A stretch of DNA of 64,000 nt from assembly GCA_035505475.1 (NCBI GenBank), contig DATJQT010000238.1, forward strand, positions 1,755 through 65,754, written 5' to 3'. The translations under genes and the position numbers were made by a program. This document shows positions 1 through 64,000 of this stretch, one piece after another (the stretch's first letter is position 1; each line of letters starts with the position of its first letter). Below the pieces are notes generated by a model. That model worked only from the letters and a program-made list of their open reading frames with translations, searched no databases and was not told the DNA's origin. Source of the stretch: Vulcanimicrobiaceae bacterium (GTDB taxonomy: Bacteria; Methylomirabilota; Methylomirabilia; Methylomirabilales; 2-02-FULL-66-22).

Positions 1-918
1 TCCCCCGGCGTTGGTAAACTGCAATTCTATACAGCGGATGACGTGCGCGAAATCGTCGCCTACGCTGGCAGCCGTTTCATCACGGTTGTTCCTGGCATAG
101 AAATGCCCGGACATTCGGCTGCCGCCGCGAGGGCCTATCCAGAATACTATGATGGCGACCGAACGCTGAATCCAGCAGCTTCGGGCGTATTTGATTTTAT
201 CGCCACAATCGTCGACGACGTCGCCGGACTCTTCCCCGGTCCCTATTTACATTTCAGCGGCGACGAAGTGCAGGGGCACGGCGAACACTGGACGAAGATG
301 CCCGACGTGGTTGCCTTCATGAAAGCGAAGGGTTTGGCCGACGAAGACGCGCTTGAGTCATATGTCTACCGGCGCATCGCGGCAATAGTGGTGCATGCGG
401 GCCGATGCCCCATGGCATGGGATGAGGCTTCGGAGGCGGGGATCCCGAGACCTCTCCTGGTACAGTGGTGGCGAAAGAAACACCCGGATGTTCGTGATCG
501 CGCCCTTGCAGCCGGTTATGAAGTGGTGCTCTCGCCTTCCGATCAGATCTACCTCGACTATGCGGCCGGACCCGGCGAGCCGGGGGCTCCGTGGGACGGT
601 AACGATAACGGTCCAACGTCCGTCGGGAAAATCCTTCGCTGGGAGCCTGTACCTGACGGGCTGCCGGTAGATCAGTCGACGAGAATTGTCGGCATCGAAG
701 CCGCACTATGGACGGAGTTCATTCGCACAGAGGATTATTTGCAGTTCATGCTTTATCCCCGGTTAGCCGCGGTGGCTGAGGTCGCCTGGGGCCCGCCAGG
801 TCCGCGTGACATCAAGGAATTCGATCGGCGCATGGTGTCGCACATGGATCGATTCAAGAGGCTGGGCATCAATGCGCGGACAAATTTCAGAGATGCCTGG
901 CGGTATATTACCCATTAA
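1..918 (+). CDS. GH20 beta-N-acetylhexosaminidase, C-terminal part (5' end upstream of window)
   Basis: Frame 1 is open from nt 1 (SPGVGKLQFYTADDVREIVAYA...), so the ORF-track start at 43 is internal. GH20 hallmarks are present: IEMPGHS, the catalytic-pair region HFSGDEV, and C-terminal GIEAALWTEF...YPRLAAVAEVAW. Confidence 0.85.
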   Translation, partial: SPGVGKLQFYTADDVREIVAYAGSRFITVVPGIEMPGHSAAAARAYPEYYDGDRTLNPAASGVFDFIATIVDDVAGLFPGPYLHFSGDEVQGHGEHWTKMPDVVAFMKAKGLADEDALESYVYRRIAAIVVHAGRCPMAWDEASEAGIPRPLLVQWWRKKHPDVRDRALAAGYEVVLSPSDQIYLDYAAGPGEPGAPWDGNDNGPTSVGKILRWEPVPDGLPVDQSTRIVGIEAALWTEFIRTEDYLQFMLYPRLAAVAEVAWGPPGPRDIKEFDRRMVSHMDRFKRLGINARTNFRDAWRYITH

Positions 919-1513
919 CTAGACTCTGTCCGTCATCAGAGGTGCTGCCTTGATGAAAGTCGGAAGGAATGTGCGACGTCGCGTCTTTTCAGATGTCACC
1001 TGCGCCGTGCTGATGCCACGGGACCTTTGTGGAAAGTGAACTGTCCGGCACCAATGCTCATTGGAATCTGCTCCATGCTGACAATGATGGCGGAGCGTGG
1101 TGAAGAATTTGAATTCGGGGATGCGCTAGTTGCCACGGCGAAGGAGAGACTGATCAGCTTTGCTCCGCGGCCGACGATCGACGCTTGTGGCAACCGAACG
1201 GGAAAGCCGGGCAATTGCTGAAATTCCCCCGTTTGGAGTAGTGGCGGGTGTCCAGGCTCACAATTCGGAGCACCCTTAACTCTACGCGGTGCTTCCCTCC
1301 GGGTCGTATGATCTCAACAGCGCTCCAGCGGGTTTTGCTCGGGCACGGCAGACGTTCGAACACCAGGCCTTTAGGAACTCCGTCGGTTGGAGCCAATGTC
1401 CTGGCCAGGCAGCAAGGCCGGGGCTTCCGAGTCTGATGAGAGGAGAAGGAACCTCCGCCGAAAGCGCACGAATGCACCTTTGAGGGCGTGCGGTCGGAAC
1501 CCGAATTGCCGGG

Positions 1514-2233
1514 TCACCGCAGCGGGACGGAAGCCGGCGGGAGCGAGGCCGCGATCGGCGTCGCGGGCGGCCTAAGGCAACGGACTGTAAACCGCCTTGC
1601 CCCGCCAGGAGGCGCGGGCGCAACGGACACGTCACTGGGCATTTCAGGCTTGAGAACGCAACCGTCGTGGCCTTCGGCTTGGAGTGTGACGATGGCCTTA
1701 GCCCCAGACCAGAGACCGTCTTCAATCACGATGACGTCAGTGGGCCGCAAGCTGGTCGGTGTCGGAGCGAAGAAGAGCAACCGCAATCGGTGATGCCAAG
1801 GACCGACCTTGTCATTGCCGAGCAAATCCACCTCCGGTTCGTAAAGCGGAACCAGCGCTAGTTCGCTTCCAGCCACGCTTATGCGCACCTGTGCTGCTAA
1901 TTGCGGCTCCAGCCTCTTCAGATAGGAATCCAACTCGGCCTGTGTAATCTGTCCGTCGCCATTGGCATCCATCTGGCGGCGCTCGCTCGCGGACCACTCC
2001 TCGAAGAAAGTCAGATCCACGGTGACGTCGATGTACTGTGCCCCGACAATAATCTGAACCTGATGCTGGATGTAGGTGGTGAAAAAGGCGTGGGCTAAGG
2101 CCTCACGCGGCAAGAATGTCGCCAGGCCTGCGATCGCCAGACAGCGCGAAAAAAACGTCCAACGACGCGCCAGGAAATGCAGGATCGTCCATGGCACCAT
2201 TGGGAAGATGGATATGGAGGAATGGGGCGTCAT
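1514..2233 (-). CDS. exported EF-hand calcium-binding protein, function unknown
   Basis: 239-aa ORF. It has an N-terminal hydrophobic signal or anchor ending ...REALA/HAFF, and a canonical 12-residue EF loop, DANGDGQITQAE. It is the last gene of the HupE-type permease cluster on the same strand. Confidence 0.6.
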   Translation of the reverse strand: MTPHSSISIFPMVPWTILHFLARRWTFFSRCLAIAGLATFLPREALAHAFFTTYIQHQVQIIVGAQYIDVTVDLTFFEEWSASERRQMDANGDGQITQAELDSYLKRLEPQLAAQVRISVAGSELALVPLYEPEVDLLGNDKVGPWHHRLRLLFFAPTPTSLRPTDVIVIEDGLWSGAKAIVTLQAEGHDGCVLKPEMPSDVSVAPAPPGGARRFTVRCLRPPATPIAASLPPASVPLR

Positions 2234-2457
2234 GGCGCCAACGATAATGGAGACATCTCAGGGAGTGCGCCGTGTGAGCAGGTCGCTGTTTGCACTTGTG
2301 TTCCGGAAGAGAACCAAGGCGGAAGACTTGAGCGGCGAATGGCGGGCACTCGGGAATACTGTAGGCACTGAGAGTGGCTCTCGTCCAGACTCGACCGATG
2401 AAAAGATCTTTGCCGGCTTAATCGGCTGCGGCGACTTGGAGCGCGCGCCGTGACCGA

Positions 2458-3078
2458 TCATTGGCCGAACCGAAGTGACCAACCCAATGATAACAGCCCA
2501 ATCGCAGCGATCCAACTCCCGACGACGCGAATAACAATCCGCATCCACGCGCGGGGAAGCGACACCACAAAGCCAGAAATGACCGCAACGAGAATAAACA
2601 ACATCACTGCAATTCCGGTTAGCTGCAATAGCGCTGGCCTTAGGCCGGCCCCGCGCATAGCGACGCCGTTAAAGAAACCGTGGACGCCGCCTACCAGGAC
2701 GGCGAGCGCAGCCACCACAACGGTCGGCAGCTCCCAGTCCGCCGCAATGAGAATGCCCAATACCAAGAACGAGCATGCTGTGAAGATCTGTCCCAATATG
2801 GGCTGTCCGTGGTTCGCCAATCCGGCGATCGCACCCGCGATCCAAATCAGCGGCAGGAAAAGCAGAGTCAAGCGTCCCGCCTTGGGCCCTCGCAGTCCGG
2901 CGAACAGGGCGAGTCCGACGACCGGCAACACGTCGTCCAACGACAACAGAAGATGACCGATGCCGTCGTAAACCGGCCCCAGCCCGGTCGTGACGAGGTG
3001 CGCCTCGGTAGTCGTCGCTCCCAGCGCGAAAACCAGGAAGAGGCGAGCCCCCTTTCTGCACTGCCGCGGGGCGCGCAT
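2458..3078 (-). CDS. divergent HupE/UreJ-like membrane protein
   Basis: Start chosen at ATG 3078 (MRAPRQ...), 5 nt downstream of the upstream stop at 3083. The longer ORF-track start would overlap that gene. Signal-like N-terminus ending TTTEA/HLVTTG. The rest is polytopic and hydrophobic, with degenerate HupE motifs (GIGHLLLSLDD; GGVHGFFNG). Confidence 0.6.
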   Translation of the reverse strand: MRAPRQCRKGARLFLVFALGATTTEAHLVTTGLGPVYDGIGHLLLSLDDVLPVVGLALFAGLRGPKAGRLTLLFLPLIWIAGAIAGLANHGQPILGQIFTACSFLVLGILIAADWELPTVVVAALAVLVGGVHGFFNGVAMRGAGLRPALLQLTGIAVMLFILVAVISGFVVSLPRAWMRIVIRVVGSWIAAIGLLSLGWSLRFGQ

Positions 3079-3082
3079 ACCT

Positions 3083-3754
3083 TCATCGTCCCGGTGCGGG
3101 CGCATCTGCCTTGGCGGCTGAAACGTGAGACTCAATGGGTTTGGGATTGGCCGCCGCCCAAAGGAACCATGCTCCAGCCATTGCGATCGTCGCGCCAGCA
3201 ACGCGCACAATCTTCTGTCCGGTCGGCCAGCGACCTATCAAGCCAATTCCGATGCCGCAGCCATGTAGCAAGCCCGTGGCGATCACGAAACCGACGCTGT
3301 ACAACAGGCCATTCTCCCCGGGTGCAAGTTCGGTGCCGTGAGCATGGCCGTGATACAAGCCGAATACGCCGACCAGCATTGCAGGCCAAATCAGCTTCCT
3401 TGGCTTTACTTCACCGGCCACCATGGCGCCAAGGAGGAGTGCCGACAGTCCGACGCCGATTTCAACGCCAGGCAATGGAATACCCACGAGTCCCAGGAAT
3501 CCACCGATCGCCATAACCAGCGGAAACGTTACCGGCAGGAGCCAGACCGCCGGCACCCCGAGCTGGGCGCCCCACAGGCCGACCGCGATCATCGCTGCGA
3601 TGTGATCGATTCCGGACCAAGGATGCCGGAAGCCGCTGGCAAAGCCGCCGGCTTCGCCGGATTCAATGTGCGCCCAAGCCAGCGGGCTGCTGGCAAGCCA
3701 AAGCGCAGCTATCGCAGCCGGCGCAGACCAAGAACGTGATTTCAAGTGGCGCAT
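3083..3754 (-). CDS. HupE/UreJ family nickel/cobalt permease
   Basis: Start chosen at ATG 3754 (MRHLKSRSW...). Signal peptide ends PLAWA/HIESGE. Family motifs are present: HX5DH (HPWSGIDH) and FHGxAHGxE-like (LYHGHAHGTE). About 6 hydrophobic segments. Confidence 0.8.
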   Translation of the reverse strand: MRHLKSRSWSAPAAIAALWLASSPLAWAHIESGEAGGFASGFRHPWSGIDHIAAMIAVGLWGAQLGVPAVWLLPVTFPLVMAIGGFLGLVGIPLPGVEIGVGLSALLLGAMVAGEVKPRKLIWPAMLVGVFGLYHGHAHGTELAPGENGLLYSVGFVIATGLLHGCGIGIGLIGRWPTGQKIVRVAGATIAMAGAWFLWAAANPKPIESHVSAAKADAPAPGR

Positions 3755-4020
3755 TGTTGGGAGTAATCTGGATGTCGTGTCGCAAAATCCGCGCGACGAC
3801 ATTTTTGGGGAGCAAATACGCGAGGCCACGGCAGTCGTAGATTGTGTCTTCCGAAGATGCCCTGATGCGAAAAGAGACGGTGATCGAATGGGCACACGCC
3901 GATCGACGTGCCCAGGTCGCCGGCGCAGATAACACTGCCCTCACTGGTCGCGGGTTCGGCAGGCTGGTGGAATTGGCGTTCCATGACCTTGAGCCAACAC
4001 AATCCATTCGAGGTACCACT

Positions 4021-4614
4021 CTATGCCAAGAGAGTCACCGTGCGCTGTATGGTCCAAAAGGCCCCGAGCGAACCGACCACGTAAGCGGGGGTCAATTGCG
4101 CCCACTGGGGCCAGCGGATTTCCAGAAGGCGAAATGAATGAACCAAGAGCAGGATGATCGCGACAAACAGGAGTTGGCCCACTTCGACTCCGAGATTGAA
4201 TTGCAGGAGTAGAAGCGGAAGCTCCGAACGAGGCAGGCCGAGCGTCGTGAGTCCGCTGGCGAATCCGAATCCATGCAATAGGCCGAATGCGAACGCCACG
4301 ATCCATGGATGCAGAATCGCGAGACTCGTTTGGCCGCGCCGGACCCGTACCATTTCGGGCGCAAGAAACAGAATCGAAAGCGCAATTGCCGCGTTTAGCG
4401 GCGGCGCGGGCGCGCTCGCCCAGCCGAGGGTGGCGACGGCTAGCGTGATACTGTGCGCAGCCGTGAAGGCCGTGATTGTCTTTAGCAGCGTCCACCGATT
4501 ACCCATAATCGATAACACGCCGAACACGAAGACCAGATGATCCACTCCGGTCAGGATGTGCTCGATACCCATCTGGAGGAATGCAATCGAGATCATGGGG
4601 CCGCGTAATGACAT
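4021..4614 (-). CDS. HupE/UreJ_2-type membrane protein
   Basis: 197 aa and polytopic. N-terminal HX5DH (HILTGVDH), plus AHSITLA and LLHGFGFA motifs typical of the second HupE/UreJ subfamily. Confidence 0.7.
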   Translation of the reverse strand: MSLRGPMISIAFLQMGIEHILTGVDHLVFVFGVLSIMGNRWTLLKTITAFTAAHSITLAVATLGWASAPAPPLNAAIALSILFLAPEMVRVRRGQTSLAILHPWIVAFAFGLLHGFGFASGLTTLGLPRSELPLLLLQFNLGVEVGQLLFVAIILLLVHSFRLLEIRWPQWAQLTPAYVVGSLGAFWTIQRTVTLLA

Positions 4615-4728
4615 CCCGAGATTGAGGGAAACCCGGCGCTCCTGATGGTGAGCTTCGTGTCTTCCGTGCCGAAAGCACCGGACAAAACGACACGGATTCG
4701 CATTAGGGGTGTACCGTCGGAGATTTTC

Positions 4729-5319
4729 TTATGGCGACTTTGCATCCGCCCCGGTTGGTTTCTCAATCTCCACTTGGTACCGCCGGCGCAACATCTGGTA
4801 AGCGGCATCAGCTGCCGTCCGACGTTGCTCGCGCTGCCAGGCGGCCAGAACCACCCCGCGGATTGCCGCCGGCGGCGGCGCGCGCCCGTCGGCGGTTTTG
4901 AAATCATCGGCATGGGCGCGATAGAACGCGTCAAGTTCACCGGCGGTTGGTGTCGCGACGGGTGCCCGATCTTCAGCCATTTGCTCCATAAGCTGGCGGA
5001 GCCGGGTGCGCACAATCGGATCCTCCCGATCGAACCCCAACGCACGTGCCTCACGGACAAGCACCTCTTGGCGCACACAATCGCCGATCAGCATCTGAAT
5101 CTCCTGCGGGTCGGGCTCTCGCCCGCTGCTTTGCCGGAAATCCGATATCCGCCGGTGGACGGTTGCCAGCGGGATGTAGATGCGGTTGCCCATCACTTGC
5201 TGTCCATCGCGACGGTTCTCGATGTCAAACACTCCGAAGATCAAGCCGCCAAGAACGAGAAAATGAACCAGAGGTTCACGGAGCATTTTCCTAAACGGAG
5301 ATGTCGACTGCGCGGTCAT
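4729..5319 (-). CDS. membrane-anchored Rotamase_2-like protein (often annotated peptidyl-prolyl isomerase)
   Basis: 196 aa. It has an N-terminal TM segment (HFLVLGGLIFGVF) followed by the pattern RQEVLVREARALGFDREDPIVRTRLRQLMEQ. From memory, that pattern characterises the PPIase-annotated partners of HupE_UreJ_2 genes. The function call is tentative. Confidence 0.5.
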   Translation of the reverse strand: MTAQSTSPFRKMLREPLVHFLVLGGLIFGVFDIENRRDGQQVMGNRIYIPLATVHRRISDFRQSSGREPDPQEIQMLIGDCVRQEVLVREARALGFDREDPIVRTRLRQLMEQMAEDRAPVATPTAGELDAFYRAHADDFKTADGRAPPPAAIRGVVLAAWQREQRRTAADAAYQMLRRRYQVEIEKPTGADAKSP

Positions 5320-5657
5320 GCACCTTCAATCGCCATCGTCAAGTCGGCCGTGCGCCTCGGAGCATCATCGTTTGGCCAGTTGAACGCTCGAAGTCGGGAA
5401 TCGGGGGTCGGCCGTAAGTCGAGATCGACACCACGCCGTCAGCGGAAGGCGATTCACACGGATTGATCCTGGCCGGGGGATGTACCGACGGCAAGTGCCG
5501 GATGGGTAGCGCGGATGTAGAACGGCCGCGAGCACCAGACCGTCTCCGCCCCATCCGCGGCCATCAAGGCAGCCTCCGCGGATTGGTTTTGCCGGGTGGG
5601 CCCGAGCCGGATCTAGATTCTCCGCAAAGGCTTCTCGGAATAGGATTCGCATTGGCC

Positions 5658-7232
5658 TCAAGGCGCATTCGCCCTTGCTACCATCTCTTGCCAGAATTGC
5701 TCCGCCTGCTGATGGTACTTGAGAACCTCAGCTTGCTCACGGGGATCATCCAACCGGATCTGGCGCATGCGCTCCCGCACCCAGTCCAGGAAGAACTGGG
5801 CCGACGCTTCGCTGATGCGGCGTGAAATCGGACCAATTTCGACGTAGAAGGGCCCGGTCGAGGCAAAGCGAAATGTGTTTGGCACATTCGCCATGGCGCG
5901 CACCAAAAACCAGCCACTCTCCTCGAACGTGACCGAACCCAACGATCCGATCTGCTTCCATTCCGCATAGGAAACCGTCCTGATTACCCGTCCGTTCTGT
6001 ATGATCTCGAGGGCAGAGATTGGATCACGTGAATCAAGCGCCACGTCCAATTTGAGGGTAAGGCTCCGGCCGGCGGTCGTCTTGAAAACGTGACCAGGCA
6101 ACTCTCCATTTGCCCGGCAGCGGAGGAGGGGACCGTTGGACACGAATACCTGCCCCGCCTTCAAACCTGCCCACCAGCGTTGGTAACTCGGTTCACCATC
6201 AAGATGGACGTACATGCGGTCATAACCAACCGGATTGGGCAGCACCCCGGAAGCGCTGCCCGCCGAGGGTGGCAATCGGAGACCACAATTCAGGACATGG
6301 TAGTATATCGTCTGGGTCCAGAAACCGTCGCCTTGCGGGCCGGGAAACCGCTGCATGTCTCGGGATCGTCCCCAGGCTTCGGTAGGGACCCCGCCATTCC
6401 TCTGCATTTGATTATGGGCGATGCCAATGGAGTCTACCATCCCGCTTGCCAGCCAAACCGGAACATCCCACCAGAACGGCTTCTCGATATCAATCCAAGC
6501 TCCCGGGTGCCGTCGGGCTTCCGTGATGAACTGCATCGAGCTGGGGAATTCTCGCGTTGCTCTGATCATATCGAGCGGCCTCTCGAGATTGAAAAACAAC
6601 ACGGCGCCCCCATGGCGCTCGTATTCCCCGGCCATCAATTGACAAAAACGGTCACGGTCGAAGCGGATGAGTGGATTTGAGGGAGGCGGCTGTTCCGTCC
6701 ACATATTTTGGGCGTTCCACCAGGTAATTACGGGTGCAACGTGCAGGTCCGAAGCCTGCATCAGCAACTTGATATCCGCGATCGATCGATGGATGTGCAA
6801 TTCGCCCGACCACCAGCCTTCGCTGGTCAGGTCTGCTAAACGATGTAGCTGACATGTCACTCCCAGTGCGCCGTTTCCGGAGACCGTAAACCGGCCAGTC
6901 GTAAGCAGATATTCCGGACCGCGATCAATCTCGTAGGAATAGGCGCCGAACGGTAGGTCGAGCTTGGCGACACCCGGGCAAACAAAATGATCATGCCAGA
7001 ACGGCCACATCTGCGGCTGGACCGGATTGCCCGCGGCGTCCTTGAGGTAGATGCAGCAAGGCACCGGCTCACCGGTATCAGCGTCGAGCACCATGACCAG
7101 CAGCGGGGCGTGGCTGGCGCCAGCGAAATGCCGCGTTAAGTCCTCTGACGAAGGGACTGCAGACATCCCAACCAGCGGGTGCAGCCCCAACGCGGTCAAC
7201 ACTGCCGCGATGGTGAAACGTCGGGTCCGCAT
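5658..7232 (-). CDS. secreted PHP-like (CehA/McbA-type) metallohydrolase
   Basis: Start chosen at ATG 7232 (MRTRRFTIAAVLTALGL..., signal-like). An HxH motif in GELHIHRS is followed by a TIM/PHP-like region. It is a paralogue-like neighbour of the next gene. Confidence 0.6.
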   Translation of the reverse strand: MRTRRFTIAAVLTALGLHPLVGMSAVPSSEDLTRHFAGASHAPLLVMVLDADTGEPVPCCIYLKDAAGNPVQPQMWPFWHDHFVCPGVAKLDLPFGAYSYEIDRGPEYLLTTGRFTVSGNGALGVTCQLHRLADLTSEGWWSGELHIHRSIADIKLLMQASDLHVAPVITWWNAQNMWTEQPPPSNPLIRFDRDRFCQLMAGEYERHGGAVLFFNLERPLDMIRATREFPSSMQFITEARRHPGAWIDIEKPFWWDVPVWLASGMVDSIGIAHNQMQRNGGVPTEAWGRSRDMQRFPGPQGDGFWTQTIYYHVLNCGLRLPPSAGSASGVLPNPVGYDRMYVHLDGEPSYQRWWAGLKAGQVFVSNGPLLRCRANGELPGHVFKTTAGRSLTLKLDVALDSRDPISALEIIQNGRVIRTVSYAEWKQIGSLGSVTFEESGWFLVRAMANVPNTFRFASTGPFYVEIGPISRRISEASAQFFLDWVRERMRQIRLDDPREQAEVLKYHQQAEQFWQEMVARANAP

Positions 7233-7416
7233 TTGTTGTCGTGAGGTTAAGAGGAAAGCGAGGCAAAGTAGCCGGGTTTCCCTGGGCTTGCTTCCGAGGG
7301 TCAGCACGCGGAATCACCGGTTAACTTGCGGTTCAAGATGGGGTAACCGAGTTGAGCTTCGCCAAAGGGCTCTCGCTTGGTCCGCTCCCGTTTCACGGGA
7401 GCAGATCGACACGGTG

Positions 7417-9759
7417 TCAGGGTGCGGACAGGGCGCGCCGTTCCCGCTCGGTTTCTGCGGTCCGCCGCAATTCATCATAGAATTTCTTCGCCAGGGCCAC
7501 GCGCTCCGACAACGCGTCAGCTTGCAGCGCGAGTTGTGTGCGATAGCGATAGTCTTCCGGCTTACCCTCGATGCTGAGCCGCCCCGCATCGCCGATTATC
7601 TGCTCGATCTGCGCCAAACTTTGCGCCATCGCCACGCGTTCCAGGAAAGGGTCGCTTTGCAGGGCCAACTCCGTACGCATGCGATTTGGCTGCGGTCGCC
7701 CGTCGGAGTTAGGACGGCGCCCATCGGCTATGATTTGCTCGATCTGTGCCAAACTGGCCAGTCGCGCCCCGAGCAATTCTTGGAGGCCATCGAACTTCCA
7801 GAAGCGCAGCCCGTCGCGCACGACGTAAACCGGCGTGGTATGCGCGCTCGTCCCGTCGCCGGCACGGGCACGGGCGGCAATCCAACAGCCATTCCCCGCC
7901 TGCACGGTGAAGTCGAGGTCGGCTTCCGGGTGCTTCGGGTCTGTGGACTCGGCGGCTCGCAGAACTTCGCCGTGTCTGACGATCTCGAGTCTTACCGGCG
8001 CCATGCGTTTCGGGTCCCCCCACGCGCGAGCGTGGATATGCAGAGTGCGGTCGGCTGCGAGATGGATTTCGTCGCCGGGAAGGGCGTCGTCGACCTGGAA
8101 TTCGATCATCGGTCCGCTGCTGACGAATGTGTGGCCCAGACGAAAGGCCTCAAACCATGTATCGGCAGAGAATGGTTTCTGTCCCAAGTAAGCATAGACG
8201 CGGACTTCACCGATGGTGCCGCCCCACGGCACGTCCGAACCGGCCGAGGCAGTGAGCTTGAATCCCAGATTGAGGAAGTCGTAATAGAGATCGGTGTTCA
8301 GATAATTGAATTGGAGGATTTCGGCAAAGTCAGCATTTTGGCGCGGGGCAAATAGGCTCATGCCGCGGTGGACGTTGAATTCGTCGGTGTTGACATGCGC
8401 GTAGCCAGCCAGCCCGCCCTGGGCGTGGACGGCGTCAAAAATGTCGTCATAGAAGAAATAGTGGTCGGCATCGCGCACCATGCTAGTGATGTTCATCGCC
8501 AGCACGTGGCCGAAATCGCCGAGGCGGGGGTCTTCTTGCCCGGGCACAAGCACATAATCACCGTCCACCACGCGATAGTGCGGGCCGAATCCGCGTTGTT
8601 CGAAGAAGGTACGGTAAATCTGGCCCATCTTCATGACGTTAGCGAGGTGAACGTCCTCCGCTTTAACCCAAGCCATCAGGCGGCGCGCGTCGGCGTCGGA
8701 GAGAATGCGGCAGTGCACATGATCGTCGCTGGACCACCAACCTCGCCGGGGCATGTCCACCCAGCGGCGCGGTTGAAACGTTCTTTCCACCGTTTCCCCG
8801 GAGCGAATCGTCACGTCTTCAAAGATGATCTCGTGCTCGACGCCACGGCGAACGCCGATTTGCCAAACGCCAGGGGCAAGCACCATGTCAAATGACCCGG
8901 GCACACACCAGAACTGCTCATTAAGGAGGGGGGCAGGGAGGTTAGCGATGCGCTCTGCGTCACTGGTCCACCCTTTGCCCTCGAACTGCGCGGTAAAATC
9001 GATCGCATTGGGGGGCGGACGCAGCAACCCGTCCGTGCGCCACATCAGCCGCACCATTGCGGGTGTGGGCTGGCCCGTGTCGGACGACAGGACGGTGACT
9101 TTTAGGCGTCCGGGCGCGGGCACCCGAACATCCAAGGGTAGACGCACCGCCGGCAAACCGGGCCGGCGGATCTCCAGCATCACGGTGGTACGGCCGAAGG
9201 GAACGTTTTCGAGCCCCGCAACAATATAGGTCGTTCCACGCGCGGCAGCGTCCAGAGCGACAAGGCTTCCTTCCCACGGCGACGGGGTAAACGCGCCGGA
9301 GCCGACGCTGTACTGCACGCCATTGCCTCCGCTTACCACTTCGAATAGCAACGCCCCGCTGTCACCGGGAAATTCGACCGGTCCAGACGGTGAGACCCGT
9401 GGTTGCGCGGCGGTCAGGTCCAAGCGGACGAGCTGGCGGCAATCCTTCACCTGCTCGAGCAGCCGTTCAGAGGCAGCAATGGCCCGGCTTGTGGCAATGC
9501 GACAGGCGGCGTCATCGCCCGCATGTAATTTCTGCTGCAGGGAGTCACGCAAATCGCGATTAAGGGCTTCAATATCAGCGCGCTTGTCGGGACCGAAGAG
9601 ATACCAGTAGTTGCGCGCCACGCGGCCGGCAAACTCAACAGCGCCCGGCGGCGGAAGCGGAGCGGAGTCGGCCGCCCGGGCCGGTGCCGGACACTTAATC
9701 AGGACGAGCGCCGCGATTAGCAGCGCCGGAGACAAGGGGAGCGCGTGGCGAGTTTTCAT
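7417..9759 (-). CDS. secreted multidomain PHP-like (CehA/McbA-type) metallohydrolase with C-terminal repeat
   Basis: 780 aa. Signal peptide (MKTRHALPLSPALLIAALVLIKCPAPARA). Beta-rich N-terminal half. HxH in SSDDHVHCR, then GYAHVN and ASAGSDVPWG. Two tandem 45-aa helical repeats at the C-terminus. Confidence 0.65.
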   Translation of the reverse strand: MKTRHALPLSPALLIAALVLIKCPAPARAADSAPLPPPGAVEFAGRVARNYWYLFGPDKRADIEALNRDLRDSLQQKLHAGDDAACRIATSRAIAASERLLEQVKDCRQLVRLDLTAAQPRVSPSGPVEFPGDSGALLFEVVSGGNGVQYSVGSGAFTPSPWEGSLVALDAAARGTTYIVAGLENVPFGRTTVMLEIRRPGLPAVRLPLDVRVPAPGRLKVTVLSSDTGQPTPAMVRLMWRTDGLLRPPPNAIDFTAQFEGKGWTSDAERIANLPAPLLNEQFWCVPGSFDMVLAPGVWQIGVRRGVEHEIIFEDVTIRSGETVERTFQPRRWVDMPRRGWWSSDDHVHCRILSDADARRLMAWVKAEDVHLANVMKMGQIYRTFFEQRGFGPHYRVVDGDYVLVPGQEDPRLGDFGHVLAMNITSMVRDADHYFFYDDIFDAVHAQGGLAGYAHVNTDEFNVHRGMSLFAPRQNADFAEILQFNYLNTDLYYDFLNLGFKLTASAGSDVPWGGTIGEVRVYAYLGQKPFSADTWFEAFRLGHTFVSSGPMIEFQVDDALPGDEIHLAADRTLHIHARAWGDPKRMAPVRLEIVRHGEVLRAAESTDPKHPEADLDFTVQAGNGCWIAARARAGDGTSAHTTPVYVVRDGLRFWKFDGLQELLGARLASLAQIEQIIADGRRPNSDGRPQPNRMRTELALQSDPFLERVAMAQSLAQIEQIIGDAGRLSIEGKPEDYRYRTQLALQADALSERVALAKKFYDELRRTAETERERRALSAP
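7483..7752 (-). repeat. in-frame tandem duplication (2 x 135 nt / 45 aa) inside the 780-aa gene
   Basis: The two protein copies are LAQIEQIIADGRRPNSDGRPQPNRMRTELALQSDPFLERVAMAQS and LAQIEQIIGDAGRLSIEGKPEDYRYRTQLALQADALSERVALAKK. The DNA copies (7618-7752 and 7483-7617) share blocks such as tgctcgatctg(c/t)gccaaact. Confidence 0.8.
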
Positions 9760-10013
9760 AAATTAGGCGGGAACGGGAATTGGGATGGGGCGGGTTTTTG
9801 GGATGGCGGATTAGAAAGATCTTTCGACAGAGAAGGATGTCAGGGGCGACATGTTGTGGCGGATGCTGCGATCAACGAGCGGTTCCTTCGCGGAAGGAGG
9901 CGCGGGTAACAGCGCGGCGCGCCGCACCATCGGATCTCTTTTCCGAGGGCGACTTCGTCGCGTACCTTGATTCTGTGGTTAGGGTCACGTGCCTTGTCGG
10001 CCGGCGTTGGGCG

Positions 10014-11057
10014 CTACGGCGGGGTGCACCATGAAAGCTGCGGCGCAACGATGAGCGCATCCACATTCGCAAACGGTGTTTCCACAGGTAGCGTGCAACC
10101 GGAGCCCAGGATGAAACGCCGCTTGCCCACGGCAGCGGTCAGCGCCTGCTGGGCGGCGGCGGCCACATCGGCGGGATCACCCTGCGAAAGCATGGCCACG
10201 GGATCGAGGTTTCCCCAGATTGCGGTGTCGGCCCCGGCGACGCGGCAAGCGTCGGCCAAGTCCGTACGGTGGTCGATCTCAAGCATGTCCGCCCCGCTAC
10301 GGGCCATGTCGGCAACGATGGCGTGGGCATCTCCGCAGATGTGCAGCGAGACCGGCTTGCGAGTGGTTGCCCGAAGTTCCGCGATCAAACGCTGCTCAAA
10401 CGGTAACACCTGCTCACGGTAGCGCCGTGGACCGATCAGGCCGGCTGGAGAGTCGCCACCGGTCAAGACATCGGCCCCGGCGCCTGCGAGCGCCCGTCCG
10501 TAGGCCAGGGCTTGGGCGAGACAGCGTTCCATCAGCGCATCGACTAAGGCCGGGGCCTCGTCTATTGCGAGCATCAGCTCGGTGAGACCCATCATTGCCG
10601 CAGCGAGTGAGAAGGGAAATTGATCGAAGCAGGCGATCACCGCGGTCTCGCCTCCGATTTGGGCCGCGACCCGGCGGGTTGCCTCCAGCATTAGCGGACA
10701 CCGACCCTGTCGCTCCGGATCGGGTGGCGGCAGTGCGCGCACGTCGGCCGGGGAACAGACCCGCGGCCCGCCCAATCCGCCCCAGGGTTGATCCTCGGCC
10801 AGCGGGCCGACCCGGGCGCCCATGGCCTCGGCACTGACCCACGTGTCGGCTGAAATCACCACGGCGTCTGGCCGGAACCGATCGTAGTAACAGATGACCG
10901 CGTCGGCCAGCGCCACGGGATCGCTGGTGTACCGATTCAGCGAGATGCCGGCCACCCGCGCGCAGAAATGCACCGCGAGCGGAGCGACGGGAGAGCGCGG
11001 GACCGGTTTACCCGCGAGCGCGTCGAGAAAGAGCTGCCGTCTGCTGGGCTGGGACAT
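10014..11057 (-). CDS. uroporphyrinogen decarboxylase (URO-D) family protein, MtaA/CmuA-like
   Basis: Start chosen at ATG 11057 (MSQPSRRQLFLDALAGKPV...). The N-terminal pattern, length and overall layout fit URO-D-fold enzymes. No corrinoid-protein partner is nearby. Confidence 0.7.
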   Translation of the reverse strand: MSQPSRRQLFLDALAGKPVPRSPVAPLAVHFCARVAGISLNRYTSDPVALADAVICYYDRFRPDAVVISADTWVSAEAMGARVGPLAEDQPWGGLGGPRVCSPADVRALPPPDPERQGRCPLMLEATRRVAAQIGGETAVIACFDQFPFSLAAAMMGLTELMLAIDEAPALVDALMERCLAQALAYGRALAGAGADVLTGGDSPAGLIGPRRYREQVLPFEQRLIAELRATTRKPVSLHICGDAHAIVADMARSGADMLEIDHRTDLADACRVAGADTAIWGNLDPVAMLSQGDPADVAAAAQQALTAAVGKRRFILGSGCTLPVETPFANVDALIVAPQLSWCTPP

Positions 11058-11117
11058 GGTGGAGAAAAACCAGTTTCCCAAGAGCGAGTGGCGCTAGGCG
11101 TGTTCCGCTAGGACGGC

Positions 11118-12551
11118 CTAATCCACGCCGGGCGGGATTTTGGCGGAACCTCGCGAGAGGATTGGGTAATCCTCGCTGTTTGTGGCCGCCGTGGCCATGA
11201 TTCCTGCAATCTGTTCGACAATGTCAGGATGTCCCTGTGCGACGTTGCGGGTCTCCCCTGCATCCTTCTCCAGATCGTAGAGCTCGATCGGAGCGTCAAC
11301 ACGGTTGCGGACTCCCTTCCAGTCTCCGAGCCGCACTGCTTGCATATAAGTCTGCCGCACGTGGCCATAATCCCAGTAAAGGAACTCGTGGTGCTTTTGC
11401 CCGTTCGGTGATCCTAACAACGTCGGTGCCACGGATATTCCGTCGATGCCATGGGGTTGGGGCAAACCCGCAAGTTCCGCCGCCGTGGGCAGGAAATCCC
11501 AGAATGCCCAGACGAGCTCGCTGACTTGGCCTGGTGCGACAGTGCCCGGCCAGCGCACAATCAAGGGAATTCGGATGCCACCTTCATAGAGGTCGCGTTT
11601 TCCGCCACGCAGCCCGCCGCTGCTCTTAAAGAACTGCGTGACGGGATGATCATACGGCCCGTTGTCGCTGGAGAACAGCACGATGGTGTTGCGATCGATG
11701 CCCATGTCCCGCAGCAGATCCAGCACTTCCCCAACCGAGTGATCAATCCGCGAGACCATCGCGGCATAGTTCTTCGCACTCTGCGGCCAGTCCCGGTTTG
11801 AGTAGGGCTTGTCGTTGGGAACCTCGAAATGATCCGGAGAGTCTGGAGGATACTCGGAATAATGCGGCAATGTCGTCGCAAGATATAGGAAAAAGGGATG
11901 TTGCGAATTTTGCCGGATGAATGCCTTAGCCTTCTGTACAAACAGGTCCGGCGCATATTCCTCGCGGGCTCCGGCCCGATTGCCGACCATGATTCCCACA
12001 TCGTTCATCATGGTCAGGTGCTGAAGGATTACCATGCGCTCATTTTCCCACAATGTCTCAGGGTAGTAATTGATCGCGAGATCCTGATCCAATTCCCCAT
12101 ACCAGTAATCAAAGCCTTGGGCGTTCGGGACTCCCCATGTGCCAGTGTCGCCAAGGGACCATTTGCCGATGGCGGCGGTCCGGTAGCCCGCCTTCTTGAG
12201 GACCTCCGCAACGGTCACGTCGTCCGGGCGCAGCGCGACGCCGTGGGGAACATTGTCGCGGATTCGGTTGTGTCCGTTGTGCATGCCCGTCAGCAGGCTG
12301 CAACGGGAGGGCGCACAAACGGCCGAGCCGGCGTACGCCTGGGTGAATCTCATTCCCTGCGCGGCCATCTGGTCGATTCTCGGGGTCAGAATCTTATCCT
12401 GCCCGTAGCAGCCAAGATCTCCGTACCCAAGATCGTCGACCAGAATAAAGATGATATTGGGCTTCTCCGTAGCTTGGACCCCTGTGGTCATCAGCATTCC
12501 CACACTCAGGAGCCCCAGCGCGCTCCAGCGGTGTACGCGGCTCCCACTCAT
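11118..12551 (-). CDS. Cys-type sulfatase (arylsulfatase A family), secreted
   Basis: Contains NIIFILVDDLGYGDLGCYG and the formylglycine motif CAPSRCSLLTG. Start chosen at ATG 12551 (MSGSRVHRWSALGLLSVGMLMTTGVQA, signal-like). ATG 12578 is an alternative. Longer ORF-track starts overlap the upstream gene. Confidence 0.85.
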   Translation of the reverse strand: MSGSRVHRWSALGLLSVGMLMTTGVQATEKPNIIFILVDDLGYGDLGCYGQDKILTPRIDQMAAQGMRFTQAYAGSAVCAPSRCSLLTGMHNGHNRIRDNVPHGVALRPDDVTVAEVLKKAGYRTAAIGKWSLGDTGTWGVPNAQGFDYWYGELDQDLAINYYPETLWENERMVILQHLTMMNDVGIMVGNRAGAREEYAPDLFVQKAKAFIRQNSQHPFFLYLATTLPHYSEYPPDSPDHFEVPNDKPYSNRDWPQSAKNYAAMVSRIDHSVGEVLDLLRDMGIDRNTIVLFSSDNGPYDHPVTQFFKSSGGLRGGKRDLYEGGIRIPLIVRWPGTVAPGQVSELVWAFWDFLPTAAELAGLPQPHGIDGISVAPTLLGSPNGQKHHEFLYWDYGHVRQTYMQAVRLGDWKGVRNRVDAPIELYDLEKDAGETRNVAQGHPDIVEQIAGIMATAATNSEDYPILSRGSAKIPPGVD

Positions 12552-12685
12552 CTCACCGCCGTTTTCGGTGGGTCTCATTTTTGGTGCAACGTTTTCGCCA
12601 GTCATCAGAAGATCGTTTCGCAACGCCTCGGGTTCAACCTGCCGGACGCAGGTGAGAAGTGGATGGGTGGCGGCAAGTGCAGCCG

Positions 12686-15178
12686 TTACGATTTTTTGAT
12701 CCATGTCATGCCTCCGTTTACGTTTGTTTCCGTTGCCTTGGCGTCGGCCCATTGAACCCGAAGTGAGGAAGGTCCGCGCAAGTTGACGTGGACTTTCTTC
12801 ACCACGGCCTCGGCTGGCTTGATCACGATCCACCCGCCATCCCGAACCGCGGTGCAGTTGTAGGCCAGGAGGGTGCCGTCAGCGTGCTCAAGAACAAAGG
12901 CGGAGGTGAGCGCGACCTCTTCAAGGCACTTGAAGATCTCGTGGACGTCGTTGTCGCTCGAGTTGGCCGTGAACCAGTCCGAGACCATATCGACATACTG
13001 TTCGCCAACAGAGACATCGCAGAATTTGCCCTGCCGAACATTGAATTGGTTCGCATTGTAGGTATCGGCGCTTGTGCCGGGGAAGTTCTCGCTCGACTGA
13101 ACGGTCTTGACAGAAGGATCGACCACAAACGCCCAGCGCAGCTTCCCGGTCCGGTCGTCGATCAGTTGCACGCAGCTTCCGAGGGCGTTCATCGTCTGGA
13201 CCAGCCAGTCTTCGTTGCCGTCGAGCAGGTAGGCGTAGTAGGTCGCATAAATGCGCCAAGCGGACCAACCGTGCGGGGAGCTGATCATGTTATTTCCCAT
13301 CATCACGTCGAACTGCGCTTCCCAGAAGCGGAGGGTTCCCCCCCGTTGGCGGCTGTCCGGTATCGCGAGTTGGGTCAGACAGTCGTGCGCTTGCAGTAAT
13401 TCGCGCCCTTTGGCCGCATAACGCTCACGTGTTGCCGCCTCCTTTTGGTGCAACGCAAAATCCAATATCTGCAACGCCGCGCACGAAATCATCCCGTCTT
13501 CGAAGGTGGGTTCGCCTTCCGTCTCAAGGGACCCCATACCGCCACGCATCAACTGGTCGATCGCCCCCTGAACAGACTGGTAATGCCGCTCGTACCGCTC
13601 CTGCCAAACCTTCTCCGGCCGTCTTTTCTCCTCGTCGAAAAGCTCCATCAAGCTTTTTGCGGGGTAGGCCACACAAGTGTAATTGGTTTTTCCTCTGCGA
13701 TAGGTTGTGTCGTTTCCTTGCGGGTCAGTTATTCCTCTGTGATATGCTCCGTCGTCTCCCTGCGTGTGCGTGATAAGCCAATCGGCGAGCGCGGCGGCTG
13801 CTTCCAGATCCTTCTCGTTGCCGGTGGCGCGGTATTTTGCGACGAGAATGCCGATGGTGGCGGCTTCGTTCTGAATACGCTGGGGGTGACGCACCGGCTG
13901 CCAGTCGCGGTCATACATTAGTCGCATCAACAGATCGAATCGCTCATTGGTCTGCCGCAGCAATTCCGGGTCGGGAAAATGGACCTCGGCGAGATACGCC
14001 GAATAGAGCCCATACCAGCTCTCGCAGCACCAGCTCGCCTTTTGACGAAATTGGAAAGAGGCGAGCCTCGCCTGTTGCAGGTACCAACTCCACGGTTTCC
14101 GGACCGTGATCGTCGCTTCCGACACATGGCCCGCGGCATCCTCGGCCGTAAGGCTGTACGCGCCAACCCCATCTGTCGGCAGGTAGGTGAAGGTTTTCTC
14201 TGCCGTCACATCGAGAGGATGGATTGCATTGCTCGGCGCGCGGATCTGCACCGCTCTGAGCTCTCCAGAGTGGACCAACAGAGAGAATGGTTCGCCCGGC
14301 GCCAGAGTCGTCCGATTTATCTCGAACATGGGCGCCTGGGCGAGCGCGGCCAGTTGTTTTGGCACAGCGGACAGCGCCGCGATCGGGGCAAGAAAAATCC
14401 TCCATGTCCTCGTCTCGCCGGCCTCGAGCCCGGAAAGATGCTGCGGGTGCCGCAATGGCAATGGAGCGGAATCCAGGAGATCGAGATTGATGCTGATTAT
14501 CCGATGCCCCCAAAACGGCGCATTCTTCGGCCCGTAGCCGTAGTTGTACACCAGGCTCCATGAGGCGATCGGGTCAGGCGAGGCAAGACCCAGAATCCGG
14601 CCCGCGGGCGTCATCAGGTAGCCCACGAAGTGGGTCCGCTCACAGCGCAGCATGGTCGGAAAATACACTCCGTTCCACTGGGGGTATTTCGCCATGTAGT
14701 TGCTCAAGCCGACACGCAAACCGAGTTTCTGGGGCGCAAAGGCGCCCCGGCCTCGATTGGTCGCAGTGGCGGTTATGACCATCCGGTCCTGTTCAAGCGT
14801 GTACTGCAGATTCAAATCGACATCATCCAGCCGCCCCTGAAAACCACCATCACCGCAGGCTTTCATTGCCACCGGAGTCGACGTTGTGTTTCGGATACAG
14901 AACCAGGCGACGCCTTGGAATCCTTCGGAAGCCAGAGGTATTGAGCTCCACCCGCTTGCCTCCTGGGTTGCCAGCTTGATGAAGCGACCTTGCTCGTCGA
15001 GAGACACGTCCCACCAGTTGTTCGCAAGGTGCACCGATTGGCTCGTTGCAGGAAGTGCCAATAGGGCAAAACCAAGGAACCGACGTATTGCAGTCGACGG
15101 CGCCCCAAGACCCGCTCGCTTGGCTCTCAAAAATCGGTGGACAGCGCGGCGCATCTTGCGACGGATCATTGAACCCAC
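12686..15178 (-). CDS. secreted 830-aa protein of unknown function (beta-rich N-half, helical-repeat C-half)
   Basis: Uninterrupted 830-aa ORF with a signal-like N-terminus (...FLGFALLALPATSQS). The C-terminal half is rich in W/Y helical-hairpin-like segments, suggesting an alpha/alpha-toroid carbohydrate-active fold. I recognised no family motif. Confidence 0.65.
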   Translation of the reverse strand: MGSMIRRKMRRAVHRFLRAKRAGLGAPSTAIRRFLGFALLALPATSQSVHLANNWWDVSLDEQGRFIKLATQEASGWSSIPLASEGFQGVAWFCIRNTTSTPVAMKACGDGGFQGRLDDVDLNLQYTLEQDRMVITATATNRGRGAFAPQKLGLRVGLSNYMAKYPQWNGVYFPTMLRCERTHFVGYLMTPAGRILGLASPDPIASWSLVYNYGYGPKNAPFWGHRIISINLDLLDSAPLPLRHPQHLSGLEAGETRTWRIFLAPIAALSAVPKQLAALAQAPMFEINRTTLAPGEPFSLLVHSGELRAVQIRAPSNAIHPLDVTAEKTFTYLPTDGVGAYSLTAEDAAGHVSEATITVRKPWSWYLQQARLASFQFRQKASWCCESWYGLYSAYLAEVHFPDPELLRQTNERFDLLMRLMYDRDWQPVRHPQRIQNEAATIGILVAKYRATGNEKDLEAAAALADWLITHTQGDDGAYHRGITDPQGNDTTYRRGKTNYTCVAYPAKSLMELFDEEKRRPEKVWQERYERHYQSVQGAIDQLMRGGMGSLETEGEPTFEDGMISCAALQILDFALHQKEAATRERYAAKGRELLQAHDCLTQLAIPDSRQRGGTLRFWEAQFDVMMGNNMISSPHGWSAWRIYATYYAYLLDGNEDWLVQTMNALGSCVQLIDDRTGKLRWAFVVDPSVKTVQSSENFPGTSADTYNANQFNVRQGKFCDVSVGEQYVDMVSDWFTANSSDNDVHEIFKCLEEVALTSAFVLEHADGTLLAYNCTAVRDGGWIVIKPAEAVVKKVHVNLRGPSSLRVQWADAKATETNVNGGMTWIKKS

Positions 15179-15281
15179 GACTTACAGCTCGCTGAACCCA
15201 TTGCCAAGCGATCAACCGGAGCGCCTGCGACGGACGATGGGCAGACCGCGAGACAGAACGGCAACAGGTTGGTTTCCGGCT

Positions 15282-17198
15282 TCACGGCTCTGGTAGATGA
15301 CACAGGCTGCAGGTGGAGGTTTGGACGAGATCGTCGATGTGGTGCCGCCATGGTCGGAGCAATTCGATCTCCCGGTGACACTTGCGGCAGTCGTAGTCCC
15401 GCTCGGTCGCCTTATTGTGAACCCGCCCAAAATGCCAGTAGCCGGATTGGGAGGCGAAAAACATCATCGGAAGTCGGTGGCAGATCTTGCAGACAAAGCT
15501 GCTGCGCGGATTTTCCGATGCCGTGATAACGGAGGCTGACAGGGGTGCGCGGGCCTCTGGAAGCGCAGTGGAGCTTGGGTCGGCAACGCCGGTGGCGATA
15601 AAGCGGCCTGCCCTGCGCCCTTGCAGGAGGGACGGCCCGAGAAACGTTCCTTCCAGGCCGGCTTTGCCGTTGACGCCGCCTAGTCCGGATGCTTCCCCGA
15701 CTGCAAAAAGACCGGCAATTGGCTTGTCGTCGGCACCCAGCACTCGGCAATTAACGTCGATCTTCAGTCCGCCCATGTTCTTGCGGGTCATCGGAAACAG
15801 TTGCATCGCGTAATAGGGCGGCGTATCCAGCGGCGGCGGCACGGAGGGACGCACGAGTGCAAAATCCATCAGCAAAGAGTCCTGCGCATGCCGTCCGAAC
15901 CGCAGGAACTCGGTATCATCGCGATCCTGGACGAGCCGATTGTAGCGAACTATTGAAGCTTCCAATTGCTCCGCCGGGAGCCCCGTTTTTTGCGCCAGTT
16001 CGGCCCAGGTTTGGCCCTGCTTCGTCACCGCAGAATTGTCGACGAGGAGCGTCCGTACCGCTTTGGGGTCGGCCCAATCGGTGCCGGAGCAATCCAGAGA
16101 ATTGACGCTCTTTGCGTCAAAGATCATCCAATAGCTCGCCGGCTTTTGCTGCATCAAGGCGGCCAAGGCAAGTTGGGCAGCAAGCCATTCATTCACAAAT
16201 CGCTTGCCCTGCGCGTTGATCCAGACGGCGTTTATGTTCGTGACCTTGACTCCCCGGGTCTCGTGGGGAAAGCGGGGATCGGGAACGCCGCACGCGTAAT
16301 GCCATTGGTGGTCCAACCGGTGGGTGGCGCCTCCGACAGCGGTTCCCATTGCGATGCCGGAGCCGTCGGAATTTGTGCTGGCGCCGAGCAGCAGGCGATC
16401 TGGCTTTGGTAAAGCGCCCGGCCAATTGGTGCGCACGAGTTGCTCGTTGCCCTGAAAACCGCCGGTGGCAAGGACGACCGCGCGCGCCTCGAATCGAACC
16501 TTCGCGCCCGTGCGCAGGTTTGTGCCAACCGCACCAATGACAATGTCGTTGCGGGACAGTAATTTATCAATCCTGGTGTTCCAGGAGAACTGGATCCGCT
16601 CGCTCCTCAGACAGTCGCGGTAGATTGGGAGCACAACGCCGAGTCCCTCTTGCGGATTTCGATGGAAGCGTGGGAGATGATTTCCCCCGGCCTGATTGAG
16701 GGCCGTGAAACGGACGCCTAAATCCGTCAGCCAATCGTAGATTTCCCGGCGCGAATCGCGCACGTAGATGTGGACCCAGGCAGGATCCGCGTCCTCGCCC
16801 CATTTCAACATGTCGTCCTCCGCAAGCGCGGAGGAGTCCTGGATGCCGTGGCTGCGCTGCAACGGAGTGCCGACGATCCAAAGGCCCCCGGTCGAAACGA
16901 CACCGTTGCCGCCGAACACCGAACTTCTCTCCGCCACGATGACACTCCTGCCGCCGTGGGCGGCTTCCCAGGCAGTACTCAGACCGCTGACGCCGCCCCC
17001 TACAACCAGTACGTCGGTGGACACGACTTGCTCCCGTCCGTGGCGGAGCGCAACTAATGCCAAGATTCCCAAGAGCAGTATGCCGGCGGCCAGACCGACG
17101 CAGAATTGGATGCGTTTCCTACAGGGCCGGGGGCGTGGGGCGGCCACGCGTCGGATTTGCTCGCGGATGCTGTTACGTATATCACGGATAGTCCTCAT
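15282..17198 (-). CDS. membrane-anchored FAD-dependent oxidoreductase (FAD_binding_2 / fumarate-reductase-like) fused to a C-terminal tri-haem c domain
   Basis: N-terminal TM (FCVGLAAGILLLGILALVAL). Dinucleotide fold VLVVGGGVSGLSTAWEAAHGGRSVIVAE. Flavoprotein C-terminal motif FAVGEASG. Three CXXCH motifs (CKICH, CRKCH, CSLCH) lie in the last 69 residues (nt 15285-15491). Confidence 0.8.
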   Translation of the reverse strand: MRTIRDIRNSIREQIRRVAAPRPRPCRKRIQFCVGLAAGILLLGILALVALRHGREQVVSTDVLVVGGGVSGLSTAWEAAHGGRSVIVAERSSVFGGNGVVSTGGLWIVGTPLQRSHGIQDSSALAEDDMLKWGEDADPAWVHIYVRDSRREIYDWLTDLGVRFTALNQAGGNHLPRFHRNPQEGLGVVLPIYRDCLRSERIQFSWNTRIDKLLSRNDIVIGAVGTNLRTGAKVRFEARAVVLATGGFQGNEQLVRTNWPGALPKPDRLLLGASTNSDGSGIAMGTAVGGATHRLDHQWHYACGVPDPRFPHETRGVKVTNINAVWINAQGKRFVNEWLAAQLALAALMQQKPASYWMIFDAKSVNSLDCSGTDWADPKAVRTLLVDNSAVTKQGQTWAELAQKTGLPAEQLEASIVRYNRLVQDRDDTEFLRFGRHAQDSLLMDFALVRPSVPPPLDTPPYYAMQLFPMTRKNMGGLKIDVNCRVLGADDKPIAGLFAVGEASGLGGVNGKAGLEGTFLGPSLLQGRRAGRFIATGVADPSSTALPEARAPLSASVITASENPRSSFVCKICHRLPMMFFASQSGYWHFGRVHNKATERDYDCRKCHREIELLRPWRHHIDDLVQTSTCSLCHLPEP

Positions 17199-17541
17199 GA
17201 CATGATCCCGGTTCTCCCAACTACTGGAGGGATCGATTCCGGGTGGGGGAATAGGAAGAGGCCATGATGCCGAAAATAAGGTCCTCGTCGTTAGGAGGGG
17301 ACAGTGGCAAGAGCGCCACAGGAAACCTCTGGAAAGGGATGTCGCGGATGCCGCGCCCCTCGGCGTAACGGAGGGTCCGCTCCTCCTCCGCCGCGAAACG
17401 TTTGCTCTTCATGGTCTGGGCCTCTGCCTCACGAGGGCACGATCCCGTCATCTGGTCCGGAGAATACGAGCCACACCACTCAGTCATGAGAAACAAGAAA
17501 TATTTGTTGCAGCATCAAACGTCAAGTGTTTAGCTGGCGAC

Positions 17542-18456
17542 GTGATTTGCACCCTAGTTGTCCTAGCGGCTGGGCTTGGCAGCCGCTATAGCGGGTTGAA
17601 GCAGCTCGATGAGGTCGGCCCCCGGGGCGAGACCATGCTCGACTACTCCGTCTTGGATGCGGTGCGGGCGGGTTTTGACCGCGTGGTGTTCGTGATTCGG
17701 CGGGATCTTGAGGCAAAATTTCGGGCCCGGATTGGTGCGAAATATGCCGATGTGGTCCGGATCGACTACGCGTTCCAAACGCTTGATGCCCTCCCAGGTG
17801 GATTCACGCCCCCGGCGGGGCGGACCAAGCCATGGGGGACGGGCCATGCCACTTGGTGTGCACGAACCGCCATCAATGGGCCGTTCGCAGTCATCAATGC
17901 CGACGATTTCTACGGCCAGGATTCGTTCGCCCAACTCGCGTCTTTTTTTCGTTCCAATGCGAATGGCGCCGCCGCCCAGCCGTTGTTTGCCAGCGTCGGT
18001 TTTCGGCTGACCAACACCCTCTCGGAAAACGGTGCAGTTTCGCGTGGTCTTTGTGGCGTCAGGAGCGATGGTTCGCTTGAGAGCGTGACCGAGCATACTG
18101 GCATCCGGAGCGAAGACGTTGGGCCGGGGCTGGCCTTTTCGGGCCAGGAGATCGTCTCAATGAATTGCTGGGGTTTTACACCAGCACTCTTCCCGGCGCT
18201 GGGCCGTCGGTTGGAGGACTTCCTGCGGAAACACAGTGCCGATCCCAAGGCGGAATTCTATCTTCCGGCTGCGGTGTCTGACATGATTGCGGCTGGCGAG
18301 GCCCGGGTGCGGCTCTTGCCCACGAACGCGATGTGGCTGGGAATCACCTACCGCGAAGACCGGCCACGCGTGATGGCGGCGCTCGCGGAACGGGAGCGCG
18401 CCGGCGGAGATCCGGCGGCATTGACGAAGACAGCCGGGCTCGCGGGTGTTCGATGA
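17542..18456 (+). CDS. sugar-1-phosphate nucleotidyltransferase (NTP_transferase family)
   Basis: N-terminal VVLAAGLGSRY (GxGxR pyrophosphorylase motif). 304 aa. Its stop overlaps the start of the kinase gene (ATGA at 18453-18456). Confidence 0.8.
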   Translation: MICTLVVLAAGLGSRYSGLKQLDEVGPRGETMLDYSVLDAVRAGFDRVVFVIRRDLEAKFRARIGAKYADVVRIDYAFQTLDALPGGFTPPAGRTKPWGTGHATWCARTAINGPFAVINADDFYGQDSFAQLASFFRSNANGAAAQPLFASVGFRLTNTLSENGAVSRGLCGVRSDGSLESVTEHTGIRSEDVGPGLAFSGQEIVSMNCWGFTPALFPALGRRLEDFLRKHSADPKAEFYLPAAVSDMIAAGEARVRLLPTNAMWLGITYREDRPRVMAALAERERAGGDPAALTKTAGLAGVR

Positions 18457-19592
18457 GTACCTCTGGACCAATTGCCCACCGCGTGGACCTCGGCGCGATT
18501 GCACAGGGGTTCCCATCGCTGGGCCGCTTCCAAGGCGGCGGACCTTATGGAAGCGGTCACATCAACGACACGTTTGCGGTCATTTTTGACCGAGCCGGCA
18601 CGCTGACACGTTACATCTTCCAGAGAATCAACCACCGCATATTCAAGGACGTGCCGGCGTTGATGGACAACATCCAGCGCGTGACCGCCCACGCTGCGAC
18701 GAAAGCTCACGCCGCCAGCGGGGCGGACGTGTCACGGCGCGTCCTCACCCTCGTTCCTGCGCGTGACGGCCGGCCGTTTCATCAAGATCCGCATGGCTCT
18801 TATTGGCGTTGTTATCTTTTCATCGAGAAAGCGCGCACCTACGACGTGATCGAGAACCCAAAGCAGGCTTACGAGGCGGCCCGCGCGTTCGGGGCGTTCC
18901 AGCAGATGCTGGTTGACCTGCCGGGCAACCGCCTGCACGAGACAATCCCGTTTTTTCACCATACGCGGCAGCGTTTTGAAGCCCTGCGCGCCGCAGTCGC
19001 GGCCGATCGGCGCGGGCGCCGGCCCGCCGCGGCGTCCGAGTTGGAGTTTGCGTTTGCCCGCGAGGGCCTGGTGGATGTCCTGCTCGACCTGCAGGAGTGC
19101 GGCGAGATTCCGGAGCGCGTCACCCACAACGACACCAAGCTCAACAACGTGATGCTGGACGACGCCACTCAGGAGGGAATCTGTGTCATCGATCTTGACA
19201 CCGTGATGCCGGGTCTCGCCCTCTATGACTTTGGAGACATGGTGCGCTCCGCCACCAGCGTCGCCGCCGAGGACGATCGCGACCTCGGCCGAGTGGCGAT
19301 GCGGATGCCGATCTACGAGGCGCTCGTGGCCGGCTACCTCGCTTCGGCCGGCCGCTTCCTCAACGCCGCCGAGCGCGCCCACCTCGCCTTTTCGGGGAAG
19401 CTGATTACCTTTGAAATCGGACTCCGGTTTCTCACGGATTACCTGGAGGGCGACGTCTACTTCAAAACCAAGCGGCCGGGCCACAACCTGGACCGGGCGC
19501 GCAACCAGTTCGCCCTCGTGCGGAGCATCGAACAACAGGAGCCGGCGATGCAGGCGGTGGTCGAACGCTTCGCCCGGAACGCCCCGCCGTGA
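18453..19592 (+). CDS. anomeric sugar kinase, APH-fold, N-acetylhexosamine 1-kinase (NahK)-like
   Basis: Start taken at ATG 18453 (MSTSGPIAH...). Motifs GSGHINDTFAV...FQRINHRIF, catalytic loop HNDTKLNNVMLD and VIDLDTV fit the NahK/aminoglycoside-phosphotransferase family. Confidence 0.75.
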   Translation: MSTSGPIAHRVDLGAIAQGFPSLGRFQGGGPYGSGHINDTFAVIFDRAGTLTRYIFQRINHRIFKDVPALMDNIQRVTAHAATKAHAASGADVSRRVLTLVPARDGRPFHQDPHGSYWRCYLFIEKARTYDVIENPKQAYEAARAFGAFQQMLVDLPGNRLHETIPFFHHTRQRFEALRAAVAADRRGRRPAAASELEFAFAREGLVDVLLDLQECGEIPERVTHNDTKLNNVMLDDATQEGICVIDLDTVMPGLALYDFGDMVRSATSVAAEDDRDLGRVAMRMPIYEALVAGYLASAGRFLNAAERAHLAFSGKLITFEIGLRFLTDYLEGDVYFKTKRPGHNLDRARNQFALVRSIEQQEPAMQAVVERFARNAPP

Positions 19593-20500
19593 AAGCCCTT
19601 ATCACCGGAGGGGCAGGGTTCATCGGCAGTCACCTCGCCGCGCAATTGCAGGGGCGGGCCGCTGTGCGCGTGCTCGATAACCTGCGGACGGGCCGGCGGC
19701 GGAACTTGAACGGTCTGGAGGTTGAGTTCATCGAGGGCTCGATTCTGGACCGCGACACGGTGTGCCAGGCCATGCGCGGCATCGACCAGGTGTTTCACCT
19801 TGCGGCGCTGGTAAGCGTGCCGGAGTCCGTGCGCGAGCCACGCGCCTGCGTCGAGATCAACGTGCTTGGCCTGCTCAACGTGCTCCAAGCTGCCGCGGAC
19901 GCCGGCGTCAGGAAACTCTGCTTCGCCAGTTCGGCGGCGGTTTATGGCGACAATCCGACCGTGCCGAAGACCGAGGATATGGTGCCGGAGCCCCGCAGCC
20001 CCTACGCGGTGACGAAATTCGACGGAGAGTGCTACTGTCGCCAGTTCACCGAGGCCGGCCGGCTCGAAACTGTCGCCCTGCGCTTCTTCAACGTCTTCGG
20101 CTCGCGTCAGGATCCGGAGAGCCCGTACGCCGCCGCCGTGCCGATTTTCCTCCGCCAGGCGCTGGCCAGCGAGCCGCTGACGATATTTGGTGACGGCCGG
20201 CAGACGCGCGATTTCATCGCCGTGCAGGACATCGCGGCGGCGTGTCGCTTCGTCGCCGAGACACCGGGGCTCACGGGTGTCTTCAATGCCGGCTATGGCA
20301 GCGCCGTCACCGTGCTCGATTTAGCGCGGCGGATCATCGCGCTCACCGGGTCGCGCTCAGTCATCCAGCACGCGCCGGAGCGGCCGGGCGACGTGCGCCA
20401 TTCGCGGGCGGCTGTGGACAAGCTGCGCGCTGCGGGCTTCCTGCCCTCAGGCTCCCTCGAATCCGGGCTGGCCGCGATGATCGCGTCCCTGCGCCCTTGA
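19589..20500 (+). CDS. NAD-dependent sugar-nucleotide 4-epimerase/dehydratase (SDR, GalE-like)
   Basis: GTG start in a GTGA overlap with the kinase stop. Contains ITGGAGFIGSHL and the catalytic YAVTK (YxxxK). 303 aa. Confidence 0.85.
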   Translation: MKALITGGAGFIGSHLAAQLQGRAAVRVLDNLRTGRRRNLNGLEVEFIEGSILDRDTVCQAMRGIDQVFHLAALVSVPESVREPRACVEINVLGLLNVLQAAADAGVRKLCFASSAAVYGDNPTVPKTEDMVPEPRSPYAVTKFDGECYCRQFTEAGRLETVALRFFNVFGSRQDPESPYAAAVPIFLRQALASEPLTIFGDGRQTRDFIAVQDIAAACRFVAETPGLTGVFNAGYGSAVTVLDLARRIIALTGSRSVIQHAPERPGDVRHSRAAVDKLRAAGFLPSGSLESGLAAMIASLRP

Positions 20501-20512
20501 CTCCCCGTCACC

Positions 20513-22423
20513 ATGGACACTCCAAACCTGGAAAGCCGACAGCGCGAGCGCATCCGGACGGAGATCTTTGCGACGGCGGATGAGGCTGCGCGCCTGCTCG
20601 CCGACGAAATCGCCGGGTTGATCCGTGGCAACGACGGCGCGCACCGGCCGACTGTGCTCGGCCTCGCCACGGGCTCCACGCCCGTGCGCCTCTACCGCCA
20701 GCTCATCCGGCTGCACCGCGAAGCTGGGCTCAGTTTCCGGAACGTCATCACCTTTAATCTCGACGAGTACTACGGCCTGCCGCGCTCGCATCCGGAGAGC
20801 TACTGGCGCTTCATGCACGAACAGCTCTTCGCCCATATCGACATCCCCGCGAATCACGTCCACGTGCCCGACGGCCTGGTACCGCGCCCGGAGGTCTTCG
20901 CCTGGTGCCAGCACTACGAGCAGCAAATCCGCGATGCCGGCGGGCTCGACTTGCAGGTTCTCGGCATCGGCCGCACCGGCCACGTCGGCTTCAACGAACC
21001 GGGCTCGGCCCGCGAGTCCCGCACGAGGCTGGTCACCCTTGACCGGCTCACCCGCCGCGATGCGGCCCGCGATTTTCTCGGTGAGGCCAACGTGCCGCGG
21101 CATGCCCTCACGATGGGCGTGGGCACCATTTGGGAGGCGCGACGGATCGTCCTCCTCGCCTGGGGCCAGGCCAAGGCCCGCGTGGTGGCGGACGCCGTCG
21201 AACGACCCGCGAGCGACGCGCTGCCCGCCAGTTTCCTGCAGGGCCATCCCGATGCGCGCTTTCTCGTCGACGAGGCGGCGGCCGCTGAGCTCACGCGCGC
21301 GAAACACCCCTGGCTCGCCGGCACGGTGTCATGGTCTCCGGCTTTGGCGCGCCGAGCGGTCGTGTGGTTGGCGCGCACCGTGGACAAGCCGGTGCTCAAG
21401 CTGCTGGACGAGCATTACAGCGAGCACGGCATGGCCGATCTGCTCACCGAGCACGGTCCGGCCTACGGGCTTAACATCCGGATCTTCAACGAGCTCCAGC
21501 ACACGATAACCGGCTGGCCAGGCGGCAAGCCCGAGGCGGACGACACCCATCGCCCGGAACGCGCGCGACCGTTCCCGAAGCGGGTCGTGGTCTTCAGCCC
21601 TGAGCCTTCCGACGATGTGCTGGGGATGGGAGGCACGCTACGGCGACTGGTGGAACAGGACCACGAGGTGTGGGTGGTGTACCAGACCTCCGGCAACCTT
21701 GCCGTGCCCGACGACGACGTTGCCATGGCGACGGAATTCGTCGGCGAGCTGACGAATGCCGACCGGGCGAACGGCAACCCCGAAGGCGGCCTGCTACAGC
21801 AGGCCCGCCAGCAACTGGCGGCGAAGTCCGCGTTCGAGGTAGATCCGCCTGAACTCCGCCGCCTCAAGGGCTTCGTCCGCCGCGCCGAGGCCCGCGCCGC
21901 GCTCAAGGTCTGCGGAATTGACGCCGGGCACGCCCGCTTCCTCGACCTGCCGTTCTACGAGAGCGGACGGTACCGCCAGTTCCAAATGGCCGACACCGAT
22001 GCCGCTCTGGTGGCCGACCTGTTGCAGCAGATAAAGCCGCACCAGGTGTTTGCCACCGGTCAGAGGGACGATCCCAGTTCCGTGGCGGCGGTCTGTTTCG
22101 AGATCGTTCGGCGCGCCTTTGCCTTGGTCCGTACAGAACCGTGGACCGGCGACTGCCGCGTCTGGCTCTATCACAGTCCGGACAAGCTCTGGGAGACGTC
22201 CGAAATCGAAATGGCCGTTCCGTTAAGCCCGCGTGAGCTGGCGACGAAGATCCAGGCAATCTTCCACCACCGCAGCCAAAGCAGCCAGAGTCCGATCGAA
22301 TCGGACCTGCGCGAGCCTTGGCAGCAGGCCGAAAACTGCAACCGGGAGACCGCCCGCATTTACGACCGTCTGGGTCTGGCCGAATACGAGGCGCTCGAGG
22401 CATTCCTGCGCCTCGCCCTGTAA
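20513..22423 (+). CDS. nagB: glucosamine-6-phosphate deaminase fused to a C-terminal LmbE/PIG-L-like domain
   Basis: NagB motifs GLATGSTP, NLDEYYGL and GIGRTGHVGFNEPGS occur in residues 1-260. An LmbE-like domain runs from about residue 356 (VVVFSPEPSDDVLGMGGTL). Confidence 0.85.
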   Translation: MDTPNLESRQRERIRTEIFATADEAARLLADEIAGLIRGNDGAHRPTVLGLATGSTPVRLYRQLIRLHREAGLSFRNVITFNLDEYYGLPRSHPESYWRFMHEQLFAHIDIPANHVHVPDGLVPRPEVFAWCQHYEQQIRDAGGLDLQVLGIGRTGHVGFNEPGSARESRTRLVTLDRLTRRDAARDFLGEANVPRHALTMGVGTIWEARRIVLLAWGQAKARVVADAVERPASDALPASFLQGHPDARFLVDEAAAAELTRAKHPWLAGTVSWSPALARRAVVWLARTVDKPVLKLLDEHYSEHGMADLLTEHGPAYGLNIRIFNELQHTITGWPGGKPEADDTHRPERARPFPKRVVVFSPEPSDDVLGMGGTLRRLVEQDHEVWVVYQTSGNLAVPDDDVAMATEFVGELTNADRANGNPEGGLLQQARQQLAAKSAFEVDPPELRRLKGFVRRAEARAALKVCGIDAGHARFLDLPFYESGRYRQFQMADTDAALVADLLQQIKPHQVFATGQRDDPSSVAAVCFEIVRRAFALVRTEPWTGDCRVWLYHSPDKLWETSEIEMAVPLSPRELATKIQAIFHHRSQSSQSPIESDLREPWQQAENCNRETARIYDRLGLAEYEALEAFLRLAL

Positions 22424-22444
22424 ACCCACCGATCGCGAAAGGCC

Positions 22445-24424
22445 ATGAAGCTCGTCGCCATCGACTGGGTCATCGTCGTTTGCTCGCTGTTCATCTGTTT
22501 TGTCCCTGCGCTGTTCTTCGGCCGGCGCGCGGGACGAAATACCTCCGAGTTCTTCGCCTCCGGCCGCTCCGTTCCGTGGTGGCTGGCGGGATTATCGATG
22601 GTCGCGACGACCTTCAGCAGCGATACCCCGAACTGGGTTACCCAGCAGGTGCGCCAGTACGGCGTGGCGGGCAATTGGCAGTGGTGGGCGTTCGTTCTCA
22701 CCGGCGTGTCCACGGTGTTCTTCTTCGCCCGCCTCTGGCGGCGCTCCGGGGTGATGACCGACTTGGAGTACTACGAGCTGCGCTATTCCGGCCGGGCGGC
22801 CTCGGTGGTCCGCGGCTTCCGCGCGGTGTACCTCGGCCTGTTCTTTAACTGCTTCATCATGGGCATGGTCACGCTCGCGGCGTGCAAGATCGCCAACATC
22901 CTCTTCGGCCTCTCACCGTGGCAGACCATTTTGGTCTGCGGCGTGCTCAACGTTATCTTCGCGGCGCACTCGGGTTTGTGGGGTGTGCTCGTCATCGACA
23001 TGGTGCAGTTCTTCATCAAGATGACGGCGGTCGTCGCGGCGGCGTATTTCGGCCTCAAGGAGGTGGCGCGGCACACCGGGGTTGGAGACGGCGCGCTGGC
23101 GGGGCTGCACCAGCTGGTCGCCCTGCTTGGCACCCGGCAAGTCATCTTTCACCCCGGCGCGCAGCCGGTACTGTCGGCGATCGACGGCCGCGGCCAGCCG
23201 ATGCTCGACCTGCTGCCGAATTTCTCCACCGGCGAGCTGGTGTTGATGATCTTCATCGTGCCGCTCGCGATTGGCTGGTGGGCCAATTGGTATCCGGGGG
23301 CCGAGCCGGGCGGTGGCAGCTACATCGCGCAACGCATGCTCGCCTCGAAGTCCGAGAAGGACGCGCTCGGGGCGACGCTGTTCTTCAACGTCGCACACTA
23401 CGTAGTGCGCCCGTGGCCGTGGATCATCACCGCTCTCTGCTCGGTGATCATCTTCCCGCGGCTGCAGGACATTCAGGCGGCGTTTCCAGGGGCCGACCCG
23501 ACCCTGATCGGCCACGACAGTGCGTTCCCGGCCATGCTTAAGTTCCTGCCGGTTGGCTTCGCGGGTCTTATGGTGGGCGGGCTGATCGCGGCCAATTCCT
23601 CGACCATCCTCACCCACCTCAACTGGGGGTCCTCCTACCTCGTCCACGACTTCTATCGGCGGTTCCTCGTCAAGCAGGCGCCCGAGCGCCACTACGTAAC
23701 CGCAGGCCGCATCTGCACCGGCGGCCTCTATCTCGTGGCTGCGCTGCTGAGCCGGATGCTGACCTCGGCGCAGGACGGCTTCGAGGCGCTGATCTCGATT
23801 GGGGCCGGCACGGGCTTGCTCTATCTGCTGCGCTGGTTCTGGTGGCGCATCAACGCGTGGTGCGAAATCGTGGCGATGATCAGCTCGTTCGCGATCTCGG
23901 TGACATTTCTGCTGTTGAAGCGGACCGGCCATGTCCTGCCATTCGCGCACACCGTGTTGTATTCGGTCGCATGCACCACGATCTGTTGGCTGGTGACCGC
24001 GTTTTTGGGAGCGCCCACCAGCCGCGATCGCCTGATCGCATTCTATCGGAAGGTGCACCCTGCCGGGCCGGGATGGGCGAAAATCCGCCGGGAGGCAGAG
24101 GTAACCGAAGCCGAGGTGGCGCTCCACGGGGATCACATGGGCCGGGCGACCCTGGGCTGGATCGCCGGTTGCGCGACGATCTGGTCGTCGCTCTTCGCCA
24201 TTGGCGATTTCCTCTATGGCCGCACTCCCGCGGCCCTGCTGCTCACCGGCGTGTTCGTGGTCAGCGGGGCGGTGTTGCTGGTGGTGATCAGCCGCCTCTG
24301 GGACCGGAGCGGCCGGGCCGGGGAACGGCCCGAAGGCTTGGGGGGCGACCGGCCGCCGGATTTGGTTCCTGGCGGCCGTCAGCCTGCAAGGAGTGAGCAC
24401 TATTTGGACCACCCCGACCATTGA
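22445..24424 (+). CDS. sodium:solute symporter (SSS family) with Arg/Pro/Gly-rich C-terminal tail
   Basis: 659 aa and polytopic. N-terminal pattern NTSEFFASGRSVPWWLAGLSMVATTFSSDTP is typical of SSS transporters. Confidence 0.85.
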   Translation: MKLVAIDWVIVVCSLFICFVPALFFGRRAGRNTSEFFASGRSVPWWLAGLSMVATTFSSDTPNWVTQQVRQYGVAGNWQWWAFVLTGVSTVFFFARLWRRSGVMTDLEYYELRYSGRAASVVRGFRAVYLGLFFNCFIMGMVTLAACKIANILFGLSPWQTILVCGVLNVIFAAHSGLWGVLVIDMVQFFIKMTAVVAAAYFGLKEVARHTGVGDGALAGLHQLVALLGTRQVIFHPGAQPVLSAIDGRGQPMLDLLPNFSTGELVLMIFIVPLAIGWWANWYPGAEPGGGSYIAQRMLASKSEKDALGATLFFNVAHYVVRPWPWIITALCSVIIFPRLQDIQAAFPGADPTLIGHDSAFPAMLKFLPVGFAGLMVGGLIAANSSTILTHLNWGSSYLVHDFYRRFLVKQAPERHYVTAGRICTGGLYLVAALLSRMLTSAQDGFEALISIGAGTGLLYLLRWFWWRINAWCEIVAMISSFAISVTFLLLKRTGHVLPFAHTVLYSVACTTICWLVTAFLGAPTSRDRLIAFYRKVHPAGPGWAKIRREAEVTEAEVALHGDHMGRATLGWIAGCATIWSSLFAIGDFLYGRTPAALLLTGVFVVSGAVLLVVISRLWDRSGRAGERPEGLGGDRPPDLVPGGRQPARSEHYLDHPDH

Positions 24425-25815
24425 TTAGACTGAAGATTATCCCAGCCCTGGATCCGGAGTTCCTGCCGGCCGTCCTGTGGAATCGCGCGTACCGCGACCT
24501 CGTTGCCCATGACTTCGGCGCGCGGCCTTTCGTTGTGGCGTTGATCCGCGGCGACGGCGGGGTGTCCCGATTCGAGGGGCGCGTGCTTTCGGCCGGACAC
24601 CCGGCCGCCGCCCTGACCCGCACCTACGTGGAACGACTGCTAAAGTTCCTCCTCTGGCAAAAAGGCGGCTGCCGTGTGTTGATGGCGGGCGCGGGCGAGA
24701 TCGTGCCGCAGCTCGCGCAGGCCTATGGCCCGGCGGGGGCGCGGGCGTTTGACGCGGAGCTGCTGGGCGAGCGCATCTATGGGCGGGTGTTCTCGGTCGA
24801 AGCTGCCGAGTTTGCGCGACTGCCGGCGGTGTCCGACGGCCAGCTGTCGCTCGGATGTCAGCTGGACGGATGCCGCATCGGCTTTGACCTCGGCGGGAGC
24901 GACCGCAAGGCGGCGGCGCTGATCGACGGACGCGTGGTGTTTTCCGAGGAGGTCGCGTGGAGTCCATATTTCGAGAAGGATCCGGCTTATCATCTTGATG
25001 GAGTCCATGATTCGCTGGCCCGCGCAGCGGCGCATCTGCCGCGGGTCGACGCGATTGGTGGCAGTGCGGCCGGTGTGTACGTAGGCAACGAAGTCCGCGT
25101 CGCCTCCCTCTTCCGCGGTGTGCCGCCGGACCTCTTTGAGCGAAAGATCCGCCGGATGTTCTTCACCCTGCAGGCCCGGTGGGGCGGCGTGCCCTTCGTG
25201 GTCGTCAACGACGGCGAGGTCACGGCCCTCGCAGGCTCGATGGCGTTGAATGACAACGCTGTGCTCGGCATCTCGATGGGGACAAGCCAGGCCGGCGGCT
25301 ACGTGACGCCGGAGGGCAGCATCACTCCCTGGCTCAATGAGCTCGCATTTGCGCCGATCGACTACCGGCCCGATGCACCACGTGACGAGTGGTCGGGAGA
25401 CGTCGGGTGTGGTGTGCAGTATCTATCGCAGCAGGCCGTGGGGCGGCTCGCAGCCCGGGCCGGCTTTGAATTCCCTCCGAGCCTGCCATTGCCCGAGCGA
25501 CTCGTGGCCGTACAGCAGGCGCTGCAGGGTGGGGATCGTCGGGCCCGCGCCATCTACGAGACGATCGGCACGTTTTTGGGCTACGCGATCGCCCACTATG
25601 CCGACTTCTATGCGATCCGGCACGTGCTTGTCTTGGGCCGCGTGACCTCCGGCGAAGGCGGGGGCATCCTCCGCGACCGGGCGACCGCTGTGTTGCGTGC
25701 CGAATGCCCTGCCACCGCCGGCGAGATCGCCCTGCACACGCCGGACGAAAAATTCAAGCGGCTCGGCCAGGCCGTCGCCGCGGCCAGCCTGCCGAGGCTG
25801 TCGTCAACCCGCTGA
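24421..25815 (+). CDS. ROK family sugar kinase with about 140-aa N-terminal extension
   Basis: Contains GFDLGGSDRKAA (ATPase phosphate-1 motif) and VVNDGEVTALAG. The only in-frame start near the upstream stop is TTG 24421 (TTGA overlap), so the start is uncertain. Confidence 0.75.
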   Translation: MIRLKIIPALDPEFLPAVLWNRAYRDLVAHDFGARPFVVALIRGDGGVSRFEGRVLSAGHPAAALTRTYVERLLKFLLWQKGGCRVLMAGAGEIVPQLAQAYGPAGARAFDAELLGERIYGRVFSVEAAEFARLPAVSDGQLSLGCQLDGCRIGFDLGGSDRKAAALIDGRVVFSEEVAWSPYFEKDPAYHLDGVHDSLARAAAHLPRVDAIGGSAAGVYVGNEVRVASLFRGVPPDLFERKIRRMFFTLQARWGGVPFVVVNDGEVTALAGSMALNDNAVLGISMGTSQAGGYVTPEGSITPWLNELAFAPIDYRPDAPRDEWSGDVGCGVQYLSQQAVGRLAARAGFEFPPSLPLPERLVAVQQALQGGDRRARAIYETIGTFLGYAIAHYADFYAIRHVLVLGRVTSGEGGGILRDRATAVLRAECPATAGEIALHTPDEKFKRLGQAVAAASLPRLSSTR

Positions 25816-25825
25816 CTCTTCCTTT

Positions 25826-26677
25826 ATGAAATTATCCCAACCAGATGCGGACGTCTTTGTCCCGGACTCCAATCTCTCGGCTTCCGCCGCCTTGGCGCGC
25901 ACGACCCACCTTTGCATCGCGGCGCACCAGGATGACATCGAGATCATGGCTTACCACGGAATTTCCGAGTGCTTCGGTCGCACCGACAAGTGGTTCTCGG
26001 GAGTGGTAGTCACCAATGGCGCGGGCAGCCCTCGCACCGGGCTCTACGGCAGTTATGGCGACGCCGAGATGCAGGTTGTGCGCCGCCGCGAGCAGCGCAA
26101 AGCCGCTTACGTGGGTGATTACTCGATCCAGATTCAACTCGGGCACCCGAGCGCATCAGTCAGGGACCCAGATAATGCGGCGGTACAATCCGATCTGACG
26201 AAGGTTCTTGCGGGCGCCGGGGCCGAAGTAGTCTATCTCCATCAACCCGCGGACAAACACGACACGCACGTTGCAGTAATGGCACACGGCCTCAAGGCGC
26301 TTCGCGCATTGCCCGCGGCAAAACGACCGAAGCGTGTTTACGGCTGCGAAGTCTGGCGAGATCTCGACTGGTTGCTGGACACGGACAAACAGGTTCTCGA
26401 TGTGAGTGCATTTCCAAACGTCGCATCGTCGCTGATTGGCATATTCGATTCACAGATCAGCGGCGGCAAGCGCTACGACTTGGCGACGATCGGTCGAAGG
26501 CAAGCGCATGCAACCTACCATTTGTCCCATGCGACTGACAAATGCAGTGGCATAACCTGGGCGATCGACCTCACGCCCATGGTTGTCGATCCGGGGCTGT
26601 CTCTTGTCGCTTACACGGCAAGCCTTGTTGATCGGTTCAAGGAGGATGTGATGGCGCGCCTGACGAAGGTCTTGTGA
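25826..26677 (+). CDS. LmbE/PIG-L family deacetylase
   Basis: Start chosen at ATG 25826 (MKLSQPDADVF...). The zinc-site motif is intact in CIAAHQDDIEIM (AHxDD), and a second His cluster is present (ADKHDTHVA). Confidence 0.75.
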   Translation: MKLSQPDADVFVPDSNLSASAALARTTHLCIAAHQDDIEIMAYHGISECFGRTDKWFSGVVVTNGAGSPRTGLYGSYGDAEMQVVRRREQRKAAYVGDYSIQIQLGHPSASVRDPDNAAVQSDLTKVLAGAGAEVVYLHQPADKHDTHVAVMAHGLKALRALPAAKRPKRVYGCEVWRDLDWLLDTDKQVLDVSAFPNVASSLIGIFDSQISGGKRYDLATIGRRQAHATYHLSHATDKCSGITWAIDLTPMVVDPGLSLVAYTASLVDRFKEDVMARLTKVL

Positions 26678-26914
26678 AAGTTTCCCCAAACTGAGCCGAC
26701 GCCCGGCGGTGCGCGTGCAATGCATTCCGGATAGCTAAAGGTGATATTTGCTCTCGCTACCGGCTGCCTGCGGCAAACCTTGCTTTTGGTGAACCCTCCT
26801 ACCCCAGCTCCTGTCGACTTAACCCGGATCCAACATCGACGTGAACGGTTGATGATGCTGCCCTTCGCGTGCGATCTTCGCGCGAGTTTGCCACGCCCAT
26901 TGCATTCGGCGCTA

Positions 26915-29110
26915 ATGACAAACGCCAGTCTTGCGGGTGTGCCGCCCACCCTGCGGGACCGCGTGGGAGAGAATATTTGTTCTACGGCCTTTCCATACCC
27001 GCAATTTCTTCAGAGCTCTGGAGAATTGGCTTATACCGAATTGGACATTGTCGAACTGGAGAATGCCTCCTGGCGTGTGGCGATATGCCCCAATCTCGGC
27101 GGCCGTGTGTTGCAAGTCTATGATCGCCATCGCCAGCGTGACTTACTGTTCCAACCCGCAGCGTTGAACCAAGCGGTTGTGGGCCTTGCCGGAGCTTGGT
27201 TCATCGGGGGAGTGGAATTCAATGGGTTCCGCTATGGACATAACATCCACGGTTTATCGGCGGTTGAGTCTCGACAGGCGCGATTACACGACGGTATGCC
27301 GGCAGTGGAGTTGGAGGCATTCGACGAATTGTTCGAGTGTTCTTGGCGCGTAATCATCGCGCTGGGGGTGGCGCAGGTGTTCTTCCGGATTGAACTGACC
27401 AATCATAGTGCTGAACCACAGCCGGGATATTGGTGGACCAATATCGCTGTTCCGACGCACCGGCAGACCCGCATCATGTGCTGCCCGGGCCCTATGCTTC
27501 ACCACGGCATGTTTCGGGTGGGTTACCAACACGACTTTTGGCCGACATTGCACGGCCAAGACTGGTCGCGCTGGCCAAATCACCACGAAATCATCTCCGG
27601 TTACCTCTATGAGAATCGCAGTGACTTTGTTGGATATGCTGATGGCGTAGCGGGATTCGCCTTTGTCCATCAAGCCGATCACTCGATTTGCCGCGGTCGG
27701 AAGCTCTGGAGCATCGGCGCGAATCGCGACCACACGATCTGGTCCGACCGACTTCTTGAGCCGGCATCGACCTCGTATATCGAGTTACAGAGCGGCCTTT
27801 ATCCCTTGCAGGTCGGATGTGGACAGCTTCAACCCGGCGAGCGGCGGGCATGGACCGAAAGTTTGGGCGCGATTGACTGGGAGCCAACCGAGGATGCCAG
27901 CCAAGGCGATTACCACGTGCTATTCGACCGTTTCGAGCAATTGGCGGCGGAAAGAATGAGGGCGGAATTCCTGATGCGGAACTCGACCGAAGCCTGGCTG
28001 GCCGCAGAAGGTGCGCCGCTTACGGCGGCATCACCACGAGTGAATCTGTCGAAGCGAGTCACCCTTGACCCGCGACGAGTGACTTCAGCGGAAGTCACCC
28101 GCACGGTTGAACAGGGATGGGTGGCGGGCGCTGCGTGGCGCCGCAAGCTCGAGGAGCTAGTGGCCAAAAATGAGCTGAGCAGACCAGGACAACTCGCGCT
28201 CGCCGCGGCAATGATGGATGCGGGTCAGATCGACGGCTGCCTCGGGCGCCTGCAGTTGTTGGCTGACGCGGACGATCCGACGGCGGGATGGGCGGCCTAC
28301 TTGCTTGGGCTATATTCCGCTGATTGGCATTGGCTGGAGCGCGCGATCGCGCGTTTGCCGGATCGCGCGGAGATCTGGTTGGCCCTTGATAGCGCTCTGG
28401 CTCATCAACAGCGCCACGAAGAACGGGCCCAACTATGGCATCGCGCCCCGAGGCCTCTAATGGCACGCGACGATGTTCGCGTGGCGCAAGCGGTCGGTGC
28501 GCTCGCGCGTTGTGAGTGGGATCGAGTACGAATGCTGTTGCAGGCACCCTTGCTGGCCATTGCTGAGGGCTCGATAACTCCATGGCTCATTTACCGGGAA
28601 AGCTACGTGGCGGAGGCGATGACGCTATGGTGCGATGGCAACGACGAGAATGCATCCCGTCTGTTTTTTCTCGGCGGACAAAGCGCGTCACAGTTCGGGG
28701 TGGGGCGTGACGAAGCAGGATGGGGGCAGGATATGATCTACTACCGTTGGCGCCTGGCCCAAGAGAGAGGACGTTCGGTGGAAGCTGCACTTCTGCTAGG
28801 TATGAGTATGCGGCACGAGCCTTACGCCGGTTCGATTTCCGCCGCCTACTTGGCACGGCTAGCAATCGAGGCGGCGCACCCGTCAGCAAACAAACGAATC
28901 GAGGCGCTGCAGCGTTGGGATGACCAGAGCGGTGAGGGGGCGTCAGTGTTTACGCCACTGCGCGCAGCACTAGTTGAGACGCTCACGTCGGGGGCAGCCA
29001 CGCGCTGGAGCAAACTGCGAAACGATCCGCTCTATCTTCACCGAGCTGCGTTTGAATGCAGTTTGAGCTCCCGTCGTCCTGCGGTTCCCGCAGGGTTTTG
29101 CCGAACCTAG
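26915..29110 (+). CDS. DUF5107-like (aldose-epimerase-like) protein with helical/TPR-like C-terminal half
   Basis: The segment LENASWRVAICPNLGGRVLQVYDRHRQRDLLFQPAALNQAVVGLAGAWFIGGVEFN matches my recollection of the DUF5107 N-terminal signature. The C-terminal roughly 350 aa is helical-repeat-like. The start is uncertain (ATG 26915; ORF open from 26741). Confidence 0.5.
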   Translation: MTNASLAGVPPTLRDRVGENICSTAFPYPQFLQSSGELAYTELDIVELENASWRVAICPNLGGRVLQVYDRHRQRDLLFQPAALNQAVVGLAGAWFIGGVEFNGFRYGHNIHGLSAVESRQARLHDGMPAVELEAFDELFECSWRVIIALGVAQVFFRIELTNHSAEPQPGYWWTNIAVPTHRQTRIMCCPGPMLHHGMFRVGYQHDFWPTLHGQDWSRWPNHHEIISGYLYENRSDFVGYADGVAGFAFVHQADHSICRGRKLWSIGANRDHTIWSDRLLEPASTSYIELQSGLYPLQVGCGQLQPGERRAWTESLGAIDWEPTEDASQGDYHVLFDRFEQLAAERMRAEFLMRNSTEAWLAAEGAPLTAASPRVNLSKRVTLDPRRVTSAEVTRTVEQGWVAGAAWRRKLEELVAKNELSRPGQLALAAAMMDAGQIDGCLGRLQLLADADDPTAGWAAYLLGLYSADWHWLERAIARLPDRAEIWLALDSALAHQQRHEERAQLWHRAPRPLMARDDVRVAQAVGALARCEWDRVRMLLQAPLLAIAEGSITPWLIYRESYVAEAMTLWCDGNDENASRLFFLGGQSASQFGVGRDEAGWGQDMIYYRWRLAQERGRSVEAALLLGMSMRHEPYAGSISAAYLARLAIEAAHPSANKRIEALQRWDDQSGEGASVFTPLRAALVETLTSGAATRWSKLRNDPLYLHRAAFECSLSSRRPAVPAGFCRT

Positions 29111-29643
29111 CCCTTGAAGTTCCACTTGTGCGAACTTCCTACCCGGTTCGCTCGCTGTCCAAGTGATTACGTGGAAGAGAGAAGTCGCGAAGCAGTTGCA
29201 CGGGCTGTTTGGAAGGCGGACCGATCATGACTCGGCCGCTGCCGCTCGCGAGGCCGAGCCGTCCAGCAAGATCGGCGGGCTTGAGGTGCAGGTCGACTGG
29301 ACAAAAAGAATGTCGAGGGGCCAGGGCCCTGACCCCGACACGGACTGATCGAGCAAGACCATGCGCGAATGACGGTCAAATTCCAGTGCGAGATACGGGG
29401 CGCGCCGCGGGCGATCTGCGATCACTGGCCCCGGCCACTGTCTGCCTGCAATCCCGCGCTGCTGCGAGCGCCCGATGAATGGCGTATAGCGCACCCACAG
29501 TCTGCCTCGCGTCAGATGGCTTACCGGCCTGATCGAGCAATTCATCAGTGATATTGTGGGAAATTGAAGAAGCTCCGCCTTCCAGTCCGAGCGTAACGGA
29601 GCGAATCGAGCCACCATTCTTGGATTTTCAAACGAGGCGGGTT

Positions 29644-30810
29644 ATGATCTCATGTAACAAATCGATGCCGTTGCCGAAACCAAAACAGGACTCAAAGACA
29701 AAGCAATCCATGAGGATACAGGCGAGCCGTGACGCGTTGGCGCTGGGCAATGGAGCTCCCGACTTGGAGAAGACGATACGTCGTTTGGCGTCAACCCGGG
29801 CGTGGGACGTGCACAAGCCGCTTCCAACGACACGCGAAATCGGCAGTCGGTACGCGATTTCCAACGCCACGGTGTGCCGCCTGCTCAACCGCCTCTATGG
29901 AGAGGGCGTGATCTGGCGCCAGGAGAATGGGCGGTATTTCTTGAACGAGAGCCGCCAGCTGTTCGAGCGCCGGAAACCGTACGCTTGCCTGCTCCGAAAG
30001 CTGCAGCATTGGAGTCGAGTCTATCAGGGCGTTATGAGCGGGTTTAGCCAAACGTTTGGCGATGATCGAGCGATGATGCTGTTTGTGCACAATCAATCGC
30101 TCGTGCGCCATGCCGACATTGCGCACCCGCCTGTGCATGCCGGCGTCGAGGCACAACGAGAGTCGTTAGCCGAGTTTTTTCGGGATAACAGTAACGGGTT
30201 CCGGGGAATCTTGCTGGATGAAGTATGGCTCGATGACGTCTTGAAGGAATTCCCGGAACAGCTGGCAAACGCCGTTATCGTGTGTCGGCCCACGACGTTG
30301 CCGAACCTCTCGAGTGTCAGCGTTGATTTTGAATCCGGGGCTCTTTTGGCGGTCGGTCATCTTTACGCCCGCGGTTTCGATGAGATCTGGCTCGCGATTC
30401 CATTCGTCGAATCCGTGTCGGTCGAGCTGATGATGCAGGCTGCAATCAAGTCTGCCGCCCGTCTGGGCAAACCTATCAAGGAGAAGAATATCTGCATGGT
30501 TGCATCGCCCGACGACCGTGAACGCCTTCTCGACCGCGTAAGAAGCTCCAAGGTGCGTGCGGGAATATTCTGTTTTGAAGACAACATCAGTCTGATTCTC
30601 AGGAAGATCTTCGCAGCTGCCGACATTGATTGTCCGACGCGGGTCGGGCTCCTCTCGGCTATGGGAACTGACCTTGTCGTCGACCAGCGGATTTCCAGCC
30701 TAAAGATCGATTTCGAGAGGATCGGACGTGCGGCTGGAGAGATCCTCCTCGGAAGGAAACACGACATCGTTGCTATTCCACCGCAGCTATTCTCCGGGAC
30801 GAGCACTTGA
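29644..30810 (+). CDS. GntR-type winged-HTH regulator fused to a periplasmic-binding-protein-like sugar sensor domain
   Basis: wHTH segment TTREIGSRYAISNATVCRLLNRLYGEGVIWRQENGRYFL, followed by a roughly 300-aa LacI/PBP-like effector domain. The start is uncertain (29644, 29665 or 29710). Confidence 0.7.
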   Translation: MISCNKSMPLPKPKQDSKTKQSMRIQASRDALALGNGAPDLEKTIRRLASTRAWDVHKPLPTTREIGSRYAISNATVCRLLNRLYGEGVIWRQENGRYFLNESRQLFERRKPYACLLRKLQHWSRVYQGVMSGFSQTFGDDRAMMLFVHNQSLVRHADIAHPPVHAGVEAQRESLAEFFRDNSNGFRGILLDEVWLDDVLKEFPEQLANAVIVCRPTTLPNLSSVSVDFESGALLAVGHLYARGFDEIWLAIPFVESVSVELMMQAAIKSAARLGKPIKEKNICMVASPDDRERLLDRVRSSKVRAGIFCFEDNISLILRKIFAAADIDCPTRVGLLSAMGTDLVVDQRISSLKIDFERIGRAAGEILLGRKHDIVAIPPQLFSGTST

Positions 30811-30983
30811 GGCAAAGTCGGTGCTGCCAAGGCGGGAGCCCTCCCCATGGGGCTGTCGTCGCGATCACAACGCTTCAACGGGAGTTCGTCGATCGGTGGA
30901 TGGCGTCGGAGGTCCAAGGCGACATTCGTAGGTCAGCCTCGTGCACACTCCTGGGGGTCTTCGGGAGAATCCACGATCCGTGG

Positions 30984-31193
30984 TCAAACCCCACGGTGAC
31001 CATCTGGCGGCCGGTCCGCCAGGAGTTCGCCGCCGATGGCCCCGTTCTCCGGCGGGTTCTCCTTGAGCAGGATCACGATGGTCTGCCGGGGCAGGCCGAA
31101 GGCCTTGACAGCGGCGTCAGTGACGGTCCTGACCAACTCCCGTTTCCTGGCGACGTCGGCAATTCTCGGTCCCTCGATGGATATGTTCGGCAT
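30984..31193 (-). CDS. 4-oxalocrotonate tautomerase family protein
   Basis: 69 aa. It begins MPNISIEG (catalytic Pro1 after Met removal) and shows the typical beta-alpha-beta length and pattern (...QTIVILLKE). Confidence 0.8.
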   Translation of the reverse strand: MPNISIEGPRIADVARKRELVRTVTDAAVKAFGLPRQTIVILLKENPPENGAIGGELLADRPPDGHRGV

Positions 31194-31586
31194 GGGGTCC
31201 TCCTTGGGGTAAGCGGGTGACGTTGGGGCCTTACCCGGCGGGGGCGGGCCGGGGAACAGTGGGGCAGCCCGCGGCCAACGCAGAGTCTTGGGTCAATCCA
31301 GCTAACTCGAAACCCGCATTCCGGGCCCCCTGAGCTCGTGCTTCTTCAGCTGGCCGCGAACCGTCCCGCCTTTAGGCGCCGGGCCGCAGCTCAGATGAAG
31401 AGGCGCTTCTGATCCGGGCCCCAAGTCTTGCGTGAGCACCCGGGAGCGGCCCGCTCGGCGGCCGAGCACGAGCACACCGTGACGCGCATCTTCCCGCGCC
31501 TGGGCCGCGTGCGCCCGACCGCGGCGGTCCTCCAGGCGCTCGGCTGAATCCGGACGGCAGGGTGTGATTTCAACCAGGGCGGTCGG

Positions 31587-33977
31587 TCAGATTCGATCTG
31601 CACCGAGAGTTGGGGAGGTGGTCGGTGGAAGGTTGCGGTTCAGCGGAATGCCGGCGGCCAAGGCACGGCCGTTCCAGCTTCCGATGATCTCCCCGTTGAC
31701 GGTCAACTGGTACACTCGCTCGGGGGTGGCCTGGCGGAAAACGACGACGGGTCGACGGCGCCAGCGGAACGGGCTGCAGAGGCGGAATCGAATCTGGTCT
31801 TCCTCAACGGCACACTCGGTCAGGTCCAGTCCGTTGACGCCGACGCCGCGCGCCGCGGCCACATCCACGATCGCGTCGCGGAGATACTCCTCCTCGATCT
31901 CGATTCCGGCCATGCCGCTGCCGGTGCCCCAGTGGAAGCTGGTGACCGCGCCCTTGCCGCCGTAGCCGGTGTGGGCCCAGTTCTCGGCCGGGGACACCGG
32001 AAACTGCGCGCGCAGCGCCGCCACGCCCCGTTCGAGGTATTCGATTTCCGCCGTCGCGCGGTAGTAGTCCAGCAGGAGGTTGCCAAAGAAACTCTGCCGC
32101 GCATCGGACCACTCGGCGTCGGAGTTCTGCGTGGTGAATCCGCCGAGCAGGAGCGGTGGGGCGACCTCCGGGTCAAGACCCGGGTGGGTCCAGCATTGCT
32201 GGTAGAGCAGGAGGTAATCCAGGAGGTGGCGGCCCCGGTCCAGCCACGAGCGTTCGCCGGTCACGCGGCCCATGGCCAGGTAGGCGGCCACGGTTTGCCC
32301 GAGCGCGAGGTTGTTCGCCGGCCACTGCGCGGTCCGCGCGTCGAAAACCGGTTCGCGCGGGCTGCAGCTCCAGAAGGTCTCATAATCGTACCACTGGCGC
32401 TGCGGGACCACCGCTTCCTCGAGAAAGGCGAAACCACGCCGGGCCGCCGCGAGCCAGGCGGGATTCGAGTCCTGCGCGTAGAGCTCTAGCAGGAAGAGAA
32501 CCACGGGGCCGGTTTCCGCCTTTGTCGCCACGGCCCGGTCGAGCCGCACGGAACCGTCCTCGTTGAACTGGGTCGGCAGCATGCCATCCGGCATCTGCCT
32601 CGCCACCAGGAACTCTGCGAGCGCCTCGCACCGCGGCACGATGGCCGCAGAGCCCGGCAAGCCGGCGGCCCGCCAGCGCAGCAGCCAATACGCCGTCCAG
32701 CTCATGTCGTAACCGAGGAAACCCTCCTCGGTGCCGGCGCCGCAGCCGTCGCCCGCGGCCCAAAGCGGGTTGGCGCCCTCGCGGCCGGGGGCCGCGATGG
32801 TCTTGAACGCGCCTTCGCGCCCGGGCGCCTGCAGGGCGAGGGCGACGGTCCGGCCGGCGAGTTGCAGCAAGGCGTCATTGCCCTCGCGCCGGGAATGGAG
32901 GGCCATCCCGAATGCCGTCCGCATCGCATTGAACCAGGATGTCAGATAGGCGGCCGGACCCGGGCCCCAGCGGTCCGTGCGCACGGCCCCGCCGGTGGTG
33001 CCGTCGGGCAGGGGTACGTCGAGCCACAATCGGGCGGTCTCTTCGCCCCAGACCACCCGGCGCCAGTCGTCCCACAGCGCCGCGCCCCGATAGCGGGCAT
33101 CCGTGGCCGCCTGTTGGGGCGCGGCGCCGGCCTGTTCGCGGCGCCCGAACCACGCCCAGTGGGCGCGCACCGCCTCGCGGAACGCCGAGCCGGGATCGGC
33201 GTCGGCCGTGACCAGCAGATAGTAGGCGTTGACGAGTTGGGTCGGCAAAGCCCAGGTGCATCCGGTCGCAGGCGCGTAGACCGAATGCGAGGCCAGACGC
33301 GCGGGGACGAACCCGACCGTGAGGAGGGGCCCGGCGGGCACGTCGAGGTCGAGCGTGTGGGGGCAGCGCGCCAGGACGTCCCGCTCCAACCTGGCCAGAT
33401 CGGGGACGATGCCCACGGCGGACCGCCCTGACTGGACGAGCACAAGGGGGGCCTTGTACTGGGCATCCGGATTGAATCCGCCCACCGAGGGCGAAAACGT
33501 CCAATCGGCCGGCGCCAGAAACCGGAATTGGTCGCCGAAGGAGGCGATGCTCACCTCCCGGCCGGGCACCATCCGGGTGACCACGTGGAGCCAGGGTCCG
33601 TCGTCGAGGCATCGCACGGTGCGCGTGATCGCGAGGCCGTCGACGAGAAGCTCCTCGGTCAACGTTCCTCCGGCTACCGACACGCGGCCCACCGTGCCGC
33701 GGAGCAGTTGCCCGCCGGCGCCGGCCACTGCGCACGGGCCGACGCTGCGATCTGCGGAGGAGTCCGCCACGGGCACCCACTTCCCGTCCCGGCGGGCCAG
33801 GTAGCGCTCGCGCAGTTGGCCGGCTTCGACGCGGGCCTCGACGCGAATCCGCGCTCCCTCGAGCACGGCGGTCGATGCGAGCGGCGCCCGCGCGTCGGGG
33901 GATTCGGTGGATGACATGATCCGGGTGGGGCGGGTTCGCGCGGGCTTTTTTGGCGGGAGGCGGTCGGGGCGCGTCAC
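31587..33977 (-). CDS. 796-aa cytoplasmic protein of unknown function, alpha/alpha-toroid-like C-terminal half
   Basis: Uninterrupted ORF. GTG 33977 forms a GTGA overlap with the upstream stop (alternative start ATG 33917). No signal peptide. The C-terminal half has helical-hairpin repeats rich in W/Y/L (WTAYWLLRW..., LLDYLLLYQQCW...), as in six-hairpin glycosidase or lyase folds. Confidence 0.65.
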   Translation of the reverse strand: MTRPDRLPPKKPARTRPTRIMSSTESPDARAPLASTAVLEGARIRVEARVEAGQLRERYLARRDGKWVPVADSSADRSVGPCAVAGAGGQLLRGTVGRVSVAGGTLTEELLVDGLAITRTVRCLDDGPWLHVVTRMVPGREVSIASFGDQFRFLAPADWTFSPSVGGFNPDAQYKAPLVLVQSGRSAVGIVPDLARLERDVLARCPHTLDLDVPAGPLLTVGFVPARLASHSVYAPATGCTWALPTQLVNAYYLLVTADADPGSAFREAVRAHWAWFGRREQAGAAPQQAATDARYRGAALWDDWRRVVWGEETARLWLDVPLPDGTTGGAVRTDRWGPGPAAYLTSWFNAMRTAFGMALHSRREGNDALLQLAGRTVALALQAPGREGAFKTIAAPGREGANPLWAAGDGCGAGTEEGFLGYDMSWTAYWLLRWRAAGLPGSAAIVPRCEALAEFLVARQMPDGMLPTQFNEDGSVRLDRAVATKAETGPVVLFLLELYAQDSNPAWLAAARRGFAFLEEAVVPQRQWYDYETFWSCSPREPVFDARTAQWPANNLALGQTVAAYLAMGRVTGERSWLDRGRHLLDYLLLYQQCWTHPGLDPEVAPPLLLGGFTTQNSDAEWSDARQSFFGNLLLDYYRATAEIEYLERGVAALRAQFPVSPAENWAHTGYGGKGAVTSFHWGTGSGMAGIEIEEEYLRDAIVDVAAARGVGVNGLDLTECAVEEDQIRFRLCSPFRWRRRPVVVFRQATPERVYQLTVNGEIIGSWNGRALAAGIPLNRNLPPTTSPTLGADRI

Positions 33978-35101
33978 CGCGGGGCGTGAGCCGCGTTCCG
34001 GTCGATTCGGGCTTGGAGTTGTGCCGCGTAGAATTGGGGGTCGAGGGGCAGATCCACCGTGCGGTCGAGCCAGGTTGAGAGGAGCATGGCGTTGGCCAGC
34101 TCGACCGCGCCGATCGCCTCCTCGACGGGGGCGAGCACCGGGACGCCGTCGAGGATCGCATCGGTGAAGTTCTGCAGGATGCCGGCGTGCTGCGGATCCG
34201 GGCCGGTCACCGCGAGCGGGACCTCGACCGCGGCCGGCGTGGCAAAGCCCTTGACCGAGGTGCGCGCGAACTCGGTGGTGGAGGTCGCGTTGCGCAGGAA
34301 CTGCAGATGGTGGTCTTCATACAGCAATCGTCCGCCTTCCGCGGCGATCTCGAGGCGGTTGGTGCCGGGAGCCTCGCCGTTGGAGGTGATGAACGTCCCG
34401 GTCGCGCCGCCGTCGAATTCGCAATATGCGGTCACGTCGTCTTCGACCTCGATCGCATGGTGCCGGCCGAAGGCGCAGAAGGCCCGCACGCGGCGGGGCC
34501 GGCCGAACAGCCAGCCGAGCATGTCCAGGCAATGAGAACTCTGGTTGATGAGAACGCCGCCGCCTTCCCCCGCCCACGTGCCCCGCCACGGGGCGGAGGC
34601 ATAGTAGGCGTCGGGGCGGAAGCCGTCGGTCACCGTCCATTGCACGCGCAGCATGCGCCCCAGTTCGCCCGAGCGAATCATGCTGCGGATGGCCTGAAAC
34701 GCCGGGTTCGTGCGCATATTGTAGACCACGCCCAGAACGAGGCGCGGGTCGCGGCCGGCCGCGAGCAGCGGCGCGCAGGCGGCCACGTGGGTCGACAGCG
34801 GCTTCTCCACCAGGACGTGACAGCCCGCGCGCAGGCCGGCGAGGGCCGCGGGCACGTGGGCCGGGTGGGGGAGGGCGATCAACAGGGCGTTGATGGTCCG
34901 TTCGGACAGCATGTCCTCCAGCCGGTCGAAGGTGCGCACCGGGTCCGCATGGGGTGCGAGGCGGGCCCGGTCGGCGTCGCACACCGCGGCGAGTCGCGCC
35001 CGCTTGATCGCGCCCGACGCCAGGAGACGGCAGTGCAGCGCGCCGATGTTTCCCAGCCCCACGACGCCGAAGCGGACCGGAGCGGTGCGGTCCGGCGTCA
35101 C
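33974..35101 (-). CDS. Gfo/Idh/MocA family NAD(P)-dependent oxidoreductase
   Basis: True start taken as GTG 35101 ([20 protein letters not shown]...), in a GTGA overlap with the upstream stop at 35098. Contains the EKP motif (VLVEKPL). The 653-aa ORF-track entry is a chimeric extension across the upstream gene. Confidence 0.85.
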   Translation of the reverse strand: MTPDRTAPVRFGVVGLGNIGALHCRLLASGAIKRARLAAVCDADRARLAPHADPVRTFDRLEDMLSERTINALLIALPHPAHVPAALAGLRAGCHVLVEKPLSTHVAACAPLLAAGRDPRLVLGVVYNMRTNPAFQAIRSMIRSGELGRMLRVQWTVTDGFRPDAYYASAPWRGTWAGEGGGVLINQSSHCLDMLGWLFGRPRRVRAFCAFGRHHAIEVEDDVTAYCEFDGGATGTFITSNGEAPGTNRLEIAAEGGRLLYEDHHLQFLRNATSTTEFARTSVKGFATPAAVEVPLAVTGPDPQHAGILQNFTDAILDGVPVLAPVEEAIGAVELANAMLLSTWLDRTVDLPLDPQFYAAQLQARIDRNAAHAPR

Positions 35102-36255
35102 CGGCGGGGGAATTTCAGCCACCGGGCCCCGAGTTGCGACGAGCGCACGGCGGTCTCGATGAAGGCCAGGCCCTCCACGCCGTCGTCGATCGTCGGATAG
35201 TCCAGGCCCGCGGGCGGGCGCCGCCCCTCCACCTCGGCGCTGATGGCGCGAAAGGCCTCCTGGTAGATGTTGGCGAACGCCTCGAGGTACCCTTCGGGGT
35301 GACCGAACGGAATCCGGGTGAAATGGGCCGCGGTCCGGCCGACGTAGCTGTTGCCCCGGCGCCAAACCTGGGCGGGCGCGTCGGGAAATTTCAGGACCAA
35401 CTCGTTCGGCTGCTCCTGGTACCACTCCAGGGCGGCCTTCGTACCGTAGACGCGGATATTCAGGTTGTTCTCCTCGCCGACGCAGATCTGCGAGCAGTGC
35501 AGGACGCCCTTGGCGCCGCCGGCGTAGTGCAGGAGGATGTTGCCGTCGTCGTCGAGGCGGCGCCCGGGCACGAACGTGGTCAGGTCGGCGCTCAGTTCCG
35601 CGATGCGCAGGCCGGTGACGTAGCGCGCCAGGTTTTCCGCATGGGTGCCGATGTCGCCCAGGCACCCGGCCGCGCCGCTGCGGCGCGGATCCGTCCGCCA
35701 GGCGGCCTGTTTCTGCCCCGTGGCCTCGAGGCGGGTGCTGAGCCAGCCCTGGGAGTACTCCACCACGACCTTGCGGATCGTGCCCAGGCGGCCCGCGCGC
35801 ACGAAATCCCGCGCCTGCTTCACCATCGCGTTGCCGGTGTAATTGTGCGTGAGCACGAATACCTTCCCGGTCCGGCGGACGATCGCCCGCAGGCGCCGGG
35901 CCTCGGCCAGGGTCAGGGTGGCCGGCTTGTCGCACACGACGTTGAAGCCGGCCGCAAGGAACCGGCTGGCGACGGGGAAATGCTGGTGATTCGGCGTCAC
36001 GATGACGACGAAGTCGAGGCGGCGATCGGCCGGGAGCCGTGACTCGGCCCGCGCCATCTCCTCGTAGGAGCCGTAAGTCCGGGCGGGGTCGACAAGGAGG
36101 TCGCGGCCCGACGCGCGCGCGCGCGCGGGATCCGAGGAGAAGGCGCCGGCGGCCAGCGTGGCCCGGCCGTCCATGATCGCCGCGATCCGGTGGACGGCGC
36201 CGATGAAGGCGCCCCGCCCGCCGCCGATCATGCCATAGCGGAGTTTCCTGTTCAT
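35098..36255 (-). CDS. Gfo/Idh/MocA family oxidoreductase
   Basis: Contains [19 protein letters not shown] and NVVCDKP (an EKP-like motif). 385 aa. Confidence 0.85.
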
Positions 36256-36294
36256 GGTGGTCGAGGGTCGGGGTTGGGGCGCGATCCGCGGCGG

Positions 36295-37335
36295 TCAGGC
36301 TTTCCGCTCAAACGCCGCATCGAACGCGACCGCGCCCGGAGGGAAGTCGGCGCGGCGCACGAAGGCGGCGGCCTCGGTGGCGCCGTGGATTCGGTCCATG
36401 CGGATGTCCTCCCACTCGACGGAGAGGGGGCCGGCGTAGTGGACGTCGTTCAGGGCGACGATGATCGCCTCAAAGTCGATGTCGCCGCGACCCGGTGAAC
36501 GAAAGTCCCAATACCGCCGGGCGTCGCCAAAGCTCGCGTGGCCGCCGAAGACGCCGACCGAGCCGTCCCCGTGGCCCCACCACGCATCTTTCATATGCAC
36601 ATGATAGATGCGGCGGCCGAGGACGCGGATGAACTTGACGTAGTCGACGCCTTGGTAGCCGAGATGCGACGGGTCGAAGTTGAAGCCGAAGCGCCGGTGC
36701 TGCTTGACCGCCTCCACCGCCCGCTGGGCGCTGGCGAGATCGAAGGCGATCTCCGTGGGATGCACCTCGAGCGCGAAGTTGACGTCGGCCTGGTCGAAAG
36801 CCTCCAGGATCGGCATCCAGCGCGTCGCAAAGTCCTGAAAGCCCTGGTCCCAGAATTCCTGGGTCGTGGGGGGAAAGGCGTAGAGCGAATGCCAGATCGA
36901 CGACCCGGTGAAGCCGTTGACCACCGGGGGAAATTCGCTGGCGCCGCGCCCGCGCGGCCGGGCGTCGAAGAATTTCCGGGCCGCCCGGGCCGTCAGGACC
37001 ATCCGCTCGGCCGCGCGGCGGCGGACGCCCTCCGCCTCGCCGTCGCCCCAGATCTCGGGCGGGAGGATGGCCCGGTGGCGCTCGTCGATCCGGTCGCAGA
37101 CGGCCTGGCCGACGAGGTGACTCGAGATCGCGAAGCAGGTGAGGCCGTGCTCGGCGAGCAGCGCCCACAGGTCCCGGACGTAGCGCGGGGAGGCGGCGGC
37201 CTGGACGACATCGAAGTGGTCGCCCCAGCAGGCGAGCTCGACGCCGTCATAGCCCATTTTCTTGACCAGGGGCAGCAGCTCGCGGAGAGGCAGGTCGGCC
37301 CACTGGCCGGTGAACAAGGTGACGGGGCGTGGCAT
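36295..37335 (-). CDS. xylose-isomerase-like TIM-barrel protein (sugar phosphate isomerase/epimerase family)
   Basis: Contains [27 protein letters not shown] and HVHMKDAWW, typical of AP_endonuc_2/IolE-like TIM barrels. 346 aa. Confidence 0.85.
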
Positions 37336-37384
37336 GGCGGGTTGGGGTTGCGGACCGGGTTGGCGCCGGCGGCGCGGGGTCGGG

Positions 37385-38293
37385 TCAGAGGACCGGGTTG
37401 GGCACGAACGAACCGCCCCGGCAGCGCTTGAGGTAGTGCAGCGCGGCCACCTGGCCGGTCATTTCGAGGGCGTCGCGATAGACCGGGTCGTGCCAGCCTT
37501 CGATGTCGATGCTGCCCTTGAAGCCGTGGCGCCGCAGTTCGCTGATGATGTCCGTCCAGTTGCTGTCCCCAAATCCGGGGTGGCGGTGGTGAACGGCCGG
37601 TTGGGGGCCGCGGATTCCGTGGCGGCGGATCACGTCCCAGTAGACGGTCGCGTCCTTGCCGTGGACATGGAAGATCTTCGGCACCCAGGTCCGCAGTTGC
37701 GGCAGCGGGTCGATCAGCTCGCCCAGCTGGTGGCAGGGCTCCCATTCGAGGCCGAGATGGGCGTCCGGGATCGCGTCGAACATGAGCTCCCAGGCGTCGG
37801 GGGAGAGGGCGATGTTCCAGTCGCCGCTCTGCCAGGAGCCGCCCATCCAGCAGTTTTCGAAGGCCAGCCGGACGCCCTGGTTGGCGGCGCGGCGGGCGAG
37901 CTCGCCGAACACCTGCTGGAACCGCGGCAGGCTGTCCGGCACGGGCTTGCCGCGCAACCGGCCGGCGAACCCGCACACCAGGTCGGTGCCGAAGCGTCGC
38001 GCGTGGTCGATGCAGAGTTCCCAGCCGCGGATGGTGTCCTGGGCGGCGGCATCGTTTTCGAGGGGGTTGCCGTAGATGCCCAGGGCGGAGACGATGACCC
38101 CGGAGCCGGCGAGCACGGGTTCCAGCTCGGCGGCGAGGCGGGCGAGGTCGACGCCGCCCAGCGTTTGGAAGAAATTCACCTGAAAGGACTCGAAGCCATG
38201 CGGCAGGATCTGCCGGATGTACTCCGCGGTCTTTTCCTTGCGACCGGCCATGGTGCCGATGCGGATCGATTCCCGAGCGAGGTCTGGAGTCAT
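37385..38293 (-). CDS. xylose-isomerase-like TIM-barrel protein
   Basis: Start chosen at ATG 38293 ([13 protein letters not shown]...). Contains [16 protein letters not shown] and HVHGKDA motifs. Confidence 0.8.
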
Positions 38294-38356
38294 GAGTGGA
38301 GGGGGCGGTGCTGGGCGACGCGCCGGCGGAACAGGCAGCATACCGGGTGCGGCGCC

Positions 38357-38401
38357 TCGTGCCTATGCCTAGGGGTGGACATCTTGTGTGGGAAATTGAC
38401 C
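38357..38401 (-). promoter_or_regulatory. copy B of a conserved ~45-nt intergenic motif (candidate operator/promoter)
   Basis: Minus-strand reading: GGTCAATTTCCCACACAAGATGTCCACCCCTAGGCATAGGCACGA. It lies 63 nt upstream of the TIM-barrel ATG at 38293. By hand alignment it is about 75% identical to copy A and about 72% identical to copy T. Confidence 0.4.
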
Positions 38402-38407
38402 TTCCGG

Positions 38408-40063
38408 TCACTTCATGCCGGTAAATGTGATGCCCTCGATGAAATAGCGCTGGGCGAACAAGAAGAGGACGATCACGGGTAGTGTCATGAGTAGTGAGCC
38501 GGCCATCATGATGGTCGTCGTGCCGCCCGACTGGACGTTCAGGGCGTAGAGGCCGAAGGACAGCGGGTACAGGCGCTGGTCGGAGACAAAGAGCAGGGGT
38601 CCGGTGAAATCGTTCCAGGCGCCAATGAAGGTGAAGATCGCGATGGCGGCGAGGCTGGGCCGGATCAGGGGCAGAACGACGTGCCAGTAGATCTGCCAGT
38701 AGCTGCAACCGTCGATGCGCGCGGCGTCCTCGAGGTCGCGCGGCAGGCCGCGCAGAAACTGGTGGAGCAGGAAGACGAAGAAGGCGTTGGCCAGGAGGCT
38801 GCCGGTCCAGAGCGGGTACAGGGTGTTGTACCAGCCGAGCGCGCGCATGATCAGGAAATGGGGGATCATCGTCACCTGGCTGGGGACCACCATGGTGGCG
38901 ATCATGAGCAGGAAGCACAGGCGCCGGCCCGGCCAGCGCAGACGCGCGAAGCTGTAGGCGACCAGCGAGCAGCTGAACAGGGTCCCGACCAGCTGGAGAA
39001 TGACGAGGAAGACGCTCGTGGCGACGTAGCGCCAGAACGGGATGTAGTTCAGGGTCTGCTGGTAGTTCTGGGTGATCTTCTCCCACCAGGCGCGCAGCCA
39101 GCCGCTGCGGACGATCTCCAGCGTGATTCTGATCTGATGCGGGTCGGTGGCAAATTGCGGGCCGTGCGCCACCTCGCGCCACAGGATCCAGGTGCGGAGC
39201 TGATTGGACTGGTCGTCGGCGCTGGGGCGTTGCCAGGTGGCCTCGGACCAGTTGTCGTCCGCAAGCGTGATCGGCCGCTCCGCGCGATACTGGCGGCCGT
39301 CCATCTCCACGGTGGCATAAAGGCGGTTCCATGAGGCGTCGGCGCGCAGAAAGACCTGGAGGCGCCGGAGGCGGGAGACCGGAAAGGTGGTGGTGAAGGT
39401 CCGGGTTAGCTGCACCCGGTCGCCGGAGGAGAAGTCGTATTGCAATCGGCCGGCGGGCAGGCCGGGCAGCGGGGCGGTGAAACGGGCGGCGGCCGGTCCG
39501 CCGATCTGCCAGGTGCCGGCCTCGCGGTCGGGCGGCGCCAGCACGTCCTGCGTCAGGTCATCCGCGGTGGCGGTGAGATTGCCGAGGAGCAACGAGCGCT
39601 CGACCTGCGCCTGGGTTTCGGCGACTTCGCGGTCGCCGATGAGGCGCGGGAGCGAGGCGGCCAGCGCCGCGGGCGCTTGCCGCCACCAGGCGGCCGGCTG
39701 GCTGAGGCGGAGGTGCTGGAAGAGGCCGCGCGCCACGGCGACGGTCATCTGGTCGGGGTCGACCGCGGCCGGCCAGGCGGTGGGCGCGGCGCGCAACTGG
39801 CGTTCGATCGCGGCCAGCACGGCGCGGCCCGACGCGGTGGCGGGGCCGGCGAAGCGGCTGCCGTCGACGTAGGGCGACTGGCGGCGCGGCCGGGGCGCCG
39901 CGGGGAGGACCCCGGCGGCGGGATTGGAGAATTCCCGCTCGGTCTTGATCGACGCCAGCAGCATCCAGGCGAGGGGCCAGGCAAAGACGATCGCGCCGGC
40001 CGTCAGCAGGAGGTAAAGCAGGCCGCGGTGGGCCCAGCGGGCGATCTGGTCAGTCGCCCTCAT
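38408..40063 (-). CDS. CUT1-type carbohydrate ABC transporter permease (MalG-like) with ~295-aa periplasmic insertion
   Basis: The C-terminal roughly 215 aa is a canonical permease core with an EAA loop (LEDAARIDGCSYWQIYWHVVLPLIRP). An N-terminal TM (LLYLLLTAGAIVFAWPLAWMLL) is followed by a long non-hydrophobic segment before TM2. Confidence 0.85.
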   Translation of the reverse strand: MRATDQIARWAHRGLLYLLLTAGAIVFAWPLAWMLLASIKTEREFSNPAAGVLPAAPRPRRQSPYVDGSRFAGPATASGRAVLAAIERQLRAAPTAWPAAVDPDQMTVAVARGLFQHLRLSQPAAWWRQAPAALAASLPRLIGDREVAETQAQVERSLLLGNLTATADDLTQDVLAPPDREAGTWQIGGPAAARFTAPLPGLPAGRLQYDFSSGDRVQLTRTFTTTFPVSRLRRLQVFLRADASWNRLYATVEMDGRQYRAERPITLADDNWSEATWQRPSADDQSNQLRTWILWREVAHGPQFATDPHQIRITLEIVRSGWLRAWWEKITQNYQQTLNYIPFWRYVATSVFLVILQLVGTLFSCSLVAYSFARLRWPGRRLCFLLMIATMVVPSQVTMIPHFLIMRALGWYNTLYPLWTGSLLANAFFVFLLHQFLRGLPRDLEDAARIDGCSYWQIYWHVVLPLIRPSLAAIAIFTFIGAWNDFTGPLLFVSDQRLYPLSFGLYALNVQSGGTTTIMMAGSLLMTLPVIVLFLFAQRYFIEGITFTGMK

Positions 40064-42587
40064 AGTGCACCCACCGCTTGGAGAGACGCATCTGGACCAG
40101 CGTGAGGCCGAGCACGATCAGCACGAGGATCCAGGCCATGGCCGAGGCATAACCCATGTGGAGGTAGCGAAAGGCGTTGTTGAAGAGATGATAGACGAAG
40201 AAGAGCGTCGAATTGACCGGGCCGCCCTGCGTCATGATGAACGCCTGCGAGAAGATCTGGAAGGTGCCGATCAGCCCCATCACGAGGTTGAAGAAGATGT
40301 AGGGCGTGAGCATCGGCAGCGTGATGTGCCGGAACTTCTGCCACGGCCCGGCCCCGTCGAGTTCGGCGGCCTCGTAATAGCTGCGGCTGATCCCGTTGAG
40401 GCCGGCGAGCCAGACGATCATGCTGCCGCCCGCGCCCCACAGGCCCATGAGGATCAGCGCCGGCTTGGTCAGCCGCGGGTCCTGCAGCCAGTTCGGGCCC
40501 CCGATGCCGAAGAGCGCCAGCCAGTGATTGAGCAGGCCGGTGCCGGGGTTGAGGATCCAGATCCAGAGGATGCTCGAGGCGACGGCGGGGACGATGGACG
40601 GGAGGTAGAACAGCGTGCGCCAGACCGCGATCCCCCGCACCCGGGTGTTCAACAGGAGCGCCAGGCCGAGGCCGACGACCATGCCAAGCGGCACGCCGAT
40701 GACCATGAACAGCGTGTTCTTGAGCGAAATCCAGAACAGGGGATCGTCGGCGAGCAGCCAGCGGTAGTTCTCCCAGCCGACAAAGCGGGCGGGATTGAGG
40801 ATGTCGTAACTGCAGAAGCTGATCACGAGCGAGAAGAAGATCGGGCCGCCCGTGAACACCACGAAACCGACGATCCACGGCAGCGCGAAGCCGGCGCCGG
40901 CGACGCGCTCGCGCCAGTGGGTCCGGCCGTCCGCGGGGGGCAACGCGTGGCCGGCGGGGGAGGGCCGGGCCAGGCGCAGGCGCCGCGCGAGGCGGGGGAT
41001 GAGGGTGGACGTCTCCCACGCCACGACCCCGATCGCCACCGCGACGAGGAGGCCGGCATAAAGCCAGAACAGCGGGCGCCAGTGGACCGGCGACCCGTGC
41101 GCGGGGGCCAGGGCGCGGTTGAGTTCCTTCTGCACGTTCTTGTTCGCGCGCGCGAGCGCGGCCGCCGGCGAAAGCGTCCGGTAGAGCGCGTTCTGGGTCG
41201 CGGCAATCAGCTCGTTGTACATCAGCTGGCCGACCGGCGTGACGGGACGGTGGGTGGCGGCGGGCAGCAGGCGGTTGAAGCCGTCGACCGCGGCGCGCAC
41301 TTTGGCGGGCAGCCGGGGGTTGCCGGCGACGTAGCGCGCGTACAGGGCCCGGTTGACCGCGATGTTGGCGTTCTGGCCGGGCACGAAAACGTGCCCCTGG
41401 CTCGTCGCGAGGGAGTCGGCGCTGGCGGCCATGATCAACTGGGCGCGCGGGGAGGAGAGGAACCGGATGAGCGCCCACGCGGCTTCGGGATGGCGCGCGT
41501 CCGCGGGGATGGCGTAACCCCAACCCGTGAGCATGTTCGCCGGCGTGCGGCCGGCCGCCAGTTCCCGCGCCGGCATCGGCAGGGGAGCGACGCCATAGTC
41601 GACGTCCTGCCCATAGGTCACCAGGTCGTTCGGGATGACGCTGAACTGGTCGATCTTCATCGCCACGCGGTTGGTGACGAAGGGATCGAGCGCCGCCTGC
41701 TCCTGGCCGAACTGGAACCCGAAGACGTTGCGGACGCCGCCCAGGCGGTCGTACAGGCCGGTCAGCCACGCCAGGGCGCCGACGACGCGCGGGTTGTCCA
41801 GCGTCGCGGCGCGGCCGTCCGGGCTGAGGAAGCTTCCGCCGTTCATCCAGCCGTACAGATAAAGCGGCGGCGTGGTGGTCCCGTAGGCCGGGAGAAAGCC
41901 GATCTGCGCGATGTGCCCAAAATGGTCGAACGTCGTGAGGCGCGCGGCCATGGCCTCGAGCTCCTCCCACGTCCGCGGCGGGGCGGCCTCGCCCTGGGCG
42001 TCGACGCAGCCGGCCCGCCGGAGCAGGTCCTTGTTGTACAGCAGGGCGCGGTCCTCGATGTCGCCCGGGATGGCGTAGACTCCCGACCGCGCCCCGGCGG
42101 GATCGTGATAGTTCACCTCGTCCCACGCCGCGGGGAAGTAGTCTTCGGCCCGGATCGCGTCGGGCTGGTGATGGTCGCGGTCCCGCGCGAGGAAGGGGTC
42201 CAGGCGCAGGAAGGCGCCGCGCGCGGCCCATTCGGCCACCGCGATCCGGTCGTAGTAGATGACGTCCGGCGGCGCGCCCCCCGCCACGCCGAGCAGGAAA
42301 CGGGTGGGGTCCTCCGACGGGTTGCGCGTGCCGGTCTGGCCGCTGACGACCCGGTAGACGGGCTGCGACGGGTCCCGGGCGTGGCGCTGGCGGCTTTCGT
42401 CCTCGAACACCCGCACGGCGTCGTCGAGGGCGCCGGCGATCGGGCCGCCCAGGCCCTGGTAGGAGATCTCCACCACGCCGGGCGGCGGCCGGCGGTCGGA
42501 CCGCGCCGGATCCAGCAGCCAGAGCAGGCCGAGGACCCCGGCGGCAAGCAGCGCGGTTTTGCGGGCGGGGGTGAGCAGGCGGGGCAT
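40050..42587 (-). CDS. fusion protein: extracellular solute-binding domain + CUT1-type ABC permease (MalF-like)
   Basis: 845 aa. Order of elements: N-terminal anchor (ALLAAGVLGLLWLL); a roughly 460-aa SBP-like domain (PPDVIYYDR..., YAIPGDIEDRALLYNKDLL, PRTWEELEAMA); an extra TM (LFWLYAGLLVAVAIGVVAW); then a 6-TM permease core with an EAA loop (YYEAAELDGAGPWQKFRHITLPML). Confidence 0.85.
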   Translation of the reverse strand: MPRLLTPARKTALLAAGVLGLLWLLDPARSDRRPPPGVVEISYQGLGGPIAGALDDAVRVFEDESRQRHARDPSQPVYRVVSGQTGTRNPSEDPTRFLLGVAGGAPPDVIYYDRIAVAEWAARGAFLRLDPFLARDRDHHQPDAIRAEDYFPAAWDEVNYHDPAGARSGVYAIPGDIEDRALLYNKDLLRRAGCVDAQGEAAPPRTWEELEAMAARLTTFDHFGHIAQIGFLPAYGTTTPPLYLYGWMNGGSFLSPDGRAATLDNPRVVGALAWLTGLYDRLGGVRNVFGFQFGQEQAALDPFVTNRVAMKIDQFSVIPNDLVTYGQDVDYGVAPLPMPARELAAGRTPANMLTGWGYAIPADARHPEAAWALIRFLSSPRAQLIMAASADSLATSQGHVFVPGQNANIAVNRALYARYVAGNPRLPAKVRAAVDGFNRLLPAATHRPVTPVGQLMYNELIAATQNALYRTLSPAAALARANKNVQKELNRALAPAHGSPVHWRPLFWLYAGLLVAVAIGVVAWETSTLIPRLARRLRLARPSPAGHALPPADGRTHWRERVAGAGFALPWIVGFVVFTGGPIFFSLVISFCSYDILNPARFVGWENYRWLLADDPLFWISLKNTLFMVIGVPLGMVVGLGLALLLNTRVRGIAVWRTLFYLPSIVPAVASSILWIWILNPGTGLLNHWLALFGIGGPNWLQDPRLTKPALILMGLWGAGGSMIVWLAGLNGISRSYYEAAELDGAGPWQKFRHITLPMLTPYIFFNLVMGLIGTFQIFSQAFIMTQGGPVNSTLFFVYHLFNNAFRYLHMGYASAMAWILVLIVLGLTLVQMRLSKRWVHYEGD

Positions 42588-42634
42588 GACGGGGCGCCGG
42601 GCGTCGCGGCCGTAATGCTATCCACAAGGCCGGC

Positions 42635-42679
42635 CCGTGCCAATGCCTGAGCGTGGAATTCTTGTGCCGAAAAATGTCC
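42635..42679 (-). promoter_or_regulatory. copy A of the conserved ~45-nt intergenic motif
   Basis: Minus-strand reading: GGACATTTTTCGGCACAAGAATTCCACGCTCAGGCATTGGCACGG. It lies between the AraC stop (42695) and the SBP-permease start (42587), 47 nt upstream of that start. Confidence 0.4.
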
Positions 42680-42694
42680 GCCGCGCCGGCGGGA

Positions 42695-43519
42695 CTACCG
42701 CCGGAGGCGAAACGCGGCCGGGCCGCAGCCCAGATGGCGGCCGAACACGTGGCTGAAATGGTGGCGGTTGGCGTAGCCCGTGGCCTCCGCGATCATCTCG
42801 ATGGTCTCGTCGGTGAAGGTCAGGCGCCGGCAGGCCTCCTGCAGCCGGCGCTCGGTGAGGTAGGCGGCCGGCGTCGTGTCGAGCGTCCGGCGGAAGAGGC
42901 GGATGAACGCCTCGACGCTCATGCCCATGCGCGCGGCGAGGAACGCGTTGGGGAGCGGATGGTCCAGCGAGTGCTCGATCAGCTCGAGCAGCGACCGCAG
43001 CCGGGGCGGCAGGTTCGGGCCGGCGTGGAGTTTGGCGCGGGCGAAGCACTCGTGCAGCAGGCCGGCGCAGAGATGATAGAGCTGGGCGTCGGGCGGCGCC
43101 GTCTCGGCGTCGGGAGGGACCGTCTTGCCGTCGGGGGCGTGCAGCTCGAGCTTGTGCCGCAGGAGGCGCTCGATGCAGTCGTTCAGCCCGGTGTCGCTCT
43201 TGATGATGATCGGGCCCTGCCGCGGCGCCTGCACCGCGGGCTGGATCGAAAAGTGAATCCACAGGTGCGGCACCAGGCGCCGGGCGGAGCCCTTGGGCAG
43301 GCAGTGGTACGGGACGTTTTCCGGTATGAGCAGGACCCGCCGGGGGCCGAGGGGATAGCGCGTGCGGTCGATCTCCACGGCGTCGCCATCGCGTCGGTTG
43401 GCGTACAACCGCCAGAATGGCCCGCGCACATCGCGCCAGCACCACTCCGGGCCGTTCAGTTTGAACCCCACTTCGTGGACCCGCAGGCTCCACCAGAAGC
43501 TGGGGTCAATTTTAGACAT
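42695..43519 (-). CDS. AraC family transcriptional regulator
   Basis: Start chosen at ATG 43519 (MSKIDPSFWW...); ATG 43540 is an alternative. The C-terminal double HTH is AFLAARMGMSVEAFIRLFRR...IEMIAEATGYANRHHFSHVFGRHLG. It is divergent from the TonB-dependent receptor gene. Confidence 0.8.
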   Translation of the reverse strand: MSKIDPSFWWSLRVHEVGFKLNGPEWCWRDVRGPFWRLYANRRDGDAVEIDRTRYPLGPRRVLLIPENVPYHCLPKGSARRLVPHLWIHFSIQPAVQAPRQGPIIIKSDTGLNDCIERLLRHKLELHAPDGKTVPPDAETAPPDAQLYHLCAGLLHECFARAKLHAGPNLPPRLRSLLELIEHSLDHPLPNAFLAARMGMSVEAFIRLFRRTLDTTPAAYLTERRLQEACRRLTFTDETIEMIAEATGYANRHHFSHVFGRHLGCGPAAFRLRR

Positions 43520-43546
43520 AACTTTCCCACCTATGGGCATAGACGA
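43504..43546 (+). promoter_or_regulatory. copy T of the conserved intergenic motif, oriented toward the TonB-dependent receptor
   Basis: Plus-strand reading: GGTCAATTTTAGACATAACTTTCCCACCTATGGGCATAGACGA. It lies 121 nt upstream of the receptor ATG (43668) and overlaps the 5' end of the divergent AraC gene. Confidence 0.35.
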
Positions 43547-43667
43547 TTCTGACAGTATCCTGTACGGTAGGCGCACGCTGGACAATGTCCAGTGGTACGT
43601 CGCACCAAGTTCCTCAAATCCCCGCTGCGGGCCCGGTCGGGCCCTTCGGCGGTCCCTGTCTAACCCC

Positions 43668-45998
43668 ATGAATACCGCAATGGCATCTCGATTGCTTCGC
43701 CTCGCAGCAATTCCGCTCGGGGCTTTTTGGCTCACCGCTTCCGTCGTCGCGCAGACCGCCCCGGTGGCGGGCCCCGCCACGGCATCGTCGACTCCCTCCA
43801 CTCCGAGCGTCACGAAGATGTCCGACTTCGTCGTGACGACGACGCAGGACCAGGGCTATCAGGCGACCAACACGATCGCCGCCACCCATATCGACACGCC
43901 GCTGAAGGACGTGCCGTTCAATTTGCAGGTCGTCACGCCCGACATGATCAAGGACATCGCGGCATTCGACGTGCAGTCCGCGCTCGAATACGTGCCCGGC
44001 GTCACGCCCTCCGCGGACTCGGGCGGGACGATCCGCGGCTTCGCCTCCAGTTGGACGGAGCGCAACGGTTTCGAGTGGTTCGACCCCGATGACGTGATCA
44101 ACGTGGAGCGCGTCGAGGTCGTGCGCGGGCCCAATGCCGTGCTTTACGGGCAGGGGCAACCCGGCGGCCTGTTGAACTACATCACCAAGCGACCCGAATT
44201 CGGGAAGGAGTTCGCCGAACTGGGCTACACGGTCGGTTCCTTCAGCTATAGTCGCGAGTCGCTCGACTATAACAACTCCGCCGGCCCGGTGGCCTACCGC
44301 CTGCTGGGAGCCTACTACTCGTCCCACGGCTACGGGTTGCCCATGCTGACCCACGAGTACGAGCACAACCGCATGGGGATGATCGAGCCCCAGATCAGTG
44401 TGAAGCTGCCCACCAACACGGTGGTCACGCTCGACGCCGAATACACCAACTACGAACGCACCAAGCCCAACGGCATTTTCACCCAGACGGTCAACGGCTC
44501 GTCCGTGCCCATCCCGCTGCTCTACAATCTTCCGACGTTCACGAGCTGGAACGGCCCGCAGTTCAACGACGAGAACAACATCCGCAATTTCATGGGCGTC
44601 GTGGACCAGCGGTTCACGGACAACCTCTCGTTCAACGGCGGTTACGACTGGTACGGCCGCACCGACCACCAGTACTACATCGTGAATCCGGCGGTGACCA
44701 CCGGCGATCCCGCGCACCCCGGCGTGACCGAGGTCCGCGGGCAGTACCTCCACAAGGTGAACGGCAACACCGACGCCAGCTGGCGCGGCGACCTGCTCTA
44801 CAAGTTCGACGTCGGGCAGACCCGGAACCAGATCATGCTCGGGTACTGGCAGAACAACTTTCTGTTCACCCAGAGCCGCCAGCAGGGGATGATCCTGCCG
44901 GCCAACTACACCCCCGCCGGGGGCGGCGGTCCCGACCCGTACCAGAATATCGCCTACTACAACGGCATCTGGAACCAGGCGGCGCCGTACAACAGCTGGT
45001 TCAGCCTCCAGAACCCGAATCCGGCGCTCGGCATCCCGAACGACATGACCTGGATCTGGAACCCGGCCTTCTTCCTCCGCCAGTACCAGGACGAGCAGTA
45101 TTACTACGCCACCTACCAGGGTTTCTATTTCAACGACCGGATCATCACCCTGCTCGGCGTGGATCAGGCCCGGCTGTCGCAGGCCAATGACTCGCCCAGC
45201 AACGGCCAGGCGCACGCCACCATCGCGTCCGGCAAACAGACCAGCCCCCTGATCGGGGCGATCTACCGTCCGATCCAGCCCCTCTCGCTCTACGCGCTGA
45301 CTTCCTCGTCGCTGGTGCTGAACAGCGGCCAGGACGGGAGCGGCGCCTGGCTGCCGCCGCGCAAGGGCGTCAGCTATGAGGGCGGCGCCAAGGTGGACTT
45401 CTGGGGCGGGCGGCTGTCGGGCACGATCAGCTACTACGACATTGTGTTCAAGAACCGCGTGGAATTCGACCCCAACGCCCCGAACGTCGATCCGACGCAG
45501 CACGGCGCGAACATCCTGATCGGCCAGGACACGTCCAAGGGCGTCGACGTGGACCTTCTGGCGACGCCGGTGGACGGCTGGCAGATTGTGTTCGGCTACT
45601 CGAACATCGATGAATACATCTCCCAGGACCTGAATCCGGTGGTCGTCGGGCGCAAGGGCAACGGCATCGTGCCCAACCAGTGGAAGATCTGGAACAACTA
45701 CCAGTTCCGCTCCGGGCCCCTGAAGGGCTTCTCGTTCGGCCTCGGCCTGCAGTGGTTCGACAAGACGCTGCTCAGCTATGTGGGCACCAATCCCTCTTAC
45801 GAGAAGTCCTACTTCACGGGTGACGCGCGCATCGGCTATGCGGCGAAGTTCCACAACCACGAGTGGCGCATTGATCTCAATGGCAAGAACCTCATCCAGA
45901 CGCCGCTCGCGGTCGGCTACAACGCGGCCAACAACTACGCGCCGTACTACTTCAACACGCCGGTGCAGTATTACCTGTCGATCTCCGTCGATCTTTGA
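43668..45998 (+). CDS. TonB-dependent outer-membrane receptor
   Basis: Start at ATG 43668 (MNTAMASRLLRLAAIPLGAFWLTASVVAQ, a signal peptide). Plug region: DTPLKDVPFNLQVVTPDMIKDIAAFDVQSALEYVPGVT...IRGF...VERVEVVRGPNAVLYG. The rest is a long beta-barrel rich in Y/G/N. Confidence 0.85.
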   Translation: MNTAMASRLLRLAAIPLGAFWLTASVVAQTAPVAGPATASSTPSTPSVTKMSDFVVTTTQDQGYQATNTIAATHIDTPLKDVPFNLQVVTPDMIKDIAAFDVQSALEYVPGVTPSADSGGTIRGFASSWTERNGFEWFDPDDVINVERVEVVRGPNAVLYGQGQPGGLLNYITKRPEFGKEFAELGYTVGSFSYSRESLDYNNSAGPVAYRLLGAYYSSHGYGLPMLTHEYEHNRMGMIEPQISVKLPTNTVVTLDAEYTNYERTKPNGIFTQTVNGSSVPIPLLYNLPTFTSWNGPQFNDENNIRNFMGVVDQRFTDNLSFNGGYDWYGRTDHQYYIVNPAVTTGDPAHPGVTEVRGQYLHKVNGNTDASWRGDLLYKFDVGQTRNQIMLGYWQNNFLFTQSRQQGMILPANYTPAGGGGPDPYQNIAYYNGIWNQAAPYNSWFSLQNPNPALGIPNDMTWIWNPAFFLRQYQDEQYYYATYQGFYFNDRIITLLGVDQARLSQANDSPSNGQAHATIASGKQTSPLIGAIYRPIQPLSLYALTSSSLVLNSGQDGSGAWLPPRKGVSYEGGAKVDFWGGRLSGTISYYDIVFKNRVEFDPNAPNVDPTQHGANILIGQDTSKGVDVDLLATPVDGWQIVFGYSNIDEYISQDLNPVVVGRKGNGIVPNQWKIWNNYQFRSGPLKGFSFGLGLQWFDKTLLSYVGTNPSYEKSYFTGDARIGYAAKFHNHEWRIDLNGKNLIQTPLAVGYNAANNYAPYYFNTPVQYYLSISVDL

Positions 45999-46143
45999 TG
46001 GCACCGGTCCGGATTGACCGGCTGGTGTCGCTCCGATCTCGCGCTTCCGGCGGGGCCCGCGGCGGGCGGGCTCCCCGGAAGTCGCCGTTTGCTCCCGGGA
46101 CCGGCCGCCTCCGGCTCCTTCGATCTGTGACCACCCTACTTCC

Positions 46144-46875
46144 GTGAAACCACTGTCCGTCCTCCTCCTGACCGGGGCCAACAACCATGACTGGCGCCGG
46201 TCGGCGCCCTTCTTCCGCGACCTGCTGCAGGCGTCGGGTCGATTTGCGGTCACCCTGACCGAGGATCCCTCGGCGGCGCTGACGGATCCGGCGGCGGTCG
46301 CCCGGCATGAGCTGTTCTTCATCGATTACAACGGCCCGGACTGGAGCAATGTCGCGCGGACGAATTTCCTGGCTGCCGTGCGCCGCGGCACCGGCGTGGC
46401 GGCCGTCCATGCGACCAACAACTCGTTTCCCCACTGGGAGGAGTTCGGACGGCTGCTGGGCCTGATGTGGCGGCAGGAAAGTGGCCACGGGCAGTTCCAT
46501 GAGTTCGAGGTCCGCATCGACGACGGCGATCATCCGATCACGCGTGGCGTGGCGGGCTTCCGGACCGCCGACGAGCTCTATCACGGGTTGGTCCGCCCGC
46601 CGGGCACGGAGCTGCGCGTGCTGGCTTCGGCCTGGTCCGACGCGGGCCGCGGAGGCACCGGTCGCTGGGAGCCGGTGCTGGCGGTGAACCAGTACGGCGC
46701 CGGCCGGGTCTTTTATCATGCGCTGGGCCACTTGTGGCCCGGCGATCCGGCGGCCCATGCCGGCAACTCGCTGGTCGCGCTGCTGAACCCGGCGTTTCGG
46801 GACACGCTTTTGCGCGGTTGCGAGTGGGCGGCGAGCGGAAGCGTGACGCCGCCGGCCGCATCCGCTAAGGGGTGA
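46144..46875 (+). CDS. ThuA-domain protein (trehalose-utilisation protein A-like)
   Basis: GTG start. Begins MKPLSVLLLTGANNHDW, then FFIDYNG...AVHATNNSF and DHPITRG, typical of the ThuA fold. It is followed 3 nt later by a Gfo/Idh/MocA gene, the ThuA/ThuB-like arrangement. Confidence 0.85.
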   Translation: MKPLSVLLLTGANNHDWRRSAPFFRDLLQASGRFAVTLTEDPSAALTDPAAVARHELFFIDYNGPDWSNVARTNFLAAVRRGTGVAAVHATNNSFPHWEEFGRLLGLMWRQESGHGQFHEFEVRIDDGDHPITRGVAGFRTADELYHGLVRPPGTELRVLASAWSDAGRGGTGRWEPVLAVNQYGAGRVFYHALGHLWPGDPAAHAGNSLVALLNPAFRDTLLRGCEWAASGSVTPPAASAKG

Positions 46876-46878
46876 GTC

Positions 46879-47916
46879 ATGTATCGCGTGGGCGTCATCG
46901 GCCTCGGCTCGATCGCCGCCGGCTACGGCACGCCGACGGAGGCGGCGCCCTATTGCCACGTGGGCGGGATCCGGCACAGCTCGCGGGTGTGCCTCGCGGC
47001 GGTGGCGGACCTGAGCGCCGAGCGGCGCGAAGGCTTCCGGGCGAAGTGGGGGGCGGCGTTTCCCGAGGTGCACTACTACGCGGCGGTCGATGAGATGCTC
47101 GCGGCCGAACGCCTCGACATCGTCGCGGTCTGCGTGCGCGGCCCCCATCATTTCGCGGTCACCCGCGAGGTGCTGGCCGCGCCCTGCCGCGCGATTTTTC
47201 TGGAGAAGCCGCCGACCTGTTCGCTCGCCGAGCTGGACGAACTGCTCCGGCTGGCGCGGGCGAAGTCGGTGTCGATCACCGGCTCCTATTCGCGCCACTG
47301 GGTCCCGCACGTCCTCCGCCTGGAGGAGCTCGTGGCCGGCGGGATCATCGGCGAGGTGAAAACGGTGGTGGGTTACGCCGGCGGCCTGTTCCTGTCGTTC
47401 GCGAGCCACACCACGGATCTGCTCTGCCAGTTCGCGGGCTACCGGCCGGTGGCGGTCCAGGCGCGCGGGCACGTGGCCCCGGAGACCGCGGCGCGCACCC
47501 CGGCGGACGCCGGCGAACCGGAGCCGCAGCTGGAGAGCCTGCACGTGGAGTTCGCCAGCGGGGTGGTGGGATTTCAGGTGGGGGCCGACGGACCCCACGG
47601 CTGCTTTTACGCCGACGTGTTTGGCACGGCGGGCCGGGCGCGGGTCGGCATGTACGTCGATCCGCTGGTGACCGACGCCAAGGGCCAGGCGATCGATCTC
47701 GCGGCCCAGGGACTGCCGCCGCCGGCCAGCGTCTTCACGGTCGCCTACAACCAGATCGCGGACCATCTCGACGGAGGGGCGCCGCCGGCCTGCACCGGCG
47801 GAGAACTGCTCGCCGTCGCCGAAATCGGCTTCGGGGGGATTGAAAGTGCCCGGAGCGGGCGGCGCGTCGTGCTGCCCAACACCCAGCGGACGCGCCGGAT
47901 TTTCGCCAATGGCTGA
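46879..47916 (+). CDS. Gfo/Idh/MocA family oxidoreductase (ThuB-position partner of ThuA)
   Basis: Contains MYRVGVIGLGSIAAGY and IFLEKPP. 345 aa. Confidence 0.85.
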   Translation: MYRVGVIGLGSIAAGYGTPTEAAPYCHVGGIRHSSRVCLAAVADLSAERREGFRAKWGAAFPEVHYYAAVDEMLAAERLDIVAVCVRGPHHFAVTREVLAAPCRAIFLEKPPTCSLAELDELLRLARAKSVSITGSYSRHWVPHVLRLEELVAGGIIGEVKTVVGYAGGLFLSFASHTTDLLCQFAGYRPVAVQARGHVAPETAARTPADAGEPEPQLESLHVEFASGVVGFQVGADGPHGCFYADVFGTAGRARVGMYVDPLVTDAKGQAIDLAAQGLPPPASVFTVAYNQIADHLDGGAPPACTGGELLAVAEIGFGGIESARSGRRVVLPNTQRTRRIFANG

Positions 47917-47981
47917 ACCCAGGCGCCCCGGCCCGGCCGCGCGCCCCACGGCGAACCAGTGACTGGATTCAAATCACATTT

Positions 47982-49085
47982 ATGGACAACAGGGTGAAAG
48001 TCGGGGTCGTCGGCTGCGGCAAGATCAGCGAGGCCTATTTCAAGGGGATGCGGCGCTACGACATCCTCGAGATCGCCGCGTGCGCCGATCTCGATCTGGG
48101 CCGGGCGCGGGCGCAGGCGCAGGCCTTCGGCGTCGCCCGGGCCTGTGCCACGGAAGAGCTGTTGGCGGACCCGGCGATCGAAATCGTGGTGAACCTGACG
48201 ACGCCGCAGGCGCACGTGGCGGTCAACGAACAGGCGCTGCGCGCCGGCAAGCATGTCTACGTCGAAAAGCCGTTCGCCCTCGACGTGGCCGGCGGACGCG
48301 GGGTGCTCGCGCTCGCCAGCGCCCAGCGGCGGCGCATCGCCTGCGCACCCGATACGTTCCTGGGCGGCGGCCTGCAGACGTGCCGGAAGCTGATCGACGA
48401 CGGGGCCATCGGCCGGCCGGTGGCCGCCCTGGCGTTCTTCATGGGGCGCGGCCATGAGTCCTGGCATCCGGCCCCGGAGTTCTACTACCAGCCGGGCGGC
48501 GGCCCCGTCTTCGACATGGGGCCCTATTACATCACGGCGTTGGTCAATCTGCTGGGACCGGTGGCGCGCGTCGGCGCCTCGAGCAAGATCACGTTTCCGG
48601 AGCGCGTGATCACCAATCCGGAACGCCTGGGGCAGAAGATCCCGGTGGCGACCCCGACCCACGTGACGGGGGTGATGGATTTTGCCAACGGAACCGCCGT
48701 CACCATCGCGATGAGCTTCGACGTGTGGCCCTATCCGCTGCCTCAGATCGTCCTCTTCGGCACGGACAGCACCCTCGAGGTGCCCGACCCCAACGTCTTC
48801 CGCGGTCCCGTGCGGCTGCGCAGCAAGGACGGCAAGACCTACGAGGAGATCCCGCTGACCCACACCGACGACCGCGCGCGCGGCTCCGGCGTGGCGGATC
48901 TGGCCTACGCCGTCCGCAGCGGGCGGGCCCACCGCGCCAACGGGGAAATGGCCAATCACGTGGTCGAGGTCATGGCGGCGTTTGAAAAATCGTCCGAGTC
49001 GCAGAATCATGTGCGGATAGGCAGTACTTGTGAACGGCCCGCCATGCTTCCGCTTGGGCTTGCCCCGAACGAACTCGATCCCTGA
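47982..49085 (+). CDS. Gfo/Idh/MocA family oxidoreductase
   Basis: Contains VKVGVVGCGKISEAYF and HVYVEKPFAL. 367 aa. Confidence 0.85.
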   Translation: MDNRVKVGVVGCGKISEAYFKGMRRYDILEIAACADLDLGRARAQAQAFGVARACATEELLADPAIEIVVNLTTPQAHVAVNEQALRAGKHVYVEKPFALDVAGGRGVLALASAQRRRIACAPDTFLGGGLQTCRKLIDDGAIGRPVAALAFFMGRGHESWHPAPEFYYQPGGGPVFDMGPYYITALVNLLGPVARVGASSKITFPERVITNPERLGQKIPVATPTHVTGVMDFANGTAVTIAMSFDVWPYPLPQIVLFGTDSTLEVPDPNVFRGPVRLRSKDGKTYEEIPLTHTDDRARGSGVADLAYAVRSGRAHRANGEMANHVVEVMAAFEKSSESQNHVRIGSTCERPAMLPLGLAPNELDP

Positions 49086-49133
49086 CACCGGGTTCCGCCG
49101 GTCGTCCCGCCACCGGCCGCATGCCCACCCGCC

Positions 49134-51128
49134 ATGGTTACCATCGATCTAGCCGGCCAGGATCAGCGTCGAGCGGCCTGCCTGCGCGCCGCCCGGGAGA
49201 TGGCGCGCGGGTATTTCACGCCGGCGGGCGCCTGGGCGGGGGCCGGCGCGCCGCCGGAGACCCGGGAATGGCTCTGGACGGTCTTCGCCTTGTTGGCGGG
49301 TGATCCGGCGGACGTTGCGTGGGCGAGCAGCCTGGTGCTCGCCGCCCCGCCGCCGGGAACGCCGGAATATCCGTTCTGTGTCTTCGCCAACAACCACGCC
49401 GCGCACTTGCTGGCCCATGATGCGGACCGCTTCTCGGCGCCCGCCCGGGCGCGCCTCGAGAGCTGGGCCCGGCAGGCGATCCAGGAGAAGATGGGCAGCC
49501 GCCAGGCCGCCCTGCAGTTTCACGGCTACAATGACAACATGCCGGCCAAGGCGACGCTGGGCATGATTCTGGGCGGGGAGTACTTCGGCGATCGGCCGGC
49601 CGTGGAGCAGGGCTTGTGGAACCTCCACCAGCTCCGGCTGCTGCTGGCGCGCCGGGGCGTCATTTCGGAGCACTGCAGCCCCACCTACAGCCCGCTGACG
49701 CTCACGAACCTGGCGGAAATCGCGGCCCTCGCGCGGAGCGAGGAAGCGCGCACCCTCGCGGGCGCCTGCGCCGAGCGCCTCTGGTGCGAGCTCCTGGCTC
49801 ACTACCACGCCCCGACCCGGTCCATCGCCGGGCCGTTTTCGCGCGCCTACGCGACCGACTCAGCCGGCCACCTGAGCGCGCTGCACTTTCTCCTCTGGCT
49901 GGTGTTTGGGGCTGGCGTGGTGCCTGACCCGCTGGTGGAGCTCTCGCGCCGCCCGCCGCGGCTGGTCGTGCATCACTCGGGGGATGTGTTCTTCGTCCTG
50001 ATCTGCCTCGCCTTCGTGGCCGCCTGCCGGCACGAGCCGCCGGCCAAGGCGGTGGAATGGATGGCGCAGCGGCAATTCCCCTTTCGCTTTGCCGCCACCA
50101 CCGAGCGCGGCGAAGGCGGCACGCTCGGTGCCGGGCCCGCCGCCTGGCCGGCGTCACCCGTGACGCTGGCGAGCTACCAGACGTCCGCCTACGCCCTCGG
50201 TACCAGCAACGGCGACTGGATCTCGCAGGCGGAGCGCTGGCATCTGGTCTACCGGCGGACCGCGGAGGCCCGCGACTGGGCCGACGTTCGCCATCTGACC
50301 CTCCGCTATCTGGCCGACGACGACCTTCCCGGACGCAGCCTCCCGAGTCCGCGCGGGGACTTTCAGGGGGAGGCCGATTTCGTGGTGGAGCGGGGCCTGC
50401 ATCACACCGTCCAGGCGGACAGCATCTCCCTGGTGGTTTCCCGACCCGTTCCCGAATTGGCCGGGAAGCCGCTCCGCCGACTGGGGCTGGCGGTCATCAT
50501 CCCCGAGCATCTCAACCGTCTCGAGGATCTGCGCTGGGAGGACGGTCACCTCTGGTTGCGCGACGGACCCTTTCGGCTGGCGGTCCGCCCGCTCGGCGTC
50601 CGGCGCTGGGCATCCGGCACCCCGGAAGTCGTCATTCTGGGGTCAGGCCCGTACCGCGTGGCGATGTTCCCCAACCACCTCGGCGGAGCCCGCGCCTTCA
50701 GCGAGGACGAACTGCGCGCGACGACCAGTGGATTTGTCGCCATCGCCGGGTCGGCGGAGGGGGGTACCGAGGACAAGTTCCGCGCCCGCGTGCTCGCGGC
50801 GACCCTCACGGACTATATCTGGAACAACCAGCGCATTGTGCAGTGGCGGGGCTGCGGCCACGCCTTGGAACTGTCGTATGGCGTGCTGACCAACGGCGTG
50901 CGGCATGCGGTCGTCGACGGCCGGGCCGTCGCAACGCCCCCGTGGGAGGCCGACGGCCTGCCGTTCGCCAAGCTGCCGCTGGCCGGCACGGGCCCCCAGG
51001 CCAACCCGTGGCCGTTCCCGTTCCGAGCGGAGGGGTACCGGTGGACCGAGTTTCCCAGCGTGCTGCTGGCGGCACCCGGCCCGGGCGTGCGGCCGGCGGG
51101 CGCGAACCCGGCACCGAAACCTTCATGA
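49134..51128 (+). CDS. 664-aa cytoplasmic protein of unknown function
   Basis: Uninterrupted ORF embedded in the operon. Its stop overlaps the next start (ATGA at 51125-51128). No signal peptide. The N-half is helical and the C-half beta-rich, a heparinase/lyase-like layout by eye only. I recognised no motif. Confidence 0.65.
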   Translation: MVTIDLAGQDQRRAACLRAAREMARGYFTPAGAWAGAGAPPETREWLWTVFALLAGDPADVAWASSLVLAAPPPGTPEYPFCVFANNHAAHLLAHDADRFSAPARARLESWARQAIQEKMGSRQAALQFHGYNDNMPAKATLGMILGGEYFGDRPAVEQGLWNLHQLRLLLARRGVISEHCSPTYSPLTLTNLAEIAALARSEEARTLAGACAERLWCELLAHYHAPTRSIAGPFSRAYATDSAGHLSALHFLLWLVFGAGVVPDPLVELSRRPPRLVVHHSGDVFFVLICLAFVAACRHEPPAKAVEWMAQRQFPFRFAATTERGEGGTLGAGPAAWPASPVTLASYQTSAYALGTSNGDWISQAERWHLVYRRTAEARDWADVRHLTLRYLADDDLPGRSLPSPRGDFQGEADFVVERGLHHTVQADSISLVVSRPVPELAGKPLRRLGLAVIIPEHLNRLEDLRWEDGHLWLRDGPFRLAVRPLGVRRWASGTPEVVILGSGPYRVAMFPNHLGGARAFSEDELRATTSGFVAIAGSAEGGTEDKFRARVLAATLTDYIWNNQRIVQWRGCGHALELSYGVLTNGVRHAVVDGRAVATPPWEADGLPFAKLPLAGTGPQANPWPFPFRAEGYRWTEFPSVLLAAPGPGVRPAGANPAPKPS

Positions 51129-52174
51129 GCAACCGCAAATTCAGGGTCGGCATCATCGGCGTGGGCGGCATCGCCCGCTCGGCGCACATCCCGGGCTGGA
51201 AGAGCCTGCCGGAGGCGGAGATTGTCGCGGTGGCGGATTCGCTGCCGGGGCGCGCCCAGGCCGTGGCGCGGGAGCACGGCATCGCGCAGGCCTTCGACGA
51301 CTACCGCGACCTGCTGGGGCTCGACCTCGACGCGGTCGACATCTGCGCCCCGAACCGGGTGCACACGCCGGCGGTGCTCGCGGCGCTGCGCACCGGCAGG
51401 CACGTCCTGTGCGAGAAGCCGCTCGCGGTGACGGCGCGCGAAGTGCGCGCGATGGGGCGGCTGGCCGACCGCCGCAAGCTCACGTTGATGACGGCGCAGT
51501 TCCACCGCTTCACCGCGGCCTCGCTCGCCGCCAAGAGCTGGGCGGACGCCGGCGGCCTCGGCCGCGTCTACCACGCGCGCGTGCGGGCCATGCGCCGCGC
51601 CCTCCTGCCGGTCGCGCCGGGCTTCATCGACGCGCGGCTGTCCGGCGGCGGGCCCTGCCTCGACATTGGCGTGCACGCCCTGGACGTGTGCCTGTGGCTG
51701 ATGGGCTTCCCGCGCCCGGTGCGGGTGAGTGGCGTGACCAAGGTCAATTTCGCCAAGGGCCATCGCATCCCCGGCGCCTGGGGGGAGTGGGACCGCCGCC
51801 TGTTTTCGGTGGAGGATTTCGCGGCCGGCTTCGTCCACTTCGACAACGGCGCCACCCTGATGCTGGAGGCGGCGTGGCTGGGCCACCAGCCCGAGAGCGA
51901 AGAGCTGAACTGCCAGCTTTACGGCCTCAACGGCGGCTTGAAATGGCCCTCGGGCGAGATCGCCACGGTCCAGGGCCGGGCTCTGGTGCAGGGCACGGTG
52001 GCCGGGGCGCGCGGCGTCGACAAACCCTTCGCCGCCGAAATCAAGGCCTTTGTCGAGGCGGTGGTGGACCGCAAGCCGTCGCCCGTGCCGTGGACGGAAA
52101 CCGTCAAGGTCATCGCCATCCTCGAGGCGATCTATGCGTCGCAGCGGCGCGGCCGGGAGGTCATTCTGAAATGA
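51125..52174 (+). CDS. Gfo/Idh/MocA family oxidoreductase
   Basis: True start is ATG 51125 (MSNRKFRVGIIGVGGIARSAH...), in-frame within the 705-aa ORF-track entry, whose N-terminal part is an alternate-frame read-through of the upstream gene. Contains VLCEKPLA. Confidence 0.85.
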   Translation: MSNRKFRVGIIGVGGIARSAHIPGWKSLPEAEIVAVADSLPGRAQAVAREHGIAQAFDDYRDLLGLDLDAVDICAPNRVHTPAVLAALRTGRHVLCEKPLAVTAREVRAMGRLADRRKLTLMTAQFHRFTAASLAAKSWADAGGLGRVYHARVRAMRRALLPVAPGFIDARLSGGGPCLDIGVHALDVCLWLMGFPRPVRVSGVTKVNFAKGHRIPGAWGEWDRRLFSVEDFAAGFVHFDNGATLMLEAAWLGHQPESEELNCQLYGLNGGLKWPSGEIATVQGRALVQGTVAGARGVDKPFAAEIKAFVEAVVDRKPSPVPWTETVKVIAILEAIYASQRRGREVILK

Positions 52175-52199
52175 GCCGTCGCCGCCGGCCGCCAATCTG

Positions 52200-53030
52200 A
52201 TGAAAACCGCCCGCCTCCACCGATTGTTCAATCCGCGCACGGGTCGCTGCTTTGACGTGGCCCTGGACCATGGCTTTTTCAACGAGGGCGGGTTCTTGAC
52301 CGGCATCGAAGATCTGCCCCGGGCCATCGCCGCGGTGGTCGAGGCCGGCCCCGACGCCATTCAATTGACGGTGGGGCAGGCCGCCCACCTCCAGCGGTTG
52401 CCGGTGCGCCCGAAGCCGGCGCTGGTCCTGCGCACCGACGTGGCCAACGTCTACGGCGCGCAGCTGCCGCGGACGCTCTTTTCCCGGATGATCGGCGACC
52501 CGGTCCTGCAGGCGGTCCGTCTCGACGCGGCGGCGGTGGTGGTGAATCTGTTCCGCATCCCCGATCAGCCCGAATTGGCCGACCAGTGCCTGCAGAACAT
52601 CCTCGCCCTCAAGCCGGCCTGCGACCACCACGGCATGCCGCTCATGATCGAGCCGCTGGTTTTCCGGCCCAATGACGCGGCGGGCGGGTACATGGTCGAC
52701 GGTGACCCCGCCAAGATCATCCCCCTGGTCCGCCAGGCCGTGGAGCTGGGCGCCGACGTCATCAAGGCGGACCCGACCGACGACCCGGCCGGCTACCACC
52801 GGGTGATCGAGACCGCCGGCGGCGTGCCGGTGCTGGTGCGCGGCGGCGGCAAGGTCGCCGACGCGGAGATTCTCGCGCGCACCGAGGCCCTGCTCCGGCA
52901 GGGGGCGGCCGGCATCGTTTACGGGCGCAACATCATCCAGCATCCGAAACCGGCCGCCATCACCCGCGCCCTGATGGCCGTGGTGCACGACGGGGCCACG
53001 GCGCCCGAGGCGCTGCGCCTGCTCACCTGA
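52200..53030 (+). CDS. class I aldolase, DhnA/FbaB/LsrF (COG1830) family
   Basis: Contains FDVALDHGFFNEG, DVIKADPT (the Schiff-base Lys context) and GIVYGRNIIQH. 276 aa. Confidence 0.8.
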   Translation: MKTARLHRLFNPRTGRCFDVALDHGFFNEGGFLTGIEDLPRAIAAVVEAGPDAIQLTVGQAAHLQRLPVRPKPALVLRTDVANVYGAQLPRTLFSRMIGDPVLQAVRLDAAAVVVNLFRIPDQPELADQCLQNILALKPACDHHGMPLMIEPLVFRPNDAAGGYMVDGDPAKIIPLVRQAVELGADVIKADPTDDPAGYHRVIETAGGVPVLVRGGGKVADAEILARTEALLRQGAAGIVYGRNIIQHPKPAAITRALMAVVHDGATAPEALRLLT

Positions 53031-53036
53031 GGACCC

Positions 53037-54176
53037 ATGACTCCCGCGTCGCCCACCGTCCGGGTCGGAATCATCGGCGGCGGCCTGATGGGCCGCGAAG
53101 TGGCGAGCGCCTTCGGGCGCTGGTTCGCCCTCGAGGATGTGCCCGTGCGCGCGGAGCTGACCGCGGTGTGTGATTTGCAGCCCGCCACGCTCGAATGGTT
53201 CCGCCGCGTGCCCTCCGTCCGCCTGCTCACGACCGACCACCGGGAGCTGCTGGCCGCGCCCGAGGTGGAGGTGGTCTATGTCGCGGTGCCGCACCACCGG
53301 CACGAGGAAATCTATCTCGACGTCCTGCGCGCCGGCCGGGACCTGTTCGCGGAGAAGCCGTTCGGCCTCGACCTGGGCGCGGCCCGGCGCGTGCGGGACG
53401 AGGCGCGACGCCTGGGCCGCTTCGTGCGGGTCTCGTCGGAATTTCCCTTTGTGCCCGGGGCGCAACGGGCGTTCCAGCGGGTGGCGCAGGGCGGGCTGGG
53501 GCGCCTGCTCACGGCGCGCTGCGCCTTTCTCCACTCCAGCGATCTCGATCCCCTGAAGCCCATCAACTGGAAGCGCCAGGTCCAATTCTGCGGCGAGGCC
53601 GGAGTCATGGCGGACCTTGGTCTGCACGTCGCCCATCTGCCCCTGCGCCTCGGATGGCGGCCCGAGGCGCTGTTCGCCGTGCTGCAGAAGGTCTACGCGA
53701 CCCGGCCCGATGGCCGGGGCGGATCCGCGCCCTGCGACACTTGGGACAACGCGACGCTGCATTGCCGGGTGGCGCTCGGTGACCAGACGCTGCCGCTGAC
53801 GCTCGAGATGAAACGGATGGCGCCGACCGAGACCAACACCTGGATTTTCGAGGTACTCGGGACCGACGGCGGCGTGCGCTACTCCACCAAGGAGCCGAAG
53901 ACGTTCTGGACGTACCGGCGGGGCGAGGAGCAGGTCTGGAGCAAGGTCGACCTGGGATTCGCCACGCCGTTCAAGACCATCACGGGGGCCATCTTCGAGC
54001 CGGGGTTCCCGGACGTGATCATGCAGATGTGGGCGGCCTATCTCGCCGAGCGCGCCGGGCGGCTGGGGGAGCGGTTCGGCTGCGCCACGCCGGACGAGGC
54101 GGTGGCCAGCCAGGAGCTGTGGGCCGCGGCCTTGGAGTCGCACCGGCGCCAAACCGTGGTGTCTTTGCCGCGATGA
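53037..54176 (+). CDS. Gfo/Idh/MocA family oxidoreductase
   Basis: Contains VRVGIIGGGLMGREV and DLFAEKPFGL. 379 aa. Confidence 0.85.
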   Translation: MTPASPTVRVGIIGGGLMGREVASAFGRWFALEDVPVRAELTAVCDLQPATLEWFRRVPSVRLLTTDHRELLAAPEVEVVYVAVPHHRHEEIYLDVLRAGRDLFAEKPFGLDLGAARRVRDEARRLGRFVRVSSEFPFVPGAQRAFQRVAQGGLGRLLTARCAFLHSSDLDPLKPINWKRQVQFCGEAGVMADLGLHVAHLPLRLGWRPEALFAVLQKVYATRPDGRGGSAPCDTWDNATLHCRVALGDQTLPLTLEMKRMAPTETNTWIFEVLGTDGGVRYSTKEPKTFWTYRRGEEQVWSKVDLGFATPFKTITGAIFEPGFPDVIMQMWAAYLAERAGRLGERFGCATPDEAVASQELWAAALESHRRQTVVSLPR

Positions 54177-55330
54177 CATCCGCCGGGTCCCGCCTGCGGA
54201 GCATCCATGGGGCGCCGTCGTGGCGCCTGGCCAGCGACCGGGTGGAGGCCTTTGTCGCCCGCGACGGCGGCCATCTCGGGCCGGTCACCTTTCGCACCGC
54301 GCGGGGACGGGTCCGGCCCCTGGCGGTCGCGCCGTGGGCGGGCGGGCGCCTGGCGCCGGCCACGCCGGCGGTGTTGCGGACGCTGCGCGGCGATTTCTTC
54401 TGCCTGCCGTTCGGCGAAAATGGGCGGCCGTGGCGCGGCGAGCGCCATCCGGTCCACGGCGAAACGGCGTCGCGCCGCTGGCGCCTGCTGTCGTCGACCG
54501 AGCGCGGGCCGGTCGCCGAGCTGGCGGCGGAGATGGTCACGCGGATCCGTCCCGGCCGCGTCCGCAAGCTGCTGCGCGTGCGCCAGGGCGAGACCAATGT
54601 CTACTGCCGCCACGAGCTGCGCGGCTTCCGGGGCCGGCTGTGCCTTGGCCACCACGCGATGCTGGCGTTTCCCGACGAGCCGGGCGCCGGCCGCATCGCC
54701 CTGAGTCCGTGGCGCCTGGGCCAGGTCTGCCCGCGCCCGTTCGAATCCGCCGCCCAGGGGGGCTACTCGGCGCTCCGGACTGGAGCGCGTTTTCGCGACC
54801 TGCGGCGCGTGCCCCTGGCCGCCGGTGGCTGGGCGGACCTCACCCGCTATCCGGCCCGCGCCGGCTTCGAAGACCTCGTCCTGGTGTCGGCCCGGCCGCG
54901 GACCCGGCTGGCATGGACGACGGTGACGTTTCCGCGCCAGGGCTACGTGTGGATCGCGCTCAAGGACCCGCGGGTGCTCGCCTCGACGGTCCTCTGGCAT
55001 TCGAACGGCGGCCGGCATTATCCGCCTTGGAACGGGCGCCATCGGCGGGTGCTCGGCCTGGAGGAGGTCACGGGCTATTTCCATTTCGGGCTCGCCGATT
55101 CCGCCGGCCCGAACCCGCTGGCGCGGCGGGGCGTGCCGACGACCGTGCGGCTGCGCCCGGACCGGACCACGGTGGTCAATTATGTCATGGGAGTGGCAGC
55201 GGTTCCGCCGGACTTCGACTGCGTCCGCCAGGTGCGCTTCGCGCGGGACCATGTGGTCCTGACGGCCGGGTCCGGCGCCGTCGTCCGGCATCCCGTGGAC
55301 CTTTCATTCTTCGACCCGGCCGCGCAATGA
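54173..55330 (+). CDS. 385-aa cytoplasmic protein of unknown function (beta-rich, possibly mutarotase-like)
   Basis: ATG 54173 lies in an ATGA overlap with the upstream stop (MTSAGSRLRSIHGAPSWRL...). It has ATGA overlaps at both ends, so it is embedded in the operon. HG-containing segments (RHPVHGE, LCLGHHAML) weakly recall aldose-1-epimerase-like folds. The functional call is speculative. Confidence 0.55.
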   Translation: MTSAGSRLRSIHGAPSWRLASDRVEAFVARDGGHLGPVTFRTARGRVRPLAVAPWAGGRLAPATPAVLRTLRGDFFCLPFGENGRPWRGERHPVHGETASRRWRLLSSTERGPVAELAAEMVTRIRPGRVRKLLRVRQGETNVYCRHELRGFRGRLCLGHHAMLAFPDEPGAGRIALSPWRLGQVCPRPFESAAQGGYSALRTGARFRDLRRVPLAAGGWADLTRYPARAGFEDLVLVSARPRTRLAWTTVTFPRQGYVWIALKDPRVLASTVLWHSNGGRHYPPWNGRHRRVLGLEEVTGYFHFGLADSAGPNPLARRGVPTTVRLRPDRTTVVNYVMGVAAVPPDFDCVRQVRFARDHVVLTAGSGAVVRHPVDLSFFDPAAQ

Positions 55331-55899
55331 AGTGCTCCGAGATCAACCGCGCCTACGACGACGCCTGCGCCTGTTTCCGCCGGCATGCCTGGGCCCTGCC
55401 GCCGCGGCCGCGGTGGGACATCACGGACTTCGGCCTGGGGAATTTTGCGCATTTTGGCCTCACGCTGGTCAACCTCGCGACCGAGCCGGAGTATTGCGAG
55501 AAGCTGATGTATGCCCGCCGCCGCCAGACGACGCCCTGCCACACCCACGTCCGGAAGAAGGAGGACATCATCTGCCGCGTGGGGGAGCTGACGCTGCGCC
55601 TGTGGCCGGCGCGGCCGGTGGCCGGCGCCGGACCGGGTCCGGCCTTCGTGGTGCCGGTCAACGGCAGCGGCGAATCCATCGTGGCCGGGGGGGAGCTGAC
55701 GCTGGCGGCGGGAAGCCGGGTGACGCTGGTCCCCGGCGTCTGGCATGAATTCTGGGCCCGCACCGCCGAGTGCATCATCGGTGAGGTGAGCACGGCCAAC
55801 GACGACCTGCACGACAACTGCTTCCTTGACCCGGGCATCGGGCGGTTTCCGGGGCTCGAGGAGGACGAACCCCTGCGGGTGGCGCTGGAGCGGCGATGA
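55327..55899 (+). CDS. cupin-type sugar isomerase, D-lyxose/D-mannose ketol-isomerase-like
   Basis: ATG 55327 (ATGA overlap). Contains YCEKLMYARRRQTTPCHTHVRKKEDIICRVG and VWHEFWA (cupin metal ligands), then EVSTANDD. About 190 aa. Confidence 0.75.
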   Translation: MKCSEINRAYDDACACFRRHAWALPPRPRWDITDFGLGNFAHFGLTLVNLATEPEYCEKLMYARRRQTTPCHTHVRKKEDIICRVGELTLRLWPARPVAGAGPGPAFVVPVNGSGESIVAGGELTLAAGSRVTLVPGVWHEFWARTAECIIGEVSTANDDLHDNCFLDPGIGRFPGLEEDEPLRVALERR

Positions 55900-56981
55900 G
55901 CGCCCACCGGCCATCGCGGCCGCGCCGGGGCATCCTGGCCGGCGGCAATTGGATCGTCGACCACGTGAAGGTCATCGACACGTGGCCGCCGCAGGACGCG
56001 CTCGCGTCCATCCTCGGGCAGACGGCCAGCAATGGCGGCGCGCCCTACAATGTGCTGAAGGACCTGGCGCGCCTCGGCGCCCCCTTTCCGCTGGCGGGCG
56101 TCGGGCTGGTGGGGCGCGACGTCGACGGCCGCGCCATCCGCGCCGACTGCGCCGCCTGCGGCATCGACGTGCGCCGGCTCCGGATGACCCGGCTCGCCGC
56201 GACGTCCTCCACCGACGTCATGACCGTGCAGTCCACCGGGCGGCGGACCTTTTTTCACCAGCGCGGGGCGAACGCCCTGCTCGATGCGGGCGATTTCGAT
56301 TTCGCCGCGAGCCGCGCCCGGATCTTCCACCTCGGCTATCTGCTGCTGCTGGACCGTCTCGATGGCGCCGACCGCGGCCGGCCGCGCGTCTGCCGCGTGC
56401 TGGCGGCGGCGCGGCGCCAGGGATTGAAAACCTCGATCGACGTGGTCAGCGAGGATTCCCGCCGCTATCGGCGGGTGGTGCTGCCGGCGCTGCCGTTCGT
56501 CGACTATTGCTTCGCCAACGACTTCGAGGCGGAGCGGCTGACCGGCGTCCGTCTGCGCTCGCGCCGCGGCATCGTTGCGGCCGCCGCGGAACGGGCGGCG
56601 CGGCGCCTGCTGGCGGCCGGGGTGAGGGAGTGGGTCTTCATCCATTTCGCCGAGGCGGTGCTGGCGGCGCACGCCGGCGGCGGCTGCTGGTGGCAGCCGA
56701 GCGTGCGGGTGCGGCCGGCCGACATCCGCGGGGCCGCGGGGGCGGGGGACGCCCTGGCGGCGGGAATTCTGTTCGGCCTGCACGAAGGCTGGCCCATCCC
56801 CCGGTGCCTCCGCCTGGGCGTCGCGGCGGCGGCGGCATCGCTGTCCCATCCGACCTGTTCGGAGGGCGTGGGGACGGCGGCGGCGTGCCTCGCGCAGGCC
56901 GGCAGGCGGGGGTTTCGGCGCCTCCCCGGCATGAACCGGCGGGTCGCCGGCGCCCGGCGACGATTCGCCCCGGCGCCATGA
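55896..56981 (+). CDS. PfkB family carbohydrate kinase
   Basis: ATG 55896 (ATGA overlap). N-terminal ILAGGNWIVDHV. C-terminal nucleotide/anion-hole motif GAAGAGDALAAGILFGL. Confidence 0.8.
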   Translation: MSAHRPSRPRRGILAGGNWIVDHVKVIDTWPPQDALASILGQTASNGGAPYNVLKDLARLGAPFPLAGVGLVGRDVDGRAIRADCAACGIDVRRLRMTRLAATSSTDVMTVQSTGRRTFFHQRGANALLDAGDFDFAASRARIFHLGYLLLLDRLDGADRGRPRVCRVLAAARRQGLKTSIDVVSEDSRRYRRVVLPALPFVDYCFANDFEAERLTGVRLRSRRGIVAAAAERAARRLLAAGVREWVFIHFAEAVLAAHAGGGCWWQPSVRVRPADIRGAAGAGDALAAGILFGLHEGWPIPRCLRLGVAAAAASLSHPTCSEGVGTAAACLAQAGRRGFRRLPGMNRRVAGARRRFAPAP

Positions 56982-59065
56982 ATCCCCCCTCGCCTCAACG
57001 GGTGAATCCTGCCGAGCGGCCCCGCCGCCGGGCGTCCCTTCCGGCGGCCTTTCCCCTGCGCCAGGTGCACCTGGATTTCCACACCTCGCCTTTCATTCCG
57101 GACGTCGGCGCCGAGTTCGACGGACGGAAGTTCGCGCGGACGCTGCGCCAGGCCCACGTCAACAGCGTCACGGTCTTCGCCAAATGCCTGCACGGGATGT
57201 GCTATTTTCCCACCCGGGTGGGCACGCCGCACCCGGCCCTGCGGGGCCGCGACCTGCTGGGCGAGATGCTCGAGGCCCTGCGGCGCGAGGACATCCGGGC
57301 GCCGGTCTACATCGCCGTCGGCTGGGAGGAGGATGCCGCCTCGCGCCATCCGGAGTGGCGGCAGATGCGGGCGGACGGTTCGTTCGCGCGCGCGACGCTC
57401 GCGGGCGCGGTGCAGGCGGACGGCTGGCAGTTTCTCGACTGGGTCAACCCGGACTACCAGGACCACGTTGAGGCGCTGACCCGCGAGGTCGTGGCGCGCT
57501 ACGGCGGGGTGGACGGTTTCTTCTATGACATCCTGTTCTACGCCCGGCAGGCCCATGGTTCGGCGGCCGCGTGGCGGTTCCGCCGGCGCCGCGCGCTGAC
57601 GGCCGACGGCGACGAAACCTTCGCCCGCTTCGAGGGGGCGGCCCAGGCGGCGTTCAGCGCGCGGTTCACGAAACTGCTCCGCGGCCTGCAGCCGGGCGGC
57701 CGGGTCTTCTACAATGCGACGGGCGAGATCTCGATGGACGCGGCGGTGGGGGTGCGCGCGCGGTACGCGCTCATGACCCACATGGAGATCGAGTCGCTGC
57801 CGTCGGGCTTCTGGGGCTACCACCATTTTCCGCGCTTGGCGCGCAGCTGCGGCCGCTGGGGGCGGCCCTGGCTCGGCATGACCGGGCGCTTCCAGAAGGA
57901 GTGGGGCGATTTTGGCGGCATCAAGCCCGCGGCCGCGCTCGAGTATGACTGTTTTCGCGCGCAGGCGCTGGGCGGGGGCAACTCGATCGGCGACCAGCTG
58001 CCGCCGCGCGGCACGCCGGACCCGGCGGCCTATGCCCTCATCGGCCGTGTGTACGCGCAATGCGCGGCCGCCGAGCCATATTACGCCCGCAGCGCCCCGC
58101 TGCCGCGGGTGGGGGTGTTCACCGCCCATTACCCCGGACGGGATCCGCACCGCGCCAATCTCGCGGACGAAGGCGCGCTGCTGATGTGCGACGAGATCCA
58201 CGAGGACGCGTCGCTCCTCGACGAACAGGCGTCGCTGGACGGATTCGCCGTGCTGGTGCTCCCCGACGCGGCCGTGGTCACCGACCGGCTCCGGGCGAAG
58301 CTGCGCGCCTTCCACCGGCGGGGCGGGCGCCTGATCGTGTCGCATCGCGCCGGCTGCGATGCCGCCGGGCGGTGGGCCCTGGATTTTCTGCCGCTGCGCT
58401 TCGCGGGCGAGGTCGAGAAATATCCGGCCTATTGGCGGACGCGCCGGGGCTTCGCCCCCGGGCTGGCCGGGAGCGACCGCGTCATTTACTCCCGCGGGCT
58501 GAATGTGGTCCCCGGGCGCGGCGCCCAGGTGCTGGTGGACCGCGTGCTGCCGTACTTCCGGCGGACTGCGCTGACCTACTGCTCGCACGCCCAAACGCCG
58601 CCCGTGGCGAAACCGGACCGGTTTCCGGCGGTGGTCGCCGGCCGGCGTTTCGTCTATTTTGCGGACCCGATCTTTAGCGAGTACCGCGAGAGCGGCAACG
58701 TCGTGACCCGCGAAGTCTGGCGGCGGGCGATGGAACGCCTCGCCGGCCCGCCGCCGTTCGGTGCCGGCCTGCCGACCACGATCCTGTGCGTGCCGCGGCG
58801 GCGGGGGCGCGACCTGCTGCTCACCCTGCTGCACTATGTGCCGGTGCGGAAGGCGCTCGAACGGGATGTGCTGGAGGAAGCGATGGGCTTTGCCGGCGAG
58901 ATTCTGCGCCTGCCACCGGGGGCGGCCACGGTGCGCGTATTTGGCACCGGGCAGTCGCTCGAACCAGCGGGACGGGGCGGGTTCTTGCTGCCCGTCGCCA
59001 AGGGTCGCCTGTTGCTCGAGGTGCCCGGATATTTTCGCCGCCCGGCCCGGGGGAGGTCCCGATGA
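56978..59065 (+). CDS. cytoplasmic GHL6/GH42-like putative glycosidase (TIM barrel + trimerisation-like domain)
   Basis: True start is ATG 56978 (ATGA overlap), in-frame inside the 1079-aa ORF-track entry. The pattern LRQVHLDFHTSPFIPDVGAEFDGRKFARTLRQAHVNSVTVFAKCLHGMCYFPT matches my recollection of the 'hypothetical glycosyl hydrolase 6' N-domain. No signal peptide. Confidence 0.65.
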   Translation: MNPPSPQRVNPAERPRRRASLPAAFPLRQVHLDFHTSPFIPDVGAEFDGRKFARTLRQAHVNSVTVFAKCLHGMCYFPTRVGTPHPALRGRDLLGEMLEALRREDIRAPVYIAVGWEEDAASRHPEWRQMRADGSFARATLAGAVQADGWQFLDWVNPDYQDHVEALTREVVARYGGVDGFFYDILFYARQAHGSAAAWRFRRRRALTADGDETFARFEGAAQAAFSARFTKLLRGLQPGGRVFYNATGEISMDAAVGVRARYALMTHMEIESLPSGFWGYHHFPRLARSCGRWGRPWLGMTGRFQKEWGDFGGIKPAAALEYDCFRAQALGGGNSIGDQLPPRGTPDPAAYALIGRVYAQCAAAEPYYARSAPLPRVGVFTAHYPGRDPHRANLADEGALLMCDEIHEDASLLDEQASLDGFAVLVLPDAAVVTDRLRAKLRAFHRRGGRLIVSHRAGCDAAGRWALDFLPLRFAGEVEKYPAYWRTRRGFAPGLAGSDRVIYSRGLNVVPGRGAQVLVDRVLPYFRRTALTYCSHAQTPPVAKPDRFPAVVAGRRFVYFADPIFSEYRESGNVVTREVWRRAMERLAGPPPFGAGLPTTILCVPRRRGRDLLLTLLHYVPVRKALERDVLEEAMGFAGEILRLPPGAATVRVFGTGQSLEPAGRGGFLLPVAKGRLLLEVPGYFRRPARGRSR

Positions 59066-60123
59066 AGGCGCGAACCCCGGCCGACGCCGTGGCGCTGGGA
59101 ATCATCGGCGCGGGGCAGGTCGTGCGCCACCAGCTGGAGGCTCTGGCGGCCGCCCCCGCGGTGCGGGTGGTGGCGGTGACGGACCTCGATGGCCGGGCGG
59201 CGCGTGAGATCGCCGGTGCGCTGGGCGCCGCCGACGTCGTGGCCGATTATCAATCCCTGCTGCGGCACCCGGCGGTCGAGGCGGTGTATGTGGCGACGCC
59301 GCCGCGGCTGCACCGGCCCATGATCCTCGAGGCGATCGCCGCGGAGCGTCATGTCCTTTGTGAGAAGCCGTTTGTGCTCAACGCCGCGGAGGCCCGCGAG
59401 GTGGCCGCGGCCGCGGCGCGCCGCCCGGCGCTGATCGTGGCGAGCTGCTCCAGCCGCATGCATTTTGGCGCGGCGGTGCAGTCGGCGCATGCGCTCATCG
59501 CCCGCGGCGGGTTGGGGCGGCTGCTGGGCGTGCGCCACCTGGTGACCTGCTGGCCGCGACCGCCCCGGCCCCCGGGGTGGAAAACCAACCGGGCCGAGGC
59601 CGGCGGCGGCGCGGCCATGGACTGGGGCGTCTACCATTTCGAGTTCCTGCGGCGGTTGTTGGGGGACGCCTGGGATCCGGTGAGCGTCGCCGCGACGACC
59701 GAGGCCGAGTGGGGCGACGGTCCGGGGCTGGAATCGGGGTTCTCGGCGACCGTCGTCTGCCGGTCGGGGCTGCGCGTCCAGGTCGAGCGGCGGTGCGAGA
59801 TCGGGCCGCTGCTCGAGCGGACCGAAGTGCGGGGAACGGAGGGAGGCCTCGATGTACCGATGCTCGGCGGTGCCATCCCGGAGACGCTGACCCGGCATTG
59901 CCGCGCGGAAGACGGCCGCGTGCGAACCGAGTCCGGGCTCACGGAGCCCGTCAAGGACCACCGCCCCATGCTGCTCTTCCCGCTGCTCGACTTTGCCGCG
60001 GCGGTGCGCGGACGCGCGCCAGCCGCGACTTCGCCGGCGTCCGAGCTCGGGTTGCACCTGCTGCTGGACGCGCTTTATGTCTCCGCGGCACGGGGCGGGA
60101 TCCCCGTCGATCTGCCGGTATGA
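59062..60123 (+). CDS. Gfo/Idh/MocA family oxidoreductase
   Basis: ATG 59062 (ATGA overlap). Contains VALGIIGAGQVVRHQ and HVLCEKPFVL. Confidence 0.8.
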   Translation: MKARTPADAVALGIIGAGQVVRHQLEALAAAPAVRVVAVTDLDGRAAREIAGALGAADVVADYQSLLRHPAVEAVYVATPPRLHRPMILEAIAAERHVLCEKPFVLNAAEAREVAAAAARRPALIVASCSSRMHFGAAVQSAHALIARGGLGRLLGVRHLVTCWPRPPRPPGWKTNRAEAGGGAAMDWGVYHFEFLRRLLGDAWDPVSVAATTEAEWGDGPGLESGFSATVVCRSGLRVQVERRCEIGPLLERTEVRGTEGGLDVPMLGGAIPETLTRHCRAEDGRVRTESGLTEPVKDHRPMLLFPLLDFAAAVRGRAPAATSPASELGLHLLLDALYVSAARGGIPVDLPV

Positions 60124-60956
60124 AACGCCGCGTCTACGCCTTCAGCAACCACTTTGAGCATGCGGACCGCCGCTATGCGCTGGCCGAGCAATGGTCGATT
60201 CTGCGCGAGCTGGGCTACGACGGCGGGTATCAAACCGTCAACCTGGGCGACGCGACAGACCGCGAGGTGTGCGCGCAACTCCCGGGACTTTGCGCCCGGA
60301 CCGGTCTGGACCTCGCGGCCGTCTACTCCGTGGCTGAGCCCTGGGCGCCCGCGCGGGCGGGCGGCTGGTCGGCCGTGGAGTTGGTGGCGGCCCTTCGTCC
60401 CGGCGACACGCTGGAGCTGGCGATCAACCGGGGCTGGTGTCAGGACTTGTCAGCCGCCCGATTCGACGATGAGGCAGTCGCCTTCCTCCAGCCGTTGCTC
60501 GCCGCGGCCCGGCGCCGCGGCATCACGCTGTCGCTCTATCCGCACTTCGGTTTCTGGCTCGAACGGATCGAGGATTGCGTGCGGCTGGCCGCGAAAGCGG
60601 ACGACCCGCACCTGCGGGTGACGTTCTGCGGCTTTCACTGGTACGCGTGCGGCGGTGGCGACGACGCCCGCGGGCTGGCGGCGGCGCTCCGGCTGGCGCG
60701 CCCGTGGCTGCATCGCGTCAATGTGTGCGGGTCCCGCCTGGTGGTACCGGCCGTCGCCGGCAGCCTCCCCGCCACCATCGAGCCCGTGGGACAGGGCGAT
60801 TTCCCGTTGGAGGAATTCCTGCGGCAGCTCGACGCGGTGGGGTACACCGGCCCCGTCGGGTTTCAAGGCTACCGGATCGGCGGGCATCCGCCGGCCACCC
60901 TGCGGCAGTCGCTGGCGGCGTTTCGCGCCGCCGAGGCCCGGGTGGCGGTGGGCTGA
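60120..60956 (+). CDS. xylose-isomerase-like TIM-barrel protein
   Basis: ATG 60120 (ATGA overlap). Contains LGYDGGYQTV, ITLSLYPHFGFWLE and GFHWYACGG, consistent with an AP_endonuc_2-type barrel. 278 aa. Confidence 0.7.
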   Translation: MKRRVYAFSNHFEHADRRYALAEQWSILRELGYDGGYQTVNLGDATDREVCAQLPGLCARTGLDLAAVYSVAEPWAPARAGGWSAVELVAALRPGDTLELAINRGWCQDLSAARFDDEAVAFLQPLLAAARRRGITLSLYPHFGFWLERIEDCVRLAAKADDPHLRVTFCGFHWYACGGGDDARGLAAALRLARPWLHRVNVCGSRLVVPAVAGSLPATIEPVGQGDFPLEEFLRQLDAVGYTGPVGFQGYRIGGHPPATLRQSLAAFRAAEARVAVG

Positions 60957-60974
60957 ACGGCGTCCTGTTTTCCC

Positions 60975-62105
60975 ATGGCCAAGGTCGTCATCGAGAACCT
61001 GCTCAAGATCTTCCCGGAGAAGAGCGGGCCCGGCGTGCGCGCCGTCAACGCGATCAACCTCACGGTGGAGGACCGCGAGTTCATGGTCCTGGTCGGGCCC
61101 TCCGGCTGCGGCAAGTCGACGACCCTGCGCATGATCGCGGGGCTGGAGGAGATCGACGGCGGCACGATCGCGATCGACGGGCGGGTGGTCAACCGCGTGC
61201 CGCCCAAGGACCGCGACATCGCGATGGTGTTTCAGAACTACGCGCTCTACCCGCACATGACCGTGTTCGACAACCTCGCCTTCGGGTTGAAGCTGCGGCA
61301 CCTGCCGCGGGCGGAAATCGCGGCGCGGGTGCAAACGGCGGCGGCGCAGCTCGGCCTGGAGGGGTGCCTGGAGCGCAAACCCAAGGCGCTGTCCGGCGGC
61401 CAGCGCCAGCGCGTCGCCCTGGGCCGCGCCATCGTGCGGCAGCCGAAGGTGTTCCTCTTCGACGAGCCCCTGTCCAACCTGGATGCGAAGATGCGGGTGT
61501 CGACCCGCACCGAGATCGCCAAGCTGCACGACCGCCTCGGCGCCACCATGATCTACGTGACCCACGACCAGGTGGAGGCGATGACCATGGGCGACCGCAT
61601 CTGCGTGATGAAGGACGGCGACATCATGCAGGTCGCCGAGCCGCTGACGCTCTATAATCAACCGGCCAATCTCTTCGTCGCCGGTTTCATCGGCAGCCCG
61701 CCGATGAATTTCTTCAAGGGGGCCGTGGAGGCGGCGGGGGGCCGCCTGATCTTTGTCGAGGCCAATGCCACCGGGCGCGCTTTGCGCCTGCCGCTTCCGG
61801 AGGCGCTGGCGCGCCGGGCCGCGGGCCGGGCCGGGCAGCCGCTGATCCTCGGCTTGCGTCCCGAGGATGTGCACGACCTCACCCTCGCCAAGGCATTCGA
61901 TCCCGCCTGCGCCGCAGAGGTGCGCATCGAGGTCGTCGAGCCGATGGGAGCGGAGACGTACCTGTATCTGCAGACGGGGGCCCACTCGTTTGTCGCGCGG
62001 GTGCGCGCCAGCGACCAGTTCGATGTCGACCGGCCGCTGCCGGTGGTCTTCGACCTCGCCAAGGCCCACCTCTTTGACGCCGCCACCGGGAGCGTGTTGC
62101 GCTAG
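60975..62105 (+). CDS. ABC transporter ATP-binding protein, MalK/UgpC/MsmX-type (CUT1 sugar importer ATPase)
   Basis: Walker A GPSGCGKST, Q-loop MVFQNYALYPH, signature LSGGQRQRVALGRA, Walker B FLFDEPLSNLD, H-loop YVTHDQ, and a C-terminal TOBE-like regulatory domain. Confidence 0.9.
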   Translation: MAKVVIENLLKIFPEKSGPGVRAVNAINLTVEDREFMVLVGPSGCGKSTTLRMIAGLEEIDGGTIAIDGRVVNRVPPKDRDIAMVFQNYALYPHMTVFDNLAFGLKLRHLPRAEIAARVQTAAAQLGLEGCLERKPKALSGGQRQRVALGRAIVRQPKVFLFDEPLSNLDAKMRVSTRTEIAKLHDRLGATMIYVTHDQVEAMTMGDRICVMKDGDIMQVAEPLTLYNQPANLFVAGFIGSPPMNFFKGAVEAAGGRLIFVEANATGRALRLPLPEALARRAAGRAGQPLILGLRPEDVHDLTLAKAFDPACAAEVRIEVVEPMGAETYLYLQTGAHSFVARVRASDQFDVDRPLPVVFDLAKAHLFDAATGSVLR

Positions 62106-62123
62106 CGCGCCCGCCGGCGGGGC

Positions 62124-63272
62124 TCAGGTCAGGGGCGGGACATCGACCCACGTGCGCCGGGCGGAGGACTCCAGCCCCTTTTCGGCGAGCTGCACTCCCT
62201 TGGCGCCCTCCAGCAGCGTCCAGCGGAACGGCTCGTGGGCGACGACATGGCGCAGGAAGAGCTCCCACTGCACCTTGAAGGCGTTGTCGAAGGTCGTGGT
62301 GTCGGGCACCTTTTGCCAGCCGTCGAAGAACTTGATCGGCTGCTCGATGTCGGGATTCCACACGGCCCGCGGCGTGACTTCCGCCCGCTGCGTCCAGCAG
62401 TCGCGCAGCCCGGCCACGGCGGAGCCCTGGGTGCCGTCCACCTGCAGGGTGAGGAGGTCGTCGCGGCGCACGCGCACGCACCAGGAGCTGTTGAAGTGCA
62501 GGATCACGCCCTGGTCGGTCTCGAAGGTGGCATAGGCGGCGTCGTCGGCCGTGCAGGCGTAGGGGCGGCCCTGCTCGTCGCGCCGCTCGGGAATGTGGGT
62601 GACGCACCGGCAGGACACGGCCGTGACGTTGCCGAAGAGATTGTCGATGACGTACCGCCAGTGGCAGAGCATGTCGATCGCCATGCCCCCGCCGTCCTCC
62701 TTGCGGTAGTTCCACGACGGCCGCTGCGCGGGCTGCCGGTCGCCCTCGAAGACCCAGTAGCCGAATTCGCCGCGGACGGAGAGGATCCGGCCAAAGAAGC
62801 CGGAGTCGATCAGCAGCTTCAGCTTGCGCAGGCCGGGCAGCCAGAGCTTGTCCTGCACGACGCCGTTCTTCAGGCCGGCGTCGCGGCACTCGCGGGCGAG
62901 CGCCAGCGCGGTCGCCGTGTCCACCGCGATGGGCTTCTCGCAGTAGATCGCCTTGCGGGCGGCGATCGCCTGGCGGACGCCGTCGGCCCGGCGGTCCGTC
63001 GTCTGGGCGTCGAAATAGATCTGGTTGGCCGGGTCGGCCAGGGCGCTGGAGAGATCGGTCGTGAACCGGGCGACGTCGTGGGCCCGGGCGAGGGCCTCGA
63101 GCTTGTCCGCGTTGCGGCCGACCAAAATCGGGTCCGGGAGGATGACATCACCGTTGGCCAGGCGCACGCCGCCCTGCTGGCGGATGGCGAGGATGGAGCG
63201 GATCAGGTGCTGATTCGTCCCCATTCGGCCGGTGACGCCGTTCATGATGATGCCGATGGAGTGATGTTTCAT
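62124..63272 (-). CDS. Gfo/Idh/MocA family oxidoreductase
   Basis: Start chosen at ATG 63272 ([18 protein letters not shown]...). Contains IYCEKPIAV. The longer 492-aa ORF-track start runs through the upstream gene. Confidence 0.85.
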
Positions 63273-63306
63273 GGAGTGCGGGGAGCCGGCGGTTCCGGGT
63301 CCGGGG

Positions 63307-64000
63307 TCAGACGTGGGCGCGGTAGGCCGCGACGATTTCCTGGAGGAATTTCGTCTGGTCGGTGGCCCAGAGGCGGGTGGAGAAGATCTCGACTTCGTGG
63401 AAGCCGCGGAAACCGGCGGCGTCCACCCACCCGCGGATCTGGCGGATGGGGATGCAGCCTTCGCCCATGAGCCCCCGGTCGTTGAGGAGGTCGATGGTCG
63501 GGGTGCGCCAGTCGCAGACGTGAAAGGCGAAGAGTTTGTCATCCCGGCCGCAGGCCTTGATCTCAGCCTCGAGGTTTTCGTCCCACCAGACGTGGTAGAC
63601 ATCGATGGCGACTCCGAGGGCGGGGGACCGCAGCGCCTGGCAGACGGCTCGCGCTTGCGCGACGGTGTTCACGGCCGAGCGTTCGTCCGCGTACATGGGA
63701 TGCAGCGGCTCGAGGGCCAGCTTGACGCCGGCCTTCTCGGCGTGCGGCAGCACCGCCGCCAGACCCTCGGTGATCTGGCGCCGGGATTCGGCCAGCGGCT
63801 GGCCGGGGACCGCGCCGGCGACCATCACGATGTGCGGGGCCCCGAGGGCCGCCGCTTCGTCGATGCAGCGGCGGTTCTCATCGAGCGCGCGGGCGCGGCC
63901 GGCCGCCGTCGCCGCGGGGAAGAACCCGCCGCGGCACAGGGAGACCACGGTCAGGCCGTGTTCGCGGATCAGCCGGCCGACGGCGCGGACGTCCCGCCCC
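63307..64000 (-). CDS. xylose-isomerase-like TIM-barrel protein (5' end beyond window)
   Basis: The frame stays open to nt 64000 (...[26 protein letters not shown]...). Contains [20 protein letters not shown] and FHVCDW motifs. Confidence 0.8.

Follow-up and report, generated by a model that had tools for sequence, protein, structure and literature searches.

A conserved cluster for sugar uptake and breakdown, with an unusual wealth of sugar-oxidising enzymes, in an uncultured soil bacterium

Which chemistry is served by a bacterial locus that packs eight Gfo/Idh/MocA oxidoreductase (GFO) genes into 32.4 kb? A sequence-only reading of the locus proposed that an imported glycoside or cyclitol is oxidised to a keto intermediate, cleaved or dehydrated by TIM-barrel lyases and then re-reduced. 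We analysed the locus within a stretch of 64,000 nucleotides (the window), of which it occupies positions 31587 to 64000. The sugar uptake and breakdown cluster is real, conserved and unusually rich in sugar-oxidising enzymes, and an 'oxidise-then-cleave' route of a kind discovered only recently is probably mixed in it with ordinary sugar-splitting enzymes.

Gene layout, uptake and conservation

The genes are listed here by position and strand.

31587..33977, minus: unk796, probable (α/α)6-barrel protein, last gene of the minus-strand array
33974..35101, minus: GFO1 (PF22725, 100 bits; PF01408, 67 bits)
35098..36255, minus: GFO2 (Pfam matches)
36295..37335, minus: TIM1, xylose-isomerase-like TIM barrel (PF01261, 120 bits)
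37385..38293, minus: TIM2, xylose-isomerase-like TIM barrel, orphan subfamily (PF01261, 104 bits)
38408..40063, minus: ABC permease, 551 aa (BPD_transp_1 at residues 368-539 only)
40050..42587, minus: fused solute-binding protein and ABC permease, 845 aa, single ORF
42695..43519, minus: AraC-family regulator (HTH_18, HTH_AraC; 274 aa in locus L071)
43818..45998, plus: TonB-dependent receptor (Plug domain)
46144..46875, plus: ThuA-domain protein (PF06283, 96 bits)
46879..47916, plus: GFO3 (PF01408, 62 bits)
47982..49085, plus: GFO4 (PF01408 and PF22725), kept in relatives L065 and L066
49134..51128, plus: unk664, cytoplasmic, predicted α/α-toroid and β-sandwich (AF2 model, pLDDT 92)
51125..52174, plus: GFO5, DgpA-like candidate glycoside C3-oxidoreductase (PDB homology)
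52200..53030, plus: class I aldolase, DeoC/LacD, DhnA type (PF01791, 123 bits), first cassette gene
53037..54176, plus: GFO6, cassette oxidoreductase (Pfam matches)
54173..55330, plus: unk385, predicted mutarotase (aldose-1-epimerase) fold, 385 aa (frame analysis; AF2 model, pLDDT 87)
55327..55899, plus: LyxI, cupin of the D-lyxose/D-mannose isomerase family, 190 aa (PF07385, E 9e-45)
55896..56981, plus: PfkB-family sugar kinase (PF00294, 100 bits)
56978..59065, plus: GH151-family homologue (Pfam GHL6, PF14871, 98 bits), without signal peptide
59062..60123, plus: GFO7 (PF01408, 86 bits), overlapping each neighbour by 4 nt
60120..60956, plus: TIM3, xylose-isomerase-like TIM barrel, orphan subfamily (PF01261, 56 bits)
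60975..62105, plus: MalK-type ABC ATPase (ABC_tran, OB_MalK, TOBE_2)
62124..63272, minus: GFO8 (Pfam matches), last gene of a separate minus-strand operon
63307..64000, minus: TIM4 (PF01261, 148 bits), cut by the window end

The enzyme inventory of the sequence-only reading holds: each of the eight GFOs matches PF01408 and/or PF22725 above the Pfam gathering scores, all four TIM barrels match PF01261, the ThuA gene ends 3 nt before GFO3, and inspection of the N-termini by eye gave no sign of a signal peptide for any of the enzymes. Its gene list lacked the class I aldolase, the PfkB kinase and the MalK ATPase, all of which are encoded in the locus. A single gene at 54220-55899 was rejected, as frame analysis gives two genes there (54173-55330 and 55327-55899).

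Fifteen plus-strand genes are co-directional, with gaps of at most 145 nt and eight 4-nt overlaps, seven of which follow each other from GFO6 to TIM3; the eight co-directional minus-strand genes show the same spacing pattern. The AraC gene is the first of the minus-strand array and points away from the receptor gene. The proposed layout of two divergent operons stands for the AraC/receptor pair and for the CUT1-type ABC genes on the minus strand, but a third operon, whose own AraC regulator lies beyond the window, holds GFO8 and TIM4. This operon (SDR, an unknown 458-aa protein, TIM4, GFO8) extends past the window end; TIM4 is complete in L161 (282 aa), and in Cohnella fermenti (L011) GFO8 and TIM4 have paired counterparts with identities of 66% and 48%.

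The importer is unusually built. The 551-aa permease carries an additional N-terminal region of ~330-360 aa ahead of the permease core, with an unbroken coding signal, and the 845-aa fusion (SBP_bac_1 at residues 96-383, BPD_transp_1 at 633-838) is kept in L065 and L160. The MalK-type ATPase is presumably the partner of the opposite-strand permeases; its gene closes the plus operon while theirs lie in the minus operon, an arrangement that links the two. For the TonB-dependent receptor, the L065 homologue also has the TonB_dep_Rec β-barrel domain, and a signal-peptide-like N-terminus was seen in a longer trial ORF from 43701, upstream of the called start.

Relatives at 69-79% identity (L065, L066) have the same gene order, and so do two independent assemblies at >99.5% identity (L071, L160). 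The 69% relative L065 lacks GFO3 and the GH151-family gene, which are therefore not essential parts. The start of TIM2 is backed by the gene call of an independent contig (302 aa). The GFO density is ~7 times that of 942 kb of related-lineage loci (0.035 per kb), against which background rate 1.1 GFOs would be expected in 32.4 kb (Poisson P ~2.5e-5). The GFO paralogues are mutually 23-38% identical and the TIM barrels scarcely align; they represent distinct subfamilies rather than recent duplicates.

Oxidoreductases, TIM barrels and a possible keto-glycoside route

None of the paralogues reaches the NCBIfam equivalog cutoffs for IolG, IolE, IolC, levoglucosan dehydrogenase or BT_2158/2159. The locus genes score at most 102 bits against 355 for IolG, 46 against 290 for IolE and 62 against 300 for IolC (for GFO1, IolG is the top match with 101 bits), so the inositol pathway is ruled out, and with it the possibility that all GFO and TIM paralogues belong to inositol clades. 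IolD, IolB and IolA are likewise unmatched among the genes scanned, leaving the suggested cyclitol substrate without support. The nearest solved structures of GFO2 are uncharacterised oxidoreductases (3v5n, 418 bits; 7d5m and 3dty, ~265 bits), whereas levoglucosan dehydrogenase 6a3f reaches only 92 bits. The top PDB matches of GFO6 are LgdA (80 bits) and scyllo-inositol/L-glucose dehydrogenase (76 bits).

Two paralogues point to a keto-glycoside route. GFO5, whose start overlaps the unk664 stop by 4 nt, is homologous over its full length to DgpA, a glycoside 3-oxidoreductase (9m3d DgpA1, 184 bits; 7xr9 DgpA, 173 bits). TIM1 is homologous to AtHYD, the 2-hydroxy-3-keto-glucal hydratase of Agrobacterium (8ro4, 122 bits, E 1.9e-34), though much nearer to the uncharacterised 2zds (357 bits). 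The AtHYD operon context includes an eliminase and a Gfo reductase (PMC10628242). No solved structure was matched by TIM2 or TIM3 at E < 1e-3 in the PDB sequence search, and TIM3 has no NCBIfam match. GFO5 and TIM1 sit in different operons, both far under any curated equivalog cutoff. The known route of oxidation, elimination, hydration and reduction is partly supported by homology: two of its steps have putative counterparts in the locus and the ThuA-GFO pair is present, but an eliminase homologue was not found among the locus genes.

Large proteins and the aldolase-to-kinase cassette

The three large proteins that had been left as unknowns can now be placed, and glycosidase-like proteins do occur in the locus, for which the sequence-only reading had listed no classical secreted glycosidase. 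By sequence, the product of 56978-59065 is a GH151 glycosidase-family homologue: it matches the α-L-fucosidase ALfuk2 (PDB 6tvk) at E 3.3e-87, covering residues 27-638. The structure 6TVK belongs to a GH151 member (PMC10154630). The unk664 model is assigned to the polysaccharide-lyase/epimerase fold, with Foldseek matches to 6hzn, 4fnv, 3a0o, 4ojz and 2x03 (E 4e-9 to 1e-6, probability 1.0). This fold is common to PL8, PL12, PL15, PL17 and PL33 lyases and dermatan-sulfate epimerase, but identity to the lyases is ~10%, and unk664 has no Pfam, NCBIfam or PDB sequence match. Its family comprises 1,656 clusters at 50% identity, and homologues at ≤ 58% identity lie in mostly unrelated contexts.

For unk796, an (α/α)6-barrel is probable from sequence comparison of its family (776-796 aa). 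No Pfam or NCBIfam family matches unk796 directly, and a profile search gives no PDB sequence relative; 26 of 30 family members weakly match PF06662 (C5-epim_C; best E 1.6e-6). More than 280 homologues were found, with identities of 55-70% among the best 120 listed, and in L078, which carries a 70% relative, GFO genes also precede it.

Midway along the plus operon lies a five-gene cassette in the order aldolase-GFO6-unk385-LyxI-PfkB, in which mutarotase, isomerase, kinase and aldolase make up a conventional trunk. The aldolase scores 131 bits against NCBIfam PRK07226, under the cutoff, and the cupin isomerase 118 bits against LyManIsomGneg (cutoff 350); the kinase reaches no NCBIfam equivalog, and its L159 counterpart is ketohexokinase-like (PF25270). 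The modelled mutarotase fold of unk385 is matched by 3mwx, 3nre and 4bze (Foldseek E ~1e-12, target TM-scores 0.69-0.72). More than 2,600 relatives of unk385 were found, with the source-named ones mostly from Opitutaceae. Of 80 metagenome loci, 11 carry the cassette, as does L159, and a partial version in the cultured Opitutaceae strain TAV5 has a heparinase II/III gene nearby. Its GFO6 copies are 84-99% identical in the closest two loci (L079 and L080) and 64-72% in distant metagenome loci. Since the cassette stands alone elsewhere, several substrates may be handled by the locus.

Alternative readings and a proposed mechanism

Our preferred reading, to which we give somewhat less than an even chance, is that an Opitutaceae-like (Verrucomicrobiota-type) soil bacterium uses a glycan or oligosaccharide by means of a composite, cytoplasm-centred cluster with one divergent AraC control region.

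Alternatively, the locus could be a sugar island in which independent modules for different substrates lie side by side, namely the ABC/TIM/GFO/unk796 operon, ThuA-GFO-unk664-GFO5, the aldolase-to-kinase cassette, GH151-GFO7-TIM3 and the GFO8-TIM4 operon; a general expansion of both families in the lineage would then account for the many GFO and TIM genes. The solitary cassettes, the separate AraC-controlled GFO8/TIM4 operon, the variable presence of GFO3 and the GH151 gene between relatives, the varied contexts of unk664 homologues and the deep divergence of all paralogues fit such an arrangement. We nevertheless consider it unlikely, as the seven consecutive overlaps run from the cassette through GH151 and GFO7 to TIM3, the importer ATPase closes the same array, the entire order is kept at 69-79% identity and the GFO density far exceeds that of related loci.

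Catabolism of a uronic-acid-containing glycan is suggested by the lyase/epimerase fold, the weak glucuronyl C5-epimerase match of the unk796 family, the heparinase gene near the TAV5 cassette and a GH88 hint (E 0.001, under threshold) in the 458-aa protein that adjoins the SDR beyond the window. Here, unk664 would be a cytoplasmic exo-lyase like the PL15/PL17 oligo-alginate lyases, and the roles of KduI, KduD, KdgK and KdgA in converting its unsaturated product would fall to the cupin isomerase, the GFO reductases, PfkB and the class I aldolase. This is doubtful: scanned genes within the window match no KduI, KdgF, Eda-type aldolase, GH88 or GH105, the isomerase clearly belongs to the lyxose isomerase family, a mutarotase presupposes a free aldose, with its anomeric centre, rather than a linear keto-deoxy acid, and unk664 is remote from every lyase. 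In its strict form, the sequence-only reading would leave a glycoside or cyclitol entirely to oxidation, TIM-barrel elimination or dehydration and re-reduction, without hydrolase- or lyase-type enzymes, which is very improbable: the DgpA-like GFO5, hydratase-like TIM1, ThuA-GFO pair and signal-peptide-free enzymes suit it, but both a GH151 homologue and a lyase-fold protein, besides a probable (α/α)6 protein, are encoded in the operons, no inositol-pathway cutoff is reached and no eliminase homologue was found.

Under the composite reading, we infer catalytic activities, step order and substrate from what the analysis shows: which genes are present, their folds and homologies, and their conserved order. 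An oligosaccharide would cross the outer membrane via the TonB-dependent receptor and the inner membrane via the CUT1-type importer, and two kinds of enzymes would dismantle it in parallel in the cytoplasm. One branch, of conventional folds, would consist of the GH151-family homologue, the toroid-fold protein and the (α/α)6-type protein. In the other, an NAD-dependent keto-sugar branch, GFO5 and the ThuA-GFO pair would oxidise a sugar hydroxyl, TIM-barrel enzymes such as TIM1 would eliminate and hydrate, and other GFOs would re-reduce the product. One released aldose would enter the five-gene cassette and yield DHAP and an aldehyde.

Gene layout of the locus and its setting in the contig

The gene map was rebuilt from open reading frames (ORFs), third-position GC and frame plots, and cross-checked with the gene calls on independent near-identical contigs. 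In the locus (window 31587-64000), Pfam agrees with an earlier sequence-only reading on eight Gfo/Idh/MocA oxidoreductase genes (GFO1-8, numbered along the window), which also stand at the coordinates claimed for them, on four xylose-isomerase-like TIM barrels (TIM1-4) and on a ThuA-domain gene (PF06283, 96 bits) whose stop lies 3 nt ahead of the GFO3 start. An AraC regulator divergent from a TonB-dependent receptor gene and a CUT1-type ABC system on the opposite strand were likewise recovered with Pfam, and no signal peptide is visible by eye in the enzymes. The same reading described two divergent operons; the AraC-centred arrays are present, but GFO8 and TIM4 form the tail of a third operon.

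The plus array runs from the receptor to a MalK ATPase and comprises 15 co-directional genes; no gap exceeds 145 nt, and of the eight 4-nt overlaps seven follow one another directly. The minus array comprises eight genes. Since the importer ATPase ends the plus array and the importer permeases lie in the minus array, the two divergent operons are argued to work together. The plus array further encodes a DeoC/LacD-type class I aldolase and a PfkB kinase (Pfam). Its stretch 54220-55899 consists of two genes in different frames, each with a 4-nt overlap to its neighbor. The third operon has the order SDR, 458-aa protein, TIM4, GFO8, and its own AraC regulator (cupin+HTH), divergent from these genes, lies just outside the window on the near-identical contig L161. 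The 458-aa protein gives a weak, sub-threshold GH88 hint (E 0.001).

Features of the locus discussed in the text
31587-33977 (-): unk796, unannotated protein
49134-51128 (+): unk664, unannotated protein
52200-56981 (+): cassette of aldolase, GFO6, unk385, LyxI and PfkB kinase
54173-55330 (+): unk385, 385 aa, predicted mutarotase fold, missed by the sequence-only reading
55327-55899 (+): LyxI, D-lyxose isomerase family gene (cupin), 190 aa, E 9e-45
56978-59065 (+): GH151 homologue
L161 13188-17116, ~0-3.3 kb past the right end of the window: continuation of the TIM4 operon with the 458-aa protein and the SDR

The CUT1-type importer (window 38408-42587, minus strand) has an unusual build: a membrane-anchored solute-binding domain and a permease are fused in a single 845-aa ORF, and the second permease (551 aa) carries an additional N-terminal region of ~330-360 aa ahead of its core. 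Both the fusion and the extension are kept in relatives. No SusD-like gene was found among the genes scanned, so the TonB-dependent receptor is not part of an adjacent SusC/SusD pair of the kind that marks a Bacteroidota-type PUL.

The NCBI record of the contig (68,340 nt; proteins HTX53600-53624) is assigned to Candidatus Baltobacteraceae, the same taxon as Vulcanimicrobiaceae, and among named relatives, those nearest to unk664 and unk385 belong to Opitutaceae and Chthoniobacterales. The GC content rises from ~60% in the left half of the window to ~70% in the right half, with a step at 30.8-31.0 kb, and window position 31,422 is where an independent 66-kb assembly with 99.55% identity stops. 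Because of these relatives, the GC step and the assembly end, both the join of the window halves and the taxon label for the locus are tentative. The step at ~30800-31450 and the label conflict could reflect a chimeric join, a binning error or an island edge; a tRNA scan, used as an island boundary check, found no tRNA in the window. A 4-oxalocrotonate-tautomerase-family gene (30987-31193, minus strand, 69 aa; PF01361, E 2e-13) lies in the compositional transition zone. The left half (window 1-31000) is carbohydrate-related too, and three of its proteins (549-830 aa) have no Pfam match.

Carbohydrate-related and regulatory features of the left half
11118-12833 (-): sulfatase
20513-22423: NagB-like/PIG-L deacetylase fusion
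22445-24424: SSF symporter
26741-29110: DUF5107 protein
29548-30810: GntR+Peripla_BP_3 regulator

Enzyme families encoded at the locus

Eight GFO genes in 32.4 kb compare with a background of 0.035 per kb in 942 kb of loci from related lineages (expected 1.1, Poisson P ~2.5e-5), a rough figure because the background set was chosen by the presence of one gene. The GFOs are 23-38% identical pairwise, and the TIM barrels, four in number, can hardly be aligned. This deep divergence indicates distinct subfamilies gathered at one locus instead of recent duplicates, and the identity range rules out recent tandem amplification of the GFOs. No GFO and no TIM barrel reached an NCBIfam equivalog cutoff.

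Scores against NCBIfam models and their cutoffs
IolG: best 102 bits, cutoff 355 bits
Levoglucosan dehydrogenase (LevoglcsnDh): best 102 bits (101.6), cutoff 650 bits
BT_2158 / BT_2159: 20-49 bits, cutoffs 650-750 bits
IolE: best 46 bits, cutoff 290 bits
IolC (IolC_N): best 62 bits, cutoff 300 bits

IolD, IolB and IolA had no match among the genes scanned. As all scores fall far below the cutoffs, the inositol and levoglucosan pathways are excluded, the latter also with at most 92 bits against PDB 6a3f. In the PDB search, GFO5 aligned over its full length with DgpA1 (184 bits) and DgpA (173 bits), entries for the glycoside 3-oxidoreductases of a C-glycoside system, which makes it a candidate DgpA-like glycoside C3 dehydrogenase. 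The other seven GFOs are candidate 3-keto-sugar reductases, for which sequence alone gives neither direction nor substrate; among characterized enzymes GFO2 and GFO6 have only distant relatives, with LgdA among the top-ranked (80-92 bits).

TIM1 matches the Agrobacterium 2-hydroxy-3-keto-glucal hydratase (PDB 8ro4; 122 bits, E 1.9e-34, residues 23-329) and is far closer to the uncharacterized 2zds (357 bits). It is thus designated a keto-glycal hydratase homologue, on homology only. The 8ro4 hydratase shares its operon with a Gfo reductase and a β-eliminase of 3-keto-glycosides (PMC10628242). The levoglucosan pathway (PMC7676230) and Bacteroides and Alistipes clusters (bioRxiv 10.1101/2024.03.25.586180) are documented cases of the same logic of oxidation, elimination, hydration and reduction. 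A literature search for the keto-glucal hydratase by name returned no paper. Neither TIM2 nor TIM3 matches a PDB sequence at E < 1e-3, and the PDB search with TIM1-3, in which TIM1 hit only 2zds and 8ro4, gave no homologue of a metal-dependent β-eliminase (OGE, PuCGE or LgdB-type TIM barrel). Since TIM2 and TIM3 lack a solved relative, homology backs no eliminase candidate. No DUF1080 protein occurs in any gene scanned.

Three large proteins (unk664, unk796 and the product of 56978-59065) had been counted as unknown in the sequence-only reading. For unk664, sequence searches of Pfam, NCBIfam and the PDB gave no match. The product of 56978-59065 (Pfam GHL6; NCBI label "alpha-amylase family protein") is, on its match to PDB 6TVK (E 3.3e-87, ~610 colinear residues, 27-638 aligned to 32-635), a glycoside-hydrolase-family protein. 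6TVK is ALfuk2, a GH151 α-L-fucosidase of Paenibacillus thiaminolyticus with D154, E235 and H503 as nucleophile, acid/base and complementing histidine (PMC10154630). The architecture is shared: in the homologue, too, a Rossmann-like domain comes after the TIM barrel. Characterized GH151 enzymes are active only on small fucosides (PMC10154630), which leaves the natural substrate of the homologue uncertain.

Three locus proteins are labeled "hypothetical" in public annotation, and sequence or profile searches of the PDB with unk664, unk385 and unk796 gave nothing usable. The AlphaFold model of unk664 (39 homologues, pLDDT 92) has an N-terminal α/α toroid and a C-terminal β-sandwich. Its Foldseek matches (6hzn, 4fnv, 3a0o, 4ojz and 2x03; E 4e-9 to 1e-6, probability 1.0, identity ~10%) include dermatan-sulfate epimerase 1, heparinase III, PL15/PL17 alginate lyases and chondroitin AC lyase. 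As modeled, unk664 displays the toroid architecture of polysaccharide lyases and epimerases (PL8, 12, 15, 17, 21, 33; DS-epimerase). Its family of 1,656 clusters at 50% identity has a nearly invariant H130 and an invariant Y185, 55 residues apart, a spacing which we take to resemble that of the lyase His/Tyr pair. The unk796 family is strongly conserved and counts more than 280 homologues; the 120 best on the list are 55-70% identical, and the few named ones among the matches listed come from Planctomycetota and Acidobacteriota metagenome-assembled genomes. An (α/α)6 C5-epim_C domain is weakly matched by 26 of 30 members. Kinship between unk664 and unk796 was rejected (hhalign probability 0.15%).

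For unk385, the model (pLDDT 87) shows a galactose-mutarotase fold (Foldseek E ~1e-12, target TM-scores ~0.7); there is no sequence match to solved mutarotases, and its family has invariant His, Asp and Glu positions. The aldolase-GFO6-unk385-LyxI-PfkB cassette is found again as a whole in 11 of 80 metagenome loci. On a 273-kb contig its kinase is typed as ketohexokinase-like, and the cultured Opitutaceae strain TAV5 encodes a DeoR-unk385-DUF6786-LyxI-PfkB version. A literature search, including lyxose isomerase, PfkB and aldolase together, found no description of the cassette. Lyxose-isomerase-type cupins prefer the lyxo/manno configuration, whereas the GH151 homologue hints at a fucose-like sugar, so no substrate is named.

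Conservation of the locus and comparison with known systems

A search for this gene order in other genomes had been proposed with the sequence-only reading. In relatives at 69-79% identity (L065 and L066), the core order between the ABC genes and AraC at one end and the PfkB kinase at the other is largely preserved, with L066, a 12.9-kb contig, covering GFO3 to the GH151 gene only. In L065, the 69% relative, ThuA is retained, GFO3 is absent with a 29-aa ORF left (8745-8846), and an unrelated 467-aa protein occupies the position of the GH151 gene (17900-19303). This makes GFO3 and the GH151 gene accessory to the locus. A relative of unk796 (70% identical) is preceded by GFO genes.

Homologues of unk664 at ≤58% identity adjoin other glycan genes, such as those for GH42, β-helix proteins and GntR/LacI-type regulators. 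In Cohnella and Paenibacillus they lie inside clusters of ABC, GFO and TIM genes, where the toroid family thus accompanies GFO and TIM genes a second time, independently of the locus. In Paenibacillus pasadenensis (L013, 1582-16800) the order is ROK regulator, TIM barrel, GFO, GntR-SBP fusion, ABC system and unk664 homologue, followed by a GFO, an 884-aa protein and another GFO; similar clusters occur in three further Cohnella/Paenibacillus loci (L010, L016 and L021). A general linkage of the unk664 family with GFOs was not supported, as outside the close relatives and Cohnella/Paenibacillus a GFO neighbor was found in few of 64 genome loci.

As here, GFOs adjoin sugar-phosphate-isomerase/xylose-isomerase-like TIM barrels in BT2156-2160 of Bacteroides thetaiotaomicron, Alistipes AL1-4 and the GlycDH-OGE-HYD-Gfo cluster of A. 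tumefaciens, and these clusters share with the locus that they lack Koshland-type glycosidases for the reaction concerned. They contain one or two GFOs, compared with eight here. The BT and AL enzymes are mostly periplasmic; they carry signal peptides and bind NAD tightly (bioRxiv 10.1101/2024.03.25.586180), whereas the enzymes here appear cytoplasmic. The locus differs further in its GH151 homologue, its toroid proteins and its trunk of isomerase, kinase and aldolase, and no DUF1080 protein or OGE-like eliminase was found in it. With the Dgp system of the gut bacterium PUE it shares the full-length alignment of GFO5, but a DgpB/C-type (PuCGE-like) TIM-barrel eliminase is not detectable among TIM1-3 against the PDB. 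The four-enzyme levoglucosan pathway has the same chemical logic, but the GFOs here are not members of the LgdA family.

ThuA/ThuB of Sinorhizobium and Agrobacterium form 3-keto-trehalose. As there, a ThuA-domain gene is directly followed by a GFO next to a CUT1-type ABC system; unlike there, ThuA lies inside a 15-gene array and its partner GFO3 is dispensed with in the 69% relative. The FucUIKA (L-fucose), RhaMABD (L-rhamnose) and YihRSVT (sulfo-EMP) trunks, mutarotase-isomerase-kinase-aldolase routes for 6-deoxyhexoses, follow the four-step logic of the cassette, and a PfkB kinase with a DeoC/LacD-type class I aldolase is found in sulfo-EMP as well. The cassette differs in its isomerase, a lyxose-isomerase-type cupin in place of FucI, RhaA or YihS, and in its integral GFO. 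Judged by the curated criteria that could be applied to the sequence, the locus belongs to none of the families BT2156-60, Lgd, Dgp, iol and ThuAB.

Readings of the locus and their meaning

We tentatively read the locus as a composite, cytoplasm-centered oligosaccharide utilization system, although the probability of this reading stays somewhat short of even. Uptake would proceed through the receptor and then the ABC importer. Depolymerization by the GH151-like, lyase-fold and (α/α)6 proteins would run parallel to an NAD-dependent keto-sugar route formed by GFO5, the ThuA-GFO pair, TIM1 and the orphan TIM barrels, with the other GFOs as putative reductases. One freed aldose would enter the cassette of mutarotase, isomerase, kinase and aldolase and yield DHAP and an aldehyde. 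In this scheme the genes, their order and its conservation, the folds and the homologies are observed, and the activities, the succession of steps and the substrate are inferred. Oxidize-cleave chemistry is already known; the locus would represent a far larger version of it, placed in the cytoplasm, that adds enzymes of glycosidase and lyase folds, as well as an undescribed sugar cassette, to the keto-sugar chemistry.

It is unlikely that several independent modules merely lie side by side; the third operon's own regulator speaks for this, and the split importer, which ties the other two operons together, speaks against it. That the locus degrades a uronate-containing glycan, unk664 being the exo-lyase, is favored by the unk664 fold and by the GH88 hint together with the SDR just outside the window, and we consider this reading rather improbable. 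It is very doubtful, too, that unk664 and possibly unk796 catalyze β-elimination or epimerization on GFO-activated (keto/aldehydo) neutral sugars, with the cassette as an undescribed monosaccharide pathway; if true, both would represent a new redox-primed lyase class and not uronate lyases. The strictly oxidative glycoside or cyclitol route of the sequence-only reading has little probability.

It is only since ~2020 that work on gut Bacteroides, Agrobacterium, Bacillus and Arthrobacter has established glycoside cleavage by oxidation and elimination. Here a DgpA-like and a hydratase-like enzyme, in predicted cytoplasmic forms, are encoded across the two divergent operons of one locus, which makes them open to testing. 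Two large families with putative glycan-enzyme folds, unk664 and unk796, lack annotation, and no description was found of the recurrent five-gene sugar cassette. Soil Verrucomicrobia-type bacteria carry very many GFO, TIM-barrel and ThuA genes. For a Verrucomicrobia-type genome the locus is unsurprising in principle, and it offers a good experimental lead that draws on unannotated families.
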